Source: Coraliomargaritaceae bacterium (GTDB lineage Bacteria > Verrucomicrobiota > Verrucomicrobiia > Opitutales > Coraliomargaritaceae). Taken from it: a stretch of DNA of 64,000 bases. The position numbers and the translations under genes were made by a program. Of this stretch, positions 1 through 64,000 are shown one piece after another. The DNA lies in assembly GCA_965656495.1 (NCBI GenBank), contig CBFHKU010000002.1, positions 96,001 through 160,000 of the forward strand, given 5' to 3'. The notes under the pieces were generated by a model. That model worked only from the letters and a program-made list of their open reading frames with translations. It was not told the origin of the DNA and ran no database searches. Every line of letters begins with the position of its first letter. Positions within the stretch are counted from its first letter, which is position 1.

Positions 1-176
1 AGGGAAAAAAGGATCCAGCATGCGCACGCACGCACAAGAAAGTGAGCTTTTGTATGCTTCATATATTAAAATAATACCGTTACAGTAAAAACAGATTATC
101 TCCAATTCTAAAATCTTATTATTTGAATCGACTCCTCTTTTAAATACAACACTACTTGCAGCATCGATTTGGACTC

Positions 177-1466
177 ATGCCAACCTTTCAATACAGAGCA
201 CGCACCCGGACCGGTGCATCGGAAGACGGTCAGCTTGAAGCGCCGGACCGCAGGCAGGCGGCTCAGCGCCTGAGCGCTAAAGGCTTGCATCCTCTAAGCC
301 TAAAGGTGATACAAGAGCAAAATTCAAAAGCCGGCAAAGTATGGGAGCAAGTCCGGGAAAAGCTAACCGCCCTGCGTCCTCGAAACAACAAAAGCTCCAC
401 GAGTGAAAGCCCGCAACCCGGAGGTAGCCCCAAAAAGGAAAAAACCGGGCTCACGTTCCTGCAACGCTTACTCGAGCTTCACAGTTCCGGACTGCCCGCC
501 GGTGATTCCGTGAAAATCCTAAGTCAACGCCTCAGCCAGCCGGAACTCAAAACACTCGCCCAAAAACTCTGGCGCGACCTCAGCGAAGGCAGTACCCTCG
601 CGAGCGCCCTCGCCCGCCAACCCAACTATTTCAACAGTTCCAGCACCTACGTGATCGAGGCGGGTGAAGCCACCGGTAACCTTGTTCCGATCCTCACGAA
701 GGTCATCGATTACCTCGAAGAAAAGCAGGCAATCCGCCGCAAAATGCTCGCCAGTATGCTCTACCCCGCCTTCATTTGCACCGTTGCGGTGGGCGTTGTC
801 ATCCTATTCCTGACCGTCCTCCTCCCGCAAATTCAAGGCATGCTCGAACGCCTCGGCTCTGAAATGACCTGGAGCGCGAAACTCCTTATCGACGGCGCCG
901 ACCTCCTCGTGTACTTCGGCCCCTTTGCCCTTGTCGCGCTTGCGGTAATCGCCCTCGCCCTCCGCCAGTGGCGCCAAACCGAAACCGGCCGCGCCCGCAC
1001 CGACGCCTGGCTCCTCCGCGTCCCGCTCCTCGGCCCCATTGCCCTCCACGGGGATCTCTTCCAACTCGGCAACCTTGTCAGCACCCTCCTGCAAAGCGGT
1101 ATCAATACCACTGAAACCCTCCAACTCACCGAGCGCACCGTCAACAACCGCGCCCTACGCGAACGCTTTCGCACCGCCCGCCAGCAAGTCAATGAAGGCC
1201 TCTCCATTGCGCAGGCCTTTCGCCGCAACGCCCTCATGCCCGACCTCGCCCTCGACGTCCTCGCAGTGGGCGAAAACACCGGCAACCTCGCCAAAAGTAT
1301 GACTGAAGTTACCAAAGGCTTCCGGCAGGAACTGACCCAACGCCTCGAACGCCTCACCACCCTCGTCTCTACCGGAGCCCTCGTGGCAGCCTTCCTCCTC
1401 GTCGCCCTCATCGCGATCGGCATCGTCACCAGCGTCTTTCAGGTCAGCCAGTCGCTCTCCATCTAG
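177..1466 (+). CDS. Type II secretion / type IV pilus inner-membrane platform protein (GspF/PilC family)
   Basis: Likely start ATG 177 (MPTFQYRA, typical PilC/GspF N-terminus). Two T2SSF repeats (IEAGEATGNL and VGENTGNL) and three hydrophobic segments. Confidence 0.9.
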   Translation: MPTFQYRARTRTGASEDGQLEAPDRRQAAQRLSAKGLHPLSLKVIQEQNSKAGKVWEQVREKLTALRPRNNKSSTSESPQPGGSPKKEKTGLTFLQRLLELHSSGLPAGDSVKILSQRLSQPELKTLAQKLWRDLSEGSTLASALARQPNYFNSSSTYVIEAGEATGNLVPILTKVIDYLEEKQAIRRKMLASMLYPAFICTVAVGVVILFLTVLLPQIQGMLERLGSEMTWSAKLLIDGADLLVYFGPFALVALAVIALALRQWRQTETGRARTDAWLLRVPLLGPIALHGDLFQLGNLVSTLLQSGINTTETLQLTERTVNNRALRERFRTARQQVNEGLSIAQAFRRNALMPDLALDVLAVGENTGNLAKSMTEVTKGFRQELTQRLERLTTLVSTGALVAAFLLVALIAIGIVTSVFQVSQSLSI

Positions 1467-1648
1467 GCCATGGTCCTGCCAAAAATAAATCGCAATTAAC
1501 CACCGAACGTAACCTTAGGGCACAGCAACGTTTACATGAAACCTCGGTAAGCTTAAAATATTTACATATTAATTTTTAAACCCTTTTTTTTCTTGAATTT
1601 TTTATATCCATTCCATTGTATAGCTTCCTAACCTCAAATTGTAAAACC

Positions 1649-2230
1649 ATGAAGCTTCTAAAATATATTCAAATCCTCATTATCAGCCTCGTCCCCGTCC
1701 TTGTCAGCGCGCAGCAAAGCTACAGTTTCCTCGATAAAGGAAATGTTTATGACAAGAATACCAGCGTTCAGGAAACAATCGGGTCCTTGACGATCACCGC
1801 GACTTCCACAGGCGGCGTCTTCAACTCCAACAAGAAAAACTTCGGTATTGTTGACACCACCATCGATGGCACCGCTGAAATCGTAACCCTCAGTTTCTCG
1901 CAGGCCGTTGAAATTACCCTCATTGATTTCAGCGGAATTGGTAGCGACCTCACCGATGGTGCTAAAATCACCACCACAACTACTCCCGCCCTCAGCCTTG
2001 ATCTCTTCACCGGCGTGACAGGCTTCAGCGGAAGCACCGATATCTACACCCCCGCCACCCCGATCCGCCTCGAACCGGGCGAAAGCATTTCCTTTACCGG
2101 AAGCAGCGATACCTCCGGCTTCGAGCTTCACAGCATCCAATACAATGTAATCCCTGAAATGAGCGCCCAGTCCCTTGGCACCGGCGCCGCCGGACTGACC
2201 CTGGTGATCCTGTCACGGCTCGTGCAGTAA
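1649..2230 (+). CDS. Secreted protein with degenerate PEP-CTERM-type C-terminal sorting tail
   Basis: Signal peptide MKLLKYIQILIISLVPVLVSA, Ser/Thr/Gly-rich beta domain, and C-terminus VIPEMS + hydrophobic helix + SR. Confidence 0.65.
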   Translation: MKLLKYIQILIISLVPVLVSAQQSYSFLDKGNVYDKNTSVQETIGSLTITATSTGGVFNSNKKNFGIVDTTIDGTAEIVTLSFSQAVEITLIDFSGIGSDLTDGAKITTTTTPALSLDLFTGVTGFSGSTDIYTPATPIRLEPGESISFTGSSDTSGFELHSIQYNVIPEMSAQSLGTGAAGLTLVILSRLVQ

Positions 2231-2369
2231 GCGCGGGAGGCAGGCATTTGGAATCGTTATCCCAAAATCGAGGAATTCATTCTCTATTCGATTGGCCCTT
2301 GCTCTCACTTAAGGTCAAAACCTGTCACACCGCTATCTGCTTTGCTTCCAGCAGATAGCGGTGACCCGA

Positions 2370-2546
2370 CTAATCGGATGATTTCAGATGCTGAGTAATG
2401 GGTGCTGCGATGAACCAAAGCGGCATCCCGATAATCATCAGGAGCTTTGTCGTTGAAAGCGTGAGGGCTCCAAAGAGGAAGCAGACTGCTGGTAAAATCG
2501 TGAGCGCCAGGCCGATCCGGCCGATCCAAATTAATAATAAACGCAT
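2370..2546 (-). CDS. 58-aa two-helix membrane protein downstream of the permease (below ORF-track cutoff)
   Basis: Hand translation: MRLLLIWIGRIGLALTILPAVCFLFGALTLSTTKLLMIIGMPLWFIAAPITQHLKSSD*. The ATG is 12 bp after the permease stop, and there are two hydrophobic stretches. Confidence 0.7.
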   Translation of the reverse strand: MRLLLIWIGRIGLALTILPAVCFLFGALTLSTTKLLMIIGMPLWFIAAPITQHLKSSD

Positions 2547-2558
2547 CGTCTCTGCGGC

Positions 2559-3959
2559 TTAAGCCGCCTCCTTTCTAAACATTTTGGTAAACAATAAATA
2601 AAGCACACCGCACCCAATCCAGCAAGGTAAGGGGAAGTACCATGCCGCAACGCCCTTGAACTGTATGCAATAAAGCGCCACCGCTACTGGCAGCAGCCAA
2701 GCCAGAAGAACTGCGGGATTTACCGACCCGCCAAAACGATAGGCATCGAATCGATTGGAATCCGCCTTTTGTTGGAAATACCAATCAAAGAAAATCACGG
2801 CACCCATCGGAGCCAGAATAGTCCCATACAGCCCCACAAAGGTCAGCAATTTCCAGGCAAAAGCCGGGAAGACGCCCGCGATCGTTGCCACCATCCCGGC
2901 GACAAAGGTAACCTTTAAGCGAGAGGCTTTCGGCAGGATCGCCTGAAAGGCCAAACCGGCCCGGTAAATCGTGGGATTCGCAGTCGTCCAACCGGCGACG
3001 ATCACACAAATGATACCTGCCAGTCCGGCGACTTGATTGGCCATCGGTCCCGGCACGGGATTGGTGTTGCCGCTGGCTTTGATTTGGACTGCCAGCATGA
3101 GCGCCGCCGCGATCCACGCCATGTAGTGCCCGACATACATCCCTGCGGATGAGGCCCAGCCGTAACTGGACTTCTTTGCAAAACGGAAGACCGACAAATC
3201 CGCCATACCGACGTGCATCGCAGCATTACAGAACCATGCAAAGAACGCGACGCTCCAGAAGCCCATTGTTGATTCGGCTGATCCACCCTGCGCGACCGTA
3301 ATCGATTCCGTCCAGACCCTGCCGAGCGCGTCCCAGTTGGTCACGCCCAACTCCTTAAAAGCGATCAGACCGCATGCTGCAAAGACCAAGACCATCCAGG
3401 GCGATGCGATATTGGCAAACTTGGCGACCGTCTCGTAGCCAAGCGAGGCCACAATTGAAATGACCAAGCCGACCAGCAGGACAATGACAACAAAGCTTGC
3501 GCTGTTGGGGTACCAATCCTCAATTCCCGGCATCGGCATGTTAAACGGGATGCCCACCGCAGTCGCCGATACCGTGATCATCGCCCCCGCAAGAAAACAG
3601 AACAAGATCCCGTTGGCCAAATTGAAGAGTTTCACCAACTGACCACCGGCAATCTTTTCAAGGTGGTAATAAAGCGTGTAGCGCGCTTGCACCGCAATCG
3701 GCGTGCAAAGATAGCGCCAACTCAAGACCGCCAGCAGGTTGCCAAACAAAAGACCCAGAATGATGTTTTGTAGGCTGACGCCATTGAGCAGGAACAGCGG
3801 GCCGATCATAAACTCGGTACCAGCCGCATGCTCCCCGGCATACATGCCCCAGAATTTGTTCGCACCTTTCAGTTTCCCGTCCGGCACACGTTCACGTTCA
3901 TACTCATTAGAGACAGAATCCGAAGCCGTCTCGTGGGTAGGTGGTGGTAAATCAGACAT
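2559..3959 (-). CDS. NCS1 / purine-cytosine permease-like transporter, putative sugar (rhamnose) transporter
   Basis: 466 aa, about 12 hydrophobic segments, N-terminal EYERERVP and WTTANPTIY motifs like CodB/NCS1-related permeases. Co-oriented downstream of rhaA-rhaM; RBS GGAGG-like sequence not seen on this strand. Confidence 0.7.
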   Translation of the reverse strand: MSDLPPPTHETASDSVSNEYERERVPDGKLKGANKFWGMYAGEHAAGTEFMIGPLFLLNGVSLQNIILGLLFGNLLAVLSWRYLCTPIAVQARYTLYYHLEKIAGGQLVKLFNLANGILFCFLAGAMITVSATAVGIPFNMPMPGIEDWYPNSASFVVIVLLVGLVISIVASLGYETVAKFANIASPWMVLVFAACGLIAFKELGVTNWDALGRVWTESITVAQGGSAESTMGFWSVAFFAWFCNAAMHVGMADLSVFRFAKKSSYGWASSAGMYVGHYMAWIAAALMLAVQIKASGNTNPVPGPMANQVAGLAGIICVIVAGWTTANPTIYRAGLAFQAILPKASRLKVTFVAGMVATIAGVFPAFAWKLLTFVGLYGTILAPMGAVIFFDWYFQQKADSNRFDAYRFGGSVNPAVLLAWLLPVAVALYCIQFKGVAAWYFPLPCWIGCGVLYLLFTKMFRKEAA

Positions 3960-4032
3960 AGGAGGTTTTATAATTATTAATCAATGGTTTCGAAAAAATA
4001 TCTCAATTAAAAAACCGCCTCGATAAGCCCCC

Positions 4033-4347
4033 TCAATCCATATGAAAGACTTCTTTCAACGGCTTGAAGACAGGCATGTTGTCGGGATGCACCTCCATCA
4101 AGTCGGCCATATGATCCCACCAACGCCGCACAATTTCCAAATCCTTCATTTCAGACGCAGTGTTATCCGCGCTGAGTTTCCGGAAGGCGAAAAGGGTGAG
4201 GCTCTCCTCGTCAAAATAAATAGAATAATCCGAGATGCCCGCATCGGTATGGACCTGCGCTAACTCCGGCCATATTTCGTCGTGCCGTTTTTTGTATTCC
4301 TCCACGCAGCCCGGTTTGAGCTTCATCTTAAAAGCGTCGCGTTCCAT
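4033..4347 (-). CDS. rhaM: L-rhamnose mutarotase
   Basis: 104 aa with EYKKRHDEIWPEL, YSIYFDE, RWWDHMADLM and EVFHMD motifs; follows rhaA. Confidence 0.95.
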   Translation of the reverse strand: MERDAFKMKLKPGCVEEYKKRHDEIWPELAQVHTDAGISDYSIYFDEESLTLFAFRKLSADNTASEMKDLEIVRRWWDHMADLMEVHPDNMPVFKPLKEVFHMD

Positions 4348-4353
4348 CTTGGC

Positions 4354-5595
4354 TCAACTCCGTTTTGCGAGCACCGCTTGCTCATAATTCTTGACCGCCT
4401 GCAAAAGATCCAGCTCGCCCGGCACTTCATTGCGTTTGCAGAATTCTTCCCACACGACTGCCCAGGGCAGGGCCTTGGCTTGTTCGAGCACCGCCAAACG
4501 GGTGGTGTAATCGCCCGCGAGTTCGGCGGCACGGAGTTGCTCACGCGGTTCCAGCAAAGCGAGCAGCAAGCTCTTCTGCGCGGCACGTGTGCCGATCGCC
4601 CACGCCGCAATGCGATTGATCGAGGCATCGAAGAAATCGAGCCCGATATGGGTGCGAGGAAGCGCATCACAGCGCACCAACTCCTGCATAATCTGCTGCG
4701 TTGGGTCGTCGAAGAGCACAACGTGGTCACTGTCCCAGCGCACCCCGCGGGAGACGTGCAACAATAACTCCGGTACATACATCAGCACCGAGGAAATTTT
4801 GTCGGCAATCCCCTCGGTCGGATGAAAGTGCCCGGCATCCAGACAGAGCGCCGTCTGGTTCTTGATCGCGTAGCCCATGTAGAACTCGTGCGAACCCACC
4901 ACCATGCTCTCGGAGCCGATGCCAAAGAGCTTGCACTCCACTGCATCGATGTTGTGGGCCGGGTCGAGCTTCTCCGCAAATACCTGATCAAGGCTGTCGG
5001 AAAGACGCTGACGGTAGCTTTGGCGATCTACGGGCAGGTCCTTCATTCCGTCCGGTATCCAAACATTCGTCACCGCCGCACTGCCAAGTTGCTCACCCAT
5101 GGAGGCCGCAATCGCACGACTGCGCTGGCAGTGCTCGATCCAGAAATCACGGATGCCCTTATCGGGATGGCTCAGCGTCAGGCCATCGTCCGCCTTCGGG
5201 TGCGAGAAATTGGACGGATTGAAATCCATTCCAATCCCCTGCGCCTTCGCCCAGTCGATCCAGCTCTGAAAATGCTTTACCTCGATCTCATCACGGTCGA
5301 CGGATTGACCGCCAAAATCTCCGTAAATCGCATGGAGGTTCAGGCGATGCTTGCCCGGGAGTAGCGAAAGCACTTGCTCGAGGTCCTGTCGCAATTCCCC
5401 AATACTGCGAGCTTTGCCGGGATAGTTCCCCGTCACCGCCAGACCGCTGCCCAAGTCTCCGGCACCCTGCTCAAATCCCACTACATCGTCGCCCTGCCAG
5501 CAATGCAACGAAATCGGCGTCGCCGCCATGACCGCAAGCGCCGCTTCCACATCCACGCCCTGCGACGCATAAAGATCTTTAATTGAATCAAACAT
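4354..5595 (-). CDS. rhaA: L-rhamnose isomerase
   Basis: [54 protein letters not shown] and [12 protein letters not shown] motifs. Start taken as ATG 5595 (MFDSIK); the ORF-track extension crosses the promoter. Confidence 0.95.
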
Positions 5596-5619
5596 AATAT
5601 AATTGAAATTTAACCATCC

Positions 5620-5684
5620 AGAATACCGTAAATAAGTCCAAATAAGAATACACTCACTGACATTGTATTTGCATTTTTTGACAT
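5620..5684 (-). promoter_or_regulatory. Putative AraC-type direct-repeat operator and -10 element of the rhaA promoter
   Basis: TGACAT at 5658 and 5679 (21-bp period; ATGTCA on the minus strand). TATTCT on the minus strand at 5625-5620. Lies between rhaA and the divergent AraC gene. Confidence 0.5.
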
Positions 5685-5703
5685 CGCGGGCATCCATAAA
5701 GGC

Positions 5704-6609
5704 ATGTCAGCGCAATCCGACAATTTCAGTCGCTATCTTCCCACCGACCAGCAAGCTAGAGAATGGGGCTGGAGGCTCATCGACACAGGTAGACAAACCC
5801 TCAAACCGAATGCCCCCTACCCCAACCCGGGACATCCCCAAAGCTACCTTTTTGACAAAGACGGACGGCGCACCCTCGATGAATTCCAGATCGTCTTCAT
5901 CGCAAGTGGCAACGGCTATTTCGAGTCGGCATCGACCCCCGGCACCACCATTCCATCGGGAACCGCCCTGCTCTTGTTCCCCGGTGAATGGCATCGCTAC
6001 CGACCCTCTAAAAGCAGCGGTTGGACTGAATATTGGCTCGGCTTCGGCGGACGGGAGGCCGAGCGCATCATGCGGTCCTTTTTCACGCCCCAGAATCCGG
6101 TTATGCCCGTCCGCCAACCCGACGCACTCATCCAGCACTTCCATCAAATCCTTCATTGGCTTCAACAACCTGTCGCAGCAAAAGAACAAATCCTCGCCAG
6201 CCATATCCCACTGGCCTTGGCACTCTTGCGCTCGAATATGCTCACCGACGGGGTCACCCACAACTCAGATGCCGAACTCGTCATGCGAGCCAAGGCCGGG
6301 ATATTGACACAGCTAACCGGTCGCACCGACTTGGAGGCACTCGCCCGATCCCTCGGCATCAGTTACTCGCGCTTCCGCTTCGCATTCAAAAGAGAAACCG
6401 GCTACTCCCCCCGGGAATACGAGAACCTTATGAAACTGAACCGCGCCCGCGACCTCTTGCTGCGGGAACAGAAGTGCGTCTCTGAAACTGCGGACGCCCT
6501 CGCCTACTCCTCCGTTTACTACTTCTCGCGCGCCTTCAAAAAACAGTTCGGCGAATCGCCCAAGCAATGGCTACGCAAAAGAACGAACCCGCAAACAACT
6601 GATACCTGA
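5704..6609 (+). CDS. AraC-family transcriptional regulator (cupin + double HTH), divergent from rhaA
   Basis: N-terminal [11 protein letters not shown] cupin; C-terminal [18 protein letters not shown] and [19 protein letters not shown]. Confidence 0.92.
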
Positions 6610-6615
6610 ATCCGC

Positions 6616-6717
6616 TCAGCACACCTGATTCACCTCGATCCCCAACAAGGACCCAAGCTTTTCGATTTTACTGCCAATATGCCCGAGCCCAATCGCGCAA
6701 TGATGCGCCGGGCCGCC
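6616..6717. repeat. 102-bp direct repeat, copy 1 (duplicate of the 3' end of the isomerase gene)
   Basis: Matches 7987-8088 at 101/102 positions (A6676 vs G8047, synonymous Ile codon). Begins exactly at a stop codon. Confidence 0.95.
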
Positions 6718-6745
6718 ACGAGACTGGCCACCCAAAAAAATAACC

Positions 6746-6778
6746 TTGCAAATATTCCAAATTATGGAAAATTTACAA
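6746..6778 (+). promoter_or_regulatory. Dyad operator overlapping the probable leaderless promoter of the ATPase gene
   Basis: TTGCAAATATTCCA-AATTA-TGGAAAATTTACAA (12/14 arm match). Left arm starts with TTGCAA (-35-like) and the dyad ends 2 nt before ATG 6781. Confidence 0.55.
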
Positions 6779-6780
6779 GG

Positions 6781-7953
6781 ATGATCAAGAGGATCCTCCG
6801 AGAAAAAGTCAACCACGCCTTAACACGACAAGCCGCGGTTGCTCTGATTGGGCCACGCCAAGTAGGAAAGACCACCCTCGCACTGGAAATTGGTCAGGAA
6901 CTCGGGGCACTGTATCTGGATTTGGAAAATAGAGATGACCGCGAACGGCTCAGAGACCCGGTATTGTTCCTCGAAAGCCAAGAAGATCGATTGGTCATTT
7001 TGGACGAAATCCACCGGGCTCCGAAACTATTCGAAACCTTACGAGGAGTCATCGACGAGGGACGCCGAAACCAAAAGGGTCAATGCCGATTCCTGATTTT
7101 AGGATCAGCCGCCATCGATCTACTCCGACAATCCGGCGAATCGCTCGCCGGACGTATCACCTACATCGACATGAATCCGCTATCCGTTCTGGAAATAAAA
7201 AACACGCGCAAAGCCCGCGAGCAACTGTGGCTGCGCGGGGGATTCCCCGATGCCTACCTGGCCGAAAGCGACCGGGAGAGCATGCTTTTGAGAAAAGATT
7301 TCATACGCACCTATCTGGAACGCGATATCCCTATGTTTGGCCCCCGCATTCCATCGACCACTCTGGAGCGTCTATGGTCGATGCTGGCCAATCGCCAAGG
7401 CTCGATCTTAAACGCCTCTCAATTGGCTCGCTCACTCGATATCAGCACACAATCGGTCGGCCGTTATATAGACTTACTCGCGGATCTCTTGCTGGTGAGA
7501 CGGCTCCCCCCTTATCACGCGAATGTGGGAAAACGCCTCGTTAAATCTCCCAAAGTATATATCCGCGACAGCGGGATGCTGCATACACTCCTTGGACTGG
7601 AAACCCTCGAGCAAATTGCCGGCCATCCGATCTATGGAGCAAGCTGGGAGGGCTTTGCACTCGAAACACTGCTCGCACAATTACAATGGCCCGCGACTGC
7701 CCACTTCTACCGGACGTCCGCAGGTGCGGAAATCGATCTTGTAATCGAAAGACCAGACAGAAGCATCTGGGCGATCGAAATTAAGCGGGGCCTTTCGGCA
7801 AAATTGGAGCGTGGGTTTCACAACGCACGCGAAGACCTCAAGCCAGCCAGATCTTTTATCGTTCATTCCGGAGAAGATCGCTATCCGCTCACAAAGGAAA
7901 TTGAAGCAATCGGATTGAGGGAACTCGCAGAGCTATTGCGCGCAGAAGCTTAG
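6781..7953 (+). CDS. AAA_14-type ATPase with DUF4143 / C-terminal PD-(D/E)xK nuclease-like domain
   Basis: Walker A GPRQVGKTT, Walker B ILDEIH, ESLAGR, RGGFP, KSPKVYIRDSG, then EIDLVIE...AIEIK. Start taken as 6781 (MIKRIL); the upstream ORF extension is read through the repeat. Confidence 0.88.
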   Translation: MIKRILREKVNHALTRQAAVALIGPRQVGKTTLALEIGQELGALYLDLENRDDRERLRDPVLFLESQEDRLVILDEIHRAPKLFETLRGVIDEGRRNQKGQCRFLILGSAAIDLLRQSGESLAGRITYIDMNPLSVLEIKNTRKAREQLWLRGGFPDAYLAESDRESMLLRKDFIRTYLERDIPMFGPRIPSTTLERLWSMLANRQGSILNASQLARSLDISTQSVGRYIDLLADLLLVRRLPPYHANVGKRLVKSPKVYIRDSGMLHTLLGLETLEQIAGHPIYGASWEGFALETLLAQLQWPATAHFYRTSAGAEIDLVIERPDRSIWAIEIKRGLSAKLERGFHNAREDLKPARSFIVHSGEDRYPLTKEIEAIGLRELAELLRAEA

Positions 7954-7986
7954 CGCGTGAAACAACACAAGTTGAAGTGATCGGTA

Positions 7987-8088
7987 TCAGCACACCTGAT
8001 TCACCTCGATCCCCAACAAGGACCCAAGCTTTTCGATTTTACTGCCGATATGCCCGAGCCCAATCGCGCAATGATGCGCCGGGCCGCC
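7987..8088. repeat. 102-bp direct repeat, copy 2 (functional 3' end of the isomerase gene)
   Basis: See copy 1; encodes GGPAHHCAIGLGHIGSKIEKLGSLLGIEVNQVC*. Confidence 0.95.
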
Positions 8089-9393
8089 CTTGGACCAGTC
8101 GTTCATAAACTGCTTCGCACCGATATCAAATTTGTAGCGGCTGTTGGTGTTACCAATCTGAAGAATTGGACCCGGGACGGAATCGCCCTCAGCCACCTGC
8201 AATAATACCGAACCGTCACCGCGTGTTACTACCGAGAGAAGCGTCACCGGCCCGTGTTGTACTGTCATTTGAATCGATAATCCCTTCCCCGGTTTACCAT
8301 GATACACAGGAACCGGCACCAGTCCCACCCGGCCTTCGGCAATCGCAAAGTGCGCCGGGCCATCATGCCCAAGATAGACCACATCATCCTTGAAATCAGA
8401 CAGATAAAATTCGGAGAACGAACCACCGACCCCAAACAGATCCATGATCTTCATCGCCTGCACGTTCTTCACCTCACACTCGCCGGCGATTGGAATATTG
8501 CGCCCGGTAAGCAAAGTGTTTCCCGCGATCACAGAGGTCACGATATTTTCATATTCACCCGCACCCTCATAATAGTACGCCATCGAACCCAGATTGTGCT
8601 TCGCGATCAGTTGATCCAGCGCCACCGATGTTTGGGCCGCACGCTCCAACTCGGAACGCTCACACTCATTTGAAACATCGAACTTCTGCTCAAATTCAGC
8701 CACCTTCGCCGCAATTTCGTCAGCGGTGACCGCCTTGCGCAGTTCATTGAGTTCACACATTTCCAACAACTCGAAGTGATTACCGAATACAGATGCCTGC
8801 TGCGTTAGATCACTATACACATCGAGCATCCCGCAAAAATAGTGCCCCATCACCCCAACACGGTTCTCGCGCATCCCGGCAACGACCTTAGCCGCGTCCA
8901 CCCAATCTTCAATCTCCTGCCACGCCTCGGGTTCCTGCAGGTAGCCGGTCACCACATGGTAGTCGATGCCCGTGCGATTAAACACACAGGCAAGCTCCGG
9001 CACCGAGCAGGACTGGCAATGCTCCAGCCACACACCCGTCATCGTGCCGCGATCCCCCAGTGCGTTGAATTTTTCGTAGTCCAATTGCGCCACTGGTTGC
9101 AGATTCAACATCACCACCGGCACTTTGGTTTTCTGCACCACCGGAAGCACCGTCGAAGAGAGCGCGTAGGTGGAGATGAAAAGGAAGATCACCTCAACGT
9201 CCTGCTGTTTGAATAACTTTGCTGCGCCGTGTGCCTTCTCGACCTTGTCCACCATCCCCGCATCGACGAGCTCAATGCCCATCCCCGCGATGCGATCGCG
9301 AATCTGCGCATGGTAACCGTTCAAATTGTCCAGCAAGCCATCAAATTGCGGCCAGTAGGTATCGAGTCCGATTGAAAATATTCCCGCTTTCAT
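7987..9393 (-). CDS. L-fucose/L-arabinose isomerase family protein (substrate uncertain)
   Basis: 468 aa; AGECEVK, SFSEFY, LGHDGPAH and C-terminal GGPAHHCAIG metal-ligand motifs of the FucI/AraA fold. Confidence 0.8.
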   Translation of the reverse strand: MKAGIFSIGLDTYWPQFDGLLDNLNGYHAQIRDRIAGMGIELVDAGMVDKVEKAHGAAKLFKQQDVEVIFLFISTYALSSTVLPVVQKTKVPVVMLNLQPVAQLDYEKFNALGDRGTMTGVWLEHCQSCSVPELACVFNRTGIDYHVVTGYLQEPEAWQEIEDWVDAAKVVAGMRENRVGVMGHYFCGMLDVYSDLTQQASVFGNHFELLEMCELNELRKAVTADEIAAKVAEFEQKFDVSNECERSELERAAQTSVALDQLIAKHNLGSMAYYYEGAGEYENIVTSVIAGNTLLTGRNIPIAGECEVKNVQAMKIMDLFGVGGSFSEFYLSDFKDDVVYLGHDGPAHFAIAEGRVGLVPVPVYHGKPGKGLSIQMTVQHGPVTLLSVVTRGDGSVLLQVAEGDSVPGPILQIGNTNSRYKFDIGAKQFMNDWSKGGPAHHCAIGLGHIGSKIEKLGSLLGIEVNQVC

Positions 9394-9418
9394 AGTTTCT
9401 TAATTTGTTGAAAAATTC

Positions 9419-10462
9419 TCAGTGCGCGGCGGCGGCACCCTGCAAATAGTTGCCCAATCCGATCAGGACTGTGGAAAACGCTATCACCAGAACGCCAGCC
9501 ACCAGCAAGCCGATGGTTTTCCGTTCGGCGCCCTTCCATTCCTTCAAGTAGAGGCTCCACAGATTACTCGCAATGATGATGAACGACATGTGCAGCGTCC
9601 AACTGGTGAAGTCGTAGTCCCCCATCTTAGTGGAACCCATGCCATAGAACATAAACTGCAAATACCAGGTCACCCCCGCAATCGCCGCGAAACTGAAATT
9701 TTTCAACAAGGGCGCATCGCTATTGGTGTAATCCTTCCAACTCCCCTTTGAGCAGATCAGGTAAACGCACCATACCGCGTTTGTCACAAAACCACCCAAC
9801 AAGACCACGACCAGCACGGCGTTATTCACCCATAACGGATCGGTGCCCGATGCCCCCGCCGACTCGGCAATCGGCTTGCCCGCCGCAAACGCGAAGGCCA
9901 TGCACGCGCTCATCAGTCCCGCAAAACCAGCCACCAATAGACCGCGAACCAAATGAAAATCCTGCTCGTCTTCCTCTTCCTGAGTCAAGGTCTGTTCCTT
10001 GAGATGTCCCGCGTAGCCGCACAAGCCGATGCCCAGTAAGCAAACCACAATCCCGGATAACACCACCCCGCCGGGCACCGTCGTAAGCAGCGTAATGATA
10101 CTCCCGTCATGCACCGCTGGAATCAGGGTACCAAAGGCCGCGCAAAAACCCAAGGCCACTCCGTAGCCCAGCGACATGCCTAAATAACGCACTGATAAAC
10201 CGAAGGTCAGACCCCCAATCCCCCAAAGCAACCCGAACAAAAACGTCCAACCCAAAGTTGCCGGCGATACTGAAAAAATTGTCCCAAACAAATCGGGCAC
10301 AGTAAGTAAGGCCACCACCAGCGGCGCTAGGATCCACGAGAAAAGTCCATTTGCGATCCAACCACTCTCCCATGCCCACTTTTGGATCCGCTTGAGTGGC
10401 AAATAAAAACTCCCCGCGGCAAATCCGCCGATGGCGTGAAAAATGACCCCCAATATAACCAT
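9419..10462 (-). CDS. rhaT: RhaT-family sugar/proton symporter
   Basis: HAIGGFAAGSFYLP, WAWESGW, LWGIGGLTFGLSVRYLGMSLG, WYLQFMFYGMG, SWTLHMS and LKEWKG motifs; about 10 TM helices. Confidence 0.88.
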   Translation of the reverse strand: MVILGVIFHAIGGFAAGSFYLPLKRIQKWAWESGWIANGLFSWILAPLVVALLTVPDLFGTIFSVSPATLGWTFLFGLLWGIGGLTFGLSVRYLGMSLGYGVALGFCAAFGTLIPAVHDGSIITLLTTVPGGVVLSGIVVCLLGIGLCGYAGHLKEQTLTQEEEDEQDFHLVRGLLVAGFAGLMSACMAFAFAAGKPIAESAGASGTDPLWVNNAVLVVVLLGGFVTNAVWCVYLICSKGSWKDYTNSDAPLLKNFSFAAIAGVTWYLQFMFYGMGSTKMGDYDFTSWTLHMSFIIIASNLWSLYLKEWKGAERKTIGLLVAGVLVIAFSTVLIGLGNYLQGAAAAH

Positions 10463-10536
10463 AATAACTTTTAATGAATCGATGTCCTATTTCATAAGGC
10501 GCAACATAGACTACAGGATTCGCAAAAAATTCAAAT

Positions 10537-10571
10537 GGACAGAATGCTATATTTTTTGCACATTTTGCTGT
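10537..10571. promoter_or_regulatory. Putative AraC-type direct-repeat operator between rhaT and the second AraC gene
   Basis: GGACAGAATGCTAT (10537) and GCACATTTTGCTGT (10558), 21-bp period. Confidence 0.5.
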
Positions 10572-10573
10572 CA

Positions 10574-11497
10574 ATGAGCTCTCCCACAAAAGCATGGTCC
10601 TGCTATCTGCCCCAGGCCCCCGAAGCGGTCGCGTGGGGTCTCTATGTGCTCGATGCCGGCTACACCTTCATCACACCGTATACCCCTTACCCGCCCGGAG
10701 AGCATCCCGACTCCAACATGTTTACTTGGGAAAAAGGGCGTACCCTCGACAGTTTTACCCTCGTTTATATCACACGCGGCAAGGGCCAACTGGAAACGCA
10801 AAACAGCGGCACTCACACGATCCATGCCGGAGACCTCTTCATCCTGCACCCCGGAGAATGGCACCGCTTCAAACCCAAGCTCAATACAGGCTGGGATGAG
10901 CACTGGGTGGAGTTCGACGGTGAACACGCACGCCGCATCATGCGCCATTCCGCGCTCTCGCCCAAGATGCCCGTGCATTCGATTGGCGCCGACGAGGCCA
11001 TCTTGCGGCTCTTCCTTGAAATCAGCGAAGCCACCCAAATACAACCCCCCGGCTTCGAACAGATCATCGCCACACTCACTGCACAAATCGTCGCCCGACT
11101 GCTCGCACACATGCACGCCGAGAGCCCCGAAGCACGCGACATGGAAGCAGGTATTCGGCGCGCCTGTTTGCACATTTTACAGAATTCCGAACAGACGATT
11201 GATATCCAACAGCTAGCATCTGACTTGGGCATCAGCTACTCCGCATTTCGCAGTCATTTCAAACAGATCACCGGCCTGCCACCAGTTCAGTATCAAATCC
11301 AAATCCGACTCAACAAAGCGCGCCGTCTCCTGCGCAACAGCAACCGCTCCATTCAAGAAATCGCCGAACAACTCGGCTTCGAATCAATCTACTACTTCTC
11401 CCGCCTCTTCAAAAAAAAGACCGGTCACTCACCCCTCGCCTACCGCAAACAGACGCAATTCCCCGAGCGCCGCGTGGAGCGCTCACCAAAGGCCTAA
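10574..11497 (+). CDS. AraC-family transcriptional regulator, paralog of 5704..6609, divergent from rhaT
   Basis: LHPGEWHRFKP cupin; ISYSAFRSHFKQITGLPP and GFESIYYFSRLFKKKTGHSP. Likely start ATG 10574. Confidence 0.92.
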   Translation: MSSPTKAWSCYLPQAPEAVAWGLYVLDAGYTFITPYTPYPPGEHPDSNMFTWEKGRTLDSFTLVYITRGKGQLETQNSGTHTIHAGDLFILHPGEWHRFKPKLNTGWDEHWVEFDGEHARRIMRHSALSPKMPVHSIGADEAILRLFLEISEATQIQPPGFEQIIATLTAQIVARLLAHMHAESPEARDMEAGIRRACLHILQNSEQTIDIQQLASDLGISYSAFRSHFKQITGLPPVQYQIQIRLNKARRLLRNSNRSIQEIAEQLGFESIYYFSRLFKKKTGHSPLAYRKQTQFPERRVERSPKA

Positions 11498-11588
11498 GGA
11501 AAATCGTTCGCGCAAACCCCGCCGCGACTGACAAGGATAGCCATTCAAAATCAAATCTTGGTACAACAACATTCCTAGCAATCCATTC

Positions 11589-12569
11589 TTATTCCAGTTG
11601 GCCCTTAATTTCGCTCAAGGTAAAGCGTTGCCCCTGAAGCTCCCGAATCTTCGCAGCGCGCTGAATCATACGCGGGTGATACAGTTGATAACCGGAGTCA
11701 GTCGTATCCGTCACATGCAAGAGGCCTTCCTTTGTCCAATAGCGGATCGTCGCATTGCTCTCACCGGTCTCACAAGCCAATTGCCCGATCCGGAGCAAGT
11801 CTGGCTTTGGATCCGAATCTTCATCAGCGACTTCTCCTCCCACAGCCTTGAGATAAATGTCCAACGAGCGGTCAACCGCATCTACTATGACCTTGTTGTA
11901 GCCATCCTTCGAACCGCCTAGCTGCGCCTTTTCCAAACCGCCGATATACTTCAACCGGTCACGAGTCCGTATGATCGCCGGTGGATAGCCATGCTGCATC
12001 AGGATCAAGTTCATCAACAGCCGGGCGGTGCGTCCATTGCCATCCACAAAGGGATGAATCGTCACCAACTGATAGTGCGCCTCCGCAGCCAATTCGACTG
12101 GATGCAATGCTTCACTCGCAACAAGCCATTCAATGAATTGCTCCATCAAGCCCGGCACTTTCACAGGATCCGGAAGAATCACAGGAGAACCTGAGATACG
12201 AACAGGAATCGTTCTAAAATGCCCCGCATTGTCATCATCGATTCCACGCAGAACAGTTTCATGGATTTGTAGCACATCCGCCAACCGAAGTTTGCTGGTT
12301 GGAGTTTGAGATAAACGGAGAACACCCTTCAAAGCTTTGGCATGATTCGTCGCCTCAAGGTACTCAACAAGTGTCTTCCCCCCAACTGTGAGGCCCTTCT
12401 CCACAACAGCTGCGGTCTCTTTGCGCGACAAAGTATTCCCCTCAAGCGCATTACTTGTATAAGTCAGCTCAACCAAAAACCATGCCTCCAGATTACGCAC
12501 GAGCTCTGGCGGCAGCGGACGGAATCCGTCTAATTGTCGCTGCTTACTCGATATTTTCTCTAAATTCAT
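11589..12569 (-). CDS. Fic-domain protein (putative AMPylase) with C-terminal MerR-type HTH
   Basis: Catalytic HPFVDGNGRTAR; N-terminal SNALEG matches the (S/T)xxxE(G/N) autoinhibitory motif; C-terminal LLRIGQLACETGESNATIRYWTKEGLL. Start taken as 12569 (MNLEK). Confidence 0.9.
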   Translation of the reverse strand: MNLEKISSKQRQLDGFRPLPPELVRNLEAWFLVELTYTSNALEGNTLSRKETAAVVEKGLTVGGKTLVEYLEATNHAKALKGVLRLSQTPTSKLRLADVLQIHETVLRGIDDDNAGHFRTIPVRISGSPVILPDPVKVPGLMEQFIEWLVASEALHPVELAAEAHYQLVTIHPFVDGNGRTARLLMNLILMQHGYPPAIIRTRDRLKYIGGLEKAQLGGSKDGYNKVIVDAVDRSLDIYLKAVGGEVADEDSDPKPDLLRIGQLACETGESNATIRYWTKEGLLHVTDTTDSGYQLYHPRMIQRAAKIRELQGQRFTLSEIKGQLE

Positions 12570-12571
12570 AC

Positions 12572-12605
12572 ATAAACCATAAAGCATCACTTTACGGTTT
12601 ATCAA
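12572..12605 (-). promoter_or_regulatory. Dyad operator inside the probable leaderless promoter of the fic gene
   Basis: ATAAACCATAAAG-CATCA-CTTTACGGTTTAT (12/13 arm match). Minus strand reads TTGATA-N18-TATGGT-N6-ATG. Confidence 0.6.
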
Positions 12606-12818
12606 GAATCAAAACCATAAGCCGGCAATCCACTCGAAAACTCCAAGCTGTAGTCGACATGAATTTGTTCCCCATTGGATTCGGTGCCTTATTACCATCA
12701 ACCTCCTCCAAATCTGATTTGCAACGGGTGACGGAGTTCAGAGCAAAACTTCATTCCTTAAAATTCTGTTTCATACCTGCTTCGCAGTTCTGACACCAGC
12801 CGACCAAATTGCTCAAGC

Positions 12819-14198
12819 TTAGGCGATCTCTGGCACAATCGCTTGGTGTTGCTTGAGTACCTCATGGATTTTAGCCAAAGGCACCTCAGCAGGCGTTCTA
12901 TTGAGTTGAGCGGCTAAAACAGCAGTCACCGCCGCGGCTTGCCCCATACCCATACTGCTGGCTTGCACGCGCGCCGCCGAGTTCGCCAAACGGTCACTGG
13001 AAACACAGCGACCTGCCACCATAATGTTTTTTGAGCCCTTTGGAATGAGCGCACTGCGCGGGATGGTGGGCACTGCGCCATGCGCCAGATGCTTGGGTTT
13101 TACCCCATTTTCATCATGTAGGTCGATCGGATAGAATGAATACGAAAGCGCGTCCTCAAAGACCCTACCGGAAGTGTAATCATCTACCGTGATGACCGTT
13201 TCCCCTTTAATGCGATAGGTTTCGCGGGAAGCAGTTTCGTTCATCATACGATCAATGGAGGCATTCTCGCCGCCTGGAATCGTTTTCAGGAACTTCAGCA
13301 TACGCAAAACCGACTTACGGCCCGCCAGATTGGTCTGGGTCTGCGTCGCTGCATTGGTGGAGTCGGCACCGAAGATGTGATTGACGTTCCCCCTTCCGCT
13401 ATTGATCGGCTGCATGACATTGCCGCTCCAAGTATCGCCTTTCTGCAAAGCTCCCGTCCGGAGTGCCTCCTGATACATGCCTTTGATCTGCTTGATATTC
13501 TTTCGTACGACATTTTTATCAATTCCCTTATAAATCACCACCTGCGTCCCCGGCTGCCGCGTTGCCTCTCTCATCCGCTCCATTCCCAGCATCCCCACGA
13601 CTTCAGCACCGCCGCTGCAGTCGATGATTTGGCGACAGCGTAACTGATACTGAACGCCCTGCCCAACCACATCGACCAGCCAACCCTTCTTGGTCTGTGT
13701 CACCTTTTGAGGAAACTGATAATAAGCCAGTGATACCCCAGCGTCCAGGCAAGCTTCCTCTGCCAGGAGCGAATACAGCTGTCCGTTGATATCAACATGA
13801 TACGGAACATGCGATTTGTGAACCTTGGTAAAGTCCTGTAGTTGTCGTCCATCCACTTCAACCGACTGCTTGACCAGTTCCCATCCGATACCGGAAATGA
13901 CCTGTTTGCCCCAAGCGTGAAACAGCCCCGGGAAACAGACGCCACCGGTGGTGGTGGTGCCGCCCAGTTGCGAATTGCGCTCAAGTAGCACCGTCTTGGC
14001 TCCCATGCGTCCCGCCTGAATCGCCGCCACATGCCCGGCAGAACCACCGCCAACCACAAGGACATCGACTTCCAGAAGATCCGGATCTTGAGAGCTCGGA
14101 GAAGGCAAATTCTCGGCACTTGCTTTATGCACCAAACCTGACGCAGCTAGAATTGCGGTTCCGGCGACCTTATTTTTGATAAATTGACGGCGATTCAT
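12819..14198 (-). CDS. Tat-exported FAD-dependent oxidoreductase (FAD_oxidored-like family)
   Basis: MNRRQFI Tat motif; VLVVGGGSAGHVAA dinucleotide fold; IDCSG, RETYRIKG and VAGRCVS motifs. Confidence 0.85.
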   Translation of the reverse strand: MNRRQFIKNKVAGTAILAASGLVHKASAENLPSPSSQDPDLLEVDVLVVGGGSAGHVAAIQAGRMGAKTVLLERNSQLGGTTTTGGVCFPGLFHAWGKQVISGIGWELVKQSVEVDGRQLQDFTKVHKSHVPYHVDINGQLYSLLAEEACLDAGVSLAYYQFPQKVTQTKKGWLVDVVGQGVQYQLRCRQIIDCSGGAEVVGMLGMERMREATRQPGTQVVIYKGIDKNVVRKNIKQIKGMYQEALRTGALQKGDTWSGNVMQPINSGRGNVNHIFGADSTNAATQTQTNLAGRKSVLRMLKFLKTIPGGENASIDRMMNETASRETYRIKGETVITVDDYTSGRVFEDALSYSFYPIDLHDENGVKPKHLAHGAVPTIPRSALIPKGSKNIMVAGRCVSSDRLANSAARVQASSMGMGQAAAVTAVLAAQLNRTPAEVPLAKIHEVLKQHQAIVPEIA

Positions 14199-14269
14199 AG
14201 TATGAATTTCTATGATGTTGATTATTCAGAAGACGTAATTAATATTGTCATACCTTTTAATGGGCGGTG

Positions 14270-15709
14270 TCATGACGCCTTTGCGGGCTTAAGAAGAAAC
14301 ACGCCTGCCAACACTGCCGGTACGATCAGACCAACCGGATAGGCGATACCGGTACCGAGCCCAAAGCCTTCCGGTGCCAACAAAATATAGGTGGTGCACA
14401 CCCCGCTCATGAACACCGCCGGCACGAAGGCAATCCAGTAATTCTTCGCCTGCTGGCGAAGATACATCGCAGCGGTCCATAGCACAATGGTGGCAATCAA
14501 CTGATTGGAAAAACCGAAGTAGCGCCAGATCACGCCAAAGTCCAAACGGGTGACCAACCATGCCACCGCGAACAGCGGCAAGGTAATCACCAGACGCCGG
14601 CCCACCGGTTTCTGGCAAAGCTTCGTAAAATCAGCGATGATCAAACGGGCGCTGCGGAAGGCGGTATCGCCGGAGGTGATCGGGCACGCCACCACCCCGA
14701 GGATCGCGAGCGCCCCACCGAGTTTGCCCAGCCAACTATTACAGATCGTCTGCACCGCCCAAGCGGCATTGTTCCCGTTTTCTGCCATCGCGGTATTCAA
14801 CTCGCCAATGCTGCCAAAAAAGCTCATTGCCGCCGCCGCCCAGATCAACGCCACCGCGCCCTCCGCAATCATCGCACCAAAAAAGACCGGCCGCCCCTGC
14901 CTCTCATTCGTCAGGCAGCGCGACATCATCGGCGACTGGGTCGAGTGGAATCCGGAGATCGCCCCGCAGGCGATGGTGATAAACAGCATCGGAAAGAGAA
15001 AATGCGTGTCCGGCTTCGCGTGCTGGTTCATCCATGTCGAAGCAGTCAGCTCGGGAATGGGTGCGCCATTGAGGAGCATCGCACCGAGCAAGCCGAGCGC
15101 CATGATCAGGAGCGCCGCCCCAAACAGCGGGTATATCCTGCCAATGATCTTATCAATCGGCAGAATTGTTGCGACCAGGTAGTAGGCAAAGATCACCAGC
15201 AACCAAAGGTCGAAGGTACCGAACGATCCAAGCGACATAAACTCACCGGTCAGACCCGTCAGGATCTTGGCGGGCCCGAGGATAAAGACCACACCCACCA
15301 ACAACAAGAGCACCACAGAGAAGGCCCGCATGAACTGACGAAAGCCGCCGCCCAAATGCTGCCCCACCACTTCCGGGATGCTCGCGCCCCCGTGACGCAA
15401 CGACAACATGCCGGAGAAATAGTCATGCACCGCGCCGGCAAAGATACTGCCGAACACGATCCAAAAAAAAGCACTCGGCCCATACAAGGCACCGAGGATT
15501 GCACCGAAGATCGGCCCCAGTCCGGCGATATTCAGAAACTGAATCATAAAGATCCGCCAAGTCGGCAGCGGCACATAGTCCACCCCATCCTGCTTCGCGA
15601 TCGCCGGGGTGGCGCGTGCGGGATCGATCCCGAAGATTTTCTCCACGATGCGTCCGTAAATAAAATATGCCGCAAGTAGAATGAGTAGTGAGATAAAGAA
15701 TGTAATCAT
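14270..15709 (-). CDS. cstA: Carbon starvation protein A family transporter (pyruvate/peptide)
   Basis: DGVDYVP, QFLNIAGLGPIFG, GAVHDY, IACGAISGFHSTQ and ITSGDTAFR motifs. Confidence 0.9.
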   Translation of the reverse strand: MITFFISLLILLAAYFIYGRIVEKIFGIDPARATPAIAKQDGVDYVPLPTWRIFMIQFLNIAGLGPIFGAILGALYGPSAFFWIVFGSIFAGAVHDYFSGMLSLRHGGASIPEVVGQHLGGGFRQFMRAFSVVLLLLVGVVFILGPAKILTGLTGEFMSLGSFGTFDLWLLVIFAYYLVATILPIDKIIGRIYPLFGAALLIMALGLLGAMLLNGAPIPELTASTWMNQHAKPDTHFLFPMLFITIACGAISGFHSTQSPMMSRCLTNERQGRPVFFGAMIAEGAVALIWAAAAMSFFGSIGELNTAMAENGNNAAWAVQTICNSWLGKLGGALAILGVVACPITSGDTAFRSARLIIADFTKLCQKPVGRRLVITLPLFAVAWLVTRLDFGVIWRYFGFSNQLIATIVLWTAAMYLRQQAKNYWIAFVPAVFMSGVCTTYILLAPEGFGLGTGIAYPVGLIVPAVLAGVFLLKPAKAS

Positions 15710-16182
15710 AATCTGATCAGGTCGGATTCGGGGTAACTGTTTCTGTATTTCCGTGAGTCAGAAAACTCAATTCTAAGAAGACATTAAGAGACCCACCAGT
15801 TACCTGCAATCTGATAGTCACTAAATCTACTGCTTCTCTGAATCTGAATACCGCCACCCTCGCAGTTTCGATAAACCAAGCTCGCATAGCTTTGATTTCA
15901 TCAAAAAAACTTCGCATCGCTTACGCACGACCCATACCGGAGAACTCTGCATCCCTCATCTAGGAGAACGGTTTCGCTTCGGGCCCAACCTCGATACAGA
16001 CTGGGATGAGCAATAGGATGGAGCATCCACGGAAGGCCTAAGGTCCCCATCGTGTTAAGTTCGGGTTTCATCAAAAGAGCCGAACAAATCCAATACTCGA
16101 AATGCCGAGACGGGTTGTTTAAAGCCCTCTTTTAAGCCGCAATCACTAAAGATATTTCTCTCGGAGGTAGGGCCAAACCGAA

Positions 16183-17391
16183 TTATACTCTCCCAATTGC
16201 AATCGGCGGATGCTTCATCATCTGATCGAAAACCAGTGCCAAACATCCCCGCAAGCGATCATCCTCCGATTGACTAATAACCAACTGAATATCCTCAGCC
16301 ATATACGGCAGAGTCGCTGCCATTAGCGCCTCACGAATCTCAGAATCCACTAGAGTCATCAGGCCTGCGAGGCGGCCTCCCACAACGATAATTGATGGGT
16401 TCACAGTCTGAACCAAGCTCGCCAAGCCACTGCCCAGTTGAGCGGCGACCGAGCTAAGAATCTGCAACACATCTGCATCGCCCTCCTTGGCCCTCTCAAC
16501 TGCAAACGCAATCCAATCATCTCGGCCGCTCCCAGCATCCGGCACTGGCACTCCAGCCTCCAGTAATTTCCGCTGAACAGCGGCCGCACCAATTTCCGTC
16601 ACCCAGCAACCATACTTCCCGCAGCTGCATTTTACCCCATTATCGGCAAAAAATGTATGCCCCACTTGCCCGGCAAAACCCTGCTTACCTCGCAACAAGA
16701 CACCATCCACAAAAACGCCTGAGGCCAAACCCGCTCCAACACTGAGATAAACAAGATTCTGAGCCCCTGGACGCGGCCCAAAGTGATGCGCCCAAATCGC
16801 ACCAACATGCGCCTCGTTTTCAACATGCACCGACACACCAAAGCGAGACTCCCAATCCGATTTCAACGGCACATGCTGCCACCCGGAAGTCGGACCATAT
16901 TCAAGCCGCCCATCCTCTCGTTTCACCAAACCAGCCCATGCCACACATATTCCGCGGCAGGGCAGATCCATCGACCGCCCAAGCTCAAGCGCCTGATCCA
17001 CCAGATCCACAACCTGCGAGAGCGCCTGATCAGCGCCCACACTTCCAGGCAAAGCCATCTCCTCACGCCATAGAGTCTCCATGCCCACATTCGCCAATAC
17101 CACTGAGATCCGATCCACATCAATGTCCACCGCTATCATCGATCCCGAATTCGGATTCAGATTCAGCAGTAATCCCGGACGCCCAGCATCGCCCTGATCA
17201 TATTCCGTCTCACGAATCAGCGATGCATTCAGTAAATCAGTCGCAATATTCGAGACCGTGGCACGCGTTAAGCCCAGCGCCGTCGCAATTTTCGCCCGCG
17301 ACATCGCACCGTTCGCACGCAATTGATCCAGAACGCTGACCACATTCAATCTGCGAATATCACTACGATCATAACGCTGCTTCGTAGACAT
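16183..17391 (-). CDS. ROK-family transcriptional repressor (XylR/NagC-like)
   Basis: N-terminal wHTH (MSRAKIATALGLTRATVSNI), GRP linker, VENEA, and GQVGH...CSCGKYGCW zinc motif. Confidence 0.92.
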   Translation of the reverse strand: MSTKQRYDRSDIRRLNVVSVLDQLRANGAMSRAKIATALGLTRATVSNIATDLLNASLIRETEYDQGDAGRPGLLLNLNPNSGSMIAVDIDVDRISVVLANVGMETLWREEMALPGSVGADQALSQVVDLVDQALELGRSMDLPCRGICVAWAGLVKREDGRLEYGPTSGWQHVPLKSDWESRFGVSVHVENEAHVGAIWAHHFGPRPGAQNLVYLSVGAGLASGVFVDGVLLRGKQGFAGQVGHTFFADNGVKCSCGKYGCWVTEIGAAAVQRKLLEAGVPVPDAGSGRDDWIAFAVERAKEGDADVLQILSSVAAQLGSGLASLVQTVNPSIIVVGGRLAGLMTLVDSEIREALMAATLPYMAEDIQLVISQSEDDRLRGCLALVFDQMMKHPPIAIGRV

Positions 17392-17435
17392 GGCACAAAC
17401 AAGGCATTTTTTTTTAACTTGCTAAAGCATGAAAT

Positions 17436-17482
17436 CAAACATTGTTTGTTTACTTAGTAAACTTTTGCGCATTCTAAACTAA
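17436..17482. promoter_or_regulatory. AT-rich palindromes in the ROK / oxidoreductase divergent intergenic region (candidate ROK operators)
   Basis: CAAACA-T-TGTTTG (17436-17448) overlapping the perfect GTTTACT-T-AGTAAAC (17448-17462). Confidence 0.45.
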
Positions 17483-17520
17483 TTTGGAACCCCAAGTGCC
17501 CACATCCGGCCATAAATACT

Positions 17521-18975
17521 ATGAAGCAACAGATACCTCAGGTCACACGCCGCGACTTCCTAAAATCCTCCGCAGCATTCGGAGCTTTCACGATTCTGCC
17601 ATCCTATGTGGCACTCGGTAATCAGTCCTCGACCGGACTGGCCCCCAGCGAAAAAGTGAACCTTGCCGTCGTCGGCATCGGCAATCAGGGAAATCGCGAC
17701 CGCAGGGCAATGCTCGCCACGAAGCTGTGCAACGTGGTCGCCCTCTGCGATATCGACATGGAAGGCACCCACACCCGCGAAGCACGCTACACACACGGCC
17801 TCACCAACACACCACCGCCCTCCAAAAAAGGCAAGGAGCCCCCCAAGCAGCTTCCACTCAAGGCGCGCGCCTTCACCGACTTTCGTGTCATGTTTGATGA
17901 GATGGGTGACGAAATCGACGCCGTCCTGATCGCGACCCCCGACCACTCCCACTTCGCCGTTGCGATGCTCGCCATGTCACTCGGCAAGCACATCTACGTG
18001 GAGAAGCCCCTCGCCCACACCTACGGCCAGTGCGCACGCCTAATTGACTTGGCCGAACGCAGCGGCGTCGCCACACAGATGGGCAACCAGGGGCATTCCG
18101 GCGCCAACTACTTTCAATTCAAGGCCTGGCGTGAAGCCGGCGTGATCAAAGACGTCACACGCATCACCGCCCACATGAACAAGGCTCGCCGTTGGCACGG
18201 TTGGGGCACCTCAGCCACCGAATACCCGCAAGAACCTATACCGAAGGGCATCAACTGGGATCAGTGGCATGATGTAGTCGCAACTGAGCGCCCCTTCAGC
18301 ACGAAGCTTCACCCTCAGGAATGGCGCAGCTGGTATGAATTCGGCAGTGGCTGTTTTGGTGACTGGGGGCCACACATCCTCGACACCTGCCACCGTTTCC
18401 TTGAACTGGGACTTCCCGAGACCATCACTGCGGTCAAGCGCGACGGCGCAAATGATTTCGTCTTCCCGCAAGCAACGACCATTCAGTTTTCCTTCCCAGA
18501 GCGCGCAGCCGATCTCCCCGCCTGCGATGTCACTTGGTATGACGGGACGAATAACAAGCCTATGCTCGATGGCGAATACACTGAAAGCGGTCAACCCGAA
18601 ACCTTGAAACACCCGGGTAAGGTCATTTACAGCAAGGACCTCGTCTTCAAAGGGGGCTCCCACGCGAACCCGCTGCAGATCATCCCACGACAAAAATACA
18701 TAGACATGCGTCGCGATCTACCAAGGTTCCCGCAAAAGAACTCCAACCACTACGAAAATTTCCTGCTCGCTTGCAAAGGCGAAGAACAAACACGCTCTCC
18801 GTTCAGCGTCAGCGGCGAGCTCAGCCAAATGTTCAACCTTGGCGTGATCGCACAACGACTCGGCGGCGAAATCAAGTTTGACCGGCAAACCAAACGCATC
18901 ACCAACAACGCAACCGCACAGGCACTCCTCGACCCCGCACCTCGCAAGCGCTGGGAAGAATTCTACAAAATGTAA
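17521..18975 (+). CDS. Tat-exported Gfo/Idh/MocA oxidoreductase
   Basis: TRRDFLK, VGIGNQG, ATPDHSH, YVEKP, TQMGNQG and GDWGPHILD. Confidence 0.9.
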   Translation: MKQQIPQVTRRDFLKSSAAFGAFTILPSYVALGNQSSTGLAPSEKVNLAVVGIGNQGNRDRRAMLATKLCNVVALCDIDMEGTHTREARYTHGLTNTPPPSKKGKEPPKQLPLKARAFTDFRVMFDEMGDEIDAVLIATPDHSHFAVAMLAMSLGKHIYVEKPLAHTYGQCARLIDLAERSGVATQMGNQGHSGANYFQFKAWREAGVIKDVTRITAHMNKARRWHGWGTSATEYPQEPIPKGINWDQWHDVVATERPFSTKLHPQEWRSWYEFGSGCFGDWGPHILDTCHRFLELGLPETITAVKRDGANDFVFPQATTIQFSFPERAADLPACDVTWYDGTNNKPMLDGEYTESGQPETLKHPGKVIYSKDLVFKGGSHANPLQIIPRQKYIDMRRDLPRFPQKNSNHYENFLLACKGEEQTRSPFSVSGELSQMFNLGVIAQRLGGEIKFDRQTKRITNNATAQALLDPAPRKRWEEFYKM

Positions 18976-19001
18976 GCCCCCAGCTTTAACTGTATCCAAA
19001 A

Positions 19002-20336
19002 ATGAAATACACCGCCATCTTTACAGCCTTGCTAGCTGCTACGTCCCTGAGCTTCGGTAACCAAATCTCCGCAGACCAGCAGCAGTTCATCAAGAAATAC
19101 GAAAAGCAGAAAGCCATCACCGCTCCGGAGGAAGCTCTGCTGAATACGGACACGGAGCCGGACCTCAGCGAGGGCTTCACCGAGCTCTACAACGGCAAGG
19201 ACCTCAGCGGCTGGACCCCGATTGGCGGCCACTGCACCTTTGAGGCCACACCCGAAGCAATCGTTGGCAAATGCGTCAAAGGCTCCCCCAGCACCTACCT
19301 GAGCACAGATAAAAACGATTACACCGATTTCATCTTTACCGCAGAACTGAAATGGCTCGTCGACGGCAACTCCGGCGTGATCTTTCGCGGCACACCCAAG
19401 CCCACTAAAAATGGAGAGCCCACCGCCGTTGGCCCGCAAGCTGAGATGGAAGGTTTTGAAGGCCACAATGGTGAGCGTGGCTGGTCAGGTGGGGTTTATG
19501 CACAAGGCTATGGAGGATGGCTCTACCCTCTCTGGCTCGACGCACATGCGAAAGCACGCAAAGCACTCAAAAAAGACCAGTGGAACCGCATCACGGTAAA
19601 GGCTGTTGGCTCAAGCATCAAGACATGGGTCAATGGTGTTCCTGCCGCCAACTACACCGAACAGCATGGCTACAACAAAGGGTTCTTCAGTCTTCAAGTT
19701 CACTCTGGCACGAAAGGCGAAGTGCACTTCCGCAATATAAAAGTAAAAGAGCTCACCGATGGCTTCGAAGACCTCTTTGCGACAGGCGACTTCTCCAAAT
19801 GGACCAAAGTCAACGGCGACCCCGTAGCTAAGGGATGGAGCATTCACAACGGCGTCATCCAACGCAGTGGCATACGCCCTGGAGACATAATCACCCAGCA
19901 GCACTATGAAAACTTCGAACTGCGCTTCGACTGGAAGATATCCAAGGCCGGCAACTCAGGCGTCAAATATCGGACTCGCGGCAGCCTCGGCCTCGAATAT
20001 CAGGTGCTCGACGACGCGAAACACAAGGATCGTAAAAACCCGACACATCGAGCAGCCTCACTCTACGAACTAGTCGCGGCTCCAGAAAGCAAGCCACTCA
20101 AGCCCGTCGGCGAGTGGAACCACGCTCGCATCCTGGCCAAAGGCAACACCATTGAACACTGGCTTAATGGCGAGAAGGTCGTTGAAATTGCGGTTGGCAG
20201 TGACGACTGGAAAACGAAGTTCCAAAATAGCAAATATAAGAAGCACGAAGGTTTCGGCAGCTGGGCTGGCCCTATCCTCCTGCAAGACCACAACGACGAG
20301 GTTTGGTATCGAAACGTTCAAATCCGCGAACTGTAA
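19002..20336 (+). CDS. Secreted tandem DUF1080 (3-keto-disaccharide hydrolase-like) protein
   Basis: Signal peptide and two repeats with NSGV, WN.., LQxH and FRNIKVKEL / YRNVQIREL. Confidence 0.88.
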   Translation: MKYTAIFTALLAATSLSFGNQISADQQQFIKKYEKQKAITAPEEALLNTDTEPDLSEGFTELYNGKDLSGWTPIGGHCTFEATPEAIVGKCVKGSPSTYLSTDKNDYTDFIFTAELKWLVDGNSGVIFRGTPKPTKNGEPTAVGPQAEMEGFEGHNGERGWSGGVYAQGYGGWLYPLWLDAHAKARKALKKDQWNRITVKAVGSSIKTWVNGVPAANYTEQHGYNKGFFSLQVHSGTKGEVHFRNIKVKELTDGFEDLFATGDFSKWTKVNGDPVAKGWSIHNGVIQRSGIRPGDIITQQHYENFELRFDWKISKAGNSGVKYRTRGSLGLEYQVLDDAKHKDRKNPTHRAASLYELVAAPESKPLKPVGEWNHARILAKGNTIEHWLNGEKVVEIAVGSDDWKTKFQNSKYKKHEGFGSWAGPILLQDHNDEVWYRNVQIREL

Positions 20337-20420
20337 GAATCATCTTCAATCTTCAAGCACCACCGTGTCGACGGTTCCGTCCGTCACGAGGAATCCCTCA
20401 AGCACTCTCATCAGCTCCAA

Positions 20421-22049
20421 ATGCAAAACAACATCGAACAAATCCAATCCATCCAAAGCCGTGGCTTCCTCGGCAGACTGGCTGGCTACGCAAAACTGAC
20501 CGGCCCAGGCTGGGTGCAAGCAGCGGTCACCCTCGGTGGTGGCTCGCTCGTCGGCGCGCTCTACCTGGGCATCATTGGTGGTTACGAGTTCCTTTGGCTG
20601 CAACCACTCGCGATGCTGTGCGGCATCATCATGCTCGGGGCAATTTCCCATGTCACACTCTCCTGCAAAGAACGCCCCTTTCGTCTCATGCAGAAGAAAG
20701 TATCGCCGACGCTCGCCTGGAGCTGGCTCATCGCCACAGTGATTGCAGACACCGTATTCTGTGCCGCCCAGTTCTCACTCGGTCGCGGTGCATTAGAAGA
20801 CAACTTGGGCTTCACGCCCGGGCCCTACGTGATCACCGGTTCTTTGTTCGTAGTGGCACTCTTACTCATCGCGCTCTCACAGAAAAACGATCGAGCCTCC
20901 CGCATCATCGACAATTTACTCAAATCGCTGGTCGCAATCATCGTCCTGGCATTCATGGGGGTCGTCGTTACCCTGATAAAGAATGATGCCGTATCGTGGG
21001 GCAGCCTTTTCGCCGGCCTCATACCGGACTTCTCCGCGCTCTTTCGGCCAACCGATCAAATCGCAGCCGCCATCGCCACGACTGGCGAACATGCCGCTTA
21101 CTGGACAGAATATGTCACATCCGAGCAACGAGGTAAGATCATCGCCGCCTTTGGCACCGCTGTCGGCATTAACATGACCTTCCTACTCCCCTACAGCCTC
21201 AAGAAAAAAGGCTGGGGTAAAGCACACCGCCAACTCTCGCGTTACGACCTCGTATTGGGACTGTTCGTGCCATTCATCTTGGGAGCGTCTGCCCTCGTCA
21301 TCGCATCTGCGGCCTCCTTCCATGCCAAACATGCAGATGTGATCGCAGCAGATGGCACGCCCTTTCCGGAAATGGAAAAAGCCTATTACAAAGTGTTGGA
21401 TGGCAGCTTAGCCACACACAACGAGGCATTCCTCACACTGGACAGCACCGCAAAAAGCGCGGCACGCGCATCTGCTCCACTAGCAGAGAAGCAGCTAGCC
21501 GCCATGCTATCCAATCGCGACTCAGTCAATCTCGCGCAATCCCTTGAGCCCTTCCTGGGCAAATATGCACAGACCATTTTCGGCATCGGCGTGCTGGCCA
21601 TGGCAATCTCCACCTTGCTCGTTCACATGATGATGAATGGCTACGCGATCAGCGAAGCATTCAATAAAGTGGGTAATGCGAAAATATTCATCATCGGTGC
21701 ATCCATGCCAGCCATCGCGGGTTTCTTCTCCCCTTACCTCTGGAGTGGCGATGCCAAGGCCGCCATGGCGATCCCCGCCTCCGTCATCGCCACCACTCTG
21801 CTGCCGATTGCTTACCTCGCCTTCCTGCTACTGATGAACTCCAAGTCGGCACTGGGCGAAAACCTCCCCAAAAACCGCATGCTCATCAACACACTCATGG
21901 CGATCTCCGCAGGCGTCGCCACCTTTGCCTCCATCTGGGCACTCTACAACAAAGGCACCCCCGGTATCATCGGCATCATCGGCTTACTGATTCTTGCTGC
22001 CATGGGAGTGAGCGGATTCGCCTCAAAGAACAAATCATCAGCACAATAA
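20421..22049 (+). CDS. Nramp-related membrane transporter lacking the DPGN metal motif
   Basis: GPGWVQAAVTLGGGS, GYEFLWL and GTAVGINMTFLLPYS; about 11 TM helices. Confidence 0.7.
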   Translation: MQNNIEQIQSIQSRGFLGRLAGYAKLTGPGWVQAAVTLGGGSLVGALYLGIIGGYEFLWLQPLAMLCGIIMLGAISHVTLSCKERPFRLMQKKVSPTLAWSWLIATVIADTVFCAAQFSLGRGALEDNLGFTPGPYVITGSLFVVALLLIALSQKNDRASRIIDNLLKSLVAIIVLAFMGVVVTLIKNDAVSWGSLFAGLIPDFSALFRPTDQIAAAIATTGEHAAYWTEYVTSEQRGKIIAAFGTAVGINMTFLLPYSLKKKGWGKAHRQLSRYDLVLGLFVPFILGASALVIASAASFHAKHADVIAADGTPFPEMEKAYYKVLDGSLATHNEAFLTLDSTAKSAARASAPLAEKQLAAMLSNRDSVNLAQSLEPFLGKYAQTIFGIGVLAMAISTLLVHMMMNGYAISEAFNKVGNAKIFIIGASMPAIAGFFSPYLWSGDAKAAMAIPASVIATTLLPIAYLAFLLLMNSKSALGENLPKNRMLINTLMAISAGVATFASIWALYNKGTPGIIGIIGLLILAAMGVSGFASKNKSSAQ

Positions 22050-22056
22050 TTTTATA

Positions 22057-23103
22057 ATGAAATTCGGAATAATCGGAACCGGCATGATCGGTGGCTTCCA
22101 CGCCAAAGCGATCGCAGCGATGACAAGCGGCAGACTCATCGGAGCGGCGGATCGTGTGCTTGAACGCACACAGGCCTTTGCCGAGCAATACAACACCAAG
22201 GCCTACGACTCGGTCGAAGCCATGCTCGCAGATCCGGCAATTGACCTCGTCACCATCGGCACTCCGTCCGGCGCGCACTTCGATCCGGCGATGGCCGCGA
22301 TCGCTGCCGGCAAGCACGTCATCATCGAGAAGCCGCTGGAAATCACCACCGAACGCATCGATCAAATGGTCGCCGCGGCCAAAGCCAAGGGCGTCACACT
22401 CGCCGCCGTGCTCAACCGCCGCTTCCACCCGGGCATGGATGCCTTTAAAAAGGCCGCCGACGATGGACGTTTCGGTAAGCTCACCAACGCTTCCGCCTAC
22501 ATCAAATGGTATCGCGACCAAGCCTACTACGACTCCGCAGGCTGGCGTGGCACCTGGGCACTCGACGGCGGCGGCGCACTCATGAATCAATCGATTCACA
22601 CCATCGACGCCCTGCTCTACCTCGCAGGTCCGGTCAAATCGGTGCAGGCCAACACCGCCTGCCTCGCACATACCGACATCGAGGTCGAAGACATCGCCGT
22701 TGCGATCGTTGAATTTGAGAACGGCGCACGTGGCGTCATCGAAGGCAGCACCTGCACCTGGTCGAAAGACGGCCACCCGGCACGCGTGCAACTCTCGGGC
22801 ACCGAGGGCTCCGTGTTCCTCGCCGATGAAGCCTTTGAGATCTGGGACTTCATGAACGAGACCGAAGAGGACGAGCAAGTCCGCGCCCAATTCATGCATG
22901 GAGCCGACGCCGGCCTCGGCGCCAACGACCCAAGCGCCATCAACTTTTACCAGCACCAGCGCAACTTCGAAGAAGTCGTCAACGCCATCCAGGAAGGCCG
23001 AGAACCAAGCACCAACGCCGCGGAAGCCCGCAAGAGTGTTGAGCTCATTCAAGCTATTTATAAATCCGCTCAAAACGGCGGCGCCAAAATTGAACTCACG
23101 TAA
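22057..23103 (+). CDS. Cytoplasmic Gfo/Idh/MocA oxidoreductase
   Basis: GIIGTGMIG, TPSGAH, IEKP and WRGTWALDGGGALMNQSIH. Confidence 0.92.
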   Translation: MKFGIIGTGMIGGFHAKAIAAMTSGRLIGAADRVLERTQAFAEQYNTKAYDSVEAMLADPAIDLVTIGTPSGAHFDPAMAAIAAGKHVIIEKPLEITTERIDQMVAAAKAKGVTLAAVLNRRFHPGMDAFKKAADDGRFGKLTNASAYIKWYRDQAYYDSAGWRGTWALDGGGALMNQSIHTIDALLYLAGPVKSVQANTACLAHTDIEVEDIAVAIVEFENGARGVIEGSTCTWSKDGHPARVQLSGTEGSVFLADEAFEIWDFMNETEEDEQVRAQFMHGADAGLGANDPSAINFYQHQRNFEEVVNAIQEGREPSTNAAEARKSVELIQAIYKSAQNGGAKIELT

Positions 23104-23149
23104 CGCATTCAGATTATTCAGATTTCGTTCGTAGCTGCACGCTACGCCC

Positions 23150-23186
23150 CCACTTTCAAACCTTCCCACTTTCCCACTTTCATACT
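23150..23186 (+). repeat. Short 8-nt-period tandem repeat
   Basis: CCACTTTC-AAACCTTC-CCACTTTC-CCACTTTC-ATACT immediately before ATG 23191. Confidence 0.6.
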
Positions 23187-23190
23187 CTTT

Positions 23191-24060
23191 ATGCTCTTAA
23201 CAGGATTTACCGACGAAGCCGGACAAAGCCTTGAAACACAAATCAAGGCCACCCAAGCACTCGGTTGGAAGCATCTCTCCGCCCGCAGCATCGACGGCCA
23301 AAATATCCACGATCTGTCAGAAGACGATTTCAACCGAGTCGCCGATCAACTAGACCAAGCAGGCATTCAAGTCATCGAGTTCGGCTCACTCATTGGAAGT
23401 TGGTCGAAACCGATTGAGTCTGACTTTTCAATCACGCTCGGCGAGATCGAACGCGCTATCCCCCGCATGCAACGCTTGGGCACACAAATCGTTCGCATTA
23501 TGTCTTACGCTCAAAAACCTTGGGGCGAAGACCAGCAAGAAGCCGAACGTTTTCGTCGCCTACGCGAAATCGTGGAACGTTTTACTGACGCCGGCCTACA
23601 GGCGGCACATGAGAATTGCATGAATTGGGGCGGCTTCTCAGCACAACACAGCCTGCGACTCGTCGAGGAAGTGCCGGGGCTGAAGTTGATCTTCGACACT
23701 GGCAACCCCGTCTTCCAACGCGACCGCTCAAAGCCCGAGCCCTACCCGTGGCAGGATGCACTCGAATTTTATCAAGCGGTCAAAGAACACGTGATCCATG
23801 TCCACATTAAGGACTGCCTCCACCCTCCCCAAGGTAGCGAGGAGCCCGAGCGTTACACCCTCCCAGGAGAAGGTCAGTGCCGTCTCACAGATATTCGGAG
23901 CGCATTGAGTGTCGACGGCTACGACGGTGCCTACGCCATCGAGCCACACGTCGCGACTGTTTTTCACGCCAAAGAAGGCGAAGCGGTAGACCCGGAACAG
24001 TGCTACCAGAGTTATATCGAATACGGTCGCGCCTTCGAAGAACTACTCGTTACACCTTAA
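23191..24060 (+). CDS. Sugar phosphate isomerase/epimerase (xylose-isomerase-like TIM barrel, AP_endonuc_2)
   Basis: GFTDEA, HENC, IFDTGN, HVHIKD, PGEG and IEPH metal motifs. Confidence 0.88.
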   Translation: MLLTGFTDEAGQSLETQIKATQALGWKHLSARSIDGQNIHDLSEDDFNRVADQLDQAGIQVIEFGSLIGSWSKPIESDFSITLGEIERAIPRMQRLGTQIVRIMSYAQKPWGEDQQEAERFRRLREIVERFTDAGLQAAHENCMNWGGFSAQHSLRLVEEVPGLKLIFDTGNPVFQRDRSKPEPYPWQDALEFYQAVKEHVIHVHIKDCLHPPQGSEEPERYTLPGEGQCRLTDIRSALSVDGYDGAYAIEPHVATVFHAKEGEAVDPEQCYQSYIEYGRAFEELLVTP

Positions 24061-24308
24061 AAGAGTAATTAGGAGCGGTGTATCCGTTACTTTCGAACGT
24101 GACCCAATCGCCGCATTGGCGACCTAAAAAACGCGCACAAAGCCTTAATCGATAAAAATAAATCTGCTCCGCTTTAATTTTAACTCATCCGGACTGCTTC
24201 ACATCCGCCCTTAATCTGGCTTTGCTTATCGGCACATCCCCCAACTTCTGAATTCAGGTTTATTCAAGGTCTTAGGCGATAAAGAGAATCAGCGTCTGGT
24301 AGGTTCGA

Positions 24309-24373
24309 TTGGCGTAAAGCGTCACTGTTTTGGCGTAAAATACCAAGCCTTTCGTTTCATAAAATTATACCAT
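24309..24373 (+). promoter_or_regulatory. Regulon promoter cassette, copy 1
   Basis: TTGGCG(24309)-N15-TTGGCG(24330)-N7-CCAAG(24343)-N17-TTA-TACCAT. Confidence 0.8.
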
Positions 24374-24430
24374 TGCAGTATTATTTAGAGACGATCCTGC
24401 AAATGCAGACTCCCAACCCCTTTACCGGCC

Positions 24431-27400
24431 ATGCAAACGAACCCCTCCACCTCTACGTTTCTTCACAAGCCTTTTACCCTCATTGTAGTTGGGTCGCTAT
24501 TACTCGCGTCCATTGCGCAAGCACAAACCACGCTGGACTGGACTGGTCGCATCAGAGGTACTGACTCGGGTCCATGGTCCATTGGAATACAAAATACCGC
24601 CGGCACTCCCTCCTATGGCACTATCAGCGGAGGCGACATTCCGGGGTTGACTGGGTCCTTCAGCGAAACAGACGACGTTTCATTAACCCTCACCCTTCAG
24701 GGGCTCACCAATTTCAATCCAACTGATTTTACCAGCGGAACCTCGATACAAATTAATGGCAATAATAGTGGAGCTTCAATTGGTAGCAACGAGGGCATTC
24801 TGTTCACGCTGGATCTTTCAAATCTGGATGCGGACCAGGGGCTCGAGATCTCGGCATTCACCTCTAATGACAGCAGCTCCCTGACGATTTATTTTAACCA
24901 GGAGCGTATTAGCAACGCCGAGCAATTCAGTGGCCTCACCGCCATCGATGGCGATCAAATCGCCTTTGTCGCGGAAGCTGGCAGCGCACGCCTGCAAACC
25001 CTCACACTCGACATTGTTCCCTATACCCCACCAGTCCCCATCGAGCCGATTCAGACCTTGAACGCAAGCATCACGGACAGCATCACGGGATCAGACCCCG
25101 TCTCCAGTTGGGCAGACCAATCGGGCAACGGTAACAATGCGCTACCAGAGATCGGCAGCGTGGCTTACCCTAGCACTTCACTTTTTGCAAACGACAAACC
25201 CGGTATCGATTTCGGAAGTGGGCGCAATAGTATTGAGCTCTTCTCTGCCTCGGAGTCGGACGCTTGGCTCAATCAGTCGAGCGATTCGAACGGCTTTGCC
25301 ATCCTGGTCTCGTTCAAATGCGAAGAAATCGTAACGGGAGTCTTTAATGACCTCCTGGGTAATTCAACCGACGGCACTACAGGCCTGCAACTCGGCTACA
25401 CTGCAGGCGGACAGATTCAAGTAATCCTGGACGGAACCACTCTATCGGCCGACTCCTCTGCCAACATTCAAGCAGGCGGGAATGCTGTCGTAGCGGTCAA
25501 CTACGATGCCGCCACGAATACCCTCTCCCTCTGGAACTCCATTACCGGTGACTTGAAAAACGCAACTGTAAACGCAGCCGATTTTTCAACGAGTCAGCCC
25601 GTTACCGCCGGGAGTATCAATGCCCCTAGCCAATATATCAACGGGCTTATCGGAGCCATTCAAGTGTTTGATCAATCGCTCGACGAGGAGCTATTCGCGG
25701 ATAAACGCATCGCCTTCACGAGCGACTGGATTCACCGCCCCAACATTATTCTAATCTTTGTCGACGACATGCCCTGGTATGACACTCCGGTTGCCATGGA
25801 TGAGCGCATGCCGAACTCCTATCGTGCCGCCCTGCGTCGCCTCGAAATTGATGGTGTGCCCTACGAGTGGAACATCACGCGTCTCGCTGAGGAGGGCATG
25901 ACTTTCATGAATGGCTACGCGAGTGCACCTCAATGCACCCCAACTCGCGCATCCCTACAAACGGGCCAAACGACCGCCCGCAATAAAGTCGGGGTCAACG
26001 GTGCAAACTGGGGTGAATATAGAGAAACCATTAAAGTAGACGGTGTAGAAGTCCCCAACCCGTTTCCAGTCAAAGAGAATGGCATAGACTTTCCGCTGAA
26101 GGTGCCCATGATTCCTCAAGTCTTGGCACCATTGGGATACAAATGTGCGCATTATGGTAAATGGCATATCGAGCCCGCTCCAGATGTAGCTGGCTATGTC
26201 GCCAGTGATGGTAACACCAATAATGGCGAGGGCACCCCTGACGATCCTAACAATCCGAAGCAAATCACGCTGATAACCGATGATGCGATCAAATTCATTA
26301 CAAAGTGGCACGACGCCAAACACCCCTTCTATATACAACTTTCACACTATGCAGTCCACCGCGAATTCCAGTCGCTGGATACCTCTAAAGCGCTCTTCAT
26401 AAACGACGAAGCGGTCAACAGCAATCAGACAGACGCCACCTACTTAGGAATGGTCTACGACCTGGACCAAGCCTTGGGGCGATTGATGGCGCATCTTGAA
26501 TTGCTGGGAATTTATGACAATACCTACATCATTTTCACCGCTGATAATGGGGACCGTGCGAACGTATCATTCGATGAAATGAAGGAGCCCTTCTATGGAG
26601 ACAAATGGATGCTTTGGCAGCTTGGGATTCGTGTCCCACTCATTATCAGTGGCCCTGGTGTAGTCCAGGGTAGCCGGACTCCATTCAACGCGGTCACTTA
26701 CGATTTCCTTCCGACCTATTTCGAATGGGCCGGCGGCGATCCCAGCACGCTAGAAAATATCGACGGCATCAGCTTAAAAGGACTGCTCGAAGGCGAGAGC
26801 CAATCCGAGGAAAGAGTCAACCGCTCCCTCTACTTCCACTACCCACACTACCGAAACTCGATGCCCATGTCCGCCGTGGTCCAGGGCAAGTGGAAGCTAC
26901 TACGCGCCTGGGATGGAGAAATACGCATCGACGATCATCAGATCAGTGATCGTGACATGCTCTTTGATCTCTCAGTCGACCCCGGCGAATTTCACAACCT
27001 GAACAGCAATGATTCATCGCAAGAATTGAAGGATAAGGCGATCGAACTCGCCAATGATTTGGATATATACCTTGGGGGTGTCGAAGCCTGGACCCCTTTG
27101 GATAATTCAAACGCCTATAATGCGGACGGCGGTGCGACCTTCGACGCTTTAAAGCATGAATCAAACAACGAGTATTCGCTTTTTGAAGGCACACGTGGGT
27201 CTAATTCCGCACTCAAAGACCTCGACAAGTCCCCGATGCAGCACTGGTTCGACAACTGGGTTGTCGATATTGGCGACGCATCAAATGACTTTGAAGGCGA
27301 CGGCTTAACCAACCTCATGGAATATATCCTAGGAACCGACCCCACCGTAGCCGATGCCGAAAACAGTAGTGCGCTCCCAAGGATGGTCAAAAGCGACGAG

Positions 27401-27598
27401 GGAATCGAATTCCAATTCACCACTCGCTACAATCCCGGTGCAGTCTCCGCTAAAGCCCAGCATAAGCAGACGCTTGCCGACGACTGGGAGGACATTACCG
27501 CAACAACCATAGACTTGGGAGCGCTGTTGCAGACAGAGAGCGTTCCGGCACCAACCGGAGACTCCGGTTTCTTTCGCATCAAGATCACAACTCCGTAG
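24431..27598 (+). CDS. Multidomain secreted S1 sulfatase: two N-terminal beta domains (second LamG/ConA-like) + sulfatase + C-terminal module
   Basis: Signal peptide; VSSWADQSGNGN; RPNIILIFVDD, CTPTR, YGKWH; C-terminal DFEGDGLTNLMEYILGTDP...GFFRIKITTP. Confidence 0.88.
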   Translation: MQTNPSTSTFLHKPFTLIVVGSLLLASIAQAQTTLDWTGRIRGTDSGPWSIGIQNTAGTPSYGTISGGDIPGLTGSFSETDDVSLTLTLQGLTNFNPTDFTSGTSIQINGNNSGASIGSNEGILFTLDLSNLDADQGLEISAFTSNDSSSLTIYFNQERISNAEQFSGLTAIDGDQIAFVAEAGSARLQTLTLDIVPYTPPVPIEPIQTLNASITDSITGSDPVSSWADQSGNGNNALPEIGSVAYPSTSLFANDKPGIDFGSGRNSIELFSASESDAWLNQSSDSNGFAILVSFKCEEIVTGVFNDLLGNSTDGTTGLQLGYTAGGQIQVILDGTTLSADSSANIQAGGNAVVAVNYDAATNTLSLWNSITGDLKNATVNAADFSTSQPVTAGSINAPSQYINGLIGAIQVFDQSLDEELFADKRIAFTSDWIHRPNIILIFVDDMPWYDTPVAMDERMPNSYRAALRRLEIDGVPYEWNITRLAEEGMTFMNGYASAPQCTPTRASLQTGQTTARNKVGVNGANWGEYRETIKVDGVEVPNPFPVKENGIDFPLKVPMIPQVLAPLGYKCAHYGKWHIEPAPDVAGYVASDGNTNNGEGTPDDPNNPKQITLITDDAIKFITKWHDAKHPFYIQLSHYAVHREFQSLDTSKALFINDEAVNSNQTDATYLGMVYDLDQALGRLMAHLELLGIYDNTYIIFTADNGDRANVSFDEMKEPFYGDKWMLWQLGIRVPLIISGPGVVQGSRTPFNAVTYDFLPTYFEWAGGDPSTLENIDGISLKGLLEGESQSEERVNRSLYFHYPHYRNSMPMSAVVQGKWKLLRAWDGEIRIDDHQISDRDMLFDLSVDPGEFHNLNSNDSSQELKDKAIELANDLDIYLGGVEAWTPLDNSNAYNADGGATFDALKHESNNEYSLFEGTRGSNSALKDLDKSPMQHWFDNWVVDIGDASNDFEGDGLTNLMEYILGTDPTVADAENSSALPRMVKSDEGIEFQFTTRYNPGAVSAKAQHKQTLADDWEDITATTIDLGALLQTESVPAPTGDSGFFRIKITTP

Positions 27599-27720
27599 GT
27601 CAAACAGTTACCGCTGAAATTACTGGTTTGTTTTGGCGTCGCCAGACACTTGCATCCGCAAGGTCTATCCTTTTCTTAAAAATAACCAATGCTTACCAAC
27701 TCATTCACCCAGAATCCGAG

Positions 27721-27785
27721 TTGGCGGATTTCGCATTCCTTTTGGCGTATAAAACCAAGTAAATCACACTGCTATATGGGATGAT
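27721..27785 (+). promoter_or_regulatory. Regulon promoter cassette, copy 2
   Basis: TTGGCG(27721)-N15-TTGGCG(27742)-N7-CCAAG(27755)-N17-TGG-GATGAT. Confidence 0.82.
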
Positions 27786-27902
27786 AGCTAATTCATAAAA
27801 GCCACCACCCCAAGCCACGCTATTCATCAAAGACGAAGAAGCATTTTTTACTCAAGCTCCAGCGGCGCGGCAACTTCTCACGCAATTTTTAAATCTCACA
27901 CT

Positions 27903-29573
27903 ATGTACATGAATTCCTGCCTCAAATCCACCTGCGGTAATCTGCGGATCATACTCTTAATAGTTGTCACATTCGCCCTATCCATTGCTGGCCTGAGCAA
28001 ACTCGCTGCTAGTGCGACCAAGCAGCCTAACATCATCTTCTTCCTGGTCGATGACTATGATAAGCCCGAAACCAGTCCTTACGGCGGCAATGTGCTCACC
28101 CCAAACCTCGACCGCCTCGCACGCGAGGGCATGCTTTTTAATAATGCCTACGTAACCAGCACTGTGTGCACCCCGTCCCGTTACACGATGCTAACCGGGC
28201 GCTATGCCGGGTCATCGCATTCGAATAAATTCCTCAGCGAATTTCCCTTGGGCACTCAGTCCCTCCCCGCTTTCAATGTCGCCCTCGAAGACGACAATAT
28301 GAACGTCGGCGCGGTCTTAGCAAAGAACGGCTATGCCACTGGCTTTGTCGGAAAATACCACGTTGGCCCCGAACATGATGAGGCCTACGACAAAAAGCAT
28401 GGCATTCACCCAATGCCAAAGAATACCGAATACACCGACGAGCTCAACCAGCACAAATTCAACAACGAAAAGATCTACCGCGAACTAGTCAAAGAGCGCG
28501 GCTTCACCTGGGCGAAAAACATCTACTGGGGCAACATGAAGGCTCCCTTCAAAGGCCACAACCCGGAATGGACCACCGCAGCCGCAGTCGAATTTATCGA
28601 AGAACACAAGAACCAGCCATTCTACCTGCACGTATGTTCGACGCTCCTCCACGGCCCCAACAAAGAATGGCACAATTCATTGACCACGAGAGAACGCATG
28701 AGTGGCGAAGGCATACTGGAACAACCAATCAACAGCCAGCCCTCACGTGAATCCGTCCTCAAACGCGTCAAGGAAGCCGGATTGACTGAAGAAGAAGTCG
28801 GCTACACCTGGATGGACGACAGCGTCGGCGTCCTCCTCAACAAGCTCGATGAACTCGGCATCGCCGACAACACCATCTTCATTTTTGTATCCGACCACGG
28901 CTCCAGTAACAAAGGCTCGGTCTTCCGCACCCGCGCTATGGAAGTCCCCTGCATCATACGCTGGCCAAACGGTATCAAGGCTGGCACCGTCACAGATGAA
29001 CTCATGCAAAGCACCGACTTTGTCCCCACTTGGTTTGATGTGACCGACGCAAAGGTTCCCACAAACTACCCGATGGACGGAACAAGCTTTTCCTCCCTGT
29101 TCAAAACGCCCCACAAGCCCTATCGCGACTATGTTTACGGCGAAATGGGAAGTGCCCGCTCCATCAAGACCAAAGAATGGGGACTCATCACACTCCGCTA
29201 CCCTGCAGAAATTGTCGCCCTCGATGGACGCAAAATCAAACAACTAGGAGGTCTCAGCGGGGGTATTTCACGCGCCGGAAATACACATAAGCACGCTTTC
29301 GAAGCTGACCAACTCTACAACTTCGCGCAGGATCCGGCAGAGCAGAATAACCTGGCATACAATCCAGAATACGCCACTCAGCTCAAGACTATGAAAGAGC
29401 TGCTAACCCTCACCTTAAAGCAGTTCCCCGATCGCCCCTATGGTGAATTGGTCCCTGGTGGCAACGCCCGTGGAGCCGAAGCAAGCGAACCCATCCTCCA
29501 GAGCCTGAAAGAATCTTACACGGGGGAATCCAAGGGTAAAAAAGGAAAAAAAGAGAAAAAGAAAAAGAAATAG
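27903..29573 (+). CDS. S1 sulfatase with poly-Lys C-terminal tail
   Basis: QPNIIFFLVDD, CTPSR, GKYH, SDHG; ends SKGKKGKKEKKKKK. Confidence 0.92.
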   Translation: MYMNSCLKSTCGNLRIILLIVVTFALSIAGLSKLAASATKQPNIIFFLVDDYDKPETSPYGGNVLTPNLDRLAREGMLFNNAYVTSTVCTPSRYTMLTGRYAGSSHSNKFLSEFPLGTQSLPAFNVALEDDNMNVGAVLAKNGYATGFVGKYHVGPEHDEAYDKKHGIHPMPKNTEYTDELNQHKFNNEKIYRELVKERGFTWAKNIYWGNMKAPFKGHNPEWTTAAAVEFIEEHKNQPFYLHVCSTLLHGPNKEWHNSLTTRERMSGEGILEQPINSQPSRESVLKRVKEAGLTEEEVGYTWMDDSVGVLLNKLDELGIADNTIFIFVSDHGSSNKGSVFRTRAMEVPCIIRWPNGIKAGTVTDELMQSTDFVPTWFDVTDAKVPTNYPMDGTSFSSLFKTPHKPYRDYVYGEMGSARSIKTKEWGLITLRYPAEIVALDGRKIKQLGGLSGGISRAGNTHKHAFEADQLYNFAQDPAEQNNLAYNPEYATQLKTMKELLTLTLKQFPDRPYGELVPGGNARGAEASEPILQSLKESYTGESKGKKGKKEKKKKK

Positions 29574-29769
29574 AGCGGAGGCTATCATTTGAGGCAGCCA
29601 AGATAATGACTGATGCAACAGTCCATTACCGCGCGAAATCGACGCAGCACATTACGCTCACTCAGCTCTACTGAATTCGCCTTGCCATTCGATCAGGCAA
29701 AACTGTTGCACGGGATTTTAGCCCACCTTGACCCCTGAGTCATGCAAAACAAATGCTACTGCCGCTAAA
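29571..29769. mobile_element. Degenerate MITE-like element
   Basis: Left end TAGAGCGGAGGCTATCATTTG versus right-end reverse complement TTTAGCGGCAGTAGCATTTG; internal TGCAACAGT/ACTGTTGCA inverted pair. Confidence 0.35.
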
Positions 29770-29954
29770 GCACGTAGCTCCTACTGAGCTCCGCCACCGA
29801 TCCCATAAATACGGCTTACGTTTAACCTGAGCCAAAAAGCACCTCCGAGAGCGCCAGATTGTGCCGGCAATCCGTCTCTAAAACCTCCGCCAAACCCAAA
29901 TTTCGCTCTATTCCGGAAGCTTCCACTCGATATGACAATGAACCCTCTGTTTCG

Positions 29955-30020
29955 TTGGCGGAATTCGCATCTTTTTTTGGCGCAAAAAACCAAGTCAATA
30001 AGGTTGATATATGAGATTAT
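29955..30020 (+). promoter_or_regulatory. Regulon promoter cassette, copy 3
   Basis: TTGGCG(29955)-N16-TTGGCG(29977)-N7-CCAAG(29990)-N17-TGA-GATTAT; the extra spacer base lies in a T7 run. Confidence 0.82.
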
Positions 30021-30223
30021 AAAACTCTTTCATTCATACTCCAAGTGCATCCTTAAGTCATTTGGGTGACGGACAAAAGTCCCATACCAAATCACGATAT
30101 TTAAACCTATCGGGCACCGTTACGAGAACATCGCCAAACTCCACCATAAGCACTCCGACCGTCATCGAAATTCAACCTTACCTAAGCCCGGATAGATCAA
30201 AGTCCTTTTTTGAGAAAACAGTA

Positions 30224-31651
30224 ATGATCCCCGCCCACATCAAACGATTCCTTCTCGCATCTGCAGTTATTGCCCAGCTTTTCACCCCGAGTTTTGCCGA
30301 TCCTAATAAGGACAAACTCAATGTCATCCTGATCGTTGTTGATGATCTTCGAACCGAACTGAACTGTTACGGCGTCGATACAGTGCATTCGCCCAACATC
30401 GATCGTTTGGCTCGGAAAGGCATGCGCTTTGAACATGCCTATGCGCAATATCCGGTATGCAACCCAAGCCGTGCATCCTTTTTGTCTGGCTTGCGACCCG
30501 ATGAAGTCGGCATCACCTCAAACACCACTCCCCTACGCCGGATTCAACCCGACCTCGTCACGCTGCCACAACTCTTTCGCGAAAACGGCTATTACACTGC
30601 CGGGCTTGGAAAAATCTACCACCTTAGCCTTGATGAGACCAATGAGCGTGGAAAAAAAATCCTATTCCAAGATCCGCTGTCATGGGACTACTTTTTTGAT
30701 GCGCTCGGAAAAACGACCCCCGTAGGCAAGAAAGGTGAAGGTCGCAACCTGACGGATGGCAAAGTACCATGGGCACACTGGAGAGCAACTGAAGGCGGTG
30801 ATGAAGACCAGCCCGATGGACAAATCGCAGCAGAGGCAATTCGCGTCCTAGAGAAGTACCATGATGCGCCCTTCTTCATCGGCTACGGAATCCACAAGCC
30901 ACACGACCCCTTTATCGCCCCCAACACTTACTTCGAGCTTTACCCGGAGGGCAGCACTCCGCTGGCGGATCAACCCAAAGACCGCATCAAACCACCCAAA
31001 CTCGCAGTGCCAAACGCTCGAGACTTTGCCAATTTCACAGACCGGGAGCGAAGTGAATTCAAACGCGCCTATCATGCATGTGTTAGCTTTGCAGATGCAC
31101 AAGTTGGTAAACTTTTCGAAACAATGGATCGTCTGGAGCTCTGGGATAACACCATTGTCATCCTAATGGGAGATCATGGTTACCACCTCGGCGAGCATGA
31201 CTGGTGGAACAAGGTGACACTTTTTGAGAACGGCGCTCGCTCCCCCATGATCATTTGGATTCCGGAAGCTGCCGGCATGGGCAGATCGACTGATTCGATT
31301 ATGGAATTCGTCGATCTCTACCCGACTCTCACCGATTATACAGGCCTCAAAGCACCTCATAAACTATCAGGTATCAGCCTGAGACCCGTTCTTGAGGATC
31401 CAAGCGCCCAAACAAAAGTAGCAGCGTACACACAAGTTAATCGTGGTGACCGCGTCGGACGCACAGTCCGCACTGCTCGTTGGCGCTACACCGAGTGGGG
31501 CAAAGATGGAAAATATGGCATCGAGTTATACGACCACAATAAAGACAGCGGAGAATACTACAACTTGGCAGAAAATCCCGAACATGCCCGCCTTCTTAGC
31601 CAAATGAAAAAAGGCCTGGAGCAAGGATTTGGCCCGTACAATGGAGAATAA
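30224..31651 (+). CDS. S1 sulfatase, iduronate-2-sulfatase/choline-sulfatase-like
   Basis: NVILIVVDDLR, CNPSR, GKIYH, HKPHDPF and GDHGYHLGEHDWWNK. Likely start ATG 30224 gives a signal peptide. Confidence 0.9.
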   Translation: MIPAHIKRFLLASAVIAQLFTPSFADPNKDKLNVILIVVDDLRTELNCYGVDTVHSPNIDRLARKGMRFEHAYAQYPVCNPSRASFLSGLRPDEVGITSNTTPLRRIQPDLVTLPQLFRENGYYTAGLGKIYHLSLDETNERGKKILFQDPLSWDYFFDALGKTTPVGKKGEGRNLTDGKVPWAHWRATEGGDEDQPDGQIAAEAIRVLEKYHDAPFFIGYGIHKPHDPFIAPNTYFELYPEGSTPLADQPKDRIKPPKLAVPNARDFANFTDRERSEFKRAYHACVSFADAQVGKLFETMDRLELWDNTIVILMGDHGYHLGEHDWWNKVTLFENGARSPMIIWIPEAAGMGRSTDSIMEFVDLYPTLTDYTGLKAPHKLSGISLRPVLEDPSAQTKVAAYTQVNRGDRVGRTVRTARWRYTEWGKDGKYGIELYDHNKDSGEYYNLAENPEHARLLSQMKKGLEQGFGPYNGE

Positions 31652-31801
31652 TAGCATATATCATGTTGCGTTCCATCAAGTTCCATGCGAGCCATCAAAA
31701 AACAAAAAAAAGACCCTAATTTTCAAATTATGAAACCAATTATATCTTCCTGAAATAAACCCCATTCACTCCCTCCGAGTAAAACCAATCCCCATTGAGA
31801 G

Positions 31802-34800
31802 ATGCAAAAAGTAAGCCACCCCGGAACTCGTGCAAATCCCGCGAGAAAAGGCTTCGCACTCGTCCTGAGCCTTTCGCTTATGAGTTTCATACTTCTGATG
31901 CTCCTAGCCTTCACGACGCTGACACGCGTAGAAACGGATTCCTCGAAGACCGCGCTCAATCAATTACACGCGCAACAACAGGCAATATTGGGCTTACAGC
32001 TGGCTCTAGGCGAATTACAGAAAAGTACCGGCCCTGACCAACGCGTCTCCGCACCGGCAGATCTGCTGTCCGCAACCCACGAAAGTCGTGCGAATGTAGT
32101 CGGTGTCTGGTCGCGCAATGATCAACTAATCAATTGGCTTGCATCCGATGCACGAGACACCAACGGCACCCTTAGAACTGATTACAATACCTATGAGATG
32201 CCCGATGAAGAAGGCAGTGACAGTATTGTTATGGTAGGCACAGGCAGCCTCACAAACCCGAACAGCACCGCAATCTCAGCAGGCAAGAAAATCGTCCTGA
32301 ATACCGCAAACACACGTACCTTGGGAAATAACGGAGAACAAACCGGGCGCTTTGCATGGTGGATTGGCGATGAAGGCACCAAGGCAAAGATCAATCGCAG
32401 CAGAGAACAGACCCTAAATCTAGAACGCTCAATACTAGAACTATCCAGCCCAAGCATCACTCGCCCCGATGTTTTAGATGGCCTCAGTGATATCGATTTT
32501 TTTGCGGCAAAGGATGCCAGCAGTTTGATTAAACTTGCTGACTTGGAACTACTCGAAGGTGGCAAAGAGGGTATCGGCAACCCCTACTTCCACGACCTTA
32601 CCACCTATTCAGTGGGGCTCATGGTCGACGTTAAAAACGGCGGCTTGAAAAAAGACCTCTCACTCGCTTTCGAAATGGATGATGCTGATTTTAATGCGTC
32701 AGAATTCGGCTCGGGTGGTTTAAACACGATCAACGCCCCAGGCGTTGGCGAAGTACAACCAATTTTCACAATCGCTGCAAATGGTGCCCATGGCCCCGTG
32801 TGGCACCTCCTTCGTGATTACTATCGGCTCTATCATTTGATCGAAAACCCATGGAATGACCCCAAATTAGATGCTCGGGTCTTTGGCCCCAACATGAACC
32901 ACAGCAGACTGAATATGCCGAGAAAAGCATTCAACGACTCTGCAGTCAATATTGACTGGCAACCAGCCATCGCCATGGCTGGCGGCAAGGCGAAACTGCA
33001 ACCACATACCTTCGGTAAGGATGAGGGGCAGGCACTCATAAGCGATCAAGACAGCATAACCACAGGTCGAGGCGATCAAAAAGATGCAAATGCGGTGATT
33101 GAGTTCTCAATGAATCCTGAAGACTCCATCAGACAATCCAACGGTGATCCACTCAATGGCGGAGGGACCATGCCGATCATGTTGTCTGCAAACTACATGC
33201 CTTACATGATGCGCTATCTCGGTGAAACTGGCGTGTGGTTTGGCACGAAAAAGCCAAAGACAGATGATCCGGACGACCCTGAAACCATGTCGACCTTAAA
33301 CATCGCTAGTCGTGAACGCTTCATCATGCACAATCCATACAACGTGACCTTAGTGCATGGTGATATTGCGATTGATGCCTTTGGTGGTGAGCTCGGATTC
33401 CACCTGTTTGATAAGGACGATAAGTCGATTAAATTCAAAGAAGTTGGAAAAGATAAGGACACCGGAAACAAAGTGCTGGAGGACGTGAAGGACGGCACAT
33501 GGATGCAGGTTTCAAGGCGAAAACTTCGCATGCAAGCCAACGAATTAGAACCCGGGCAGATCATCACCTACCAAGCGAACGACTATGGTAGTAACAATTA
33601 CTCCGCGATTGGAACCGACCCGACATGGCACCACTTTAAAACAAGCAATAAGGACGGAAATGACGGCTGGCTCTTTGAGCCGCCCGTGGATGATGCAAAT
33701 CCACTGACTCTCGCCGTCTTTGGCTCAGATATCACCAATATCATGCGGACAGGAAGCTTAGGGAACCAAAACGAAGTGAGCTTCTCGACGCTCTTTTTCT
33801 CTACCCACCTCAGAGACGGCAATGCGCAAAGGAATGACAAAACAATCGAGCATCGTTGGCCGATGGCTTCAGTCATCGACACTGCGGTCGTTCTGCCTGG
33901 ATCGAAATTTGATGGCACAGATAAGCCATCTGGCCTTGCACATTTCTACCCCGAAGCAACTGACTCAAAGAAAATCTACCCCTATTATCTCTCCAATGAG
34001 GTGAATACATTCACGATCACACCTGCTGATTTAGCGATTCATAGCACGCAGAATAACGCCAAGCCGATGCTCACTCTTGATGTGCTACTCAAGCCAGCAG
34101 AATACGATCGTAGCAACACACGCTACCCCGCCTTCACACGATCGAATCCACTGGCACCCGTCAAAGACAACAAGAACCTCCTCCCGCTGGATGATCTGAC
34201 CAATGATACTGACACCCTTAAGGGCGGCTTTCCAAAAGTCTCGCCAGACATGGCTGTCGATTACACCAACTCCTCCACGATGGGACTCACCGGTGCGTTA
34301 AACACCTGGGGACCGACGGATGGTATGATTGCTCGTGTCGATGCACCCGTGCTCATCGAGTTACCAACTAGCCCAGTGCTATCGATCGGTAAACTGCAGC
34401 ATGCCAACCTCAGTGTGCATGCGCATATGCCCGCACTTGCAGTCGCCAATTCACTCGCATCCGTCTACATTCCACCTGCTAAAACCTACGAAACTTACCA
34501 AAATAACTACGGAAAAAACCGTGTCTTTTACGATTTATCCTACCTGATGAATGAAGCCCTCTGGGATGGCTATTTTTTCTCTAGTCTATCAGTCCCGTAT
34601 GATGACACTGACTTTTATAGCCCGGTAACCGGCAAGATCCTTGAAACATTTAATAATGCCTTTGAAACGGGCACAACGCCACTACCCAATCCACGTAACA
34701 AGCTCTTCACGATCGCTGGTGAAGATTCAAAGAGCGTAGAAGAAAAATTATTCGACGGCAATGCGATCAAAGAAGACGCTTACAAACGAATCGCCGAAAA

Positions 34801-35632
34801 CCTCGTATGTGACGGTAGCTTTAACGTCAACTCAACCTCGGTCGATGCCTGGAGAACTGTACTTTCCGGTGCGCGTGACCTCTCCGTATATCAATCAGGC
34901 CAAAACTCCCCCACCCTTATCCCCAACGCTTCCACTACCTTCCTTCGACACAATCGGCCTAAAGAAGGTTACTGGGATGGCGTCAGTGATCTGGATAAAG
35001 AAGCATGGGCAGGCTTCCGCTCACTCTCCGACGCGAATATTACCGACCTCGCGGAGGCAATTGTTACCGAGCTCAAAGCACGCGTGGCGAATAACAACAA
35101 TCAGCCATATTTATCCCTCGGCGATTTTGTCAATCGAGAGCTAGAGGACTCCGAATCAGGTCGTTGCGGCTTACTGCAAGCCGCCATCAATCGTGCAGCA
35201 CTGAATCAAAGCTTCTTGGATAACAGCCTCTCTACAATTGATAGTAGTAGCCTCAGCAACCCCACGATCGGTAAATTCAACTCACCGGATAATATTCTTG
35301 AAGCATGGATCAGTAATGCGACTGCAAGCATGTCCGCTCCGACCTATCTAATGCAGGCCGACATTTTACAGGCGATTGGCTCCTTCATCAGTGTGCGTAG
35401 TGATACCTTTAAAATACGCTCCTATGGCGATTACAGAGATCCATTAACCGGAGAGGTGCTCTCAGAGGTCTGGTATGAAGCCATTGTTCAACGCATTCCC
35501 GAACCAGTCACTCCGGATGGCGCTTTCACTCCAGCGCAACCCGAATACTGGAATGCCGCCCGCCCTGAAAACCCATTCGGCCGCCGCTACAAGATTATTT
35601 CGATCCGTCAACTCCCGCAAGGTGAGGTATAA
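31802..35632 (+). CDS. Giant pilin-like protein (Verru_Chthon cassette protein A / PilX-GspK-like)
   Basis: Prepilin site RKG|FALVL plus hydrophobic helix with no Glu5; ALGELQKSTGPDQRVSA, FAWWIGDEGTKAKIN, GGLKKDLS, FNVNSTSVDAW, RSDTFKIRSYG and FGRRYKIISIR blocks. Confidence 0.75.
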   Translation: MQKVSHPGTRANPARKGFALVLSLSLMSFILLMLLAFTTLTRVETDSSKTALNQLHAQQQAILGLQLALGELQKSTGPDQRVSAPADLLSATHESRANVVGVWSRNDQLINWLASDARDTNGTLRTDYNTYEMPDEEGSDSIVMVGTGSLTNPNSTAISAGKKIVLNTANTRTLGNNGEQTGRFAWWIGDEGTKAKINRSREQTLNLERSILELSSPSITRPDVLDGLSDIDFFAAKDASSLIKLADLELLEGGKEGIGNPYFHDLTTYSVGLMVDVKNGGLKKDLSLAFEMDDADFNASEFGSGGLNTINAPGVGEVQPIFTIAANGAHGPVWHLLRDYYRLYHLIENPWNDPKLDARVFGPNMNHSRLNMPRKAFNDSAVNIDWQPAIAMAGGKAKLQPHTFGKDEGQALISDQDSITTGRGDQKDANAVIEFSMNPEDSIRQSNGDPLNGGGTMPIMLSANYMPYMMRYLGETGVWFGTKKPKTDDPDDPETMSTLNIASRERFIMHNPYNVTLVHGDIAIDAFGGELGFHLFDKDDKSIKFKEVGKDKDTGNKVLEDVKDGTWMQVSRRKLRMQANELEPGQIITYQANDYGSNNYSAIGTDPTWHHFKTSNKDGNDGWLFEPPVDDANPLTLAVFGSDITNIMRTGSLGNQNEVSFSTLFFSTHLRDGNAQRNDKTIEHRWPMASVIDTAVVLPGSKFDGTDKPSGLAHFYPEATDSKKIYPYYLSNEVNTFTITPADLAIHSTQNNAKPMLTLDVLLKPAEYDRSNTRYPAFTRSNPLAPVKDNKNLLPLDDLTNDTDTLKGGFPKVSPDMAVDYTNSSTMGLTGALNTWGPTDGMIARVDAPVLIELPTSPVLSIGKLQHANLSVHAHMPALAVANSLASVYIPPAKTYETYQNNYGKNRVFYDLSYLMNEALWDGYFFSSLSVPYDDTDFYSPVTGKILETFNNAFETGTTPLPNPRNKLFTIAGEDSKSVEEKLFDGNAIKEDAYKRIAENLVCDGSFNVNSTSVDAWRTVLSGARDLSVYQSGQNSPTLIPNASTTFLRHNRPKEGYWDGVSDLDKEAWAGFRSLSDANITDLAEAIVTELKARVANNNNQPYLSLGDFVNRELEDSESGRCGLLQAAINRAALNQSFLDNSLSTIDSSSLSNPTIGKFNSPDNILEAWISNATASMSAPTYLMQADILQAIGSFISVRSDTFKIRSYGDYRDPLTGEVLSEVWYEAIVQRIPEPVTPDGAFTPAQPEYWNAARPENPFGRRYKIISIRQLPQGEV

Positions 35633-35666
35633 CTCAAGTGCCACCCCAATAAAGAACACTTCGCTC

Positions 35667-36380
35667 ATGCTCATCCGTCACATTCTGATTATCACACTCG
35701 CTGCATGCGCAACGGCACTTAACGCACAGAATAAGCCGGCACAAGTACGACTCACCGCACTGTCGCTCAACGCAAGAATTCTGGATCTCAAGTATGAGAG
35801 TCAGGGAAAAGTCGGGTCGCTCCACGCCTACAAAAACAAACGTTCCAAAGCCTTTGATTATACTGGGCCTAGAACCATTACCTTTTTTCGTGAATCGGGC
35901 GCATTAGATGAAGATGGAAATCCTGTGCGCACGACTGTTGCGACCTGCAAACTGCCGAGTAAACGCGGTCAATTCTTACTCATCCTATCCAAGTTAGATA
36001 AGAACAAAGAAGCCTATACAATTCTCCCAATCGCAGACGACTGGGATCAATTCAAATCCGGCACCTATCGTTTCCTGAATTTAGCCCCCTTCGACATTGC
36101 ACTGAAGCTCAAGGATACCGTGCACACGATCAAAGAACGGAATTTCACCGATGTCAGTGGGGATTTCAAAGACGACAGTAACCAAAAAGCTATTATGGTC
36201 AGCTTACCAGATGGCGAAAATCCAGTCCGTGTCTTTGAAGGCTATATCTACTACACAGAAGAACTACGTATGCTCTATATCATCACCCCAAAACCGGGAA
36301 ACCGCGCAGGACGCGTGAACTTCATCGCAGTTCCACAAAATGTAAATTCGAGACAAACCACGTCCAAACAGAAAAATTAG
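35667..36380 (+). CDS. Secreted hypothetical beta-rich protein, partner of the giant pilin
   Basis: Start ATG 35667, 34 bp after the pilin stop; signal peptide MLIRHILIITLAACATALNA; FDYTGP..ITFFRE and YRFLNLAPFDI motifs. Confidence 0.7.
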   Translation: MLIRHILIITLAACATALNAQNKPAQVRLTALSLNARILDLKYESQGKVGSLHAYKNKRSKAFDYTGPRTITFFRESGALDEDGNPVRTTVATCKLPSKRGQFLLILSKLDKNKEAYTILPIADDWDQFKSGTYRFLNLAPFDIALKLKDTVHTIKERNFTDVSGDFKDDSNQKAIMVSLPDGENPVRVFEGYIYYTEELRMLYIITPKPGNRAGRVNFIAVPQNVNSRQTTSKQKN

Positions 36381-36425
36381 CGAAACTCACCAACAATTCC
36401 TTTTAAATTTAACAAGACAAAAAGC

Positions 36426-37733
36426 ATGAATAATAAACATAACACTCTCCGCCGGGACTTCCTGAAGCAATCCGCAGCTGCGGCTGGCTATCTTCTTGGA
36501 GCTCCCATGATTATCAAATCCGAAGTGCTCGGTAATTCCAAAAAGGCGTCCGCCAACTCACGGCTGGGCATCGGCTTCATCGGCACCGGACTCATCGCAG
36601 ATGGGCATTTGAAAACCTTTGCTGGCATGAAGGAGGTTCAAGCCGTCGCTGCCTGCGATGTTCGCCAGAGCAGCCTCGACGAAGCGCTTACAAAACTCGC
36701 GAAAAAAGGCGCTACCTCGGTCCAAGCGACCCGAGACTCTGATGAAGTGATTCAGAACCCGGATGTCGACATCGTCTGTATTTCGACACCCGACCATTGG
36801 CACGCAGCACTTGCGATCGCAGCAATGAAGGCAGGTAAGGATGTCTATGTTGAAAAGCCAATGACCATGACCGTCGAAGAAGGTAAAGCCGTATTGGCCG
36901 CGGAGCAGAAGTATGGTCGCATCCTTCAAGTGGGCTCACAACAACGCTCTACCGTCTATTTCCGTATCGCTGCAAACCTCGTGCGCAACGGCTTGATTGG
37001 TAATGTAAAGGAGATCTATTGCAGAATTGGAGATTTCCCGCTTCCACCCGAAAACGAACCCGTCGTCCCGGTTCCGGAAGGCTTCGACTATGATCGCTGG
37101 CTCGGACCAACCCCATTCTATGAGTATACAGACCATCGTGTTCTGGGCAAATTTGGTAATGGCTGGCGTTGCTACTGGGACTATGGTAACCGCAAGTTCG
37201 GCGACTGGGGCGCACACCACTTCGATATTGTGCAGTGGGCACTCGACCGCGACCACACCGGCCCGGTTGAGTTCATTCCGAAGGGATACAATGGCTCAGA
37301 ACACCATCACTACCGTTATGCAGATGGCATTACCGTATGGCGCGACAAGAAGCCTGCCGGCGTTGACCCGAAGGACAAAACTCAGATCCGCTTCATTGGC
37401 ACTGAAGGCGAAGTGCACGTTAGCCGTGGCAGTATTGAGACGATCCCCGTAGACCTACGCCGCACACGCTTCGGCCCCGGCGACATCCAAGTTTACGAGT
37501 CCAAGAACCACCGTCAAAACTTCATCGACTGCGTCATCTCACGTAAGAAGCCGATTTGCCCGGCAAGCGTAGGTCATCGCTCCGGAACCATTTGCCAAGT
37601 CGCCGCCATCGCCGAACGCACAGGCCGCGCCCTCAAATGGGATCCTAATGCAGAGCAAATCGTTGGCGACTCCGAAGCACAAGCCATGCAGGGCCGTCCA
37701 CGCCGCGCAGGCTACGAACTACCGACCCTATAG
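36426..37733 (+). CDS. Tat-exported Gfo/Idh/MocA oxidoreductase
   Basis: LRRDFLK, FIGTG, STPDHWH, YVEKP, QVGSQQRS and DWGAHHFD. Confidence 0.92.
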   Translation: MNNKHNTLRRDFLKQSAAAAGYLLGAPMIIKSEVLGNSKKASANSRLGIGFIGTGLIADGHLKTFAGMKEVQAVAACDVRQSSLDEALTKLAKKGATSVQATRDSDEVIQNPDVDIVCISTPDHWHAALAIAAMKAGKDVYVEKPMTMTVEEGKAVLAAEQKYGRILQVGSQQRSTVYFRIAANLVRNGLIGNVKEIYCRIGDFPLPPENEPVVPVPEGFDYDRWLGPTPFYEYTDHRVLGKFGNGWRCYWDYGNRKFGDWGAHHFDIVQWALDRDHTGPVEFIPKGYNGSEHHHYRYADGITVWRDKKPAGVDPKDKTQIRFIGTEGEVHVSRGSIETIPVDLRRTRFGPGDIQVYESKNHRQNFIDCVISRKKPICPASVGHRSGTICQVAAIAERTGRALKWDPNAEQIVGDSEAQAMQGRPRRAGYELPTL

Positions 37734-37843
37734 TTAGTGTGATTTAACAACATCACACCATTCGCAGCTTCTTAATTTACAAGGCATCACCCTGCCCCAA
37801 CCCATGAATTGAAATAAATATATTAATCTTAAAACCCCATCCA

Positions 37844-40594
37844 ATGCAAACAAAAGCCATAACTAAACTCACATTTGCCCTGTTTTCTCAATGCCTATAT
37901 TTGGCGCTGCTAAACGGTGAAACTGCCGATCCCACCCTAAGGTTGGCCGAAACATTGGGCGCCCCTTCTGAGGAGACCGCCCCCGAGGAAGCAAACCCCA
38001 AAGCCAGTAAAGGCCCTGAAGCCTTTAGGTTGCCGGAAATAAGCGATGGCGACGCTGCTACCGAAGAAGCTGAAGGTAAAACTCAAGAGATCGATGGTGA
38101 AGAAGTCTACATCATGAATGAATTCGAAGTGTCGGCAGAAAAAGACACGGGCTATTACTCTGCCAATACTCTTTCTGGCACACGCACGAATGCACTCATC
38201 AAAGACACGCCGGTTTCCATCTCGGTGGTCAATGAGCAACTGATTGATGACCTGAACCTGAGTAGTATCGCCGATCTCAGCGAGGTTTTGTCCAGTGTGG
38301 ATGTGGACGACGAAGATGCGCAATTCAAGGGCTCGGGAGAGTTGAATATTCGCGGCCTTTTCTCACGTAATCAGCTGTTTGAGTTCTTCCCAAGAGCCTT
38401 ACCTAAGGAGTCTTATAATACCGGGCGCATCGAACTGATCGGAGGCACCAACAGCCTGACGGTCGGTCAGGCGGAGCCCGGAGGCAAGGTGAATTCCGGC
38501 GGCAAAAAAGCGACCTTCGGGAATGATAAAACCGAGCTGGAGTTCATGGGAGGTAATTTTGAGAAGCGTGGCAGCTTCGAGCGAAACATGCAAATTAATG
38601 ATAGCTTGGCCGTGAACGTCATGGGCGGCTATCGTGAAAACTGGCGCGAGCAGCAATATTCGAACCGTGAATTCAAAGGCGCAACGGTCGCTGCGACTTA
38701 TCGGCCCACCAATAAGACCCAAATTCAGCTACACCTCGAAGGTGTTTCCCAAGAGGTAGTGGATGCGCCAACAGGTTTCAAGATGCATAACAACATCAAA
38801 GCGGGGCTGGGGCTTTTAGTTGATCCTTATAATCCAGACATCCTGGATCTTCTTCCGGAAGACTTGCTTGCCCATGGGGTCGAGATCATGAATAGCGACG
38901 ATAACAAGTTTGCGTTCGATTTTGTTGATGAAAACAACGCCCCTAGAGATGGCACGGTCGAAGACATGCACGCATACTTGGAAGAGCACATGATCCCCAC
39001 AAAAGACACTGGTAAATTTGTAGGCGACGACACTTACCAACGTGTGCAGGGCCACCTAGAAATTATCGACATTACACATGCCTTCTCCGATAATTTGCAG
39101 GGCAAGTTAGCGTTTTTCCATGAGACCTATGAGCGCGACTACAGGAGGAATGGCACAGGAGCAGTGACAACCAAACGCGGCGACTTAGAGTATGACCCTT
39201 ATGTAGAGGTCAACTGGAAGAGAGGCACAGAGGATATCGAACAAAATTCCTTACGTGGGATGCTCTCATGGACTAAAGAGCTTAAAAAGAGTCGACACCA
39301 AGTACTCTTAGGAGTGGATCTTGACCACGCCAAGGCACGGGAAACAATCGATGACCTCCTTGATCTGGATGAGGGCAACTACACTCTAGGTGGCACTTAC
39401 AAGAATAAACAAAAATGGGAAAGGCCATTTGATATAACTGCCCAGAACCCGGTAAATTCCTATTATAGTGTGGCGCCCGAAAATCCAGATGTGAATTCGA
39501 TCTGGGCACAATCTAGAGATGATAACACAATCACGCGCTATGCGGGGCTCTGGTCTGCTCTACAGAGTAGCTTCTTTAATGGACGCATGCATTTTCTCGC
39601 TGGCATGCGCCTCAACTATTCTGATGCGGAAGTGGATAGCATGAATTATCAAAAAGACGTGAAACTGGATGATGGAGATGTTGTTCGTAGTGCAACCCCC
39701 AACATCGGTGCTGTTTACTGGTTTACAGAAAATGTAGGCATTCAAGGTAGTTGGTCGCGCTCCGTTCAATCACAAGATGGTTTTGACCAGCAACCCAATG
39801 GCGACCCTATGCCGCCGGAAAAAGGCGAAGGCATGGAAATTGGTTTCCGATTTGATTACCCCAACCAGAATATCAGCGCAGACCTAGCTTACTACAAGAT
39901 CGTCAAAATGAATGCACGAAGTAGTAATGAGGATATTCCGGACGAGTGGTTTTGGCGGGACGGTCCTTATACAGACAACTGGAGCGACTACGATCCAAAT
40001 GATCCAAATGACGTATTTGATCTTAAAGATGACTATGACAATACGGTTGCTAACTACAAGATCCCGGGCACTGAACTGACCTCTGAAGGCATTGACCTGA
40101 AGCTAAACTATAACCCGAGCAAGTCATTGTCGTTTCGCTTAGGTTACGCCCGAAACCTGGTAACAACCTCCAAGTCGCCTAGTGGCACCCGCGATGGCGA
40201 TACCAAAAATGGTAATTCGCTTCATCGCCTGACACTTAATGTGAGCTATGCCTTTAAGGATGGTCCACTGAAAGGGCTCCGACTTGGGGCGAACCAAAGA
40301 TACCGGAGCGGCCTCCTATTGGACACAGTCTATGAAGATTCCGACTTAGACGGCGAGCAAAACTCCCCGAAAGATGGCGATTTGAGAAAATGGGAAATCT
40401 ATCTGGAGGACGAATGGTTAACGGATGCGTTTGTCAGCTGGAGCGGTCAGATGCCATGGGCGAAGGGCCGCAAATATCCAAAGTTTGGGCTGCAAATGAA
40501 CGTGAAAAATGTGTTTGATAATCGTCAATTATCAAAGAGCGGTCGTCCGCTGAGCCCACGTGCTTACTTCGTCAAAGCATCCATGGACTTCTAA
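37844..40594 (+). CDS. TonB-dependent receptor
   Basis: TonB-box-like MNEFEVSA; plug TLSGTRTNALIKDTPVSISVV...RIELIGG; amphipathic beta strands; LQMNVKNVFD; C-terminal Phe. Confidence 0.9.
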   Translation: MQTKAITKLTFALFSQCLYLALLNGETADPTLRLAETLGAPSEETAPEEANPKASKGPEAFRLPEISDGDAATEEAEGKTQEIDGEEVYIMNEFEVSAEKDTGYYSANTLSGTRTNALIKDTPVSISVVNEQLIDDLNLSSIADLSEVLSSVDVDDEDAQFKGSGELNIRGLFSRNQLFEFFPRALPKESYNTGRIELIGGTNSLTVGQAEPGGKVNSGGKKATFGNDKTELEFMGGNFEKRGSFERNMQINDSLAVNVMGGYRENWREQQYSNREFKGATVAATYRPTNKTQIQLHLEGVSQEVVDAPTGFKMHNNIKAGLGLLVDPYNPDILDLLPEDLLAHGVEIMNSDDNKFAFDFVDENNAPRDGTVEDMHAYLEEHMIPTKDTGKFVGDDTYQRVQGHLEIIDITHAFSDNLQGKLAFFHETYERDYRRNGTGAVTTKRGDLEYDPYVEVNWKRGTEDIEQNSLRGMLSWTKELKKSRHQVLLGVDLDHAKARETIDDLLDLDEGNYTLGGTYKNKQKWERPFDITAQNPVNSYYSVAPENPDVNSIWAQSRDDNTITRYAGLWSALQSSFFNGRMHFLAGMRLNYSDAEVDSMNYQKDVKLDDGDVVRSATPNIGAVYWFTENVGIQGSWSRSVQSQDGFDQQPNGDPMPPEKGEGMEIGFRFDYPNQNISADLAYYKIVKMNARSSNEDIPDEWFWRDGPYTDNWSDYDPNDPNDVFDLKDDYDNTVANYKIPGTELTSEGIDLKLNYNPSKSLSFRLGYARNLVTTSKSPSGTRDGDTKNGNSLHRLTLNVSYAFKDGPLKGLRLGANQRYRSGLLLDTVYEDSDLDGEQNSPKDGDLRKWEIYLEDEWLTDAFVSWSGQMPWAKGRKYPKFGLQMNVKNVFDNRQLSKSGRPLSPRAYFVKASMDF

Positions 40595-40696
40595 GTCAGA
40601 TGGAATTATATTCTATAGAGGTATTTTCTGCCACAAAGCCATGCAGGAGCGGCATCTTTTAATGCTCCGTTTAAACGACTGCGCAATGAGCCCATC

Positions 40697-41002
40697 ATGA
40701 GGGACGTGGGCGGAAACATTTGCGGCGAAAAAGGCGGCGGTATTCATACCACCTCAACCAACGTTATCGGCTGGACTATCTCTGAGCAACCACTGGCCTA
40801 CTCGCGCACAGTCACTTGGGACGATGAACAGACCATTAAACAAGGTTCGTTCGAACGCCCTCAGCTACTCATCAAAAATGGCATTCCCACCCACCTCTTT
40901 GCAGCAACCGCAGACGGACCCGGCGGATTCCACAAAGCCGAAAACACTTGGAATATCTGTATTCCTCTAGGCAATCGCACCGAAGCCAAGCCAAAGTACT
41001 AG
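40697..41002 (+). pseudogene. C-terminal fragment of a beta-propeller glycoside hydrolase (GH43-like clan)
   Basis: AYSRTVTWDD...GSFERPQLL...PTHLFAATADG resembles the last blades of such enzymes. Only 101 aa, with no room upstream for the remainder. Confidence 0.6.
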
Positions 41003-41167
41003 AGCGTATTCATTTCCGCACACTCAATGAATGGCTTGAAACGCAGCCTGGCCAAACTCGCGTCTCTTCTGTCGCCAAGCTGCGACATTAACTGCGGCAA
41101 TACATCCCTCTTTTAGTATTCCGTGATTGTTGCCTGAAAAAGTGAAAGCCTGGTATGAGTTATCGAC

Positions 41168-43900
41168 TCACTCGGGTTCAACCTCGACTTCAACACAGAA
41201 GAAAGCCGCGCCCTCCACTTCCACAGTGTAGCTAATCTCTCCACCTGTGCCTACAATGTTGGAATCGAGAACGTTGAAACCATCCGATAGACGATTCGAT
41301 TTTTGAAGTTTATAGGTACGTCCTTCCACGCTGGGCCAGCGAATAACATAATCGCCTCCGGAGGAAGTCACATCCAATTCGACCGCCCATCCTGAGCTGG
41401 ACTGCAATGGGTCAGTTCCGGCAATGTACTCTTGCCACGAGGTGAAGCCGTCGCCATCGGTGTCGAGCTGATCAATGGCTTCGTAGTCATCGCCGATCAG
41501 TCCTTGATCATAGAGCCAGTGGTATGGGGTTCCTTTAGCAGAGTAGCGATATTCAAAGCCCTTGTCGTCATCTTTCGCTTTGAGCAGTTTCAGCTGGTCG
41601 ACATAGGGTTGAACATCGTCCACATCAACCGAATCGTTGCCGTCAACAAATTCACCAAATGGTCGCCCCTGAGCTACGAGGTAGGTGGTTAAGATGCCCT
41701 TCATCTCAGTTAGCTTGGCTTGGATGTCTGGGTCTGAGTTATAGGCGAGGTTATCGTCTTCGTCCGTATTGTTTTCAAGGTTGTAGAGCTGATCTAAATC
41801 GTAGCCGTTAGGGCGTTCTCTAAGAAGGCCTGTAACACGCTTCATATTGCCCACGTAGGCCAGCTTTTGTGGCATATTCAGACGTTTAGCCGCCTGAATT
41901 TCCGCAAAACGGTCCGAACCGTGTCGAACGGCAATATATTTCCATTTATCTGTGCGGACGGCGCGCCCGTAGCCCATTTCGAAATACAGGTGATCGTGCA
42001 CCTTGGCCGTAGGATCGGATAGAATTGGGACAATACTCGTTCCATCAATGTGATAACCTTCGGGCTCTGTCACTCCAGCAACTTCGAAAAAGGTTGGAAC
42101 CATGTCGGTGTTTTGAACCAAGTTGGTGCAAACAGACTCCGCCGGAACCACATCCGGCCAGCGAACGATAAAGGGAATGCTGGTCCCATTTTTCTCGTTC
42201 AGCGAAAATTTGCCGCCGGTTCCGTGATCCGTGACAAAGACAAAGAGTGTATTGTCATCGATTTCCAAGTCCTTGAGTTTATCGAGCATGGCCCCGAGGG
42301 TCGCATCCATCCAAGTAAAGCCTTTCGTCTCGTCACTAAACCCTGCCGCTTCAACCAAACCGGGGATGCTGCTGCGAAACTCCGGGTCTGGTGCCTCGTC
42401 GAGTAGGCCCGCACCGGAATAGAGAGGATAATCCAAAGCTGCGTTCCAGTTTTTTGATCCGCCATGCATCATGGTAGTGCAGTAGTGAAGATAAAAAGGT
42501 CGATCCTGATTCAGCTCTATAAATTCAAGTGCTGCCTCCAAGGTCCATTCGGGATTGTGCTTATTGTAAGGATTCTCCGTATTTCCCGCATAGACATTCT
42601 TCGCCCATGAAAAACCACGATCCACGATCCAACGCCGGATCGAAAGTTCGTGGGCTTTCCATTTGGCGATTACAGCAGAATCATTAGGATCATCATTCGG
42701 ACTAAAGCCAGTCTCATGTTCGGCACCGACGTGCAGCTTGCCAACGTGCCCGGTCACATACCCACCCAAACGTAGGACGTTGCCGACATTCATGTTGTCG
42801 TCCTCGAGCCCCACATTAAATTCGGGTGAACCGTGCTTGTCTACGGGGAAGTCCGCCAGATAGCTGGGCCAGGTGGAATTGCCCGGATAACGACCGGTGA
42901 ACATCGAGTAGCGCGAAGGTGTGCACACCGTCGCCACAACATGCCCGGCATCCATCCGCATCCCCTCATCGGCCAGACGATCAAGATTCGGCGTAAGGAC
43001 CTCTCCGCCGTAGCAGGCCACGTCGTCTTTATCCATGTCGTCAACGATGAAGAAAATAATGTTGGGTTTATCACCATCAATTGACTCATCGCGCACAGCG
43101 GCTGTGATGGGCTGAGCCCAAACTTCGGCACTCAAATCAGATTCATTCGACTCAACATCGCTTGCCGAAACCGCATAGTAATAGATCTCACCATTGGTCA
43201 CGGCCGTGTCCGTATAGGTGCTGTCGCTCGTGGTAAGCAAGAGGTCGGCACTTGTAACATTAGGACTGGTCGAGCGATATAATTTGTATTCGTTGGGCTG
43301 TCCCGTGGTATTATTGCTCCATTCAAATACGATCTGGGTCCAATCCAATTCGACCTGCGAATCGGTGGCAAAGGCTATCAGCCCCACAGCAGCCTTATGT
43401 TCTTCACTTTCGACTATACTAAAGGAAAATTTGGTATCGGGGTTCGAACTCGCTGTTTCACGATTGGCCCGTAGGCTATTAGCAGCGCCTTGTTCACCCA
43501 CAACTGGCGTGCCGTCTGTAACACCTACGCTGGTTAATGTAATACCCCCATCAAATTCCGTCCACGTAAAGTGGGTTAGGGTATTGTTGGCTGTATCGGG
43601 ATTAGACAAGATAGACAAGATGTCGCCGTTATCCGTATCTACGCCGACGTAATCGGTGGTGCCGGGCAAATTAAGAAGGATGTCCGAACCGGGTCCGTCG
43701 CCGTCGGCATCCAACACCGCAAATTTCAAGGCATCTTCAACGCTGGTGGCAGTCTTAACTACCAGTGTGGTGCCGTCTTGGGTCACATATCTATCCTCAT
43801 CAACATGAAGCAAACAGATGGTTTCGCCGATCGGTGGGTCCGCCTGCACCACGAGCGCCATAACAAATAATGATGCTAACGATATTTTGATTTTGATCAT
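41168..43900 (-). CDS. Multidomain secreted S1 sulfatase: N-terminal beta domain + fibronectin type III + sulfatase + C-terminal module
   Basis: Signal peptide; FN3 (VELDW..YKLYRS..YTDTAVTNGEIYYYAVSA); KPNIIFFIVDD, CTPSR; C-terminal DTDGDGFTSWQEYIAGTDP...AFFCVEVEVEPE. Confidence 0.9.
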   Translation of the reverse strand: MIKIKISLASLFVMALVVQADPPIGETICLLHVDEDRYVTQDGTTLVVKTATSVEDALKFAVLDADGDGPGSDILLNLPGTTDYVGVDTDNGDILSILSNPDTANNTLTHFTWTEFDGGITLTSVGVTDGTPVVGEQGAANSLRANRETASSNPDTKFSFSIVESEEHKAAVGLIAFATDSQVELDWTQIVFEWSNNTTGQPNEYKLYRSTSPNVTSADLLLTTSDSTYTDTAVTNGEIYYYAVSASDVESNESDLSAEVWAQPITAAVRDESIDGDKPNIIFFIVDDMDKDDVACYGGEVLTPNLDRLADEGMRMDAGHVVATVCTPSRYSMFTGRYPGNSTWPSYLADFPVDKHGSPEFNVGLEDDNMNVGNVLRLGGYVTGHVGKLHVGAEHETGFSPNDDPNDSAVIAKWKAHELSIRRWIVDRGFSWAKNVYAGNTENPYNKHNPEWTLEAALEFIELNQDRPFYLHYCTTMMHGGSKNWNAALDYPLYSGAGLLDEAPDPEFRSSIPGLVEAAGFSDETKGFTWMDATLGAMLDKLKDLEIDDNTLFVFVTDHGTGGKFSLNEKNGTSIPFIVRWPDVVPAESVCTNLVQNTDMVPTFFEVAGVTEPEGYHIDGTSIVPILSDPTAKVHDHLYFEMGYGRAVRTDKWKYIAVRHGSDRFAEIQAAKRLNMPQKLAYVGNMKRVTGLLRERPNGYDLDQLYNLENNTDEDDNLAYNSDPDIQAKLTEMKGILTTYLVAQGRPFGEFVDGNDSVDVDDVQPYVDQLKLLKAKDDDKGFEYRYSAKGTPYHWLYDQGLIGDDYEAIDQLDTDGDGFTSWQEYIAGTDPLQSSSGWAVELDVTSSGGDYVIRWPSVEGRTYKLQKSNRLSDGFNVLDSNIVGTGGEISYTVEVEGAAFFCVEVEVEPE

Positions 43901-44004
43901 ATTTTGAATCCGTTAAATCTCCATCGGTGAACTCGAAACCCTCGCAGGGCGTCTTCACGCAACGTAGGGGGCTTTCGAGGTCATACTTCTTTTAAACGAT
44001 TTTT

Positions 44005-44069
44005 AGTATCGCACATACAAAAATACATGGCTTGGTATTTTTCGCCAAACTATTGGGAATTTCCGACGA
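44005..44069 (-). promoter_or_regulatory. Regulon promoter cassette, copy 4
   Basis: Minus strand TCGTCG(44069)-N15-TTGGCG(44048)-N7-CCAAG(44035)-N17-TGC-GATACT. Confidence 0.8.
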
Positions 44070-44248
44070 ACTTCGTAGAGAAAATTCAATCTGAATTAGC
44101 CGCCATAGGTCAAGCGGCGCAAACCACCCAAACCCGAAAATTTCACGGATTTACCGTAGACGGGTTTTTATTTATTAAGCGTTAAGTTTGTATTCTTGAA
44201 TGAGCTGCAGGCTATTTTTCTTCATTTTCGCCCAAGCTCAGGTCCAAG

Positions 44249-46804
44249 CTAGGGGCGTTCGATATAGAAATCCAGTTTAGCACGTCCCCCTACACTCGCA
44301 TCACGCAACTCTCGACGTCCTACAATTCCCATCAACTGCGCATCTGCATCTCCGGTAATTTTCACCTGCGTGCCCTTCGGATTCAGGAAATTTACATTTA
44401 CCGCACGCAGAGATCCTCCGCTCATAAAAATACCTTCACCATGCCGGGTGGCATGTAAATTCTGTAAGAATAAATTACCGGCTTCTGACTCGACCAGTAA
44501 ATCCGGCGAACCCCACACCATGGTATTCACAAGGCTCGCTTCCGCACTGAACTTGGGGCCGACCTTAATCGCAGTCTTATCTTCCGATGACATCGCAACC
44601 AACTCCGAATTGATCATCGTGATACGCTCGCTGCCATGCTCAAAGAATACCCCGACCTTGGAGCCATCCGTTCCATGCCCGTGGGAAATACAATTCTTTG
44701 GACCACGCGACTGATTCTCCGTAAATCGAATTCCGCAAAGCGATCCATAGACAAAGTTCTGATAAAGGAATTGATTCTCGGTTGCTCCGATCGAGATCGC
44801 ATCAAGATTTTCTTTTTGCAACTCCCATAGAAGCTGACCGGTGCCACCATGGATACCGCCTTGAGCTTTATTGTCATAGTAACGATTCCGAGCCGGCGCG
44901 CGCGACCAATAGTGTGGGTTAAACTGCAAGTTACTCAGCTCTCCATCCACACTGCCACCACCAATCCAAACCCCCACTTTCAATGGTGAGCCCGACAGGT
45001 AATCCACATAGTGACGATCACAACGGTAGCTCATCAGATCCAAGTAGCGATAGGGGTTGGCTGCATTAACATCGATAATATAAATGTCGGCTCCCCTGCC
45101 CTGTATTAAGAATGGATACGATTTAACTGCCTCAACGCTCTGATTCGGATAATTAAACGAAACCCCGCGCAGCCCACTGTTGGCTGCCATCAGCACGCTG
45201 GGCGCATCGGAATTCGGGTAAATATGGAGCATACTGCCCCCGCCTTTTGTGTGATGCGGCACATCATGCACGCCGCGTAACTCGACAGCGGAAGGGATGC
45301 GCAGTTGACCATGAATCTCGTAATTCCCACCCGGCAAGAAAACCACCCCACCGCCATTGGCACTTAGCTGGTCCATCGCCTGCTGGATCCGAGTGGTCAT
45401 GTCTTGACCTTTGCGTGACTCGACCACCTTTAATTGGCTGCTACCTGGCTTATAACTACGCTCCGGTTTAAAGGGATAAGGTGGAATCTTAACCAACTCA
45501 GGCGCTTGATCCGACACCTGTAAGATCGAAGCCTTCGCCTTATTGTGGATCATCTGCTTCTCATCCAAAGCCTCGTTTGCGGCCAAGGTAACACCACTGA
45601 CATCTTCACCGATATGGATCGTGGAGGAACGGTCTTTAAACGCGCACCGAACCATGGAGAGGCTTCCATGTTGCAAATCCACCTCACCCCGCTCAATACG
45701 ACATTGCTCCATTAAAACGACGCCGTCGCCACGCGATTCAATCGCTTGCTTACCATACAAAATACAGGTCGAGAACAGCACTACCGAATCAAACTTCGGG
45801 CTTAACAGCACCGCCTGATCCTTCCCCTGGAAAAAGCACTCCGTAAAGATCATGCCATAGGGGTTCGTCTTATCCACCGCGAGTGCGATACCACAATTGC
45901 GCAGAATCAGTCGACGAAACTGCGCATTTGCCGCCCCCCGCTCGCCTTCACTCACCTTGAAACCAATACCGTAACCAGTGATAAAGACACGATCTACATA
46001 CTCCCAATCACTGCGTAGCATGTGAATGCCGACGGCCTCTCGCATCAACCAAGCGGCAAGCGGCCCATTGGCAGCAGGAGCCCCGGTCAATCCACTTTGC
46101 ACCCAATAATCCGGAGAAAAATAGACTTCCTGCAAACGCCCAATGTCCGTTGTCGAGTCGTAGCGAAACCCGGTTTTCAAAGGCGTGCCATATACATTGT
46201 GCACATAATGCAGCTCATTGGCTTGTGGCCCCACTTTGATGCCCAGGTATGGATTGACCAAAGTTAGGTTTTTGAAGGTCGCATTGTTCATACCGACCTG
46301 CTCCAAACAAAACGGATACGGCTGTATATCCGAAGCCGTCTGCTCCGGATACCAGATCGACAAGTCGCGTATACCGCCACTCGCACCCAAAGAAATGGCA
46401 GCAGGAGCCTTCGTTGTCCCCCGGTCGGCATACAGCATCAAGACAGTTCCAAGCACCTGACCTCCGGTTTTATGTGGCGATTGCCACTCTCCCCGAAGGA
46501 TGACCGATTCAGGGATTTTTAAGCGCCCTTTCAAGGCATACTTACCTTCCGGAGCGAACACGGTTCCACCACCCTCTGCAGCCATTGCATCCAAAGCTTT
46601 CTGAAATGCTTGGGTGCTATCCGATCCCCCATTTCGATCCGCACCAAAGTCGGTCACATCGTAGCCGGCAATCACAATGTCTGGAGTCGGATAGCGTGTA
46701 TCGACAATCTGCCAATTCGGGGCTCCTGCCCCATACACCTGCGATACAAAATAAAGGGCCAACAAGAGCCCTTTCCACACAATGCCTAATTTATCGATAC
46801 TCAT
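44249..46804 (-). CDS. Secreted tandem right-handed beta-helix glycosidase/lyase-like protein (Pectate_lyase_3/GH55-type architecture)
   Basis: Two repeats: DVTDFGA..DSTQAFQKALD..GGGTVFAPEGKY and TTRIQQAMD..GGGVVFLPGGNY. Likely start 46804. Confidence 0.78.
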   Translation of the reverse strand: MSIDKLGIVWKGLLLALYFVSQVYGAGAPNWQIVDTRYPTPDIVIAGYDVTDFGADRNGGSDSTQAFQKALDAMAAEGGGTVFAPEGKYALKGRLKIPESVILRGEWQSPHKTGGQVLGTVLMLYADRGTTKAPAAISLGASGGIRDLSIWYPEQTASDIQPYPFCLEQVGMNNATFKNLTLVNPYLGIKVGPQANELHYVHNVYGTPLKTGFRYDSTTDIGRLQEVYFSPDYWVQSGLTGAPAANGPLAAWLMREAVGIHMLRSDWEYVDRVFITGYGIGFKVSEGERGAANAQFRRLILRNCGIALAVDKTNPYGMIFTECFFQGKDQAVLLSPKFDSVVLFSTCILYGKQAIESRGDGVVLMEQCRIERGEVDLQHGSLSMVRCAFKDRSSTIHIGEDVSGVTLAANEALDEKQMIHNKAKASILQVSDQAPELVKIPPYPFKPERSYKPGSSQLKVVESRKGQDMTTRIQQAMDQLSANGGGVVFLPGGNYEIHGQLRIPSAVELRGVHDVPHHTKGGGSMLHIYPNSDAPSVLMAANSGLRGVSFNYPNQSVEAVKSYPFLIQGRGADIYIIDVNAANPYRYLDLMSYRCDRHYVDYLSGSPLKVGVWIGGGSVDGELSNLQFNPHYWSRAPARNRYYDNKAQGGIHGGTGQLLWELQKENLDAISIGATENQFLYQNFVYGSLCGIRFTENQSRGPKNCISHGHGTDGSKVGVFFEHGSERITMINSELVAMSSEDKTAIKVGPKFSAEASLVNTMVWGSPDLLVESEAGNLFLQNLHATRHGEGIFMSGGSLRAVNVNFLNPKGTQVKITGDADAQLMGIVGRRELRDASVGGRAKLDFYIERP

Positions 46805-46894
46805 ACTTTGCCCCTCGCATGGCTCCGAATCACTGTCACCAGCCATACTTCTACAAATCTAATGTGCGCTTCAAGAGTGTTGCTGTAGTCTGAA

Positions 46895-47560
46895 TTACAG
46901 CTCTTTAATTTTGATCTTTCGCCAAGCGACTTGGAAAGGGCCCGTTCCTTTTTTAATACCATGAATCTGTAAGCCAATCAGGCCACTTGGATTGCTCGCA
47001 TGGCGTTCCGCTGGAACAGTCGTCGTGATGACCTCGTTACCGTTGATCCACGTGGTGATCTGATCGCCCTTGGCGACCACACGGAAATGATTCCATTCAC
47101 CATCCTTGAAGAACGTGTGCGCTTTCTTGCTATCTTTCGGGGTCAGCCAGGTTTTCCAGCCCTGCCCATAGATATTGCCCGAACCATTCTTTTCAAAATT
47201 CCGCCCAGTGACTTCCACCTGCGGACCGTAAACCGCACCGTATTTTTCGCCCTTTTTGGGTTCGAACGTCTTCGAGCGAATCTGTACACCCGAGTTCAAT
47301 TCGTTGTCGATCAGCTTGGTCTCAAACTCGAGTTCGAAGTCGGCATAGTCCTTATTGGAACATAAGAATGTAGTGCCCAAGCCGCTCTTCGCAGTTCCAA
47401 TAATTGCACCGTCTTCCACCCGGAAAGAGCCTTCTTTGGTTTTTTCTGTCCAGCCGTCCAGGTTCAGACCATTAAACAGTTCAACCCAGTCGCCTGCACT
47501 CGCGGTTAGGCTGGCGAGTACGCTGAGACTCAGCACGAAGAGAATTTTTGTGTTACGCAT
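46895..47560 (-). CDS. Secreted DUF1080 (3-keto-disaccharide hydrolase-like) protein
   Basis: Signal peptide; LFNGLNLDGW, NSGVQIRS, GPQVE, WNHFRV, GLIGLQIH and WRKIKIKEL. Confidence 0.9.
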   Translation of the reverse strand: MRNTKILFVLSLSVLASLTASAGDWVELFNGLNLDGWTEKTKEGSFRVEDGAIIGTAKSGLGTTFLCSNKDYADFELEFETKLIDNELNSGVQIRSKTFEPKKGEKYGAVYGPQVEVTGRNFEKNGSGNIYGQGWKTWLTPKDSKKAHTFFKDGEWNHFRVVAKGDQITTWINGNEVITTTVPAERHASNPSGLIGLQIHGIKKGTGPFQVAWRKIKIKEL

Positions 47561-47587
47561 TGTTCGTTCGATTGAATTGAACCTCAG

Positions 47588-47652
47588 ATGATCTCACAAA
47601 ACATGAGATCCCGCTTGGTCTAAATCGCCAAAAACCTAGCTTTTTCCGCCAA
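47588..47652 (-). promoter_or_regulatory. Regulon promoter cassette, copy 5
   Basis: Minus strand TTGGCG(47652)-N15-TTGGCG(47631)-N7-CCAAG(47618)-N17-TGA-GATCAT. Confidence 0.82.
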
Positions 47653-47759
47653 CCAGAGACCAACAGCGCCCAGTTTCTTACGATGAAGCGGTTGTATCAA
47701 CCGTTTATACAACTTCCCCTGTCCTTCCCGACACTGATTGACTTAACTGAAACGCGGTT

Positions 47760-47898
47760 CTAGAGCATTCTGCATTTAGTCTGAAGGTGTGGGTAGGGTT
47801 CGATATCCTTATCGAATCGCGACTGTATTCCCACGGAGCGTTAAGGATAACGCTCCCTACCAGCGATGACTCGTCAACTTAAGTGCAGAATGCCATAG
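47760..47898. mobile_element. MITE-like element enclosing an inverted pair of GTAG-type REP hairpins (REPIN-like)
   Basis: Terminal IRs share a GCATTCTGCA core (19/25 ungapped match). REP1 GTAG-GGTTCGAT-ATCCTT-ATCGAATC at 47793-47818; REP2 (minus) GTAG-GGAGCGTT-ATCCTT-AACGCTCC at 47860-47835. Confidence 0.7.
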
Positions 47899-47921
47899 CA
47901 ACTATTCTTCAGAATCACAGC

Positions 47922-48110
47922 CTACTTATTCCCCAAAATTCGGATTCCATCCTTCTCTCCCGGAAGCCGAGTTGCCACCTGCTTTTTATTAAGCCAATTG
48001 CTTGGGTTCTCCCAGCTCGAATCAACGCCGCGTTTAAATCGGAAGATGTCCGCTGAAGCGGTAGCCACGGCGAGCGTTACCAATAGTCCTAGAAGGCGGT
48101 GCGTTGTCAT
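47922..48110 (-). pseudogene. Truncated N-terminus of a secreted protein
   Basis: Good signal peptide and SSWENPSNW motif, typical of the start of larger secreted proteins; ends after 62 aa next to the MITE. Confidence 0.5.
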
Positions 48111-48279
48111 TTTTCAAGTAGATGGCGAGTAATTCACAAATACTACCCACACGCATACCACAAAAAAGAAGAAACGTTTAATCCATGTGATAGAATAGCG
48201 ATTCAAATCCATTTCCCTCAGGACATATCCCCTAATTGATTCGTTTGAATGATTAAGACGCCGATCAATCCGGCGCGAC

Positions 48280-51200
48280 TCAATTGGCCACCTTCAGGCG
48301 GACCGGCCCCAATAACCCAGCTTTACCCAGCTGGTCATCTTTCTCAAAGATCGGGCAAGTCGCGAAGGTATAGCGATTCTGCTCAGGACGTGGCGTGCCG
48401 TTTTTCAACCAATCCGGCACCGCGCTCAAGATCCCCCGAGTCAATTCAAAGTCCATCGGGTGTTGCTGGTCGCCAATCATTCGATTGCGCCAGAAATTAA
48501 TGACCTCAATCTCCAGCATGTTCTCGCCCGCGATAATGTGGTCTGTGATATCAGCGGCAAAAGGTGGTAACCACGCAACACCGACTTCTTGGCCATTAAG
48601 GATCACTTTAGCGACATCTTTAACGTCTCCCAGCTCAAGCAGTAAGCGCCCATCAGTCGGTTTTTCTATGTCCAAAGTTTTACGGTAAATCGCTTTTCCA
48701 GAGTAATACTGAATCGCCTCCTCCGGACGTTGATCCCATGAATCCAATGCATCAAACGATGCCTGTTCGGGTCCGCCCCATACTGGGTCAAACGAAAGCT
48801 CCCATGGCCCAGTCACCTCTTTGAGCAGTGTTTTATCTGTAGTTAAAAGGGGTGCAGGCTCAACTGAATCAGCTGGCTTAAATACCACAAACTGTGATCC
48901 GAGTTTTTCAAATGGAATGGAAATCAGCGTGCGTCCGTTGGCTTCCTCGAATGGAACGGAATAGATGTAACCCGTTGCTGGGTCCCAGAGTTGTGGCGTT
49001 TTACCACTCACACGAAAACTGCAATCAATGGTTTCCGGCTCTAGAAGATGGCTATTCACAAAGTAGATATCGGTTTCACCATCTAAGCGGTGAATATATT
49101 CAATCGGATCATTTGCCGTATTATAGGCCTTCCACATCGGCGACTGGATACGAGTGAAGTCCACCTTGAAATCGGGCTCTAGGCCGAGCTGCTGTTCGAT
49201 TTCAGCAAAATTGGCCGCTTCAAAAACACGCCCCTTTCCATACTGACCATCATTCCAAAGCTTATCCGCGAGCGCTTGTAGTTGCTCATCACTCTCGGCC
49301 ATCCCACCCGTCAAACCGGGGGTGCGAACCGGCTTAGGCCCGACAACCGTCGCACCAGATTTGACCAGCTTTTCGATCGATTGAAGCACATGCAGCGGCA
49401 TAGTTTGATTATTGGGCAACTGCAGGAAGCGATAGCTCATGCCATTCGGACAGACGATATTACCCGCGGCATCGACCTCGAACAGATCGGTAATCGCACC
49501 GGTATCACAACCATCGAAGTCATAACCTGCTGGCACATTACCGGGTAGTTTATCCCGAAACGGCAGAGTATTGGGAATGTCATCCCCGACGTAATAGACG
49601 AAGTCGCCAACAAAGCGGCCGGAGCGCAGCAAGGCTTCACATCGAGCAAAGTAAGCCGACAGCTTGTCCATATGCTCCCACCAAGTGTTCGTATGCATAC
49701 CGTCAATCGGTCCATACGGCCCCCATGTCAAACCGGGCTTGATGGAATCGTCCAGCGGTTGGAGGCAGGTGCCATGTAGCGAAACCGTAGTGAGCCCCCG
49801 GCAAAAGGCAGCATCGGCAATCGCTTTCATACGTAGCGGTCCAAGCATGTTGTGCGCATAGGAAGTGAAAGATTCGCCGATTATTTGCTGCTCTTCCGGT
49901 TTGATTTCGTTGTAGAGATGCACCGCAGACGAGCCATTTTTGATATCCTGACGAATGCTGTAATGCGGATATTCGGCTTCGACCTCGCGTTTCGATTGCA
50001 CCCAAAATTCGCCAATAGGCACATCCACCTGCTTCTGGTAGTTGACCGCATCATACATGAACTGCTGAGCTCCGCCATTATCGCCATAAGAGCGAAGGCC
50101 ATCCTTGTGAGCCAGCCGAGTGCGTTCGCCCATGTAGTTTTCCGCCATCAAATCGGCAATGGTTCGGCGAAAGTCGCGTAGAAAACGCTCGGATGCATCG
50201 AAACTGCCCAACACATATCCGCCGCATAGAACGGGAAGATAAGGCTTCAATGAATAGCCGCGACGAGCCTGGAATTCTTCAGACATCCGCTGCGTCCAAT
50301 TCTGCGTTTTGCTTTCGTAGCTCTCCGCATAGATCGCCATCGGCTGATGTTCAATGCCTTCAGCACGCGCCATTTTGACGATACGTCCGACCAAGTTGCT
50401 GTAGTTTACCGCAACACCTGAAGGCGAAAGTTTGTCGACCGTCATATACGGTTCATTTTTACTGCCATGTGTATATTTTCCGTTGAAAGTATATCCGATA
50501 CGTAAGATGCGCCAATCACCTTGTGGCAATTCGGCATTCAAACGGCCCTGATCGTCCAAAGCATCGGTCAAATCAATCACTTCATCGAGGGCGATGCCGG
50601 CGCTCTCATTAACAAAACCTCTTTCTTCGAATTGATTCTTCTTTGCAATTCCATTGCCATGACCATGTGGGTAACCACTCCCGTTTTTTAAATGCAGGTT
50701 GTGAATGCCAGCCTCACCACGGAGATCAAAACCAGAGAGGTCCTTAGGAATGGATCGAGCAAATTGTAATCGCACACGCGACGCACGGACCGTCTCTAAG
50801 TTGGAAGCATAAAAAGGTCGGCTCGCCTTACAATTCGTTCCGAACGACACTTCGTTACCAACAGAATTATTATTTTGATCAAAGAACTGAACCGTACATT
50901 CCACCTTAAACTTTACCCCGCTCCCCTGATGAAGGCTCATATAACTAATATCTGTCGGTTGGGATAACACGAAGTCAATATAGTCTCCGCCCTCTGCCTT
51001 ATCGCCTGCTTGAACTGTTAAGCTTTGGCCATTAAATTCGAAGGGCTTATCTTGGTAGAACTTGCTACTCGAAAAGACTTCAACACCCTGAGCCAAAGAG
51101 ACATCATTCGACAATGCGGGTAGCGCGAGGCAGGCGACATCTCGATAGTAAGACTCACGCGTGAGCGGCTGCGAGAGTTGAATGTTGTTTAAGCGACCGC

Positions 51201-51639
51201 CGCCGACGATCTGTTCAGTGTGCACCAGAATCTTCATCGCGTCCTCCAACTCGACCCATGGCCCACCATCAATGTCCCAGAAAGGTGCACTCAGCACGGC
51301 GATCTGCATATCTTTCTCCTCAGCTTCACGGAAGAGATGCAGCAACATCTTGTCCCATTCGGGAGTATTGTAATGCGCTGGCTTTGAAACCATATCTTGT
51401 GGCACCCAAGAACCAAGTGAATGAAACAACTGATACCCCTTGCCACCCTCTTCCTTAAAACGCTCCATATCGCGCGTGATCGCTTCCTCAGTCACGTTTC
51501 CGCTCATCCAACCATGATAGCGCCAGATGCCATACTGCTCAGGAGCCGTCAAAAATCGTTCATTTGGCTCAGCCTGGCCATAGGCCACGCTGGAGAGTAT
51601 CAGGGATATCAAGATTTTGGTTACAGGTTTCATTTTCAT
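48280..51639 (-). CDS. GH106-family alpha-L-rhamnosidase-like glycoside hydrolase
   Basis: HGWMSGNVTEEAITRDME, GGPWV, ESYE..QNWT..EEFQARRGY, DFRRTIADL, DVPIGEFW, ESFT, and C-terminal YYSG/LEIEVINFWRNRMIGD/GLLGPVRL. Likely start 51639. Confidence 0.85.
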   Translation of the reverse strand: MKMKPVTKILISLILSSVAYGQAEPNERFLTAPEQYGIWRYHGWMSGNVTEEAITRDMERFKEEGGKGYQLFHSLGSWVPQDMVSKPAHYNTPEWDKMLLHLFREAEEKDMQIAVLSAPFWDIDGGPWVELEDAMKILVHTEQIVGGGRLNNIQLSQPLTRESYYRDVACLALPALSNDVSLAQGVEVFSSSKFYQDKPFEFNGQSLTVQAGDKAEGGDYIDFVLSQPTDISYMSLHQGSGVKFKVECTVQFFDQNNNSVGNEVSFGTNCKASRPFYASNLETVRASRVRLQFARSIPKDLSGFDLRGEAGIHNLHLKNGSGYPHGHGNGIAKKNQFEERGFVNESAGIALDEVIDLTDALDDQGRLNAELPQGDWRILRIGYTFNGKYTHGSKNEPYMTVDKLSPSGVAVNYSNLVGRIVKMARAEGIEHQPMAIYAESYESKTQNWTQRMSEEFQARRGYSLKPYLPVLCGGYVLGSFDASERFLRDFRRTIADLMAENYMGERTRLAHKDGLRSYGDNGGAQQFMYDAVNYQKQVDVPIGEFWVQSKREVEAEYPHYSIRQDIKNGSSAVHLYNEIKPEEQQIIGESFTSYAHNMLGPLRMKAIADAAFCRGLTTVSLHGTCLQPLDDSIKPGLTWGPYGPIDGMHTNTWWEHMDKLSAYFARCEALLRSGRFVGDFVYYVGDDIPNTLPFRDKLPGNVPAGYDFDGCDTGAITDLFEVDAAGNIVCPNGMSYRFLQLPNNQTMPLHVLQSIEKLVKSGATVVGPKPVRTPGLTGGMAESDEQLQALADKLWNDGQYGKGRVFEAANFAEIEQQLGLEPDFKVDFTRIQSPMWKAYNTANDPIEYIHRLDGETDIYFVNSHLLEPETIDCSFRVSGKTPQLWDPATGYIYSVPFEEANGRTLISIPFEKLGSQFVVFKPADSVEPAPLLTTDKTLLKEVTGPWELSFDPVWGGPEQASFDALDSWDQRPEEAIQYYSGKAIYRKTLDIEKPTDGRLLLELGDVKDVAKVILNGQEVGVAWLPPFAADITDHIIAGENMLEIEVINFWRNRMIGDQQHPMDFELTRGILSAVPDWLKNGTPRPEQNRYTFATCPIFEKDDQLGKAGLLGPVRLKVAN

Positions 51640-51705
51640 CTCTGTTTCTGATGAATTCCAACGACACGAGGGACCTTGCAAAAATCAAACCGTCGAGGAC
51701 TCAAT

Positions 51706-51770
51706 ATTTTCTCATACTCTGAAAAACATAGCTTGGGTTTTTCCGCCAGAACACTGGCGATTTCGGACAA
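51706..51770 (-). promoter_or_regulatory. Regulon promoter cassette, copy 6 (internal promoter before the GH106 gene)
   Basis: Minus strand TTGTCC(51770)-N15-CTGGCG(51749)-N7-CCAAG(51736)-N17-TGA-GAAAAT. Confidence 0.75.
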
Positions 51771-51795
51771 ACCACGGGATCCTTCAAACCTACCC

Positions 51796-53262
51796 CTAAC
51801 GCTCTCGTTGTGGAATTTCAGTGACCTCATAGTGAACTCGGAGCTCCTGTAAACCATTCTTGAGCTTGGCCACGATCGAGGCGTATTCCGGATTGTGATA
51901 CTCGCTCTTCAATTCCTTGGGATCTTTCTCTAGATCAAACAGCTCCCACTCTTCACCCTCTGGAACGCCCACTCCATAGAAGCGGATTAGTTTGTAGCGC
52001 CCCGTAAAAACCCCTTCGTGACGGCGCACACTGTGTGTGCCAGGAAATTCGTAATAATGGTAATACAGCTTGTCGCGCCAGTCTGCAGGCGTTTCGCCTT
52101 TCAAGATCGGCACGAGGCTTTTTCCCTGCATGTCCGCAGGAATTTCAACACCTGCGATACCGAGAAAGGTTTCTGCGAAATCGATATTCTGAACTAGATC
52201 CGTATTGATCGATTCGGGTTCAATCACGCCGGGCCACTTAGCTAAAAACGGCGTGCGAAAGGATTCCTCATACATGAAACGTTTATCAAACCAGCCATGC
52301 TCCCCGAGGTAGAACCCTTGGTCCGCAGAATACATCACCACTGTGTTGTCCTCTAAATCATTATCTTTGAGGTATTGAAGTAAGCGCCCGACATTCTCAT
52401 CCACACCAGCAATGCAAGCGAGGTAGTCACGCATGTATGCCTGATACTTAGCACTAATGAGTTCTCTGCCGCTGAGCCCCGAATCAATCAGCTCCTGCTT
52501 GCGATGCGGCCAACGATCGGTCTTTAAATCCTTCTCCATTCGCATCGTAATATCGATTGACATGTCTTGCTCGTGCGCTGCAACACCTCGACCGCTGTAA
52601 TCATCGAAGAGCGTGTCCGGCTCCGGGAAAGTCATCTGAGCAAATGGCTCTCTGAAACGCTCCGCAGGAATCCAGGTGCGGTGCGGCGCTTTGAAGTGAA
52701 CCATCGCCATGAATGGCTTCGACGGGTCTCGTTTATCTTGCAGCCACTCCAGTGCACGATCGGTAATAATATCGGTCGAGTGTCCTTGATAGCTGGTTTT
52801 TCCCTTTTCGGTAATGAACTCAGGATTCTCATAACTACCCTGCCCTGGGAGCACTTCCCAATAGTCAAAGCCCTGCATATTTCCAGAGAGGTGAATTTTA
52901 CCAATCATGGCCGTCTGATAGCCATTTGCTTGCAGGAGCTTCTGGAACTGCTGCTGGTAGTGATTGAATTCACCATGGTTGTCGATTTTGCCATGCAGGT
53001 GACTGTGCTTGCCCGTCAACAGGGTCGCTCGACTCGGCGCACAGATGGAGTTCCCCACGTAGCACTTGTCAAAGCGCATGCCCTCTGCAGCAATCGAGTC
53101 GAGATTCGGTGTCAGATTAAACGGCTGGAAACGCCCTCCATACGCACCCACTGCCTGGAATGCATGGTCATCGGAAAACAGCCATAAGATATTCGGCTTT
53201 TCTGCTGCGCATACATTCGCGAGCAAGAGTAAGGTCATCACCGCAAGTAGATCGATCTTCAT
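51796..53262 (-). CDS. S1 sulfatase, GlcNAc-6-sulfatase/mucin-desulfating-like
   Basis: KPNILWLFSDDH, NSICAPSRATLLTGKHSH, HFKAPH, DQGFYLGEHGWFDKRFMYEES and YYHYYE. Likely start 53262. Confidence 0.9.
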   Translation of the reverse strand: MKIDLLAVMTLLLLANVCAAEKPNILWLFSDDHAFQAVGAYGGRFQPFNLTPNLDSIAAEGMRFDKCYVGNSICAPSRATLLTGKHSHLHGKIDNHGEFNHYQQQFQKLLQANGYQTAMIGKIHLSGNMQGFDYWEVLPGQGSYENPEFITEKGKTSYQGHSTDIITDRALEWLQDKRDPSKPFMAMVHFKAPHRTWIPAERFREPFAQMTFPEPDTLFDDYSGRGVAAHEQDMSIDITMRMEKDLKTDRWPHRKQELIDSGLSGRELISAKYQAYMRDYLACIAGVDENVGRLLQYLKDNDLEDNTVVMYSADQGFYLGEHGWFDKRFMYEESFRTPFLAKWPGVIEPESINTDLVQNIDFAETFLGIAGVEIPADMQGKSLVPILKGETPADWRDKLYYHYYEFPGTHSVRRHEGVFTGRYKLIRFYGVGVPEGEEWELFDLEKDPKELKSEYHNPEYASIVAKLKNGLQELRVHYEVTEIPQRER

Positions 53263-53293
53263 TCGGGATGCCTCAATTCTTGGGTTTACCATA

Positions 53294-55240
53294 TCAATCT
53301 TTCCCATGGCGGGCACGGAAACGTTCCTTCCAAGGCGGACGCGGTCCGAAAACACGATTCTCGAGCAACAACTTGTGCTGTCTCTGCCATTCTTCCAATG
53401 TAAGAATCAAATTATCGACCCAACGCACCTGCTTAGTAATCGTTTCCGTGCTGTTCCAGAAAAGAAGCCTTTTTTTGTAAGGAGGAGACAACTGACCGGC
53501 ACTTTGATTACGGGCTGGCACCAGAATATTTTTGGTCATGTCTACATTCAACCCTCCCTTGGCATGAAAGCGCACGGGGCTGGATGCAGTATCATGAACC
53601 ACGTTTTCGGTATAGGCGATGCCGCTGCTTCCCTGATCCGGGTAGATGCCATTATTATCCGAAGCTCCGTTGAGCGGGCTGCGTTGGATATCGTGTATGT
53701 AATTCCCTTTAACCATGGATCCCGGCTGATTTCCCAGTGTGTAAATACCACCACCGTCGCCCAGCAGGAGCATGACACTAGAGATATGGTTGCCGATCAC
53801 TTTGTTGTTTTCCGCCATGGTGGGCTCATTGCTCCACTGCCACCCCATGGAGATGCCGGTGTATGACAGGTCGCGTATCCGGTTATGTGAAATTTCACAA
53901 TCGGCTGCCAAGCCTTGCCAGACACCGACTGCGCCGGCGCAGATATGACCGACCCGTTCAATCAGCGAATCCGTAACTGTGATTCCTCTCACCTGCGCTG
54001 CCCCATCTACATCATGGGTTGAACCGATCATCACGCCATTGCCGCCGCAATCGCGGATCACGCAACCGGCAAGGATAATATCACGACAACCAGTGGCAAA
54101 ACGGGGACCATGTCCGCCAATGCACGTAAATTGAATATCGCGAAGCGATCCCTGCCGCCAAAACCGGGCAGAGAAGGCGGCTTCTCCAGCCACATCAAAC
54201 AGTTTCCGATTCTCGTCTTCCGGTATCATGATGTGACGCTGAGCCGCCTGCGCTCCATCATATCCATGCGGATGCAGATGGTATGCCACATGACGTATCG
54301 CAAACTGACTGAAATAAAGATTAACAACCGGTGCTTCAGCAGTGCCCACTATGTTAATCAGGCTGCTTGTCCGAGGAATAACCAGTTGGGTCTGCGAAAC
54401 CTTTTCTCCTGCCCGTGGGCGATAAACCAGCTCGCGCGTCAAAGCATCCACCGCCCAGTCGCCTGGCCGGGCGATAAAATCGGGATGTCCCTCAAACCAG
54501 CAATTAAATCTCTTAATGCGCTCGGTGGCAGCCATCGTGTTATGACGATTTTTTTGACCTTCGATTGCCCTGAAGCGTGTTGGACTAGCCAACTCCAGCG
54601 CGGAGCCTTCCGCATTCACTACCCGTTGACGAAACAAGGCCCAGTCCTTCATTACAGCCACTGTGAATCCGGATTTCGGCAACGGCGCCTCTGGGACATT
54701 CAGCAGATGCAGTATACTGTGGTTTGACAGCCCTTTGATCTCCCCATCCGTCTGATGATCCAGCCGAACCAGCGGAAGCATCGGTTTCTCGGCATCCGGC
54801 AAAGGCCAACGGGCAATCTGTGCCCACTGATCATTTACGTAAAGCTGTTCCGGAAGCGGACCGTCGGGCAGCGGGACCCGCCAGTCACCAGTTTTACTGA
54901 CCGAAATATTGGATAGCAAGATCCCCCCACTGATCACAGTATCCGCTTCGCCCACCCACCGCGTATAGCCGTCCCTCGAATCCAGCAACAGCGGATCTAT
55001 CAGGTGATGCGTGCCGCTCTTAAGATGAATGATGAAGGTTTCCCCGGGATTGCTCGAGTGCCATACCCGAGCAGCATCCCTGGCTTCCACAAGACTTTCG
55101 CCTGGAGCGACAACAAGAGTCTCTACCGCCAGCGTATCAATCAATGGGTCCACCACCTCTGCGGGTTGTTTTTCTGCGGCCCATACATTTGCTAGTAAAA
55201 GCAACGTAGTGAGACACAGTAGTTTGAGTTGGATCTGCAT
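53294..55240 (-). CDS. Right-handed parallel beta-helix glycosidase (GH141-like)
   Basis: EQLYVND..ARWP, PGDWA, ISHNRIRDLSYTGISMGWQW and DGGGIYTLG..GIYPDQGSS. Confidence 0.72.
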   Translation of the reverse strand: MQIQLKLLCLTTLLLLANVWAAEKQPAEVVDPLIDTLAVETLVVAPGESLVEARDAARVWHSSNPGETFIIHLKSGTHHLIDPLLLDSRDGYTRWVGEADTVISGGILLSNISVSKTGDWRVPLPDGPLPEQLYVNDQWAQIARWPLPDAEKPMLPLVRLDHQTDGEIKGLSNHSILHLLNVPEAPLPKSGFTVAVMKDWALFRQRVVNAEGSALELASPTRFRAIEGQKNRHNTMAATERIKRFNCWFEGHPDFIARPGDWAVDALTRELVYRPRAGEKVSQTQLVIPRTSSLINIVGTAEAPVVNLYFSQFAIRHVAYHLHPHGYDGAQAAQRHIMIPEDENRKLFDVAGEAAFSARFWRQGSLRDIQFTCIGGHGPRFATGCRDIILAGCVIRDCGGNGVMIGSTHDVDGAAQVRGITVTDSLIERVGHICAGAVGVWQGLAADCEISHNRIRDLSYTGISMGWQWSNEPTMAENNKVIGNHISSVMLLLGDGGGIYTLGNQPGSMVKGNYIHDIQRSPLNGASDNNGIYPDQGSSGIAYTENVVHDTASSPVRFHAKGGLNVDMTKNILVPARNQSAGQLSPPYKKRLLFWNSTETITKQVRWVDNLILTLEEWQRQHKLLLENRVFGPRPPWKERFRARHGKD

Positions 55241-55257
55241 GCTAATTTATCAGTCCT

Positions 55258-56544
55258 CTAAAGTTCGAAGAGCGGGATTTCCATCCATTCTCCGCCTTTC
55301 AGTGCCGATTGGTGCGCGACTATACCTGCGAGCGTCATGTTGAGCGCTTCGCTAATGCCAACCGTCGGGTATTTATCCAACAGGACCGATTCGATGAAGT
55401 CGTTGGTTAGGTATCCATGCGACGCACCGTGGTGCGGGCCGTTTGCCCCAGGCGGCAAGGGAGGACGTTGAATCATTCGCTTACCAAAGATCTTGCTACC
55501 GTAGACGCGCCCCGTTTCGCCATGTGCATTCTTCATATCCCAGGCAATCGCCATCCGGGAGATGCCACCATCGCTCGTCTTAAAAAGGCCGACCTCATTA
55601 CCAAATGGATTTTTATATGAGTTATTTTCGGGTTGAAACAGTGCATTATCGCTCGTTGTCCCAAGCGCAGACACTTCCGTTAAGCGACCACCCGTAACCG
55701 AAACATAGTAGGCAGTTGCATGCGTCGGATACCACATCGGGACCAGCCCTCGACGCCAACCATCGAGATCAATATTGCCGGTTCTAGGATTATAGCTCCC
55801 GATACCCTTGTCTCCAAAACTGTGATAGTATTCACCTTCTGAATACTTAATAGCTCCCAATTTCCCCGCTTTATACTGCATTCGTGCGTTATAGTTATCC
55901 GGACGAAACGAGGAGGTTTCGTTCATCATGTAGATCTTACCGCTACGCTTCACCGCAGCAAAAAGTGCGTCGGCCTCCTTAAATGCTTTCAAGCCAAAAA
56001 CAGCCGGGCAGGCAACCGCCACATGCTTACCGTGTTGTAGCGCCATAATCGATAAGCGAGCATGACTCGGCGCATCCGTTGCAATATAAACCGCTTCAAT
56101 CTCCTTATCCTTGATCATCTCCTCACAGGATGGGTAAGTCTTCTTGGCACCCACTGCTTCCGCTAGCTCAGCACACCGAACGGGATCCAGATCCGTCGCC
56201 GCAACGACTTCGACATTCGGATGATTCTGGTAGAACCATGTCTGGCCGAATTTACAGAACCCGTTTCCGGCAATGCCGACTTTGACTTTGCGATCCGATA
56301 CCGGCTCCCAGCCCTCGCCCCAATAATTCGCCCCCTTCGATGTTTCCTCGAAGCCAGAGATGAGGTTACCATCGGCGTCTCTTGGCAGTTGCGACTTTCG
56401 CTTCTTCGACGAACCGGAATCCGCGCTAGCGTCTGAGCCAGCCATGCCGACAGCGCCTAGGACAATCCCCCACTTACCTGCCGACGACATAAACTGCCGC
56501 CGAGAAAATCCACTTTGTCCATCTTCGTGTATCTTGTGATCCAT
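55258..56544 (-). CDS. Tat-exported Gfo/Idh/MocA oxidoreductase
   Basis: SRRQFM, VGIAGNG, ATDAPSH, EGEYYH, MWYPTH and HGASH. Confidence 0.85.
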   Translation of the reverse strand: MDHKIHEDGQSGFSRRQFMSSAGKWGIVLGAVGMAGSDASADSGSSKKRKSQLPRDADGNLISGFEETSKGANYWGEGWEPVSDRKVKVGIAGNGFCKFGQTWFYQNHPNVEVVAATDLDPVRCAELAEAVGAKKTYPSCEEMIKDKEIEAVYIATDAPSHARLSIMALQHGKHVAVACPAVFGLKAFKEADALFAAVKRSGKIYMMNETSSFRPDNYNARMQYKAGKLGAIKYSEGEYYHSFGDKGIGSYNPRTGNIDLDGWRRGLVPMWYPTHATAYYVSVTGGRLTEVSALGTTSDNALFQPENNSYKNPFGNEVGLFKTSDGGISRMAIAWDMKNAHGETGRVYGSKIFGKRMIQRPPLPPGANGPHHGASHGYLTNDFIESVLLDKYPTVGISEALNMTLAGIVAHQSALKGGEWMEIPLFEL

Positions 56545-56633
56545 ACGTATCTCCTTGGGTGTTTTATCTCTCTTCTTTCATCAATGGGCCGAACTATTTT
56601 TGACTCCTTGTAGCTCGCCTGATCTGCCGTAGA

Positions 56634-57596
56634 TTACGGCAACTGGCTCGTGCCTTGGGTTTCTAAGTCTAGGTGTGATAGAATGAAGTCGGCGGCATGT
56701 TGATTGATCTCAGTCATCGTTGGGCTAGTGTCTCCGCGGAAGCTGTGCTCGCCCCCCTTCACCACTACAAATTCAAGATCTGCGCCGATCTCCTCTCCAA
56801 GCGCAGCAAAGTGTTCGGAAAGCGCAATGGGTAGAACTGAGTCTTGATCCCCGTGCAGCAAAAGGATCGGCGGTGAATCTGCCCTCAGGTGTTCGGTGGG
56901 ACTCAACAATGCGGCACGCTCCGGGTAGTCGGCTGCAAGCCCTCCTATCATCGGTATCATTCGCTGCGGTCGTTGAAAATTACTGCCCTCCAGTAATTCG
57001 GGCAAAAGGAACGTAGTCGCAGGGTAATAGGAAGCGATGCAGCGAAATTCCGGATCGAATTTGGCGAGTTTTTCGTCCCCCTCAAAGGCTGCGTTATCGG
57101 CCAGCCCCGTCATCAAAGCGAGATGCCCACCGGCAGAGCCACCCCAAACACCAATACGTTCAGGGTCCAGATGGTAGGTCGCAGCATTCGCCATCAGAAA
57201 TCGAGCCGCGTCTTTGCAATCTTCAACACTATCGATCGCAGTGGACACGCCCTTGCGGGTTAGCCGATATTCGATCGCCGCACACGCCACACCTGCATCC
57301 AACAGGCGAGCCAGAGTTTCGCGAAACACGGGCTGCAATACTTTGAATTTATCACCTCCACCCCAGCCCCCGCCGTGTGTATATAGCATGACCGGCATCG
57401 GCTCGGAGGGTGTCTCCTTCGGTAAGAATAGCCAGAGGTCGAGCGCTTCACCATCGACCGTTTTGTAGATGATGCCTTTCTCGATTCGTAAGCTGGCAAG
57501 AAACTGCTGGTCTTTGGGGTTCTGTGCGAAGGACGTGCTGACACTGAGGACGGTGAAGAATAGCGATAAACAAACGAGAATTCTGTTTTTTTGCAT
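56634..57596 (-). CDS. Secreted alpha/beta-hydrolase carbohydrate esterase (BD-FAE-like)
   Basis: HGGGW, GGSAGG nucleophile elbow, HGDQD and GGEH. Confidence 0.85.
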   Translation of the reverse strand: MQKNRILVCLSLFFTVLSVSTSFAQNPKDQQFLASLRIEKGIIYKTVDGEALDLWLFLPKETPSEPMPVMLYTHGGGWGGGDKFKVLQPVFRETLARLLDAGVACAAIEYRLTRKGVSTAIDSVEDCKDAARFLMANAATYHLDPERIGVWGGSAGGHLALMTGLADNAAFEGDEKLAKFDPEFRCIASYYPATTFLLPELLEGSNFQRPQRMIPMIGGLAADYPERAALLSPTEHLRADSPPILLLHGDQDSVLPIALSEHFAALGEEIGADLEFVVVKGGEHSFRGDTSPTMTEINQHAADFILSHLDLETQGTSQLP

Positions 57597-57705
57597 AACG
57601 ATTATTTACGAATGTATGGGTAAGCTGTCGTGATTTCGCATTAGGGCATAACTTGATTTTCCAAAATGGGCTTGGATCACCAACCTAGTTAGCTCCCTTG
57701 AACTC

Positions 57706-59160
57706 CTACTTCTTTGATTTCTTATTCTTTTTTCTTTTAGAAGCCATTGGTTCACCGGGCTCACCGGCTCCTCCTTCTTGAAACTCAAGCTGGAAATTCC
57801 GCTCTTCGAGATCTGAGGCATCCCCGGCTGGGCGACTCGTTGATTCAAGCTCAGCCATAAATCGATCCATCTGTTTCTTAAGCAATTCAGCAATTTCCGG
57901 ATGCTCACTGGATACATCGCTGGTCTCCCCGATATCGTCATTCAGGTTATAGAGGGTGCCTGCTTCAGCCGGTTTGTATGCGCCCCAATCCTGTTCCTTT
58001 TTCTTATTATACGGAGTCTGCGTCTTAAAATAATACTTCCAGCCATCATGAATGATCGTCGATCCGGGAACGATTTGCAGATCGCGCAACGCTTGACCAC
58101 TAGCGTCCCCCATCAACTGCGGCAACACATTGACTCCATCGATCACGCGATCCAGTGGCACTTCGAGTCCAGCAAGCACACAGAACGTGGGAAGCATATC
58201 GATAATGCCGATCATCGCGTCGCTTTTAGCATCCGTCTGAACTTTACCGGGCCAGCGTATGATAAAGGGCACACGAACGCCCCCCTCGAAGTCGGTCCAC
58301 TTCCCGTCACGCAAGGGGCCGGTCAGTCCAACATCAAACTTACGTTGCCGTTCAACAGGAGGTCCGTTGTCCGAAGTAAACACCACAATCGTGTTCTCTT
58401 CCAAGCCGAGTTCGACCAAGGCATCCATCAACTGTTCAAACTGCCAGTCGATCTCGTGAATGACATCACCGTAGTCACCTCGCTGAGAGCTTCCTTTAAA
58501 TTGCTCCGAGGGAAAATACGGCGCGTGTGGAAGTGGATCTGAATACAATAGAAAGAAAGGTTCGTCCTTATTTTGCCCCATGAAATCAACTGCGGCCTTC
58601 ACCATACCGGGAGCCTGGCCTGCGGTTTTCTTGGTTGGCACGATGAGTTGTTTTCGGTTTTCAACCAACGAAACATCTTCGGTTCCTTCGGTGGCTTTGA
58701 GAAAGCCATAGAAATAATCAAAGCCATGATTTAAGGGATGAAACGGCTCCCACTCACCCAAATGCCATTTACCAATCAGTGCAGTTTGATACCCCGCCGT
58801 TTGCAACAACTCAGGCAATGTGATTTCAGATGGGTTCAAACCAATCGGCCCATCCCGATATTTATATACAACATTGGGCAATCCCACTCGATGCGCGTAG
58901 GAACCGGTCATAAAAGCCGCACGTGTCGCCGAACAGCGCTGATGAACATAAAAACTCGAGAAGCTCGTGCCTTCTTTTGCCAGTTTATCGATCGCCGGCG
59001 TCGATTGCCCTTCCGCTCCATAGCAACTGACATCACCATAACCGAGGTCATCCGTGAGATAGAACAGGATGTTCGGCTTCTCCGCCGCAGGTCGCACAGT
59101 CTGTTTAGCCCATAAGGGTGTGAGAGCAAACGCCGCAAGCAATAGGTAACAGACTTTCAT
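57706..59160 (-). CDS. S1 arylsulfatase-like sulfatase (CxAxR variant) with poly-Lys tail
   Basis: KPNILFYLTDDLGYGD, CSATR, GKWHLG and FTSDNG; ends SKRKKNKKSKK. Confidence 0.9.
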   Translation of the reverse strand: MKVCYLLLAAFALTPLWAKQTVRPAAEKPNILFYLTDDLGYGDVSCYGAEGQSTPAIDKLAKEGTSFSSFYVHQRCSATRAAFMTGSYAHRVGLPNVVYKYRDGPIGLNPSEITLPELLQTAGYQTALIGKWHLGEWEPFHPLNHGFDYFYGFLKATEGTEDVSLVENRKQLIVPTKKTAGQAPGMVKAAVDFMGQNKDEPFFLLYSDPLPHAPYFPSEQFKGSSQRGDYGDVIHEIDWQFEQLMDALVELGLEENTIVVFTSDNGPPVERQRKFDVGLTGPLRDGKWTDFEGGVRVPFIIRWPGKVQTDAKSDAMIGIIDMLPTFCVLAGLEVPLDRVIDGVNVLPQLMGDASGQALRDLQIVPGSTIIHDGWKYYFKTQTPYNKKKEQDWGAYKPAEAGTLYNLNDDIGETSDVSSEHPEIAELLKKQMDRFMAELESTSRPAGDASDLEERNFQLEFQEGGAGEPGEPMASKRKKNKKSKK

Positions 59161-59169
59161 GGGGACTCC

Positions 59170-60567
59170 TTATTTCGATTTCTTTTTCTTATCCTTTTTC
59201 TGCTTCTGCTCTCTCTTCAACTGCTTCACATCGACAAACGAAAACGCATCGCCCATGCGTTCCATATCGGCTTGGAGCTGGGCATGCATCTCGGCAACGA
59301 CCTGCGCATATTCAGGATTCTCTGCCAAATTCTCCAACTCCCATGGGTCTTTATTGATATTATAGAGCTCGAACTCAGGATGCTTTAACACACGGTTTAC
59401 CTGCGCTTGCGCATCGGGATCTGATTCAGCAGCAATTAGCCATTCTCTCCAAACACCACCAAAGAACTTCGAGCTCTTGGGGTTCATCAAAACATCCACG
59501 TAATACTCCTTCTCCTGCTCAGGGCTCCAAATAAGCTTGTATTCCTTCGTGCGGATCGCTCGTTGAGCATACCCCGCGATTTGGTGAACCAAGAAGGCAT
59601 TGCGGCGATGCTCCGAGGTTTCCCCTTTCAGCACTGGCAGCAGACTTTTGCCATCCACACTCGGAGCGGGTCCACCCGCGATATCGACGATGGTGGGAAC
59701 GATATCGCAATACATGCCAACGGCCTCCGTCACCGCAGGCTTGAATTTACCTGGCCAGCGCACCACACACAAGGCTCTGGTGCCGAAATCATAGATCGAG
59801 TATTTACCCATCGGTAAAGCGGATCCTTGTTCACTGAGGAAGATCAAGACCGTGTCGTCCGCTAGGTTCATCTCGTCGAGCAGCTGCATCGTTGCACCCA
59901 CCTGATCGTCCAGCTCTTCGACTTCAGCAGCATGTATCGCCAACGCCTCGCGGGTCACCGGTGTGTCCACCATGTGAGGCGGAACGACAATTTGATCCAA
60001 TGGAAAATTCGACGGATCCCCCGTCGTCCACGGGTGGTGCGCATCCACCGAAGCGATCACCACACAAAACGGCGACTGCTCGGCTTGGGCATTCTCAATA
60101 AATCCTTTAACGCCACTCAGTTCCCAAGTCGGCGCCTTATCATTCGCATTCCCCGTGAAGCCGGGGATCATGGGAAAATTCGTCGGCCCGTGAAAATGAA
60201 GTTTACCGGCCAGACCAACCTTATATCCCAGCGCGCCCATGAAATCGACCATGTTGTCAAATCCGGCACGTGGCTTATAACCATTGCCATACACGCCACT
60301 GGTGGGCGGCAGTAAGCCCGTATACAATTCATGCCGTGCGGGCGCACAAGTCGCAGCCGCCACTGAAAAGTTCTGAAAGCGCACCCCTTGCGTCGCAAGC
60401 GTATCGATATTGGGAGTCCGCGTGAATAGACCCGCTTCGGAACAGCCAAAGCTGGACCAACTCACGTCGTCCGCCAAAACGATCACCACGTTTGGCTTCT
60501 CTGCGGAAAATAACGTGGAAACGGATAGTAATGCGATTCCAGCGCCGGTTATGAGTGTTCTTAGCAT
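59170..60567 (-). CDS. S1 sulfatase (N-sulfoglucosamine-sulfohydrolase-like) with poly-Lys tail
   Basis: KPNVVIVLADD, CAPAR, GKLH, HHPW and SEQG; ends KQKKDKKKKSK. Start taken as ATG 60567, which follows GAGGA. Confidence 0.88.
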   Translation of the reverse strand: MLRTLITGAGIALLSVSTLFSAEKPNVVIVLADDVSWSSFGCSEAGLFTRTPNIDTLATQGVRFQNFSVAAATCAPARHELYTGLLPPTSGVYGNGYKPRAGFDNMVDFMGALGYKVGLAGKLHFHGPTNFPMIPGFTGNANDKAPTWELSGVKGFIENAQAEQSPFCVVIASVDAHHPWTTGDPSNFPLDQIVVPPHMVDTPVTREALAIHAAEVEELDDQVGATMQLLDEMNLADDTVLIFLSEQGSALPMGKYSIYDFGTRALCVVRWPGKFKPAVTEAVGMYCDIVPTIVDIAGGPAPSVDGKSLLPVLKGETSEHRRNAFLVHQIAGYAQRAIRTKEYKLIWSPEQEKEYYVDVLMNPKSSKFFGGVWREWLIAAESDPDAQAQVNRVLKHPEFELYNINKDPWELENLAENPEYAQVVAEMHAQLQADMERMGDAFSFVDVKQLKREQKQKKDKKKKSK

Positions 60568-60719
60568 GATTTTGTGTCCTCTATTCACCTTATATATTTA
60601 TAACGGATTAAGAATTCGGTTGAATTAGTGAATTTTCTAAAACGGATCCTGTCGACTCTCCGATGCCCCTTCATTTCCAGATTTCAACAGACAGCTAACT
60701 TTCTATCGATCGAAGCGCT

Positions 60720-62177
60720 TTATTGTTTCTTTTTACCTTTCTTCTTTGCAGCTTTTGCTTTTTCCTGCGCGGCCTTATATGCCGCATGCCCTTCATCGAA
60801 CGGCGCTTCGAGTGAATTGGTGTCCAAGTCTTTCTGGAATCGTTCCATCGCACGCGTTAGCGCTTCCACGACTTCAGGGTATTGCGCAGAGACATCGTTC
60901 GTTTCGCCGATGTCCGAGCGTAAGTCATAGAGCCCGGCATTCTTCCCGGTCATCAGCTTAAAGCGGTCGTTGCGCGCAGCCGTAATCTTTGGCGTATTGC
61001 CTGCATAGTAGAGATACTCATGCGGCGACTTCTCACCCGGCAAACACTGCATGATCAGGAAGATGTTTTTGCCATCGATCTTCTGCGGTGTCTCCGGATT
61101 GATTCCTGCCAATGCGGCGTAGGTCGGAAAGATGTCCATGAGCGAGGCCATCTCGCCGGTCTCTTTACCAGCAGGCAATGTCCCCGGCCAGCTAACAACG
61201 AACGGCACGCGCACGCCCCCTTCTCGAGCACTGCCCTTCCAGCCGTCCAGCGGCAGGTTCGAGCCCATCTCAGTATAACCACCTGGATCCGGCTTTGAGT
61301 CAGCCCCATTGTCTGAAGTAAAGGCGATAATCGTGTTCTCCGCGATACCATTTGCTCGAAGCGCTTTCATGACCTCGCCCACTGACCAATCGATTTCCTC
61401 GATCATGTCTCCATAGAGACCGTGTGCGCTATGCCCACGGAAAGAGGCATCCACCGTGTAAGGGTGATGCGGTGTGCCGTGGGCAATATAGAGGAAGAAA
61501 GGCTTATCTTTATGCTCTCCAATAAATTTAACGGCCTCCTGCGTATAACGCTTGGTTAGTTGGGTAATGTCAGTTGGCCACTCGATGACCTTATCATCGC
61601 GCATCAGGATCGTTGAGCGCCCATGAATGCCTTTTCCTTGATCCGCCCAATAATCTTCGATCGTGAATCCGCCCGTCGGTTCAAAGCCATCCGCCACCGG
61701 TAGCTTGTGCGTCTTGGCATCGCCGTGGTTGGTTCCGGGAACGCCGAAGTATACGTCGAAGCCCTGATCCGTCGGCAGATAGCCAACCGTATGCCCCAAG
61801 TGCCACTTACCGATCAAGGCGCTGGTGTAACCTTTTTCCTTCAGCATTTCCGGAATCGTGACGGTCTCCTTCACCAAGCCCGTAGAGGAATTCGGATAGA
61901 CGATCGAACCGACCCCCACACGGAAATTGTAGGCACCACTCATAAGACAGGCACGTGCCGGCGAGCACTTGTGCCGTGCATAAAAGTCCGTAAAGCGCAC
62001 CCCTTCATCCGCCAAGCGGTCGATGTTCGGCGTTTTAATGGTCGGGTGCCCATAGCAGCCCAAATCACCATAGCCCTGATCATCAGTCATGATGAAAATG
62101 AAGTTCGGCAAATCCTTCGCGTATGCAGCTGTGCTCGCGAAGGCGGCTGCCAAAATGGATATTCTTTTTAAAATCAT
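60720..62177 (-). CDS. S1 arylsulfatase-like sulfatase with poly-Lys tail
   Basis: PNFIFIMTDDQGYGD, CSPAR, GKWHLG, FTSDNG and EGGVRVP; ends KAAKKKGKKKQ. Confidence 0.92.
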   Translation of the reverse strand: MILKRISILAAAFASTAAYAKDLPNFIFIMTDDQGYGDLGCYGHPTIKTPNIDRLADEGVRFTDFYARHKCSPARACLMSGAYNFRVGVGSIVYPNSSTGLVKETVTIPEMLKEKGYTSALIGKWHLGHTVGYLPTDQGFDVYFGVPGTNHGDAKTHKLPVADGFEPTGGFTIEDYWADQGKGIHGRSTILMRDDKVIEWPTDITQLTKRYTQEAVKFIGEHKDKPFFLYIAHGTPHHPYTVDASFRGHSAHGLYGDMIEEIDWSVGEVMKALRANGIAENTIIAFTSDNGADSKPDPGGYTEMGSNLPLDGWKGSAREGGVRVPFVVSWPGTLPAGKETGEMASLMDIFPTYAALAGINPETPQKIDGKNIFLIMQCLPGEKSPHEYLYYAGNTPKITAARNDRFKLMTGKNAGLYDLRSDIGETNDVSAQYPEVVEALTRAMERFQKDLDTNSLEAPFDEGHAAYKAAQEKAKAAKKKGKKKQ

Positions 62178-62189
62178 AATTTTCGTTTC

Positions 62190-63731
62190 CTATGACTTCT
62201 TGTTCTTCTTGTTCTTCTTTTTCGTCCGTTTCTCCGATTTACCGGAGTCCCCTGTCGGCGCCTTGCCGTTGCCCAGCTCCGCAACAGGTGGCATCTTCAC
62301 CGCCGGATCAAAGAGGACGTAGCTTTCAGAAGCATTCGGATTGGGCTTGGGTAGAAGCGCACCCACACGCTTGTGATAGGAATCCAGTTCTGCCTGCAGG
62401 CTTTGCGCCTTTTCCGGCATCTGCTTTGTAATGTTAGTGACCTCACCGATGTCCTTTTTCAAATCATACAAATACGGCTCCGGTAGCTCATAAAAATCAA
62501 ACAGCTTGTAGTTGTCCTTAATAATCACCGAGTGAGGCGTCGTGTTGCGATGGTGCGGATAATGAAAGAAGAGCGCCCGCTCTTTAAAACCATCGACATT
62601 ACCGCCGGTCACGATCGGCAGGATACTGACGCCATCCACATTTTCGAGACGGTCTACCTTACCACCGGCAATCTCATAGAACGTCGGCATGAAGTCGTAG
62701 CCAACGACGTTGAGGCTACTACGCGAGCCGGCAGCGATACCGGGACCGCTCATGCTCATCGGCACACGAATGCCGCCCTCCCAGAGCCACCATTTTTCAC
62801 CACGCAGGATTCGATCTTCGCCGTTAAAAAGCCCCTTACCGTTGTCGGACGTAAACACGATGTAGGTATTGTCGCGGATTCCGAGCTCGTCGAGCTTGGC
62901 CATCACCATCCCGATCGAGGTATCCATATCTTCGATCGCGGCCGCATGCGACGCCACTTCTCGAGTAGCAGGGTTGCCCAAGGCTTTTATCTCCGGATTG
63001 CTGGTGTATTTTTCGAGCGTCTCCGGTAAGCTCATCTGTTGGTTGTGCTCTGCATAGTGCGAGATCTGAACAAAGAAGGGCTTCTCGTCCGCGGCCTGGC
63101 GCTCGATAAAGTCGATACTGCTGCGGGTCATGCTGAAAATGCGCTTCGGATCCCTCGGGTCCTTACAGAGGTTCGGGCCTCCCTCGGCATTCGAGGTTTC
63201 GCCATCGCTCTCGTCATAGCCACAGGCTTCCGGGCCACCGCCGTAAACATGCCATTTACCGAAGTGCGCAGTCGCATAGCCCTGCTCTTTCAACACATGC
63301 GCAATGGTCTTAAAATTGGGATTCAGCGAGCCCATGGGCTCTGGCTCAAGAAATGGAGCGCCTTTCGCTTTCTCGATGTAATTGACCTCAAAGGTGCAGT
63401 CCTCACCAAAGTTACCATTCCCACTAAACCGGGTGCGCGCGGCGGTCTTGCCCGTTTGAATACTACAGCGTGAGGGCGCACACATCCCCGCCGCTGAATA
63501 GGCATTGGAGAAAATCATGCCATCACGACCAATCGCATCAATATTGGGCGTATTACGCCACTTCATCGCAGAGGCGGCATAGCCGACCTCCTGCTCGGTG
63601 GCCGTTCCATACCACGGCATGTCATCCACCAGTATAAAAACGATATTGGGCTTCGTCGCTGCAGCAAGCGCACTTCCAACACAAAGCGCAGCAACCATGA
63701 GCCATTGGATATTTTTAGGGCAAAACTTCAT
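62190..63731 (-). CDS. S1 sulfatase with poly-Lys tail
   Basis: KPNIVFILVDD, CAPSR, GKWH and FTSDNG; ends KRTKKKNKKNKKS. Likely start 63731. Confidence 0.9.
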   Translation of the reverse strand: MKFCPKNIQWLMVAALCVGSALAAATKPNIVFILVDDMPWYGTATEQEVGYAASAMKWRNTPNIDAIGRDGMIFSNAYSAAGMCAPSRCSIQTGKTAARTRFSGNGNFGEDCTFEVNYIEKAKGAPFLEPEPMGSLNPNFKTIAHVLKEQGYATAHFGKWHVYGGGPEACGYDESDGETSNAEGGPNLCKDPRDPKRIFSMTRSSIDFIERQAADEKPFFVQISHYAEHNQQMSLPETLEKYTSNPEIKALGNPATREVASHAAAIEDMDTSIGMVMAKLDELGIRDNTYIVFTSDNGKGLFNGEDRILRGEKWWLWEGGIRVPMSMSGPGIAAGSRSSLNVVGYDFMPTFYEIAGGKVDRLENVDGVSILPIVTGGNVDGFKERALFFHYPHHRNTTPHSVIIKDNYKLFDFYELPEPYLYDLKKDIGEVTNITKQMPEKAQSLQAELDSYHKRVGALLPKPNPNASESYVLFDPAVKMPPVAELGNGKAPTGDSGKSEKRTKKKNKKNKKS

Positions 63732-63983
63732 AAATAATTTTCTACATGAGTATGTTGTAACGAGCATTTGACTATCCCTTGCACATTTTGAGCACCGTCT
63801 TTCAAATCACCCATGTACTGACGAAGGCCTGCCAGAAATAGAAAATTCAGCGGGCCGCTTCTTAGTAGAGTATCGCGTCCAAAAGTCCTCAGAATCGATG
63901 ATTCTTATAACTCTTAAACACCCCACCCCACATATCCCAATATGAAAATGAGCAACCGCACACAGCTGTTTTGAATATAACTT

Positions 63984-63992
63984 AATATCTCA
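63984..63992 (-). promoter_or_regulatory. Possible extended -10 element of a seventh regulon cassette cut by the window edge
   Basis: Minus strand TGA-GATATT matches the TGn-GAnnnT element of copies 2-6 and points into the 63731-51796 gene run. Confidence 0.35.
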
Positions 63993-64000
63993 TGTCGGCT

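Follow-up and report, generated by a model that had tools for sequence, protein, structure and literature searches.

The analyzed stretch of 64,000 nt (the window) carries six complete copies of a promoter cassette within a sulfatase-rich locus. Cassette 1 (24309–24373, + strand) consists of a distal half-site, a proximal TTGGCG-N7-CCAAG at 24330–24347 and a TACCAT hexamer at 24368–24373 lacking a TG, and its target is a multidomain sulfatase gene (24431–27598, +; 1055 aa, Pfam Sulfatase). Cassette 2 (27721–27785, +), with TGG-GATGAT, stands before a second Pfam sulfatase gene (27903–29573, +; 556 aa), and cassette 3 (29955–30020, +), with TGA-GATTAT, before a gene run at 30062–40594 (+) encoding, in this order, a sulfatase (first ATG at 30224), proteins of 1276 and 301 aa without a Pfam match, a Gfo/Idh/MocA oxidoreductase and a TonB-dependent receptor; their spacing suggests co-transcription. 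On the minus strand, cassette 4 (44005–44069; distal box TCGTCG...CCAAT, TGC-GATACT) faces a Pfam sulfatase gene (41168–43900; 910 aa), cassette 5 (47588–47652; TGA-GATCAT) a DUF1080 (3-keto-disaccharide hydrolase domain) gene and a gene for an 865-aa beta-helix protein (44249–47560), and cassette 6 (51706–51770; TTGTCC...CTGGCG, TGA-GAAAAT) a GH106 alpha-L-rhamnosidase-like gene (48280–51639; Pfam, with matches to PDB 6Q2F and 5MQM). The positions and strands of these six cassettes, together with the four sulfatases, DUF1080 plus beta-helix gene and GH106 downstream of them, agreed with the original prediction. A seventh cassette extends past the window end: the part inside (63984–64000, −) contains TGA-GATATT at 63984–63992 with the −10 at 63984–63989, while its half-sites lie at C2:160010–160048 of contig C2. 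Its targets would be eight co-directional genes (51796–63767, −), encoding five sulfatases, a BT_1002-like beta-helix protein, a Gfo/Idh/MocA oxidoreductase and an alpha/beta-hydrolase. Cassettes 8–11, also on the minus strand, lie outside the window, with proximal hexamers at C2 positions 161095, 162227, 169042 and 176505.

Shuffled sequences had on average 0.08 and never more than one occurrence of the core YTGGCG-N7-CCAAG, of which the window has six. As had been proposed, in each of these six copies CCAAG started 13 nt past the start of the proximal hexamer, and 20 nt separated its end from the downstream hexamer (TACCAT, GATGAT, GATTAT, GATACT, GATCAT or GAAAAT). The consensus first written for the whole cassette, with a (T/C)TGGCG and a TTGGCG box separated by N15, fits only three of the six copies exactly: the period at 29955 is 22 bp (N16), the distal box at 44069 is TCGTCG, and the boxes at 51770 are TTGTCC and CTGGCG at a 21-bp period. 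The cassette is best read as two 18-bp half-sites, TTGGCG-N7-CCA[A/C], repeated at a 21-bp period. A symmetric dimer on TTGG-N9-CCAA was rejected as the main reading because the orientation was single everywhere, the linker was A-rich and the proximal half had no mirror CG.

The genome scan with a site matrix, suggested originally as a check, extended the set beyond the window to 11 sites. The two-half-site matrix, trained on the same 11 sites that it returned, found exactly these in the 2.06-Mb genome (G000), all on contig C2 between 120 and 177 kb, with scores of 40.7–56.1 against 18 at most in the rest of the genome; a matrix built from the six window sites alone already ranked the outside sites high, four of them within its ten best hits and the remaining one at rank 12. 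These five cassettes lie just beyond the window, and all 11 fall within one 57-kb sulfatase locus, are intergenic and face a gene, rather than being spread genome-wide without regard to orientation as foreseen for a mobile repeat. The period was 21 bp in 10 of 11 sites, and NAnnnT stood exactly 20 nt after CCAAG in 11 of 11, including all five outside the window, while each of the other offsets between 12 and 29 had it in at most four. Several distal halves in this genome are near-palindromic, e.g., TGGCG-N5-CGCCA at C2:162227. A generic promoter/terminator scan of 24001–44000 gave no signal above shuffles and did not list cassettes 1–3 in that stretch.

One cassette heads a gene run ending in P0001 (C2:169156–169995, −; 279 aa), a response regulator composed of a REC domain followed by an AraC-type double HTH and located 9 kb beyond the window. 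Its gene overlaps by 11 bp that of the sensor kinase P0004 (C2:169985–173119, −; 1044 aa), which includes Reg_prop (PF07494, E = 1e-10), Y_Y_Y (PF07495, E = 5.5e-7), HisKA and HATPase_c domains, a phospho-His box and a hydrophobic stretch near residue 763; no solved sensor domain of a hybrid two-component system (HTCS) matched it at E ≤ 1e-12. D69, T99 and K121 of P0001 were the same in all 20 close homologues. Its HTH part was closer to HTCS termini (E = 7.5e-18) than to YesN-type regulators (about 1e-10), and in a quick tree its clade nested among fused HTCS. The sensor/regulator split was the same in G009, G677, G669 and G623, and the 15 closest other sensor homologues (1002–1064 aa) had no REC/AraC part, fused forms appearing from 45% identity. 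The best PDB match of P0001 was 12AW (E = 3e-63), the regulator part of the HTCS BT4124 (PMC13292587).

P0001 is the likely reader of the cassette, judging from how the two are distributed among genomes. Regulator matches of at least 60% were present in 3 of 101 genomes of the family, and the exact double site in two (G000 and G009), both belonging to those three. G007, with a 64% regulator, had single sites with decayed distal half-sites and no exact double site; its sensor gene was absent from the syntenic position, and a search of this genome, 80% complete, did not detect it. Among 401 genomes of the phylum, a looser double pattern occurred only in G000, as did a close sensor, with two more sensors at 31% among the best two candidates per genome. 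Among 401 genomes of another class, regulator orthologues of 62–70% were detected in three (G677, G669 and G623), and the predicted co-occurrence held: these three contained six, five and eight double sites, most of them adjoining regulator genes, and the 21-bp period was kept in 24 of 24 other-class sites. G193, a member of the same genus with a 42% homologue, and G742, with a 48% homologue, had no double sites, and reversed-pattern controls gave none; two earlier family searches in another class found a regulator orthologue in 0 of 6 and 0 of 33 genomes. Both recognition helices were nearly invariant among the carriers and different in 39–41% homologues from non-carriers.

A metagenome match obtained in a blind search (L129) sits between two regulator paralogues of 69–70%. 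Of 11 metagenome matches, seven looked like chance, and one (L127) adjoins a different AraC subfamily, so the cassette sequence is not unique to P0001-type regulators. The single-site matches L011, L012 and L015, which have neither a distal half nor the downstream element, were rejected as chance. Because the carriers have in common a locus that was transferred horizontally, they are not independent, and some other factor carried along with it might formally be the reader. The prediction that an activator of the AraC type, encoded outside the window, binds 21-bp tandem repeats that overlap the −35 position was supported, with P0001 tracking the motif across genomes.

Very probably, then, the cassette is the operator-promoter of a polysaccharide-utilization regulon under a naturally split Bacteroides-type hybrid two-component system. 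In the proposed sequence of events, the periplasmic propeller/Y_Y_Y domain of P0004 would bind a breakdown product of a sulfated glycan, probably one containing rhamnose or fucose. P0004 would then phosphorylate Asp69 of P0001, as its conserved residues suggest, and so free the DNA-binding domain. Two P0001 molecules would bind head-to-tail 21 bp apart in adjacent major grooves, each over TTGGCG and CCA(A/C); such tandem binding is strongly supported by the co-occurrence. If the −10 is assigned correctly, a 16–17-nt spacer makes CCAAG(C) share 2–4 bp with the −35 position, and from this geometry the proximal P0001 would recruit the RpoD holoenzyme to promoters that lack a good −35 and have a weak −10, TG-R-GAnnn(T). 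Eleven transcription units would thereby be switched on; besides the sensor and regulator pair, they encode 15 sulfatases, GH106, PEP-CTERM proteins and two beta-helix enzymes. In one marine metatranscriptome, 0.14 of the sampled words were recovered, and 17 pieces were present as contigs, which show no starts, strand or level.

Regions 2.4 and 4.2 of the G000 RpoD were very close to solved SigA/RpoD chains, and region 4.2 is conserved. D246 and D255 of P0001, putative counterparts of RhaS D241 and D250 in the E. coli numbering, were kept in 19 of 20 and 20 of 20 close homologues, respectively. These acidic HTH2 residues of RhaS face K593 and R599 in region 4.2 of sigma-70 (PMC9429829). All 11 G000 sites keep A at −11 and T at −7, like the tRNA promoters of this genome, which accept any base at −12 (C6, A3, G3, T2); the description of the first −10 base as a non-consensus G therefore needs this caveat for G000, while the tRNA promoters of G677 are strictly TAnnnT. 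The proposed pairing of TG with GA stood within the window, where TG accompanies each of the five GA hexamers and is missing from the TA copy, and was imperfect outside it, with one TA site having TG and one GA site lacking it (Fisher p = 0.15 for 11 sites). On the sense strand of about 440 upstream regions, TAnnnT, GAnnnT, TGnGAnnnT and CCAAG were not enriched, giving no sign of a large GA-reading regulon, so that the tRNA promoters had to serve as the source for the housekeeping −10; only TTGAC was enriched (101 versus 64).

It is unlikely that P0001 binds while an ECF or other alternative sigma factor reads the downstream element, or that such a factor reads CCAAG itself. Such a factor would account for G at −12 in 38 and TG in 35 of 41 placed sites, counts that are partly circular since the register was picked among offsets 19–21, and the sites are related. 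It would also account for the other-class sites, where T at −7 was kept in 10 of 24 and absent in 14, many reading TGRGAAAACGT, an element that would be a poor RpoD −10 beside the TAnnnT tRNA promoters of G677; moreover, sigma-70 region-2 matches numbered 34 in G669 and 22 in G623. Against it, no sigma gene lies among the G000 cassettes, the four sigma genes of this genome being all elsewhere; the nearest one in G669 is 16 kb off and the site-bearing contigs of G623 have none, while searches of G677, G669 and G623 did not find the group-2 sigma of G000. The earlier option of a sigma factor reading CCAAG was further weakened because this box has a degenerate twin in the same phase of the distal half-site (CCACT in 16 of 24 other-class sites), and the conservation of A at −11 and T at −7 in G000 likewise argues for RpoD. 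A sigma-54 promoter was rejected, as the TTGC of its consensus is missing at the −12 spacing. CarD, considered as an explanation of the missing T at −7, was not found in five of five genomes, with only an Mfd-sized match.

Less probable still is that P0001 acts as a repressor or fine-tuner blocking the promoter, so that phosphorylation turns the genes down. BT4124, its closest solved relative, footprints on tandem half-sites about 21 bp apart and represses its own locus (PMC13292587), and the cassette covers the −35 region. The cassette promoters, however, lack a TTGAC −35 and have weak −10 boxes, as would suit dependence on an activator; their rigid 20–21-nt spacing would be expected for polymerase contact and is unneeded for occlusion, and the site-bearing region of G000 yielded no second candidate activator.

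Very improbable is a reading of the cassette by the rhamnose-linked cupin-AraC proteins of the window (P0002 and P0003; genes at 5704–6609 and 10535–11497) or by the nearby ROK or LacI protein. These AraC genes neighbor rhamnose genes on the contig that bears the cassettes, and the targets include GH106, but their distribution has largely refuted them: matches to P0002 of at least 51% occurred in 32 of 101 family genomes while the double site was confined to G000 and G009, orthologues of P0003 (61–79%) occurred in G052, G053 and G002, all without a double site, and G007 has single sites yet no match to either protein. Equally improbable are remnants of a promoter duplication or mobile repeat with no dedicated reader, to which the mutually similar CCAAG-to-−10 spacers of the other class point, since all 11 G000 copies are intergenic and gene-facing in one locus, their spacers have diverged while boxes and spacing were kept, and the promoter of the 24431 gene retains its boxes while its −10 alternates between TTA-TACCAT and TGA-GATAAT.

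Regulation of this type is already well known: in Bacteroides, HTCS motifs take the form of direct repeats of 21 bp on average (Ravcheev et al., 2013; PMC3878776). P0001 and P0004 share with these systems (PMC3878776; PMC13292587; PMC11253607) the Reg_prop, Y_Y_Y, HisKA, HATPase, REC and AraC HTH domains, the polysaccharide-utilization-locus setting and the form of the operator, with direct repeats at about 21 bp. In contrast to the single Bacteroides polypeptide, they are encoded by two genes, a split conserved across two classes, and the host is a member of the Verrucomicrobiota, outside the Bacteroidota. An inhibitory latch, C/S-H-I-P...D...K, is given for about 74% of Bacteroides HTCS (PMC13292587); in P0001 (A91-H92-D173-K212) His, Asp and Lys are kept and the Cys/Ser position is Ala. 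The full latch was present in 1 of 20 close split, 14 of 27 distant short and 18 of 23 fused homologues, and in 58 of 79 named loci. AraC at araBAD and RhaS/RhaR at the rha promoters (PMC11983282, PMC9429829) likewise bind two half-sites of 17–18 bp. Those of AraC, direct repeats 4 bp apart with the proximal one overlapping −35 by about 4 bp, are similar to the cassette, whereas those of RhaS are inverted and further apart; the input here would be a receiver that a membrane kinase phosphorylates and not a sugar-binding cupin. YesN-type regulators are free-standing REC-AraC proteins paired with a separate kinase, as is P0001. Their structures (PDB 3LSG, 6SWI) matched its HTH part, but P0001 is far closer to the HTCS termini and its kinase has an HTCS propeller sensor.

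The candidate departures from known HTCS are the conserved split, the changed latch residue and the conserved TG-R-GA promoter element. The detached regulator of a Bacteroides HTCS is monomeric, and its binding to tandem sites is thought to need the tether of the kinase dimer, with the C/S-H-D-K latch holding it off. Tentatively, the present pair may represent a natural undoing of the HTCS fusion, i.e., a clade of free regulators derived from fused ancestors, with Ala in the latch, 21-bp sites, possibly another route of activation (DNA-driven cooperativity, phospho-dimerization or a stable non-covalent kinase-regulator complex), and an unusual promoter in which TG-R-GA is better conserved than T at −7. 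With the split pair, the reason for the HTCS fusion and the filling of tandem half-sites in the absence of a tethered dimer could be tested directly.

Marine Verrucomicrobiota are specialist consumers of sulfated algal polysaccharides containing fucose or rhamnose (PMC8857213). The literature search found no described regulator-operator pair for sulfated-polysaccharide loci of this phylum, and as far as it shows, the pair proposed here would be the first for sulfated-glycan breakdown in the Verrucomicrobiota. Since the motif delimits the regulon, it groups enzymes likely acting on one substrate, and it names in P0004 a sensor whose ligand can be screened for. Named orthologues occur in two cultured species, Pontiella desulfatans and P. 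sulfatireligans, which makes such tests feasible.

All six copies of the promoter cassette were found in the window, at 24309, 27721 and 29955 on the plus strand and at 44069, 47652 and 51770 on the minus strand, with the spacings, -10-like hexamers and TG pattern of the original prediction, and the genes 3' of them encoded, as claimed, four sulfatases, a DUF1080 protein with a beta-helix protein, and GH106. The cassette formula was exact in three of the six: the copy at 29955 had a period of 22 bp, that at 44069 a distal box TCGTCG, and that at 51770 TTGTCC with a proximal CTGGCG. Within the window, which spans C2:96001–160000 of the 2.06-Mb genome G000, the core YTGGCG-N7-CCAAG was counted six times, where 0.08 copies were expected. 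A genome scan with a matrix from the six window sites placed four outside sites in the top ten, but the fifth ranked 12th, under one unrelated match; a matrix covering both half-sites, built from the full set of 11 sites that it then recovered, returned exactly these 11 in the G000 genome (scores 40.7–56.1) and nothing else above 18. All 11 sites were intergenic and gene-facing within C2:120–177 kb, with the first ATG of the faced gene 27–443 nt past the -10, and in each, including all five outside sites, NAnnnT followed exactly 20 nt after CCAAG. The cassette is a genuine, well-delimited regulon signature.

Cassette 7, interrupted by the window end, stood at the head of eight in-window genes. 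With operon limits judged from gene spacing only, the locus encoded 15 sulfatases, GH106, two beta-helix proteins, two oxidoreductases, an esterase-like protein, a TonB-dependent receptor and two PEP-CTERM-like proteins. A PEP-CTERM-like gene remnant (L001:9756-9923, minus strand; 56 aa, 48% identical to its complete counterpart in the same-family genome G009) lay behind cassette 10, which was nevertheless preserved and now faced four sulfatases, 443 nt off. Window 31802–36380 and 37844–40594 covered two proteins without Pfam hit (1276 and 301 aa, the larger with a weak N-terminal Verru_Chthon_A match) and, after them, a TonB-dependent receptor, beside which no SusD-like Pfam hit was present.

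Each half-site of 18 bp consisted of TTGKCG and CCA(A/C) joined by a 7-nt A-rich linker, the half-sites being arranged as a head-to-tail repeat. In the distal half-site of G000 the second box was degenerate (C at +13 in 9/11); in three carrier genomes of another class (G677, G669 and G623) it read CCACT in 16 and its proximal counterpart CCAAG in 23 of the 24 sites, all of which had a period of 21 bp. Because the distal half has this counterpart, CCAAG is the second box of a half-site; given the 16–17-nt spacers of tRNA promoters, the proximal one would overlap the -35 position by 2–4 bp.

RpoD regions 2.4 and 4.2 were conventional in all six carriers examined. Among the 35 tRNAs of G000, 23 had a TTG[AC][CA] box, and 14 of these 23 had NAnnnT at a spacer of 16–17 (shuffle mean 3.2, maximum 9 in 2000). 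Their -12 base (C6, A3, G3, T2) showed no preference for T despite the conventional region 2.4 of RpoD; this organism thus tolerates G at -12, and its housekeeping promoters resemble TTGAC-N16/17-NAnnnT. In G677, 10 of 13 such tRNA promoters read TAnnnT (30 of 51 tRNA loci, 28 distinct). The other-class cassettes, with the -10 register picked among three offsets, had G at -12 in 24/24, TG in 22/24 and T at -7 in only 10/24. Compensation of the non-consensus G by TG fitted the promoter of the 24431 gene, which switched from TTA-TACCAT in G000 to TGA-GATAAT in G009 and G007 (another genome of the family), but the association within G000 alone was not significant (p=0.15). The least settled part is the proposal that TG-R-GA forms a weak extended -10, which would hold basal activity low. 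As for an alternative sigma factor, no sigma genes were present among the cassette sites, and a search of the three other-class carriers did not turn up the group-2 sigma of G000. This short protein (G000:C3:22041, L163; also in G009 and G007) has WIKQSIKR in region 2.4 vs WIRQAITR in RpoD.

The genome had 11 HTH_18 matches, three of them on C2. The expectation that the local AraC genes are not cognate and that the regulator lies outside the window was borne out by distribution: of the window's two cupin-AraC proteins, P0002 had matches in 32/101 family genomes, wider than the motif, and P0003 had 61–79% matches in three genomes without a double site, while P0001, a REC-AraC response regulator beyond the window end, co-occurred with the motif. 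Regulator matches of at least 60% were found in 3/101 family genomes (G000; G009, 90%; G007, 64%), the double site in 2/101 (seven in G000, four in G009) and a looser double pattern in 1/401 phylum genomes, the two samples overlapping. The other class was searched by protein first (six candidates scored per genome), and 7/401 genomes matched, three at 62–70%. The motif was then sought in five of these seven: double sites, most adjoining regulator genes, were present in G677 (6), G669 (5) and G623 (8) and absent from G193 (42% homologue) and G742 (48%), with 0 in reversed-pattern controls. Recognition helices were nearly invariant among carriers and different in two non-carriers. This co-occurrence strongly supports P0001 as the predicted reader of the cassette. 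Orthologous enzymes of the carriers were up to 85% identical across classes, so the carriers represent one moved locus, not independent trials. The 82–85% identity of the locus enzymes to another class, the failure to find the regulator in 6/6 same-genus genomes and a GC of 0.49–0.52 at C2:120000-170000, lower than much of the genome, make horizontal transfer of the sulfatase locus likely.

G007 (L031:15508-16584, L013, L010) kept the regulator, with cassette sites only single or decayed, notably in the distal half-sites. Its sensor gene was absent from the syntenic place between sulfatase and regulator and was not found in this 80%-complete genome, and the regulator had diverged faster (64%) than its neighbours (83–95%). 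In the proposed reading the sites decayed once the sensor had been lost, and the regulon is apparently breaking down. A metagenome scan gave 11 motif matches, of which seven look like chance; of the others, L129 lay between two regulator paralogues of 69–70%, L133 lay before a sulfatase homologue, L135 was nearly identical to cassette 11 and L127 faced an AraC gene of another subfamily. The L127 match (815-880, on a 40%-GC contig) had two almost perfect TTGGCG-N7-CCAAG units in tandem with a 21-bp period, TG, and NAnnnT at +20; the divergent AraC gene that it faced belonged to the Arabinose_bd subfamily, so that another regulator shares this arrangement of sites.

The genes of P0001 (C2:169156-169995, minus; 279 aa) and its sensor kinase P0004 (C2:169985-173119, minus; 1044 aa; Reg_prop, Y_Y_Y, HisKA and HATPase_c) overlap by 11 bp and close the gene run headed by cassette 11, with cassette 10 directly next. 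Together they carry, across two genes, the domain set of the Bacteroides-type hybrid two-component system (HTCS). Related regulator domains were encoded at 79 named loci, nearly all from Bacteroidota: 75 were fused, one was cut by a contig end and three were scored not fused, one of them at threshold. The split was also present in G009, G677, G669, G623 and the closest sensor homologues (Pontiella desulfatans 72%, P. sulfatireligans 70%, an Opitutales MAG 66%), names that make Verrucomicrobiota the probable host phylum. Fused homologues started at 45% identity. In a quick midpoint-rooted tree of 84 regulator parts, 37 short regulators formed a clade (SH-aLRT 99) nested among the fused ones, 'short' being assigned by length and some distant rows possibly being fragments. 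The regulator gene was tandemly duplicated, with a separate cassette in front of the second copy, at G677:C3:46358-48352, G669:C2:322723-324774, G623:C56:22942-25051 and in L129, and G623 had two additional sensor-regulator pairs on other contigs.

Bacteroides HTCS motifs are direct repeats with a mean of 21 bp (PMC3878776), and the studied HTCS BT4124 has footprints about 21 bp apart, a monomeric detached regulator and a repressor role (PMC13292587). By its genes the G000 system behaves like an HTCS regulon, but an HTCS is by definition one polypeptide, with tethering and latch (PMC11253607), and the two-protein pair is therefore not classed as HTCS proper. The BT4124 latch C1262-H1263-D1344-K1383 (PMC13292587) maps to A91-H92-D173-K212 in P0001; the latch Cys/Ser was present in 1/20 close split homologues, which are near kin, vs 23/23 fused homologues and 74/79 named loci, and was mixed (19/27) in distant short homologues. 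The main-text portions of PMC8857213 and PMC6388578 gave no match for regulator or two-component terms, and no prior description of the motif, a split HTCS or such Verrucomicrobiota regulons was found in the open-access literature; supplements, RegPrecise or subscription papers could hold one. The kind of system is already known, the new elements being the division into two genes, the altered latch, the unusual -10 and the group of the host. The geometry and sigma contacts of AraC and RhaS have been described (PMC11983282; PMC9429829).

Motif, geometry, confinement, co-occurrence with the regulator and domain content are direct observations; in the mechanism proposed from them, the sensor kinase would sense a glycan and transfer phosphate to D69 of the regulator, which would occupy both tandem half-sites, activate RpoD in a class II manner and positively autoregulate the regulator-kinase genes. 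A sulfated methyl-pentose glycan is a candidate substrate and ligand, as suggested by GH106 and a BT_1002-like protein encoded in the locus (BT_1002 having fucosidase activity) and by the upstream rhamnose genes. In the rhamnose cluster, weak inverted repeats (window 5628–5682, 17 nt at 76%; 10505–10576, 26 nt at 73%) adjoined the two cupin-AraC genes near rhaA and rhaT and are possible RhaS/RhaR-like sites. The cluster was interrupted by an AAA_14/DUF4143 gene and a Fic-MerR gene (window 6679–7953 and 11589–12605), and a second AAA_14/DUF4143 gene was present at L002:18020-19210.

Follow-up and report, generated by a model that had tools for sequence, protein, structure and literature searches.

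Why should one locus encode two kinds of sulfatase twice over, once as a compact catalytic domain ending in lysines and once as a large acidic protein with additional domains? The question is raised by a 64,000-nucleotide stretch of DNA (hereafter the window) from a Coraliomargaritaceae bacterium. Marine Verrucomicrobiota consume sulfated algal polysaccharides on a large scale, and the sites of action and the export of their sulfatases are poorly known. A preliminary description of the window had proposed that two pairs of sulfatase paralogs send the same two desulfation activities to two compartments, outside and inside, by means of alternative C-terminal addresses. Our analysis favors, with about even chances, a reading in which the locus holds two co-regulated build formats, namely outward, module-bearing enzymes and compact, charge-tailed enzymes. 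The compact and the large acidic build probably reflect work in different places, and neither ending is established as an address.

The genome is about 99% complete, measures 2.06 Mb, and contains 69 sulfatase ORFs, of which nine (S1 to S9) lie in the window. All nine match Pfam Sulfatase PF00884 (109 to 204 bits, cut-off 25; E 5e-35 to 3e-60). The formylglycine motif C/S-x-P/A-x-R is expected near the N terminus of a sulfatase catalytic domain, and each of the nine carries it as C-x-[PA]-x-R (C-x-P-x-R in eight, C-S-A-T-R in S6). The plus strand holds S1 (24431..27598), a long acidic protein of 1055 aa with a signal peptide (Pfam Sulfatase E 5.4e-35), S2 (27903..29573), a compact enzyme of 556 aa, and S3 (30062..31651), whose best solved relative is 6hhm_A. 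The minus strand holds S4 (41168..43900; long and acidic, 910 aa), S5 (51796..53355), which is close to a solved N-acetylglucosamine-6-sulfatase (5g2v_A, E 1.7e-142), and S9 (62190-63767; compact, 525 aa, or 513 aa if the start is the ATG at 63731), with the compact S8 (60720-62177), S7 (59170-60588), and S6 (57706-59160) downstream of it. Five of the nine (S2, S6, S7, S8, and S9) end in poly-Lys, with 7 to 10 Lys among the final 15 residues; S3 and S5 have neither this tail nor the C-terminal module of S1 and S4. The tail sequences themselves, KGKKGKKEKKKKK in S2 (roughly window 29511-29570) and KRTKKKNKKNKKS in S9 (about window 62193-62252), bear out the description of these two enzymes as compact catalytic domains with a poly-Lys end.

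The proposed pairs were S2/S4 (pair A) and S9/S1 (pair B). All six motifs given for pair A are present in both S2 and S4 and all seven given for pair B in both S9 and S1; no motif of either set turns up in any further window sulfatase. S2 and S4 are 42% identical over 505 aa (402 bits), and S9 and S1 37% over 478 aa (290 bits). The remaining pairings among the nine reach 21 to 28% over comparable lengths, except for S6 and S8 (36%), a third pair that had been overlooked and that is Lys-tailed in both members. Judged by a common best solved relative, the members of each pair probably belong to the same subfamily: 9fvt_A for S2 (E 2.4e-76) and S4 (E 6.2e-61), and 9fo1_A, deposited as 'k-carrageenan sulfatase S1_16', for S9 (E 1.5e-69) and S1 (E 4.2e-49). 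A quick IQ-TREE phylogeny of the sulfatases of this genome, which left out five sulfatase ORFs with envelopes below 380 aa, groups S1 with S9, next to C17_4725, in a clade with support 99. However, 'pair' A turned out to be a four-member clade (S2, S4, C2_174641, and C2_194974; support 98). The top in-genome matches of S2 are two other short forms; C2_194974, a short member of the clade, has no tail, and for two of the four clades of module-bearing sulfatases the closest relatives lack one as well.

Orthologs 55 to 91% identical to every pair member occur in other genomes. Since identity within the pairs is only 37 to 42%, both long/short splits are, on this sequence evidence, old and separate the members into distinct orthologous groups; the claim that the same two activities are duplicated is not supported. 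The endings are conserved among the orthologs: full-length orthologs of S1 (55 to 81% identical) and orthologs of S4 (61 to 68%) retain the module. Module-bearing S1 orthologs are found in three other genomes, two of which also have an S9 ortholog, and the only complete S9 copy there (genome G042) is Lys-tailed. The long/short set of pair B thus recurs in two other genomes. For S4, no long form was found in 40 relatives with the query used, at most 22 candidates being scored per genome.

Both builds share an upstream cassette consisting of a TTGGCG-like half site, a spacer, and TTGGCG-N8-CCAAG. It had been seen at S1 (24300..24357, plus strand, 99 nt upstream of the gene), S2 (about 27712-27769, plus), and S4 (about 44021-44078, minus) and predicted at S9; the predicted copy was found at C2:160025, which is window position 64025, 25 bases beyond the window end, and completes the set for the four pair genes. 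Further copies belong to S3 (about 29947-30004, plus), a 3-keto-disaccharide hydrolase (about 47604-47661, minus), and a GH106 gene (about 51722-51779, minus). A genome scan yielded 10 cassette-like sites, chosen by eye from 111 matches to a loose pattern, all of them within C2:120332-176503. Joint switching-on of the long and compact formats would be the best explanation of this arrangement.

The long forms had been described as acidic, with additional N-terminal beta domains and a C-terminal module. The acidity and the module are evident. S1 and S4 have whole-protein pI values of 4.29 and 4.33, and the net charge of the catalytic core, taken from BLAST-aligned cores, is -28 in S1 versus -13 in S9 and -33 in S4 versus -9 in S2, which points to a different environment for the long forms. 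Ahead of its catalytic domain (about aa 436-895), S1 carries a putative beta region (about aa 33-435) that includes a LamG-like stretch, and its match to Laminin_G_3 (PF13385; residues 285-419, 23.8 bits, E 5.5e-5) lies below the cut-off of 27.6. For S4, aa 1-280 gave no Pfam match even at E 1; its beta domains (aa 22-277, window 43070-43837), which precede the catalytic domain (aa 278-771, window 41588-43069), come from the full-length AlphaFold model (pLDDT 81; beta domains spanning roughly residues 27-125 and 200-262) and from orthologs that carry fn3.

A home-made HMM places the module, a TSP3-like loop followed by an FN3-like sandwich, at the extreme C terminus of S1 (aa 943-1053, window 27257-27589; E 8.6e-37) and S4 (aa 795-906, window 41183-41518). 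A profile search of the genome returned ten carriers, always with the module at the extreme C terminus: four sulfatases, two Peptidase_S8 proteins, one Peptidase_M60, one GH10, one Ig-domain protein, and one protein without a Pfam match. This distribution on polymer-attacking enzymes fits surface or secreted enzymes. At E ≤ 0.001, a profile of the module finds 52,784 proteins in the wider database, most of them giants with multiple TSP3 repeats. Among the 150 best profile hits, 6 of the 16 full-module matches place the module more than 10 aa from the C terminus, and one protein holds three copies; therefore, an adhesive or spacer domain would fit as well as a sorting tag. For the module-bearing S8 protease, 30 relatives yielded no full-length ortholog but only catalytic-domain matches at 34 to 47%.

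The sandwich appears to have a generic FN3-like fold. In the AlphaFold model of the S4 module (pLDDT 78.9), it aligns by VIA-align with the FN3-like module of 5g56_A (Z 8.3, rmsd 2.4, 69 aligned) and next with 3mpc_B (Z 8.0), values near 8 being commonplace for small sandwiches; a Foldseek search of the PDB with the module gave nothing at E ≤ 0.001. With the threshold relaxed to E 10, Por_Secre_tail (PF18962) still gave no match to the C-terminal 129-130 aa of either S1 or S4. The match of the S4 TSP3 loop to the NCBIfam entry 'Amuc_1099 family pilus-like system protein' (21.2 bits) fell below the cut-off of 50 and was rejected. Neither Pfam nor NCBIfam names the combination of a single TSP3 repeat with a terminal FN3-like sandwich that closes in FFR[IV], the nearest ESM Atlas clusters are labelled 'hypothetical protein', and the papers listed on TSP3 repeats in Verrucomicrobia name no C-terminal tag.

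The tail follows a different distribution. Counting as tailed any ORF with at least 5 Lys in the final 15 aa, 14 of the 69 sulfatase ORFs qualify versus 6 of 1693 others (Fisher p 1.7e-16), and these six look, by sequence, like cytoplasmic nucleic-acid-type proteins. None of the 346 non-sulfatase ORFs of this genome with a crude signal-peptide-like start has the tail. By these counts, the tail is specific to sulfatases and therefore no general periplasmic address; indeed, periplasmic residence after Sec export requires no signal. Among the database relatives listed, a basic tail (at least 6 K+R in the final 20 aa) ends 104 of 120 for S2, 85 of 112 for S4, and 71 of 120 for S9, with charge kept and residue order not conserved. 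The papers listed from a full-text collection with few subscription journals contained nothing relevant to a Lys-rich or polylysine C terminus on sulfatases, and the available portions of PMC11685898 and PMC13668718 mention neither such tails nor sulfatase location.

The two endings replace each other at one fixed junction, after ...QPYxDQLKxLxPxKxGFE. Their mutual exclusivity, as put forward earlier, holds in the nine window sulfatases, but there it is within chance (P 0.17), and among the 69 sulfatase ORFs of the genome it is not significant either (P 0.31). The database gives a sharper contrast. Of the 112 S4 relatives listed, the 11 with a structured C-terminal domain (8 module forms and 3 T9SS-tail-like forms) never have a basic tail, and no 20-aa window in them exceeds 6 K+R, whereas 85 of the other 101 are tailed. 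Across the 352 relatives listed, the two endings do not co-occur once. The T9SS-tail-like homologs P0188 and P0217 show weak Por_Secre_tail matches (24.2 and 22.2 bits, cut-off 27) at the same position in these Bacteroidota-like proteins. This contrast spans about two clades and therefore few independent events.

Taken as two co-regulated formats, the locus could work as follows. The first format (S1 and S4), composed of a signal peptide, N-terminal beta-sandwich domains, a catalytic domain, and the calcium-loop (TSP3-like) plus FN3-like module, is most likely exported or at the cell surface, where it would meet the intact sulfated polymer; we place it outward because two S8 proteases, an M60 peptidase, and a GH10 enzyme of this genome bear that module as well. 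The genome also encodes two secretins, of which one belongs to a pseudopilin (T2SS-like) cluster and the other neighbors a module-bearing protease. The second format (S2 and S6 to S9) is a bare catalytic domain with a short, fast-evolving Lys/Arg tail. The tail would most likely act electrostatically, tethering the enzyme to polyanionic sulfated glycans, to the anionic envelope, or to both, and would not be a sorting signal. We infer both locations, as well as the binding partner of the tail. In the part of PMC13668718 available, extracellular hydrolysis by verrucomicrobial fucoidan degraders is suggested to release free monosaccharides; therefore, the compact enzymes may work outside the cell too.

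It is doubtful, though conceivable, that all of these enzymes share one compartment, the tail being a minimal charge device for polyanionic glycans and the long forms using LamG-like, FN3-like, and TSP3 domains instead. The sulfatase specificity of the tail and its conservation as charge with free sequence agree with this, as does the tail-less state of the S5-type exo enzyme. Moreover, the solved relative of pair A is an endo-acting polymer sulfatase according to the portion of PMC13063451 seen, and the basic domain of human Sulf1/2 is required on heparan sulfate and dispensable on small substrates (PMC3890690, in part). However, the T9SS-tail-like forms have no basic stretch although they gain no binding domain, the locus has further enzymes that attack this polyanion and are tail-less, and the long-form cores are markedly more acidic.

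Another extension, which we offer as a speculation of low probability, takes tail and module as interchangeable localization devices on one junction. In Verrucomicrobia and the PVC group, the module would play the part of the T9SS C-terminal domain and take large enzymes along a secretin route to the surface, and the compact paralogs would be retained by their cationic tail at the anionic envelope or on imported sulfated oligosaccharides, one regulon thereby serving both sides.

The strict two-address system of the preliminary description, with poly-Lys for periplasmic retention, the module for surface or extracellular export, and the same activity in both places, we consider quite unlikely. 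Parts of it stand: the one-junction alternation with no joint occurrence among the relatives listed, the weak Por_Secre_tail matches at the same position, the cassette common to both pairs, and the module on other exoenzymes. Against it, the tail is missing from all other signal-peptide-like ORFs, Sec-exported proteins stay periplasmic without a signal, the low pair identity reflects separate old orthologous groups, and the module is sometimes internal or repeated.

A role in biogenesis, in which a cationic C terminus delays release or Sec translocation and lets the formylglycine-generating enzyme (FGE) modify the unfolded chain, would account for the sulfatase specificity, and the genome has two FGE-family matches; yet all 69 sulfatase ORFs require maturation and just 14 are tailed, and some 400 residues separate the modified Cys from the tail downstream of it, which makes this role very improbable. 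That the tails are low-complexity read-through, slippage tracts, or chance has next to no probability: they are A-rich, of low complexity, and at gene ends, but their retention in orthologs 57 to 91% identical from several phyla, an AAA:AAG mix (62:65) like that of the gene bodies (170:183), and the strong sulfatase enrichment contradict it.

Should the endings of the two co-regulated formats distinguish outer from inner enzymes, sequence alone could reveal in which order a sulfated glycan is attacked. Verrucomicrobiota are not known to possess a T9SS, and the unnamed module would in that case become a candidate tag for export or anchoring in such a phylum.

The layout resembles that of Bacteroidota PULs, which combine a surface endo-enzyme with periplasmic exo-enzymes. 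In the sulfated-mannan locus of PMC13063451, as far as the available text goes, PbSulf1-GH195, an S1_51 endo-sulfatase, has a T9SS domain and a predicted place at the outer membrane. There, a C-terminal domain directs a sulfatase of the subfamily nearest pair A to the outside, the other sulfatases are periplasmic, and the enzymes are co-regulated in one locus. In contrast, the host here is a verrucomicrobium, the module is a TSP3-like loop with an FN3-like sandwich that has no Por_Secre_tail match and only a candidate role in export, and the putative inner-format enzymes carry cationic tails, which the accessible part of PMC13063451 does not mention. The loop DxDxDGxxxxxEYxxGTxP resembles the bacterial TSP3 repeat TSP3_bac (PF18884), with matches (S4 23.7 bits, E 4.4e-5; S1 13.6 bits, E 0.063) that both fall under the cut-off of 25 bits, and one such repeat is here fused to a terminal FN3-like sandwich.

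The tail finds its closest parallel in the human extracellular endosulfatases Sulf1 and Sulf2. Their hydrophilic domain (HD), according to the portion of PMC3890690 consulted, includes 12 consecutive basic residues; endo-activity on heparan sulfate, binding to a polyanionic glycan, and cell-surface retention all depend on it, whereas small substrates are processed without it. Both are strongly basic, non-catalytic appendages on S1 sulfatases. However, the HD is a long insertion inside the protein, unrelated in sequence to the bacterial tails, which are C-terminal extensions of 10-40 residues and putative binders. By analogy, the cationic tail, easily trimmed in expression constructs, may be needed for activity on polymeric substrate. 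Among the sulfatases examined here, such a tail and a folded C-terminal module replace each other behind one constant junction, in long and short formats that share an upstream cassette.

The best-supported reading of our analysis is that related sulfatases are built here in two co-regulated formats, a compact one consisting of a bare catalytic domain and a long, multi-domain one. The window (C2:96001-160000) holds nine S1-family sulfatases, numbered S1 to S9, all with a Cys-type formylglycine motif: S1 (24431-27598), S2 (27903-29573) and S3 (30062-31651) on the forward strand, and S4 (41168-43900), S5 (51796-53355), S6 (57706-59160), S7 (59170-60588), S8 (60720-62177) and S9 (62190-63767) on the reverse strand. 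The motifs quoted in the preliminary description for pair A (S2/S4) and pair B (S9/S1) all occur in both members and are absent from the other window sulfatases. S2 and S4 are 42% identical over 505 aa and S9 and S1 37% over 478 aa; the remaining window pairs show 21-28% over comparable lengths, except S6/S8 (36%, both Lys-tailed). The long forms S1 and S4 are acidic, as previously described (pI 4.3 for each), with catalytic-core net charges of -28 and -33 versus -13 for S9 and -9 for S2. Their extra N-terminal beta domains are real, but the FN3 or LamG-like assignment is weak: the LamG match of S1 lies below threshold and the S4 region has no Pfam match. The S4 orthologs have fn3, and in the full-length AlphaFold model of S4 (mean pLDDT 81) residues ~27-125 and ~200-262 form beta domains.

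Of the genome's 69 sulfatase ORFs, 64 entered a quick maximum-likelihood tree (five short fragments excluded), which groups C17_4725 with (S1, S9) at support 99, and S2, S4, C2_174641 and C2_194974 at support 98. Of the two proposed paralog pairs, S1 and S9 are reciprocal best hits (C17_4725, 36% and Lys-tailed, is nearly as close to S9), and pair A belongs to a four-member clade. The top in-genome matches of S2 are the short forms C2_174641 (46%, Lys-tailed) and C2_194974 (46%, no tail), with S4 next at 42%; S4 is about equidistant (41-42%) from all three short forms. Since the best solved relative is the same within each pair (9fvt_A for S2 and S4; 9fo1_A, labelled S1_16, for S9 and S1), one subfamily per pair is reasonable, but this does not establish the same activity, as had been suggested. 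Sequence comparison indicates that the long/short splits in both pairs are old. Relatives of S2 (57-88% identity) have names pointing to Verrucomicrobiota, Planctomycetota and Kiritimatiellia, among others; S4 has both long-form relatives (61-68%, including one from Pontiella) and short-form ones (51-62%). S9 relatives reach 79-91% and full-length S1 orthologs 55-81%. By the names attached to them, close homologs indicate Coraliomargarita/Opitutales (Verrucomicrobiota). In each of three other genomes the S1 ortholog retains the C-terminal module, and an S9 ortholog accompanies it in two (one at 95% identity in G041, where a contig boundary cuts it, and a Lys-tailed one at 79% in G042); in the remaining genome nothing exceeds 41%. 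A search of 40 relatives with this query, scoring at most 22 candidates in each, did not recover the S4 long form.

The module, a TSP3-like calcium loop followed by an FN3-like sandwich, was found by profile in 10 proteins of the genome, always at the extreme protein end: four sulfatases, two S8 subtilases, an M60 peptidase, a GH10 enzyme, an Ig-domain protein and one protein without Pfam match. In a fifth sulfatase the sandwich occurs but the loop is missing. The loop resembles the bacterial TSP3 repeat near threshold (23.7 bits; cut-off 25), and the rest is predicted to fold into a sandwich of six strands (pLDDT 78.9) whose FN3 type is generic (Z 8.3 against 5g56_A, 8.0 against 3mpc_B); Foldseek gave no match at E ≤ 0.001, nor did Por_Secre_tail match the module. 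A profile search of 1.84 billion representative proteins matched 52,784 at E ≤ 0.001, mainly giant multi-TSP3 proteins; the best 150 contain 16 full-module matches, 10 of them no more than 10 aa from the C-terminus. Its closest clusters in the ESM Atlas lack names and are largely verrucomicrobial. As its carriers are polymer-attacking enzymes, the module is compatible with an extracellular or surface format; an adhesive or spacer role would suit it equally well. Two secretins are encoded in the genome, one (C3:143190-145769) at the end of a type IV pilus-like assembly cluster outside the window (C3:139562-149707) and one inside a pseudopilin, T2SS-like cluster (C4:142670-149660). A module-bearing S8 protease of 1278 aa starts 102 nt after the former.

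Alignment reveals a catalytic-domain end common to long and short relatives (...GRPFGEFVPG...QPYxDQLKxLxPxKxGFE), past which short forms continue into a linker and basic tail and long forms into the loop and sandwich. Three Bacteroidota-like forms carry a different domain there; two of them match Por_Secre_tail weakly (24.2 and 22.2 bits; cut-off 27), the third not at all. Mutual exclusivity of the two endings, proposed earlier, is borne out among the 112 listed relatives of S4, where a basic tail occurs in 0 of 11 structured-end forms versus 85 of 101 others (p 2.5e-8), but is not significant in the window (P 0.17) or genome (P 0.31). No 20-aa window of the 11 exceeds six Lys plus Arg; they form about two clades, and hence represent few independent events.

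The last 15 residues hold 7-10 Lys in S2, S6, S7, S8 and S9, while S3 and S5 have plain C-termini. At least five Lys in this stretch occur in 14 of 69 sulfatase ORFs versus 6 of 1693 others (p 1.7e-16), the six resembling, by sequence, cytoplasmic nucleic-acid-type proteins. The tailed sulfatases spread over at least seven tree clades, and 10 of the 14 sit within C2:123903-176389. Among the listed relatives of S2, S4 and S9, 104 of 120, 85 of 112 and 71 of 120, respectively, have at least six Lys plus Arg in their final 20 aa (genome background, 92/1693). The tails are conserved in charge, not in sequence, and their AAA/AAG mixture matches the gene bodies. In P0129, a 1093-aa database relative of S4, two sulfatase domains are fused and a Lys/Arg-rich tail still stands at the end. 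The tail had been read as a periplasmic address, which is unlikely in a general sense: it is absent from all 346 non-sulfatase ORFs having a crude signal peptide, and a tail that a single enzyme class carries cannot address proteins to a compartment in general. Rather, it points to a feature common to sulfatases, most simply their polyanionic substrates. A full-text literature search found no published report of a Lys-rich tail on sulfatases. The closest parallel is the basic hydrophilic domain of human Sulf1/2, required for heparan sulfate endo-activity and cell-surface retention and not for small substrates (PMC3890690).

Co-regulation is suggested by an upstream cassette in which about 15 nt separate a TTGGCG-like half site from a following TTGGCG-N8-CCAAG, lying at 24300-24357, 27712-27769, 29947-30004, 44021-44078, 47604-47661 and 51722-51779, and past the window at C2:160025, 161093, 169040 and 176503. 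Within the window it precedes S1, S2, S3, S4, a 221-aa 3-keto-disaccharide hydrolase and a GH106 gene; the copy predicted for S9 was confirmed at C2:160025 (window position 64025), just beyond the window end. The ten copies, chosen by eye from 111 matches to a loose pattern, all fall in C2:120332-176503 (about 56 kb), 66-258 nt upstream of ten genes or operons, and resemble the operator or promoter elements of a single regulon specific to this locus. Interspersed with the sulfatases are the GH106 rhamnosidase, beta-helix proteins, 3-keto-disaccharide hydrolases, GFO/IDH/MocA oxidoreductases and a Plug-domain receptor, and an L-rhamnose symporter and AraC regulator lie upstream. The locus looks like a system for a sulfated, rhamnose-containing polysaccharide.

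Several further features accompany the locus. Stretches 7987-24060 and 36426-56544 encode the L-rhamnose symporter, the AraC and a ROK regulator, several GFO/IDH/MocA oxidoreductases, two 3-keto-disaccharide hydrolases, xylose-isomerase-like TIM barrels and GH106, which suggests an oxidative (3-keto-glycoside) route beside hydrolysis of a sulfated rhamnan-like glycan. For S3, starting at the listed TTG puts about 55 residues ahead of a signal-peptide-like stretch (MIPAHIKRFLLASAVI...), whose internal Met is probably the true start. A 1276-aa ORF (31802-35632, forward strand) has no Pfam match, its sole match being a weak N-terminal one to NCBIfam 'Verru_Chthon cassette protein A' (19 bits; cut-off 332). 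Screening with a profile of the nine window sulfatases recovered 69 sulfatase ORFs among 1762 non-overlapping ORFs (~4%), a very dense complement for a genome of only 2.06 Mb (31 contigs, completeness rated 99.4%).

The long format would be a large acidic exoenzyme whose module is common to other polymer-attacking secreted enzymes, and the compact one an enzyme whose sulfatase-specific cationic tail would act by charge. Of the proposed two-compartment deployment, action in different places is plausible as an inference; the tail as a general address is unlikely. For verrucomicrobial fucoidan degraders, one report suggests extracellular hydrolysis releasing free monosaccharides (PMC13668718), and compact enzymes may therefore act outside the cell too. 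The tail may tether its enzyme to substrate, envelope, or both. In Bacteroidota, division of labour between surface and periplasm is textbook. The equivalent arrangement here would rely on a module without a name and on the Lys tail.
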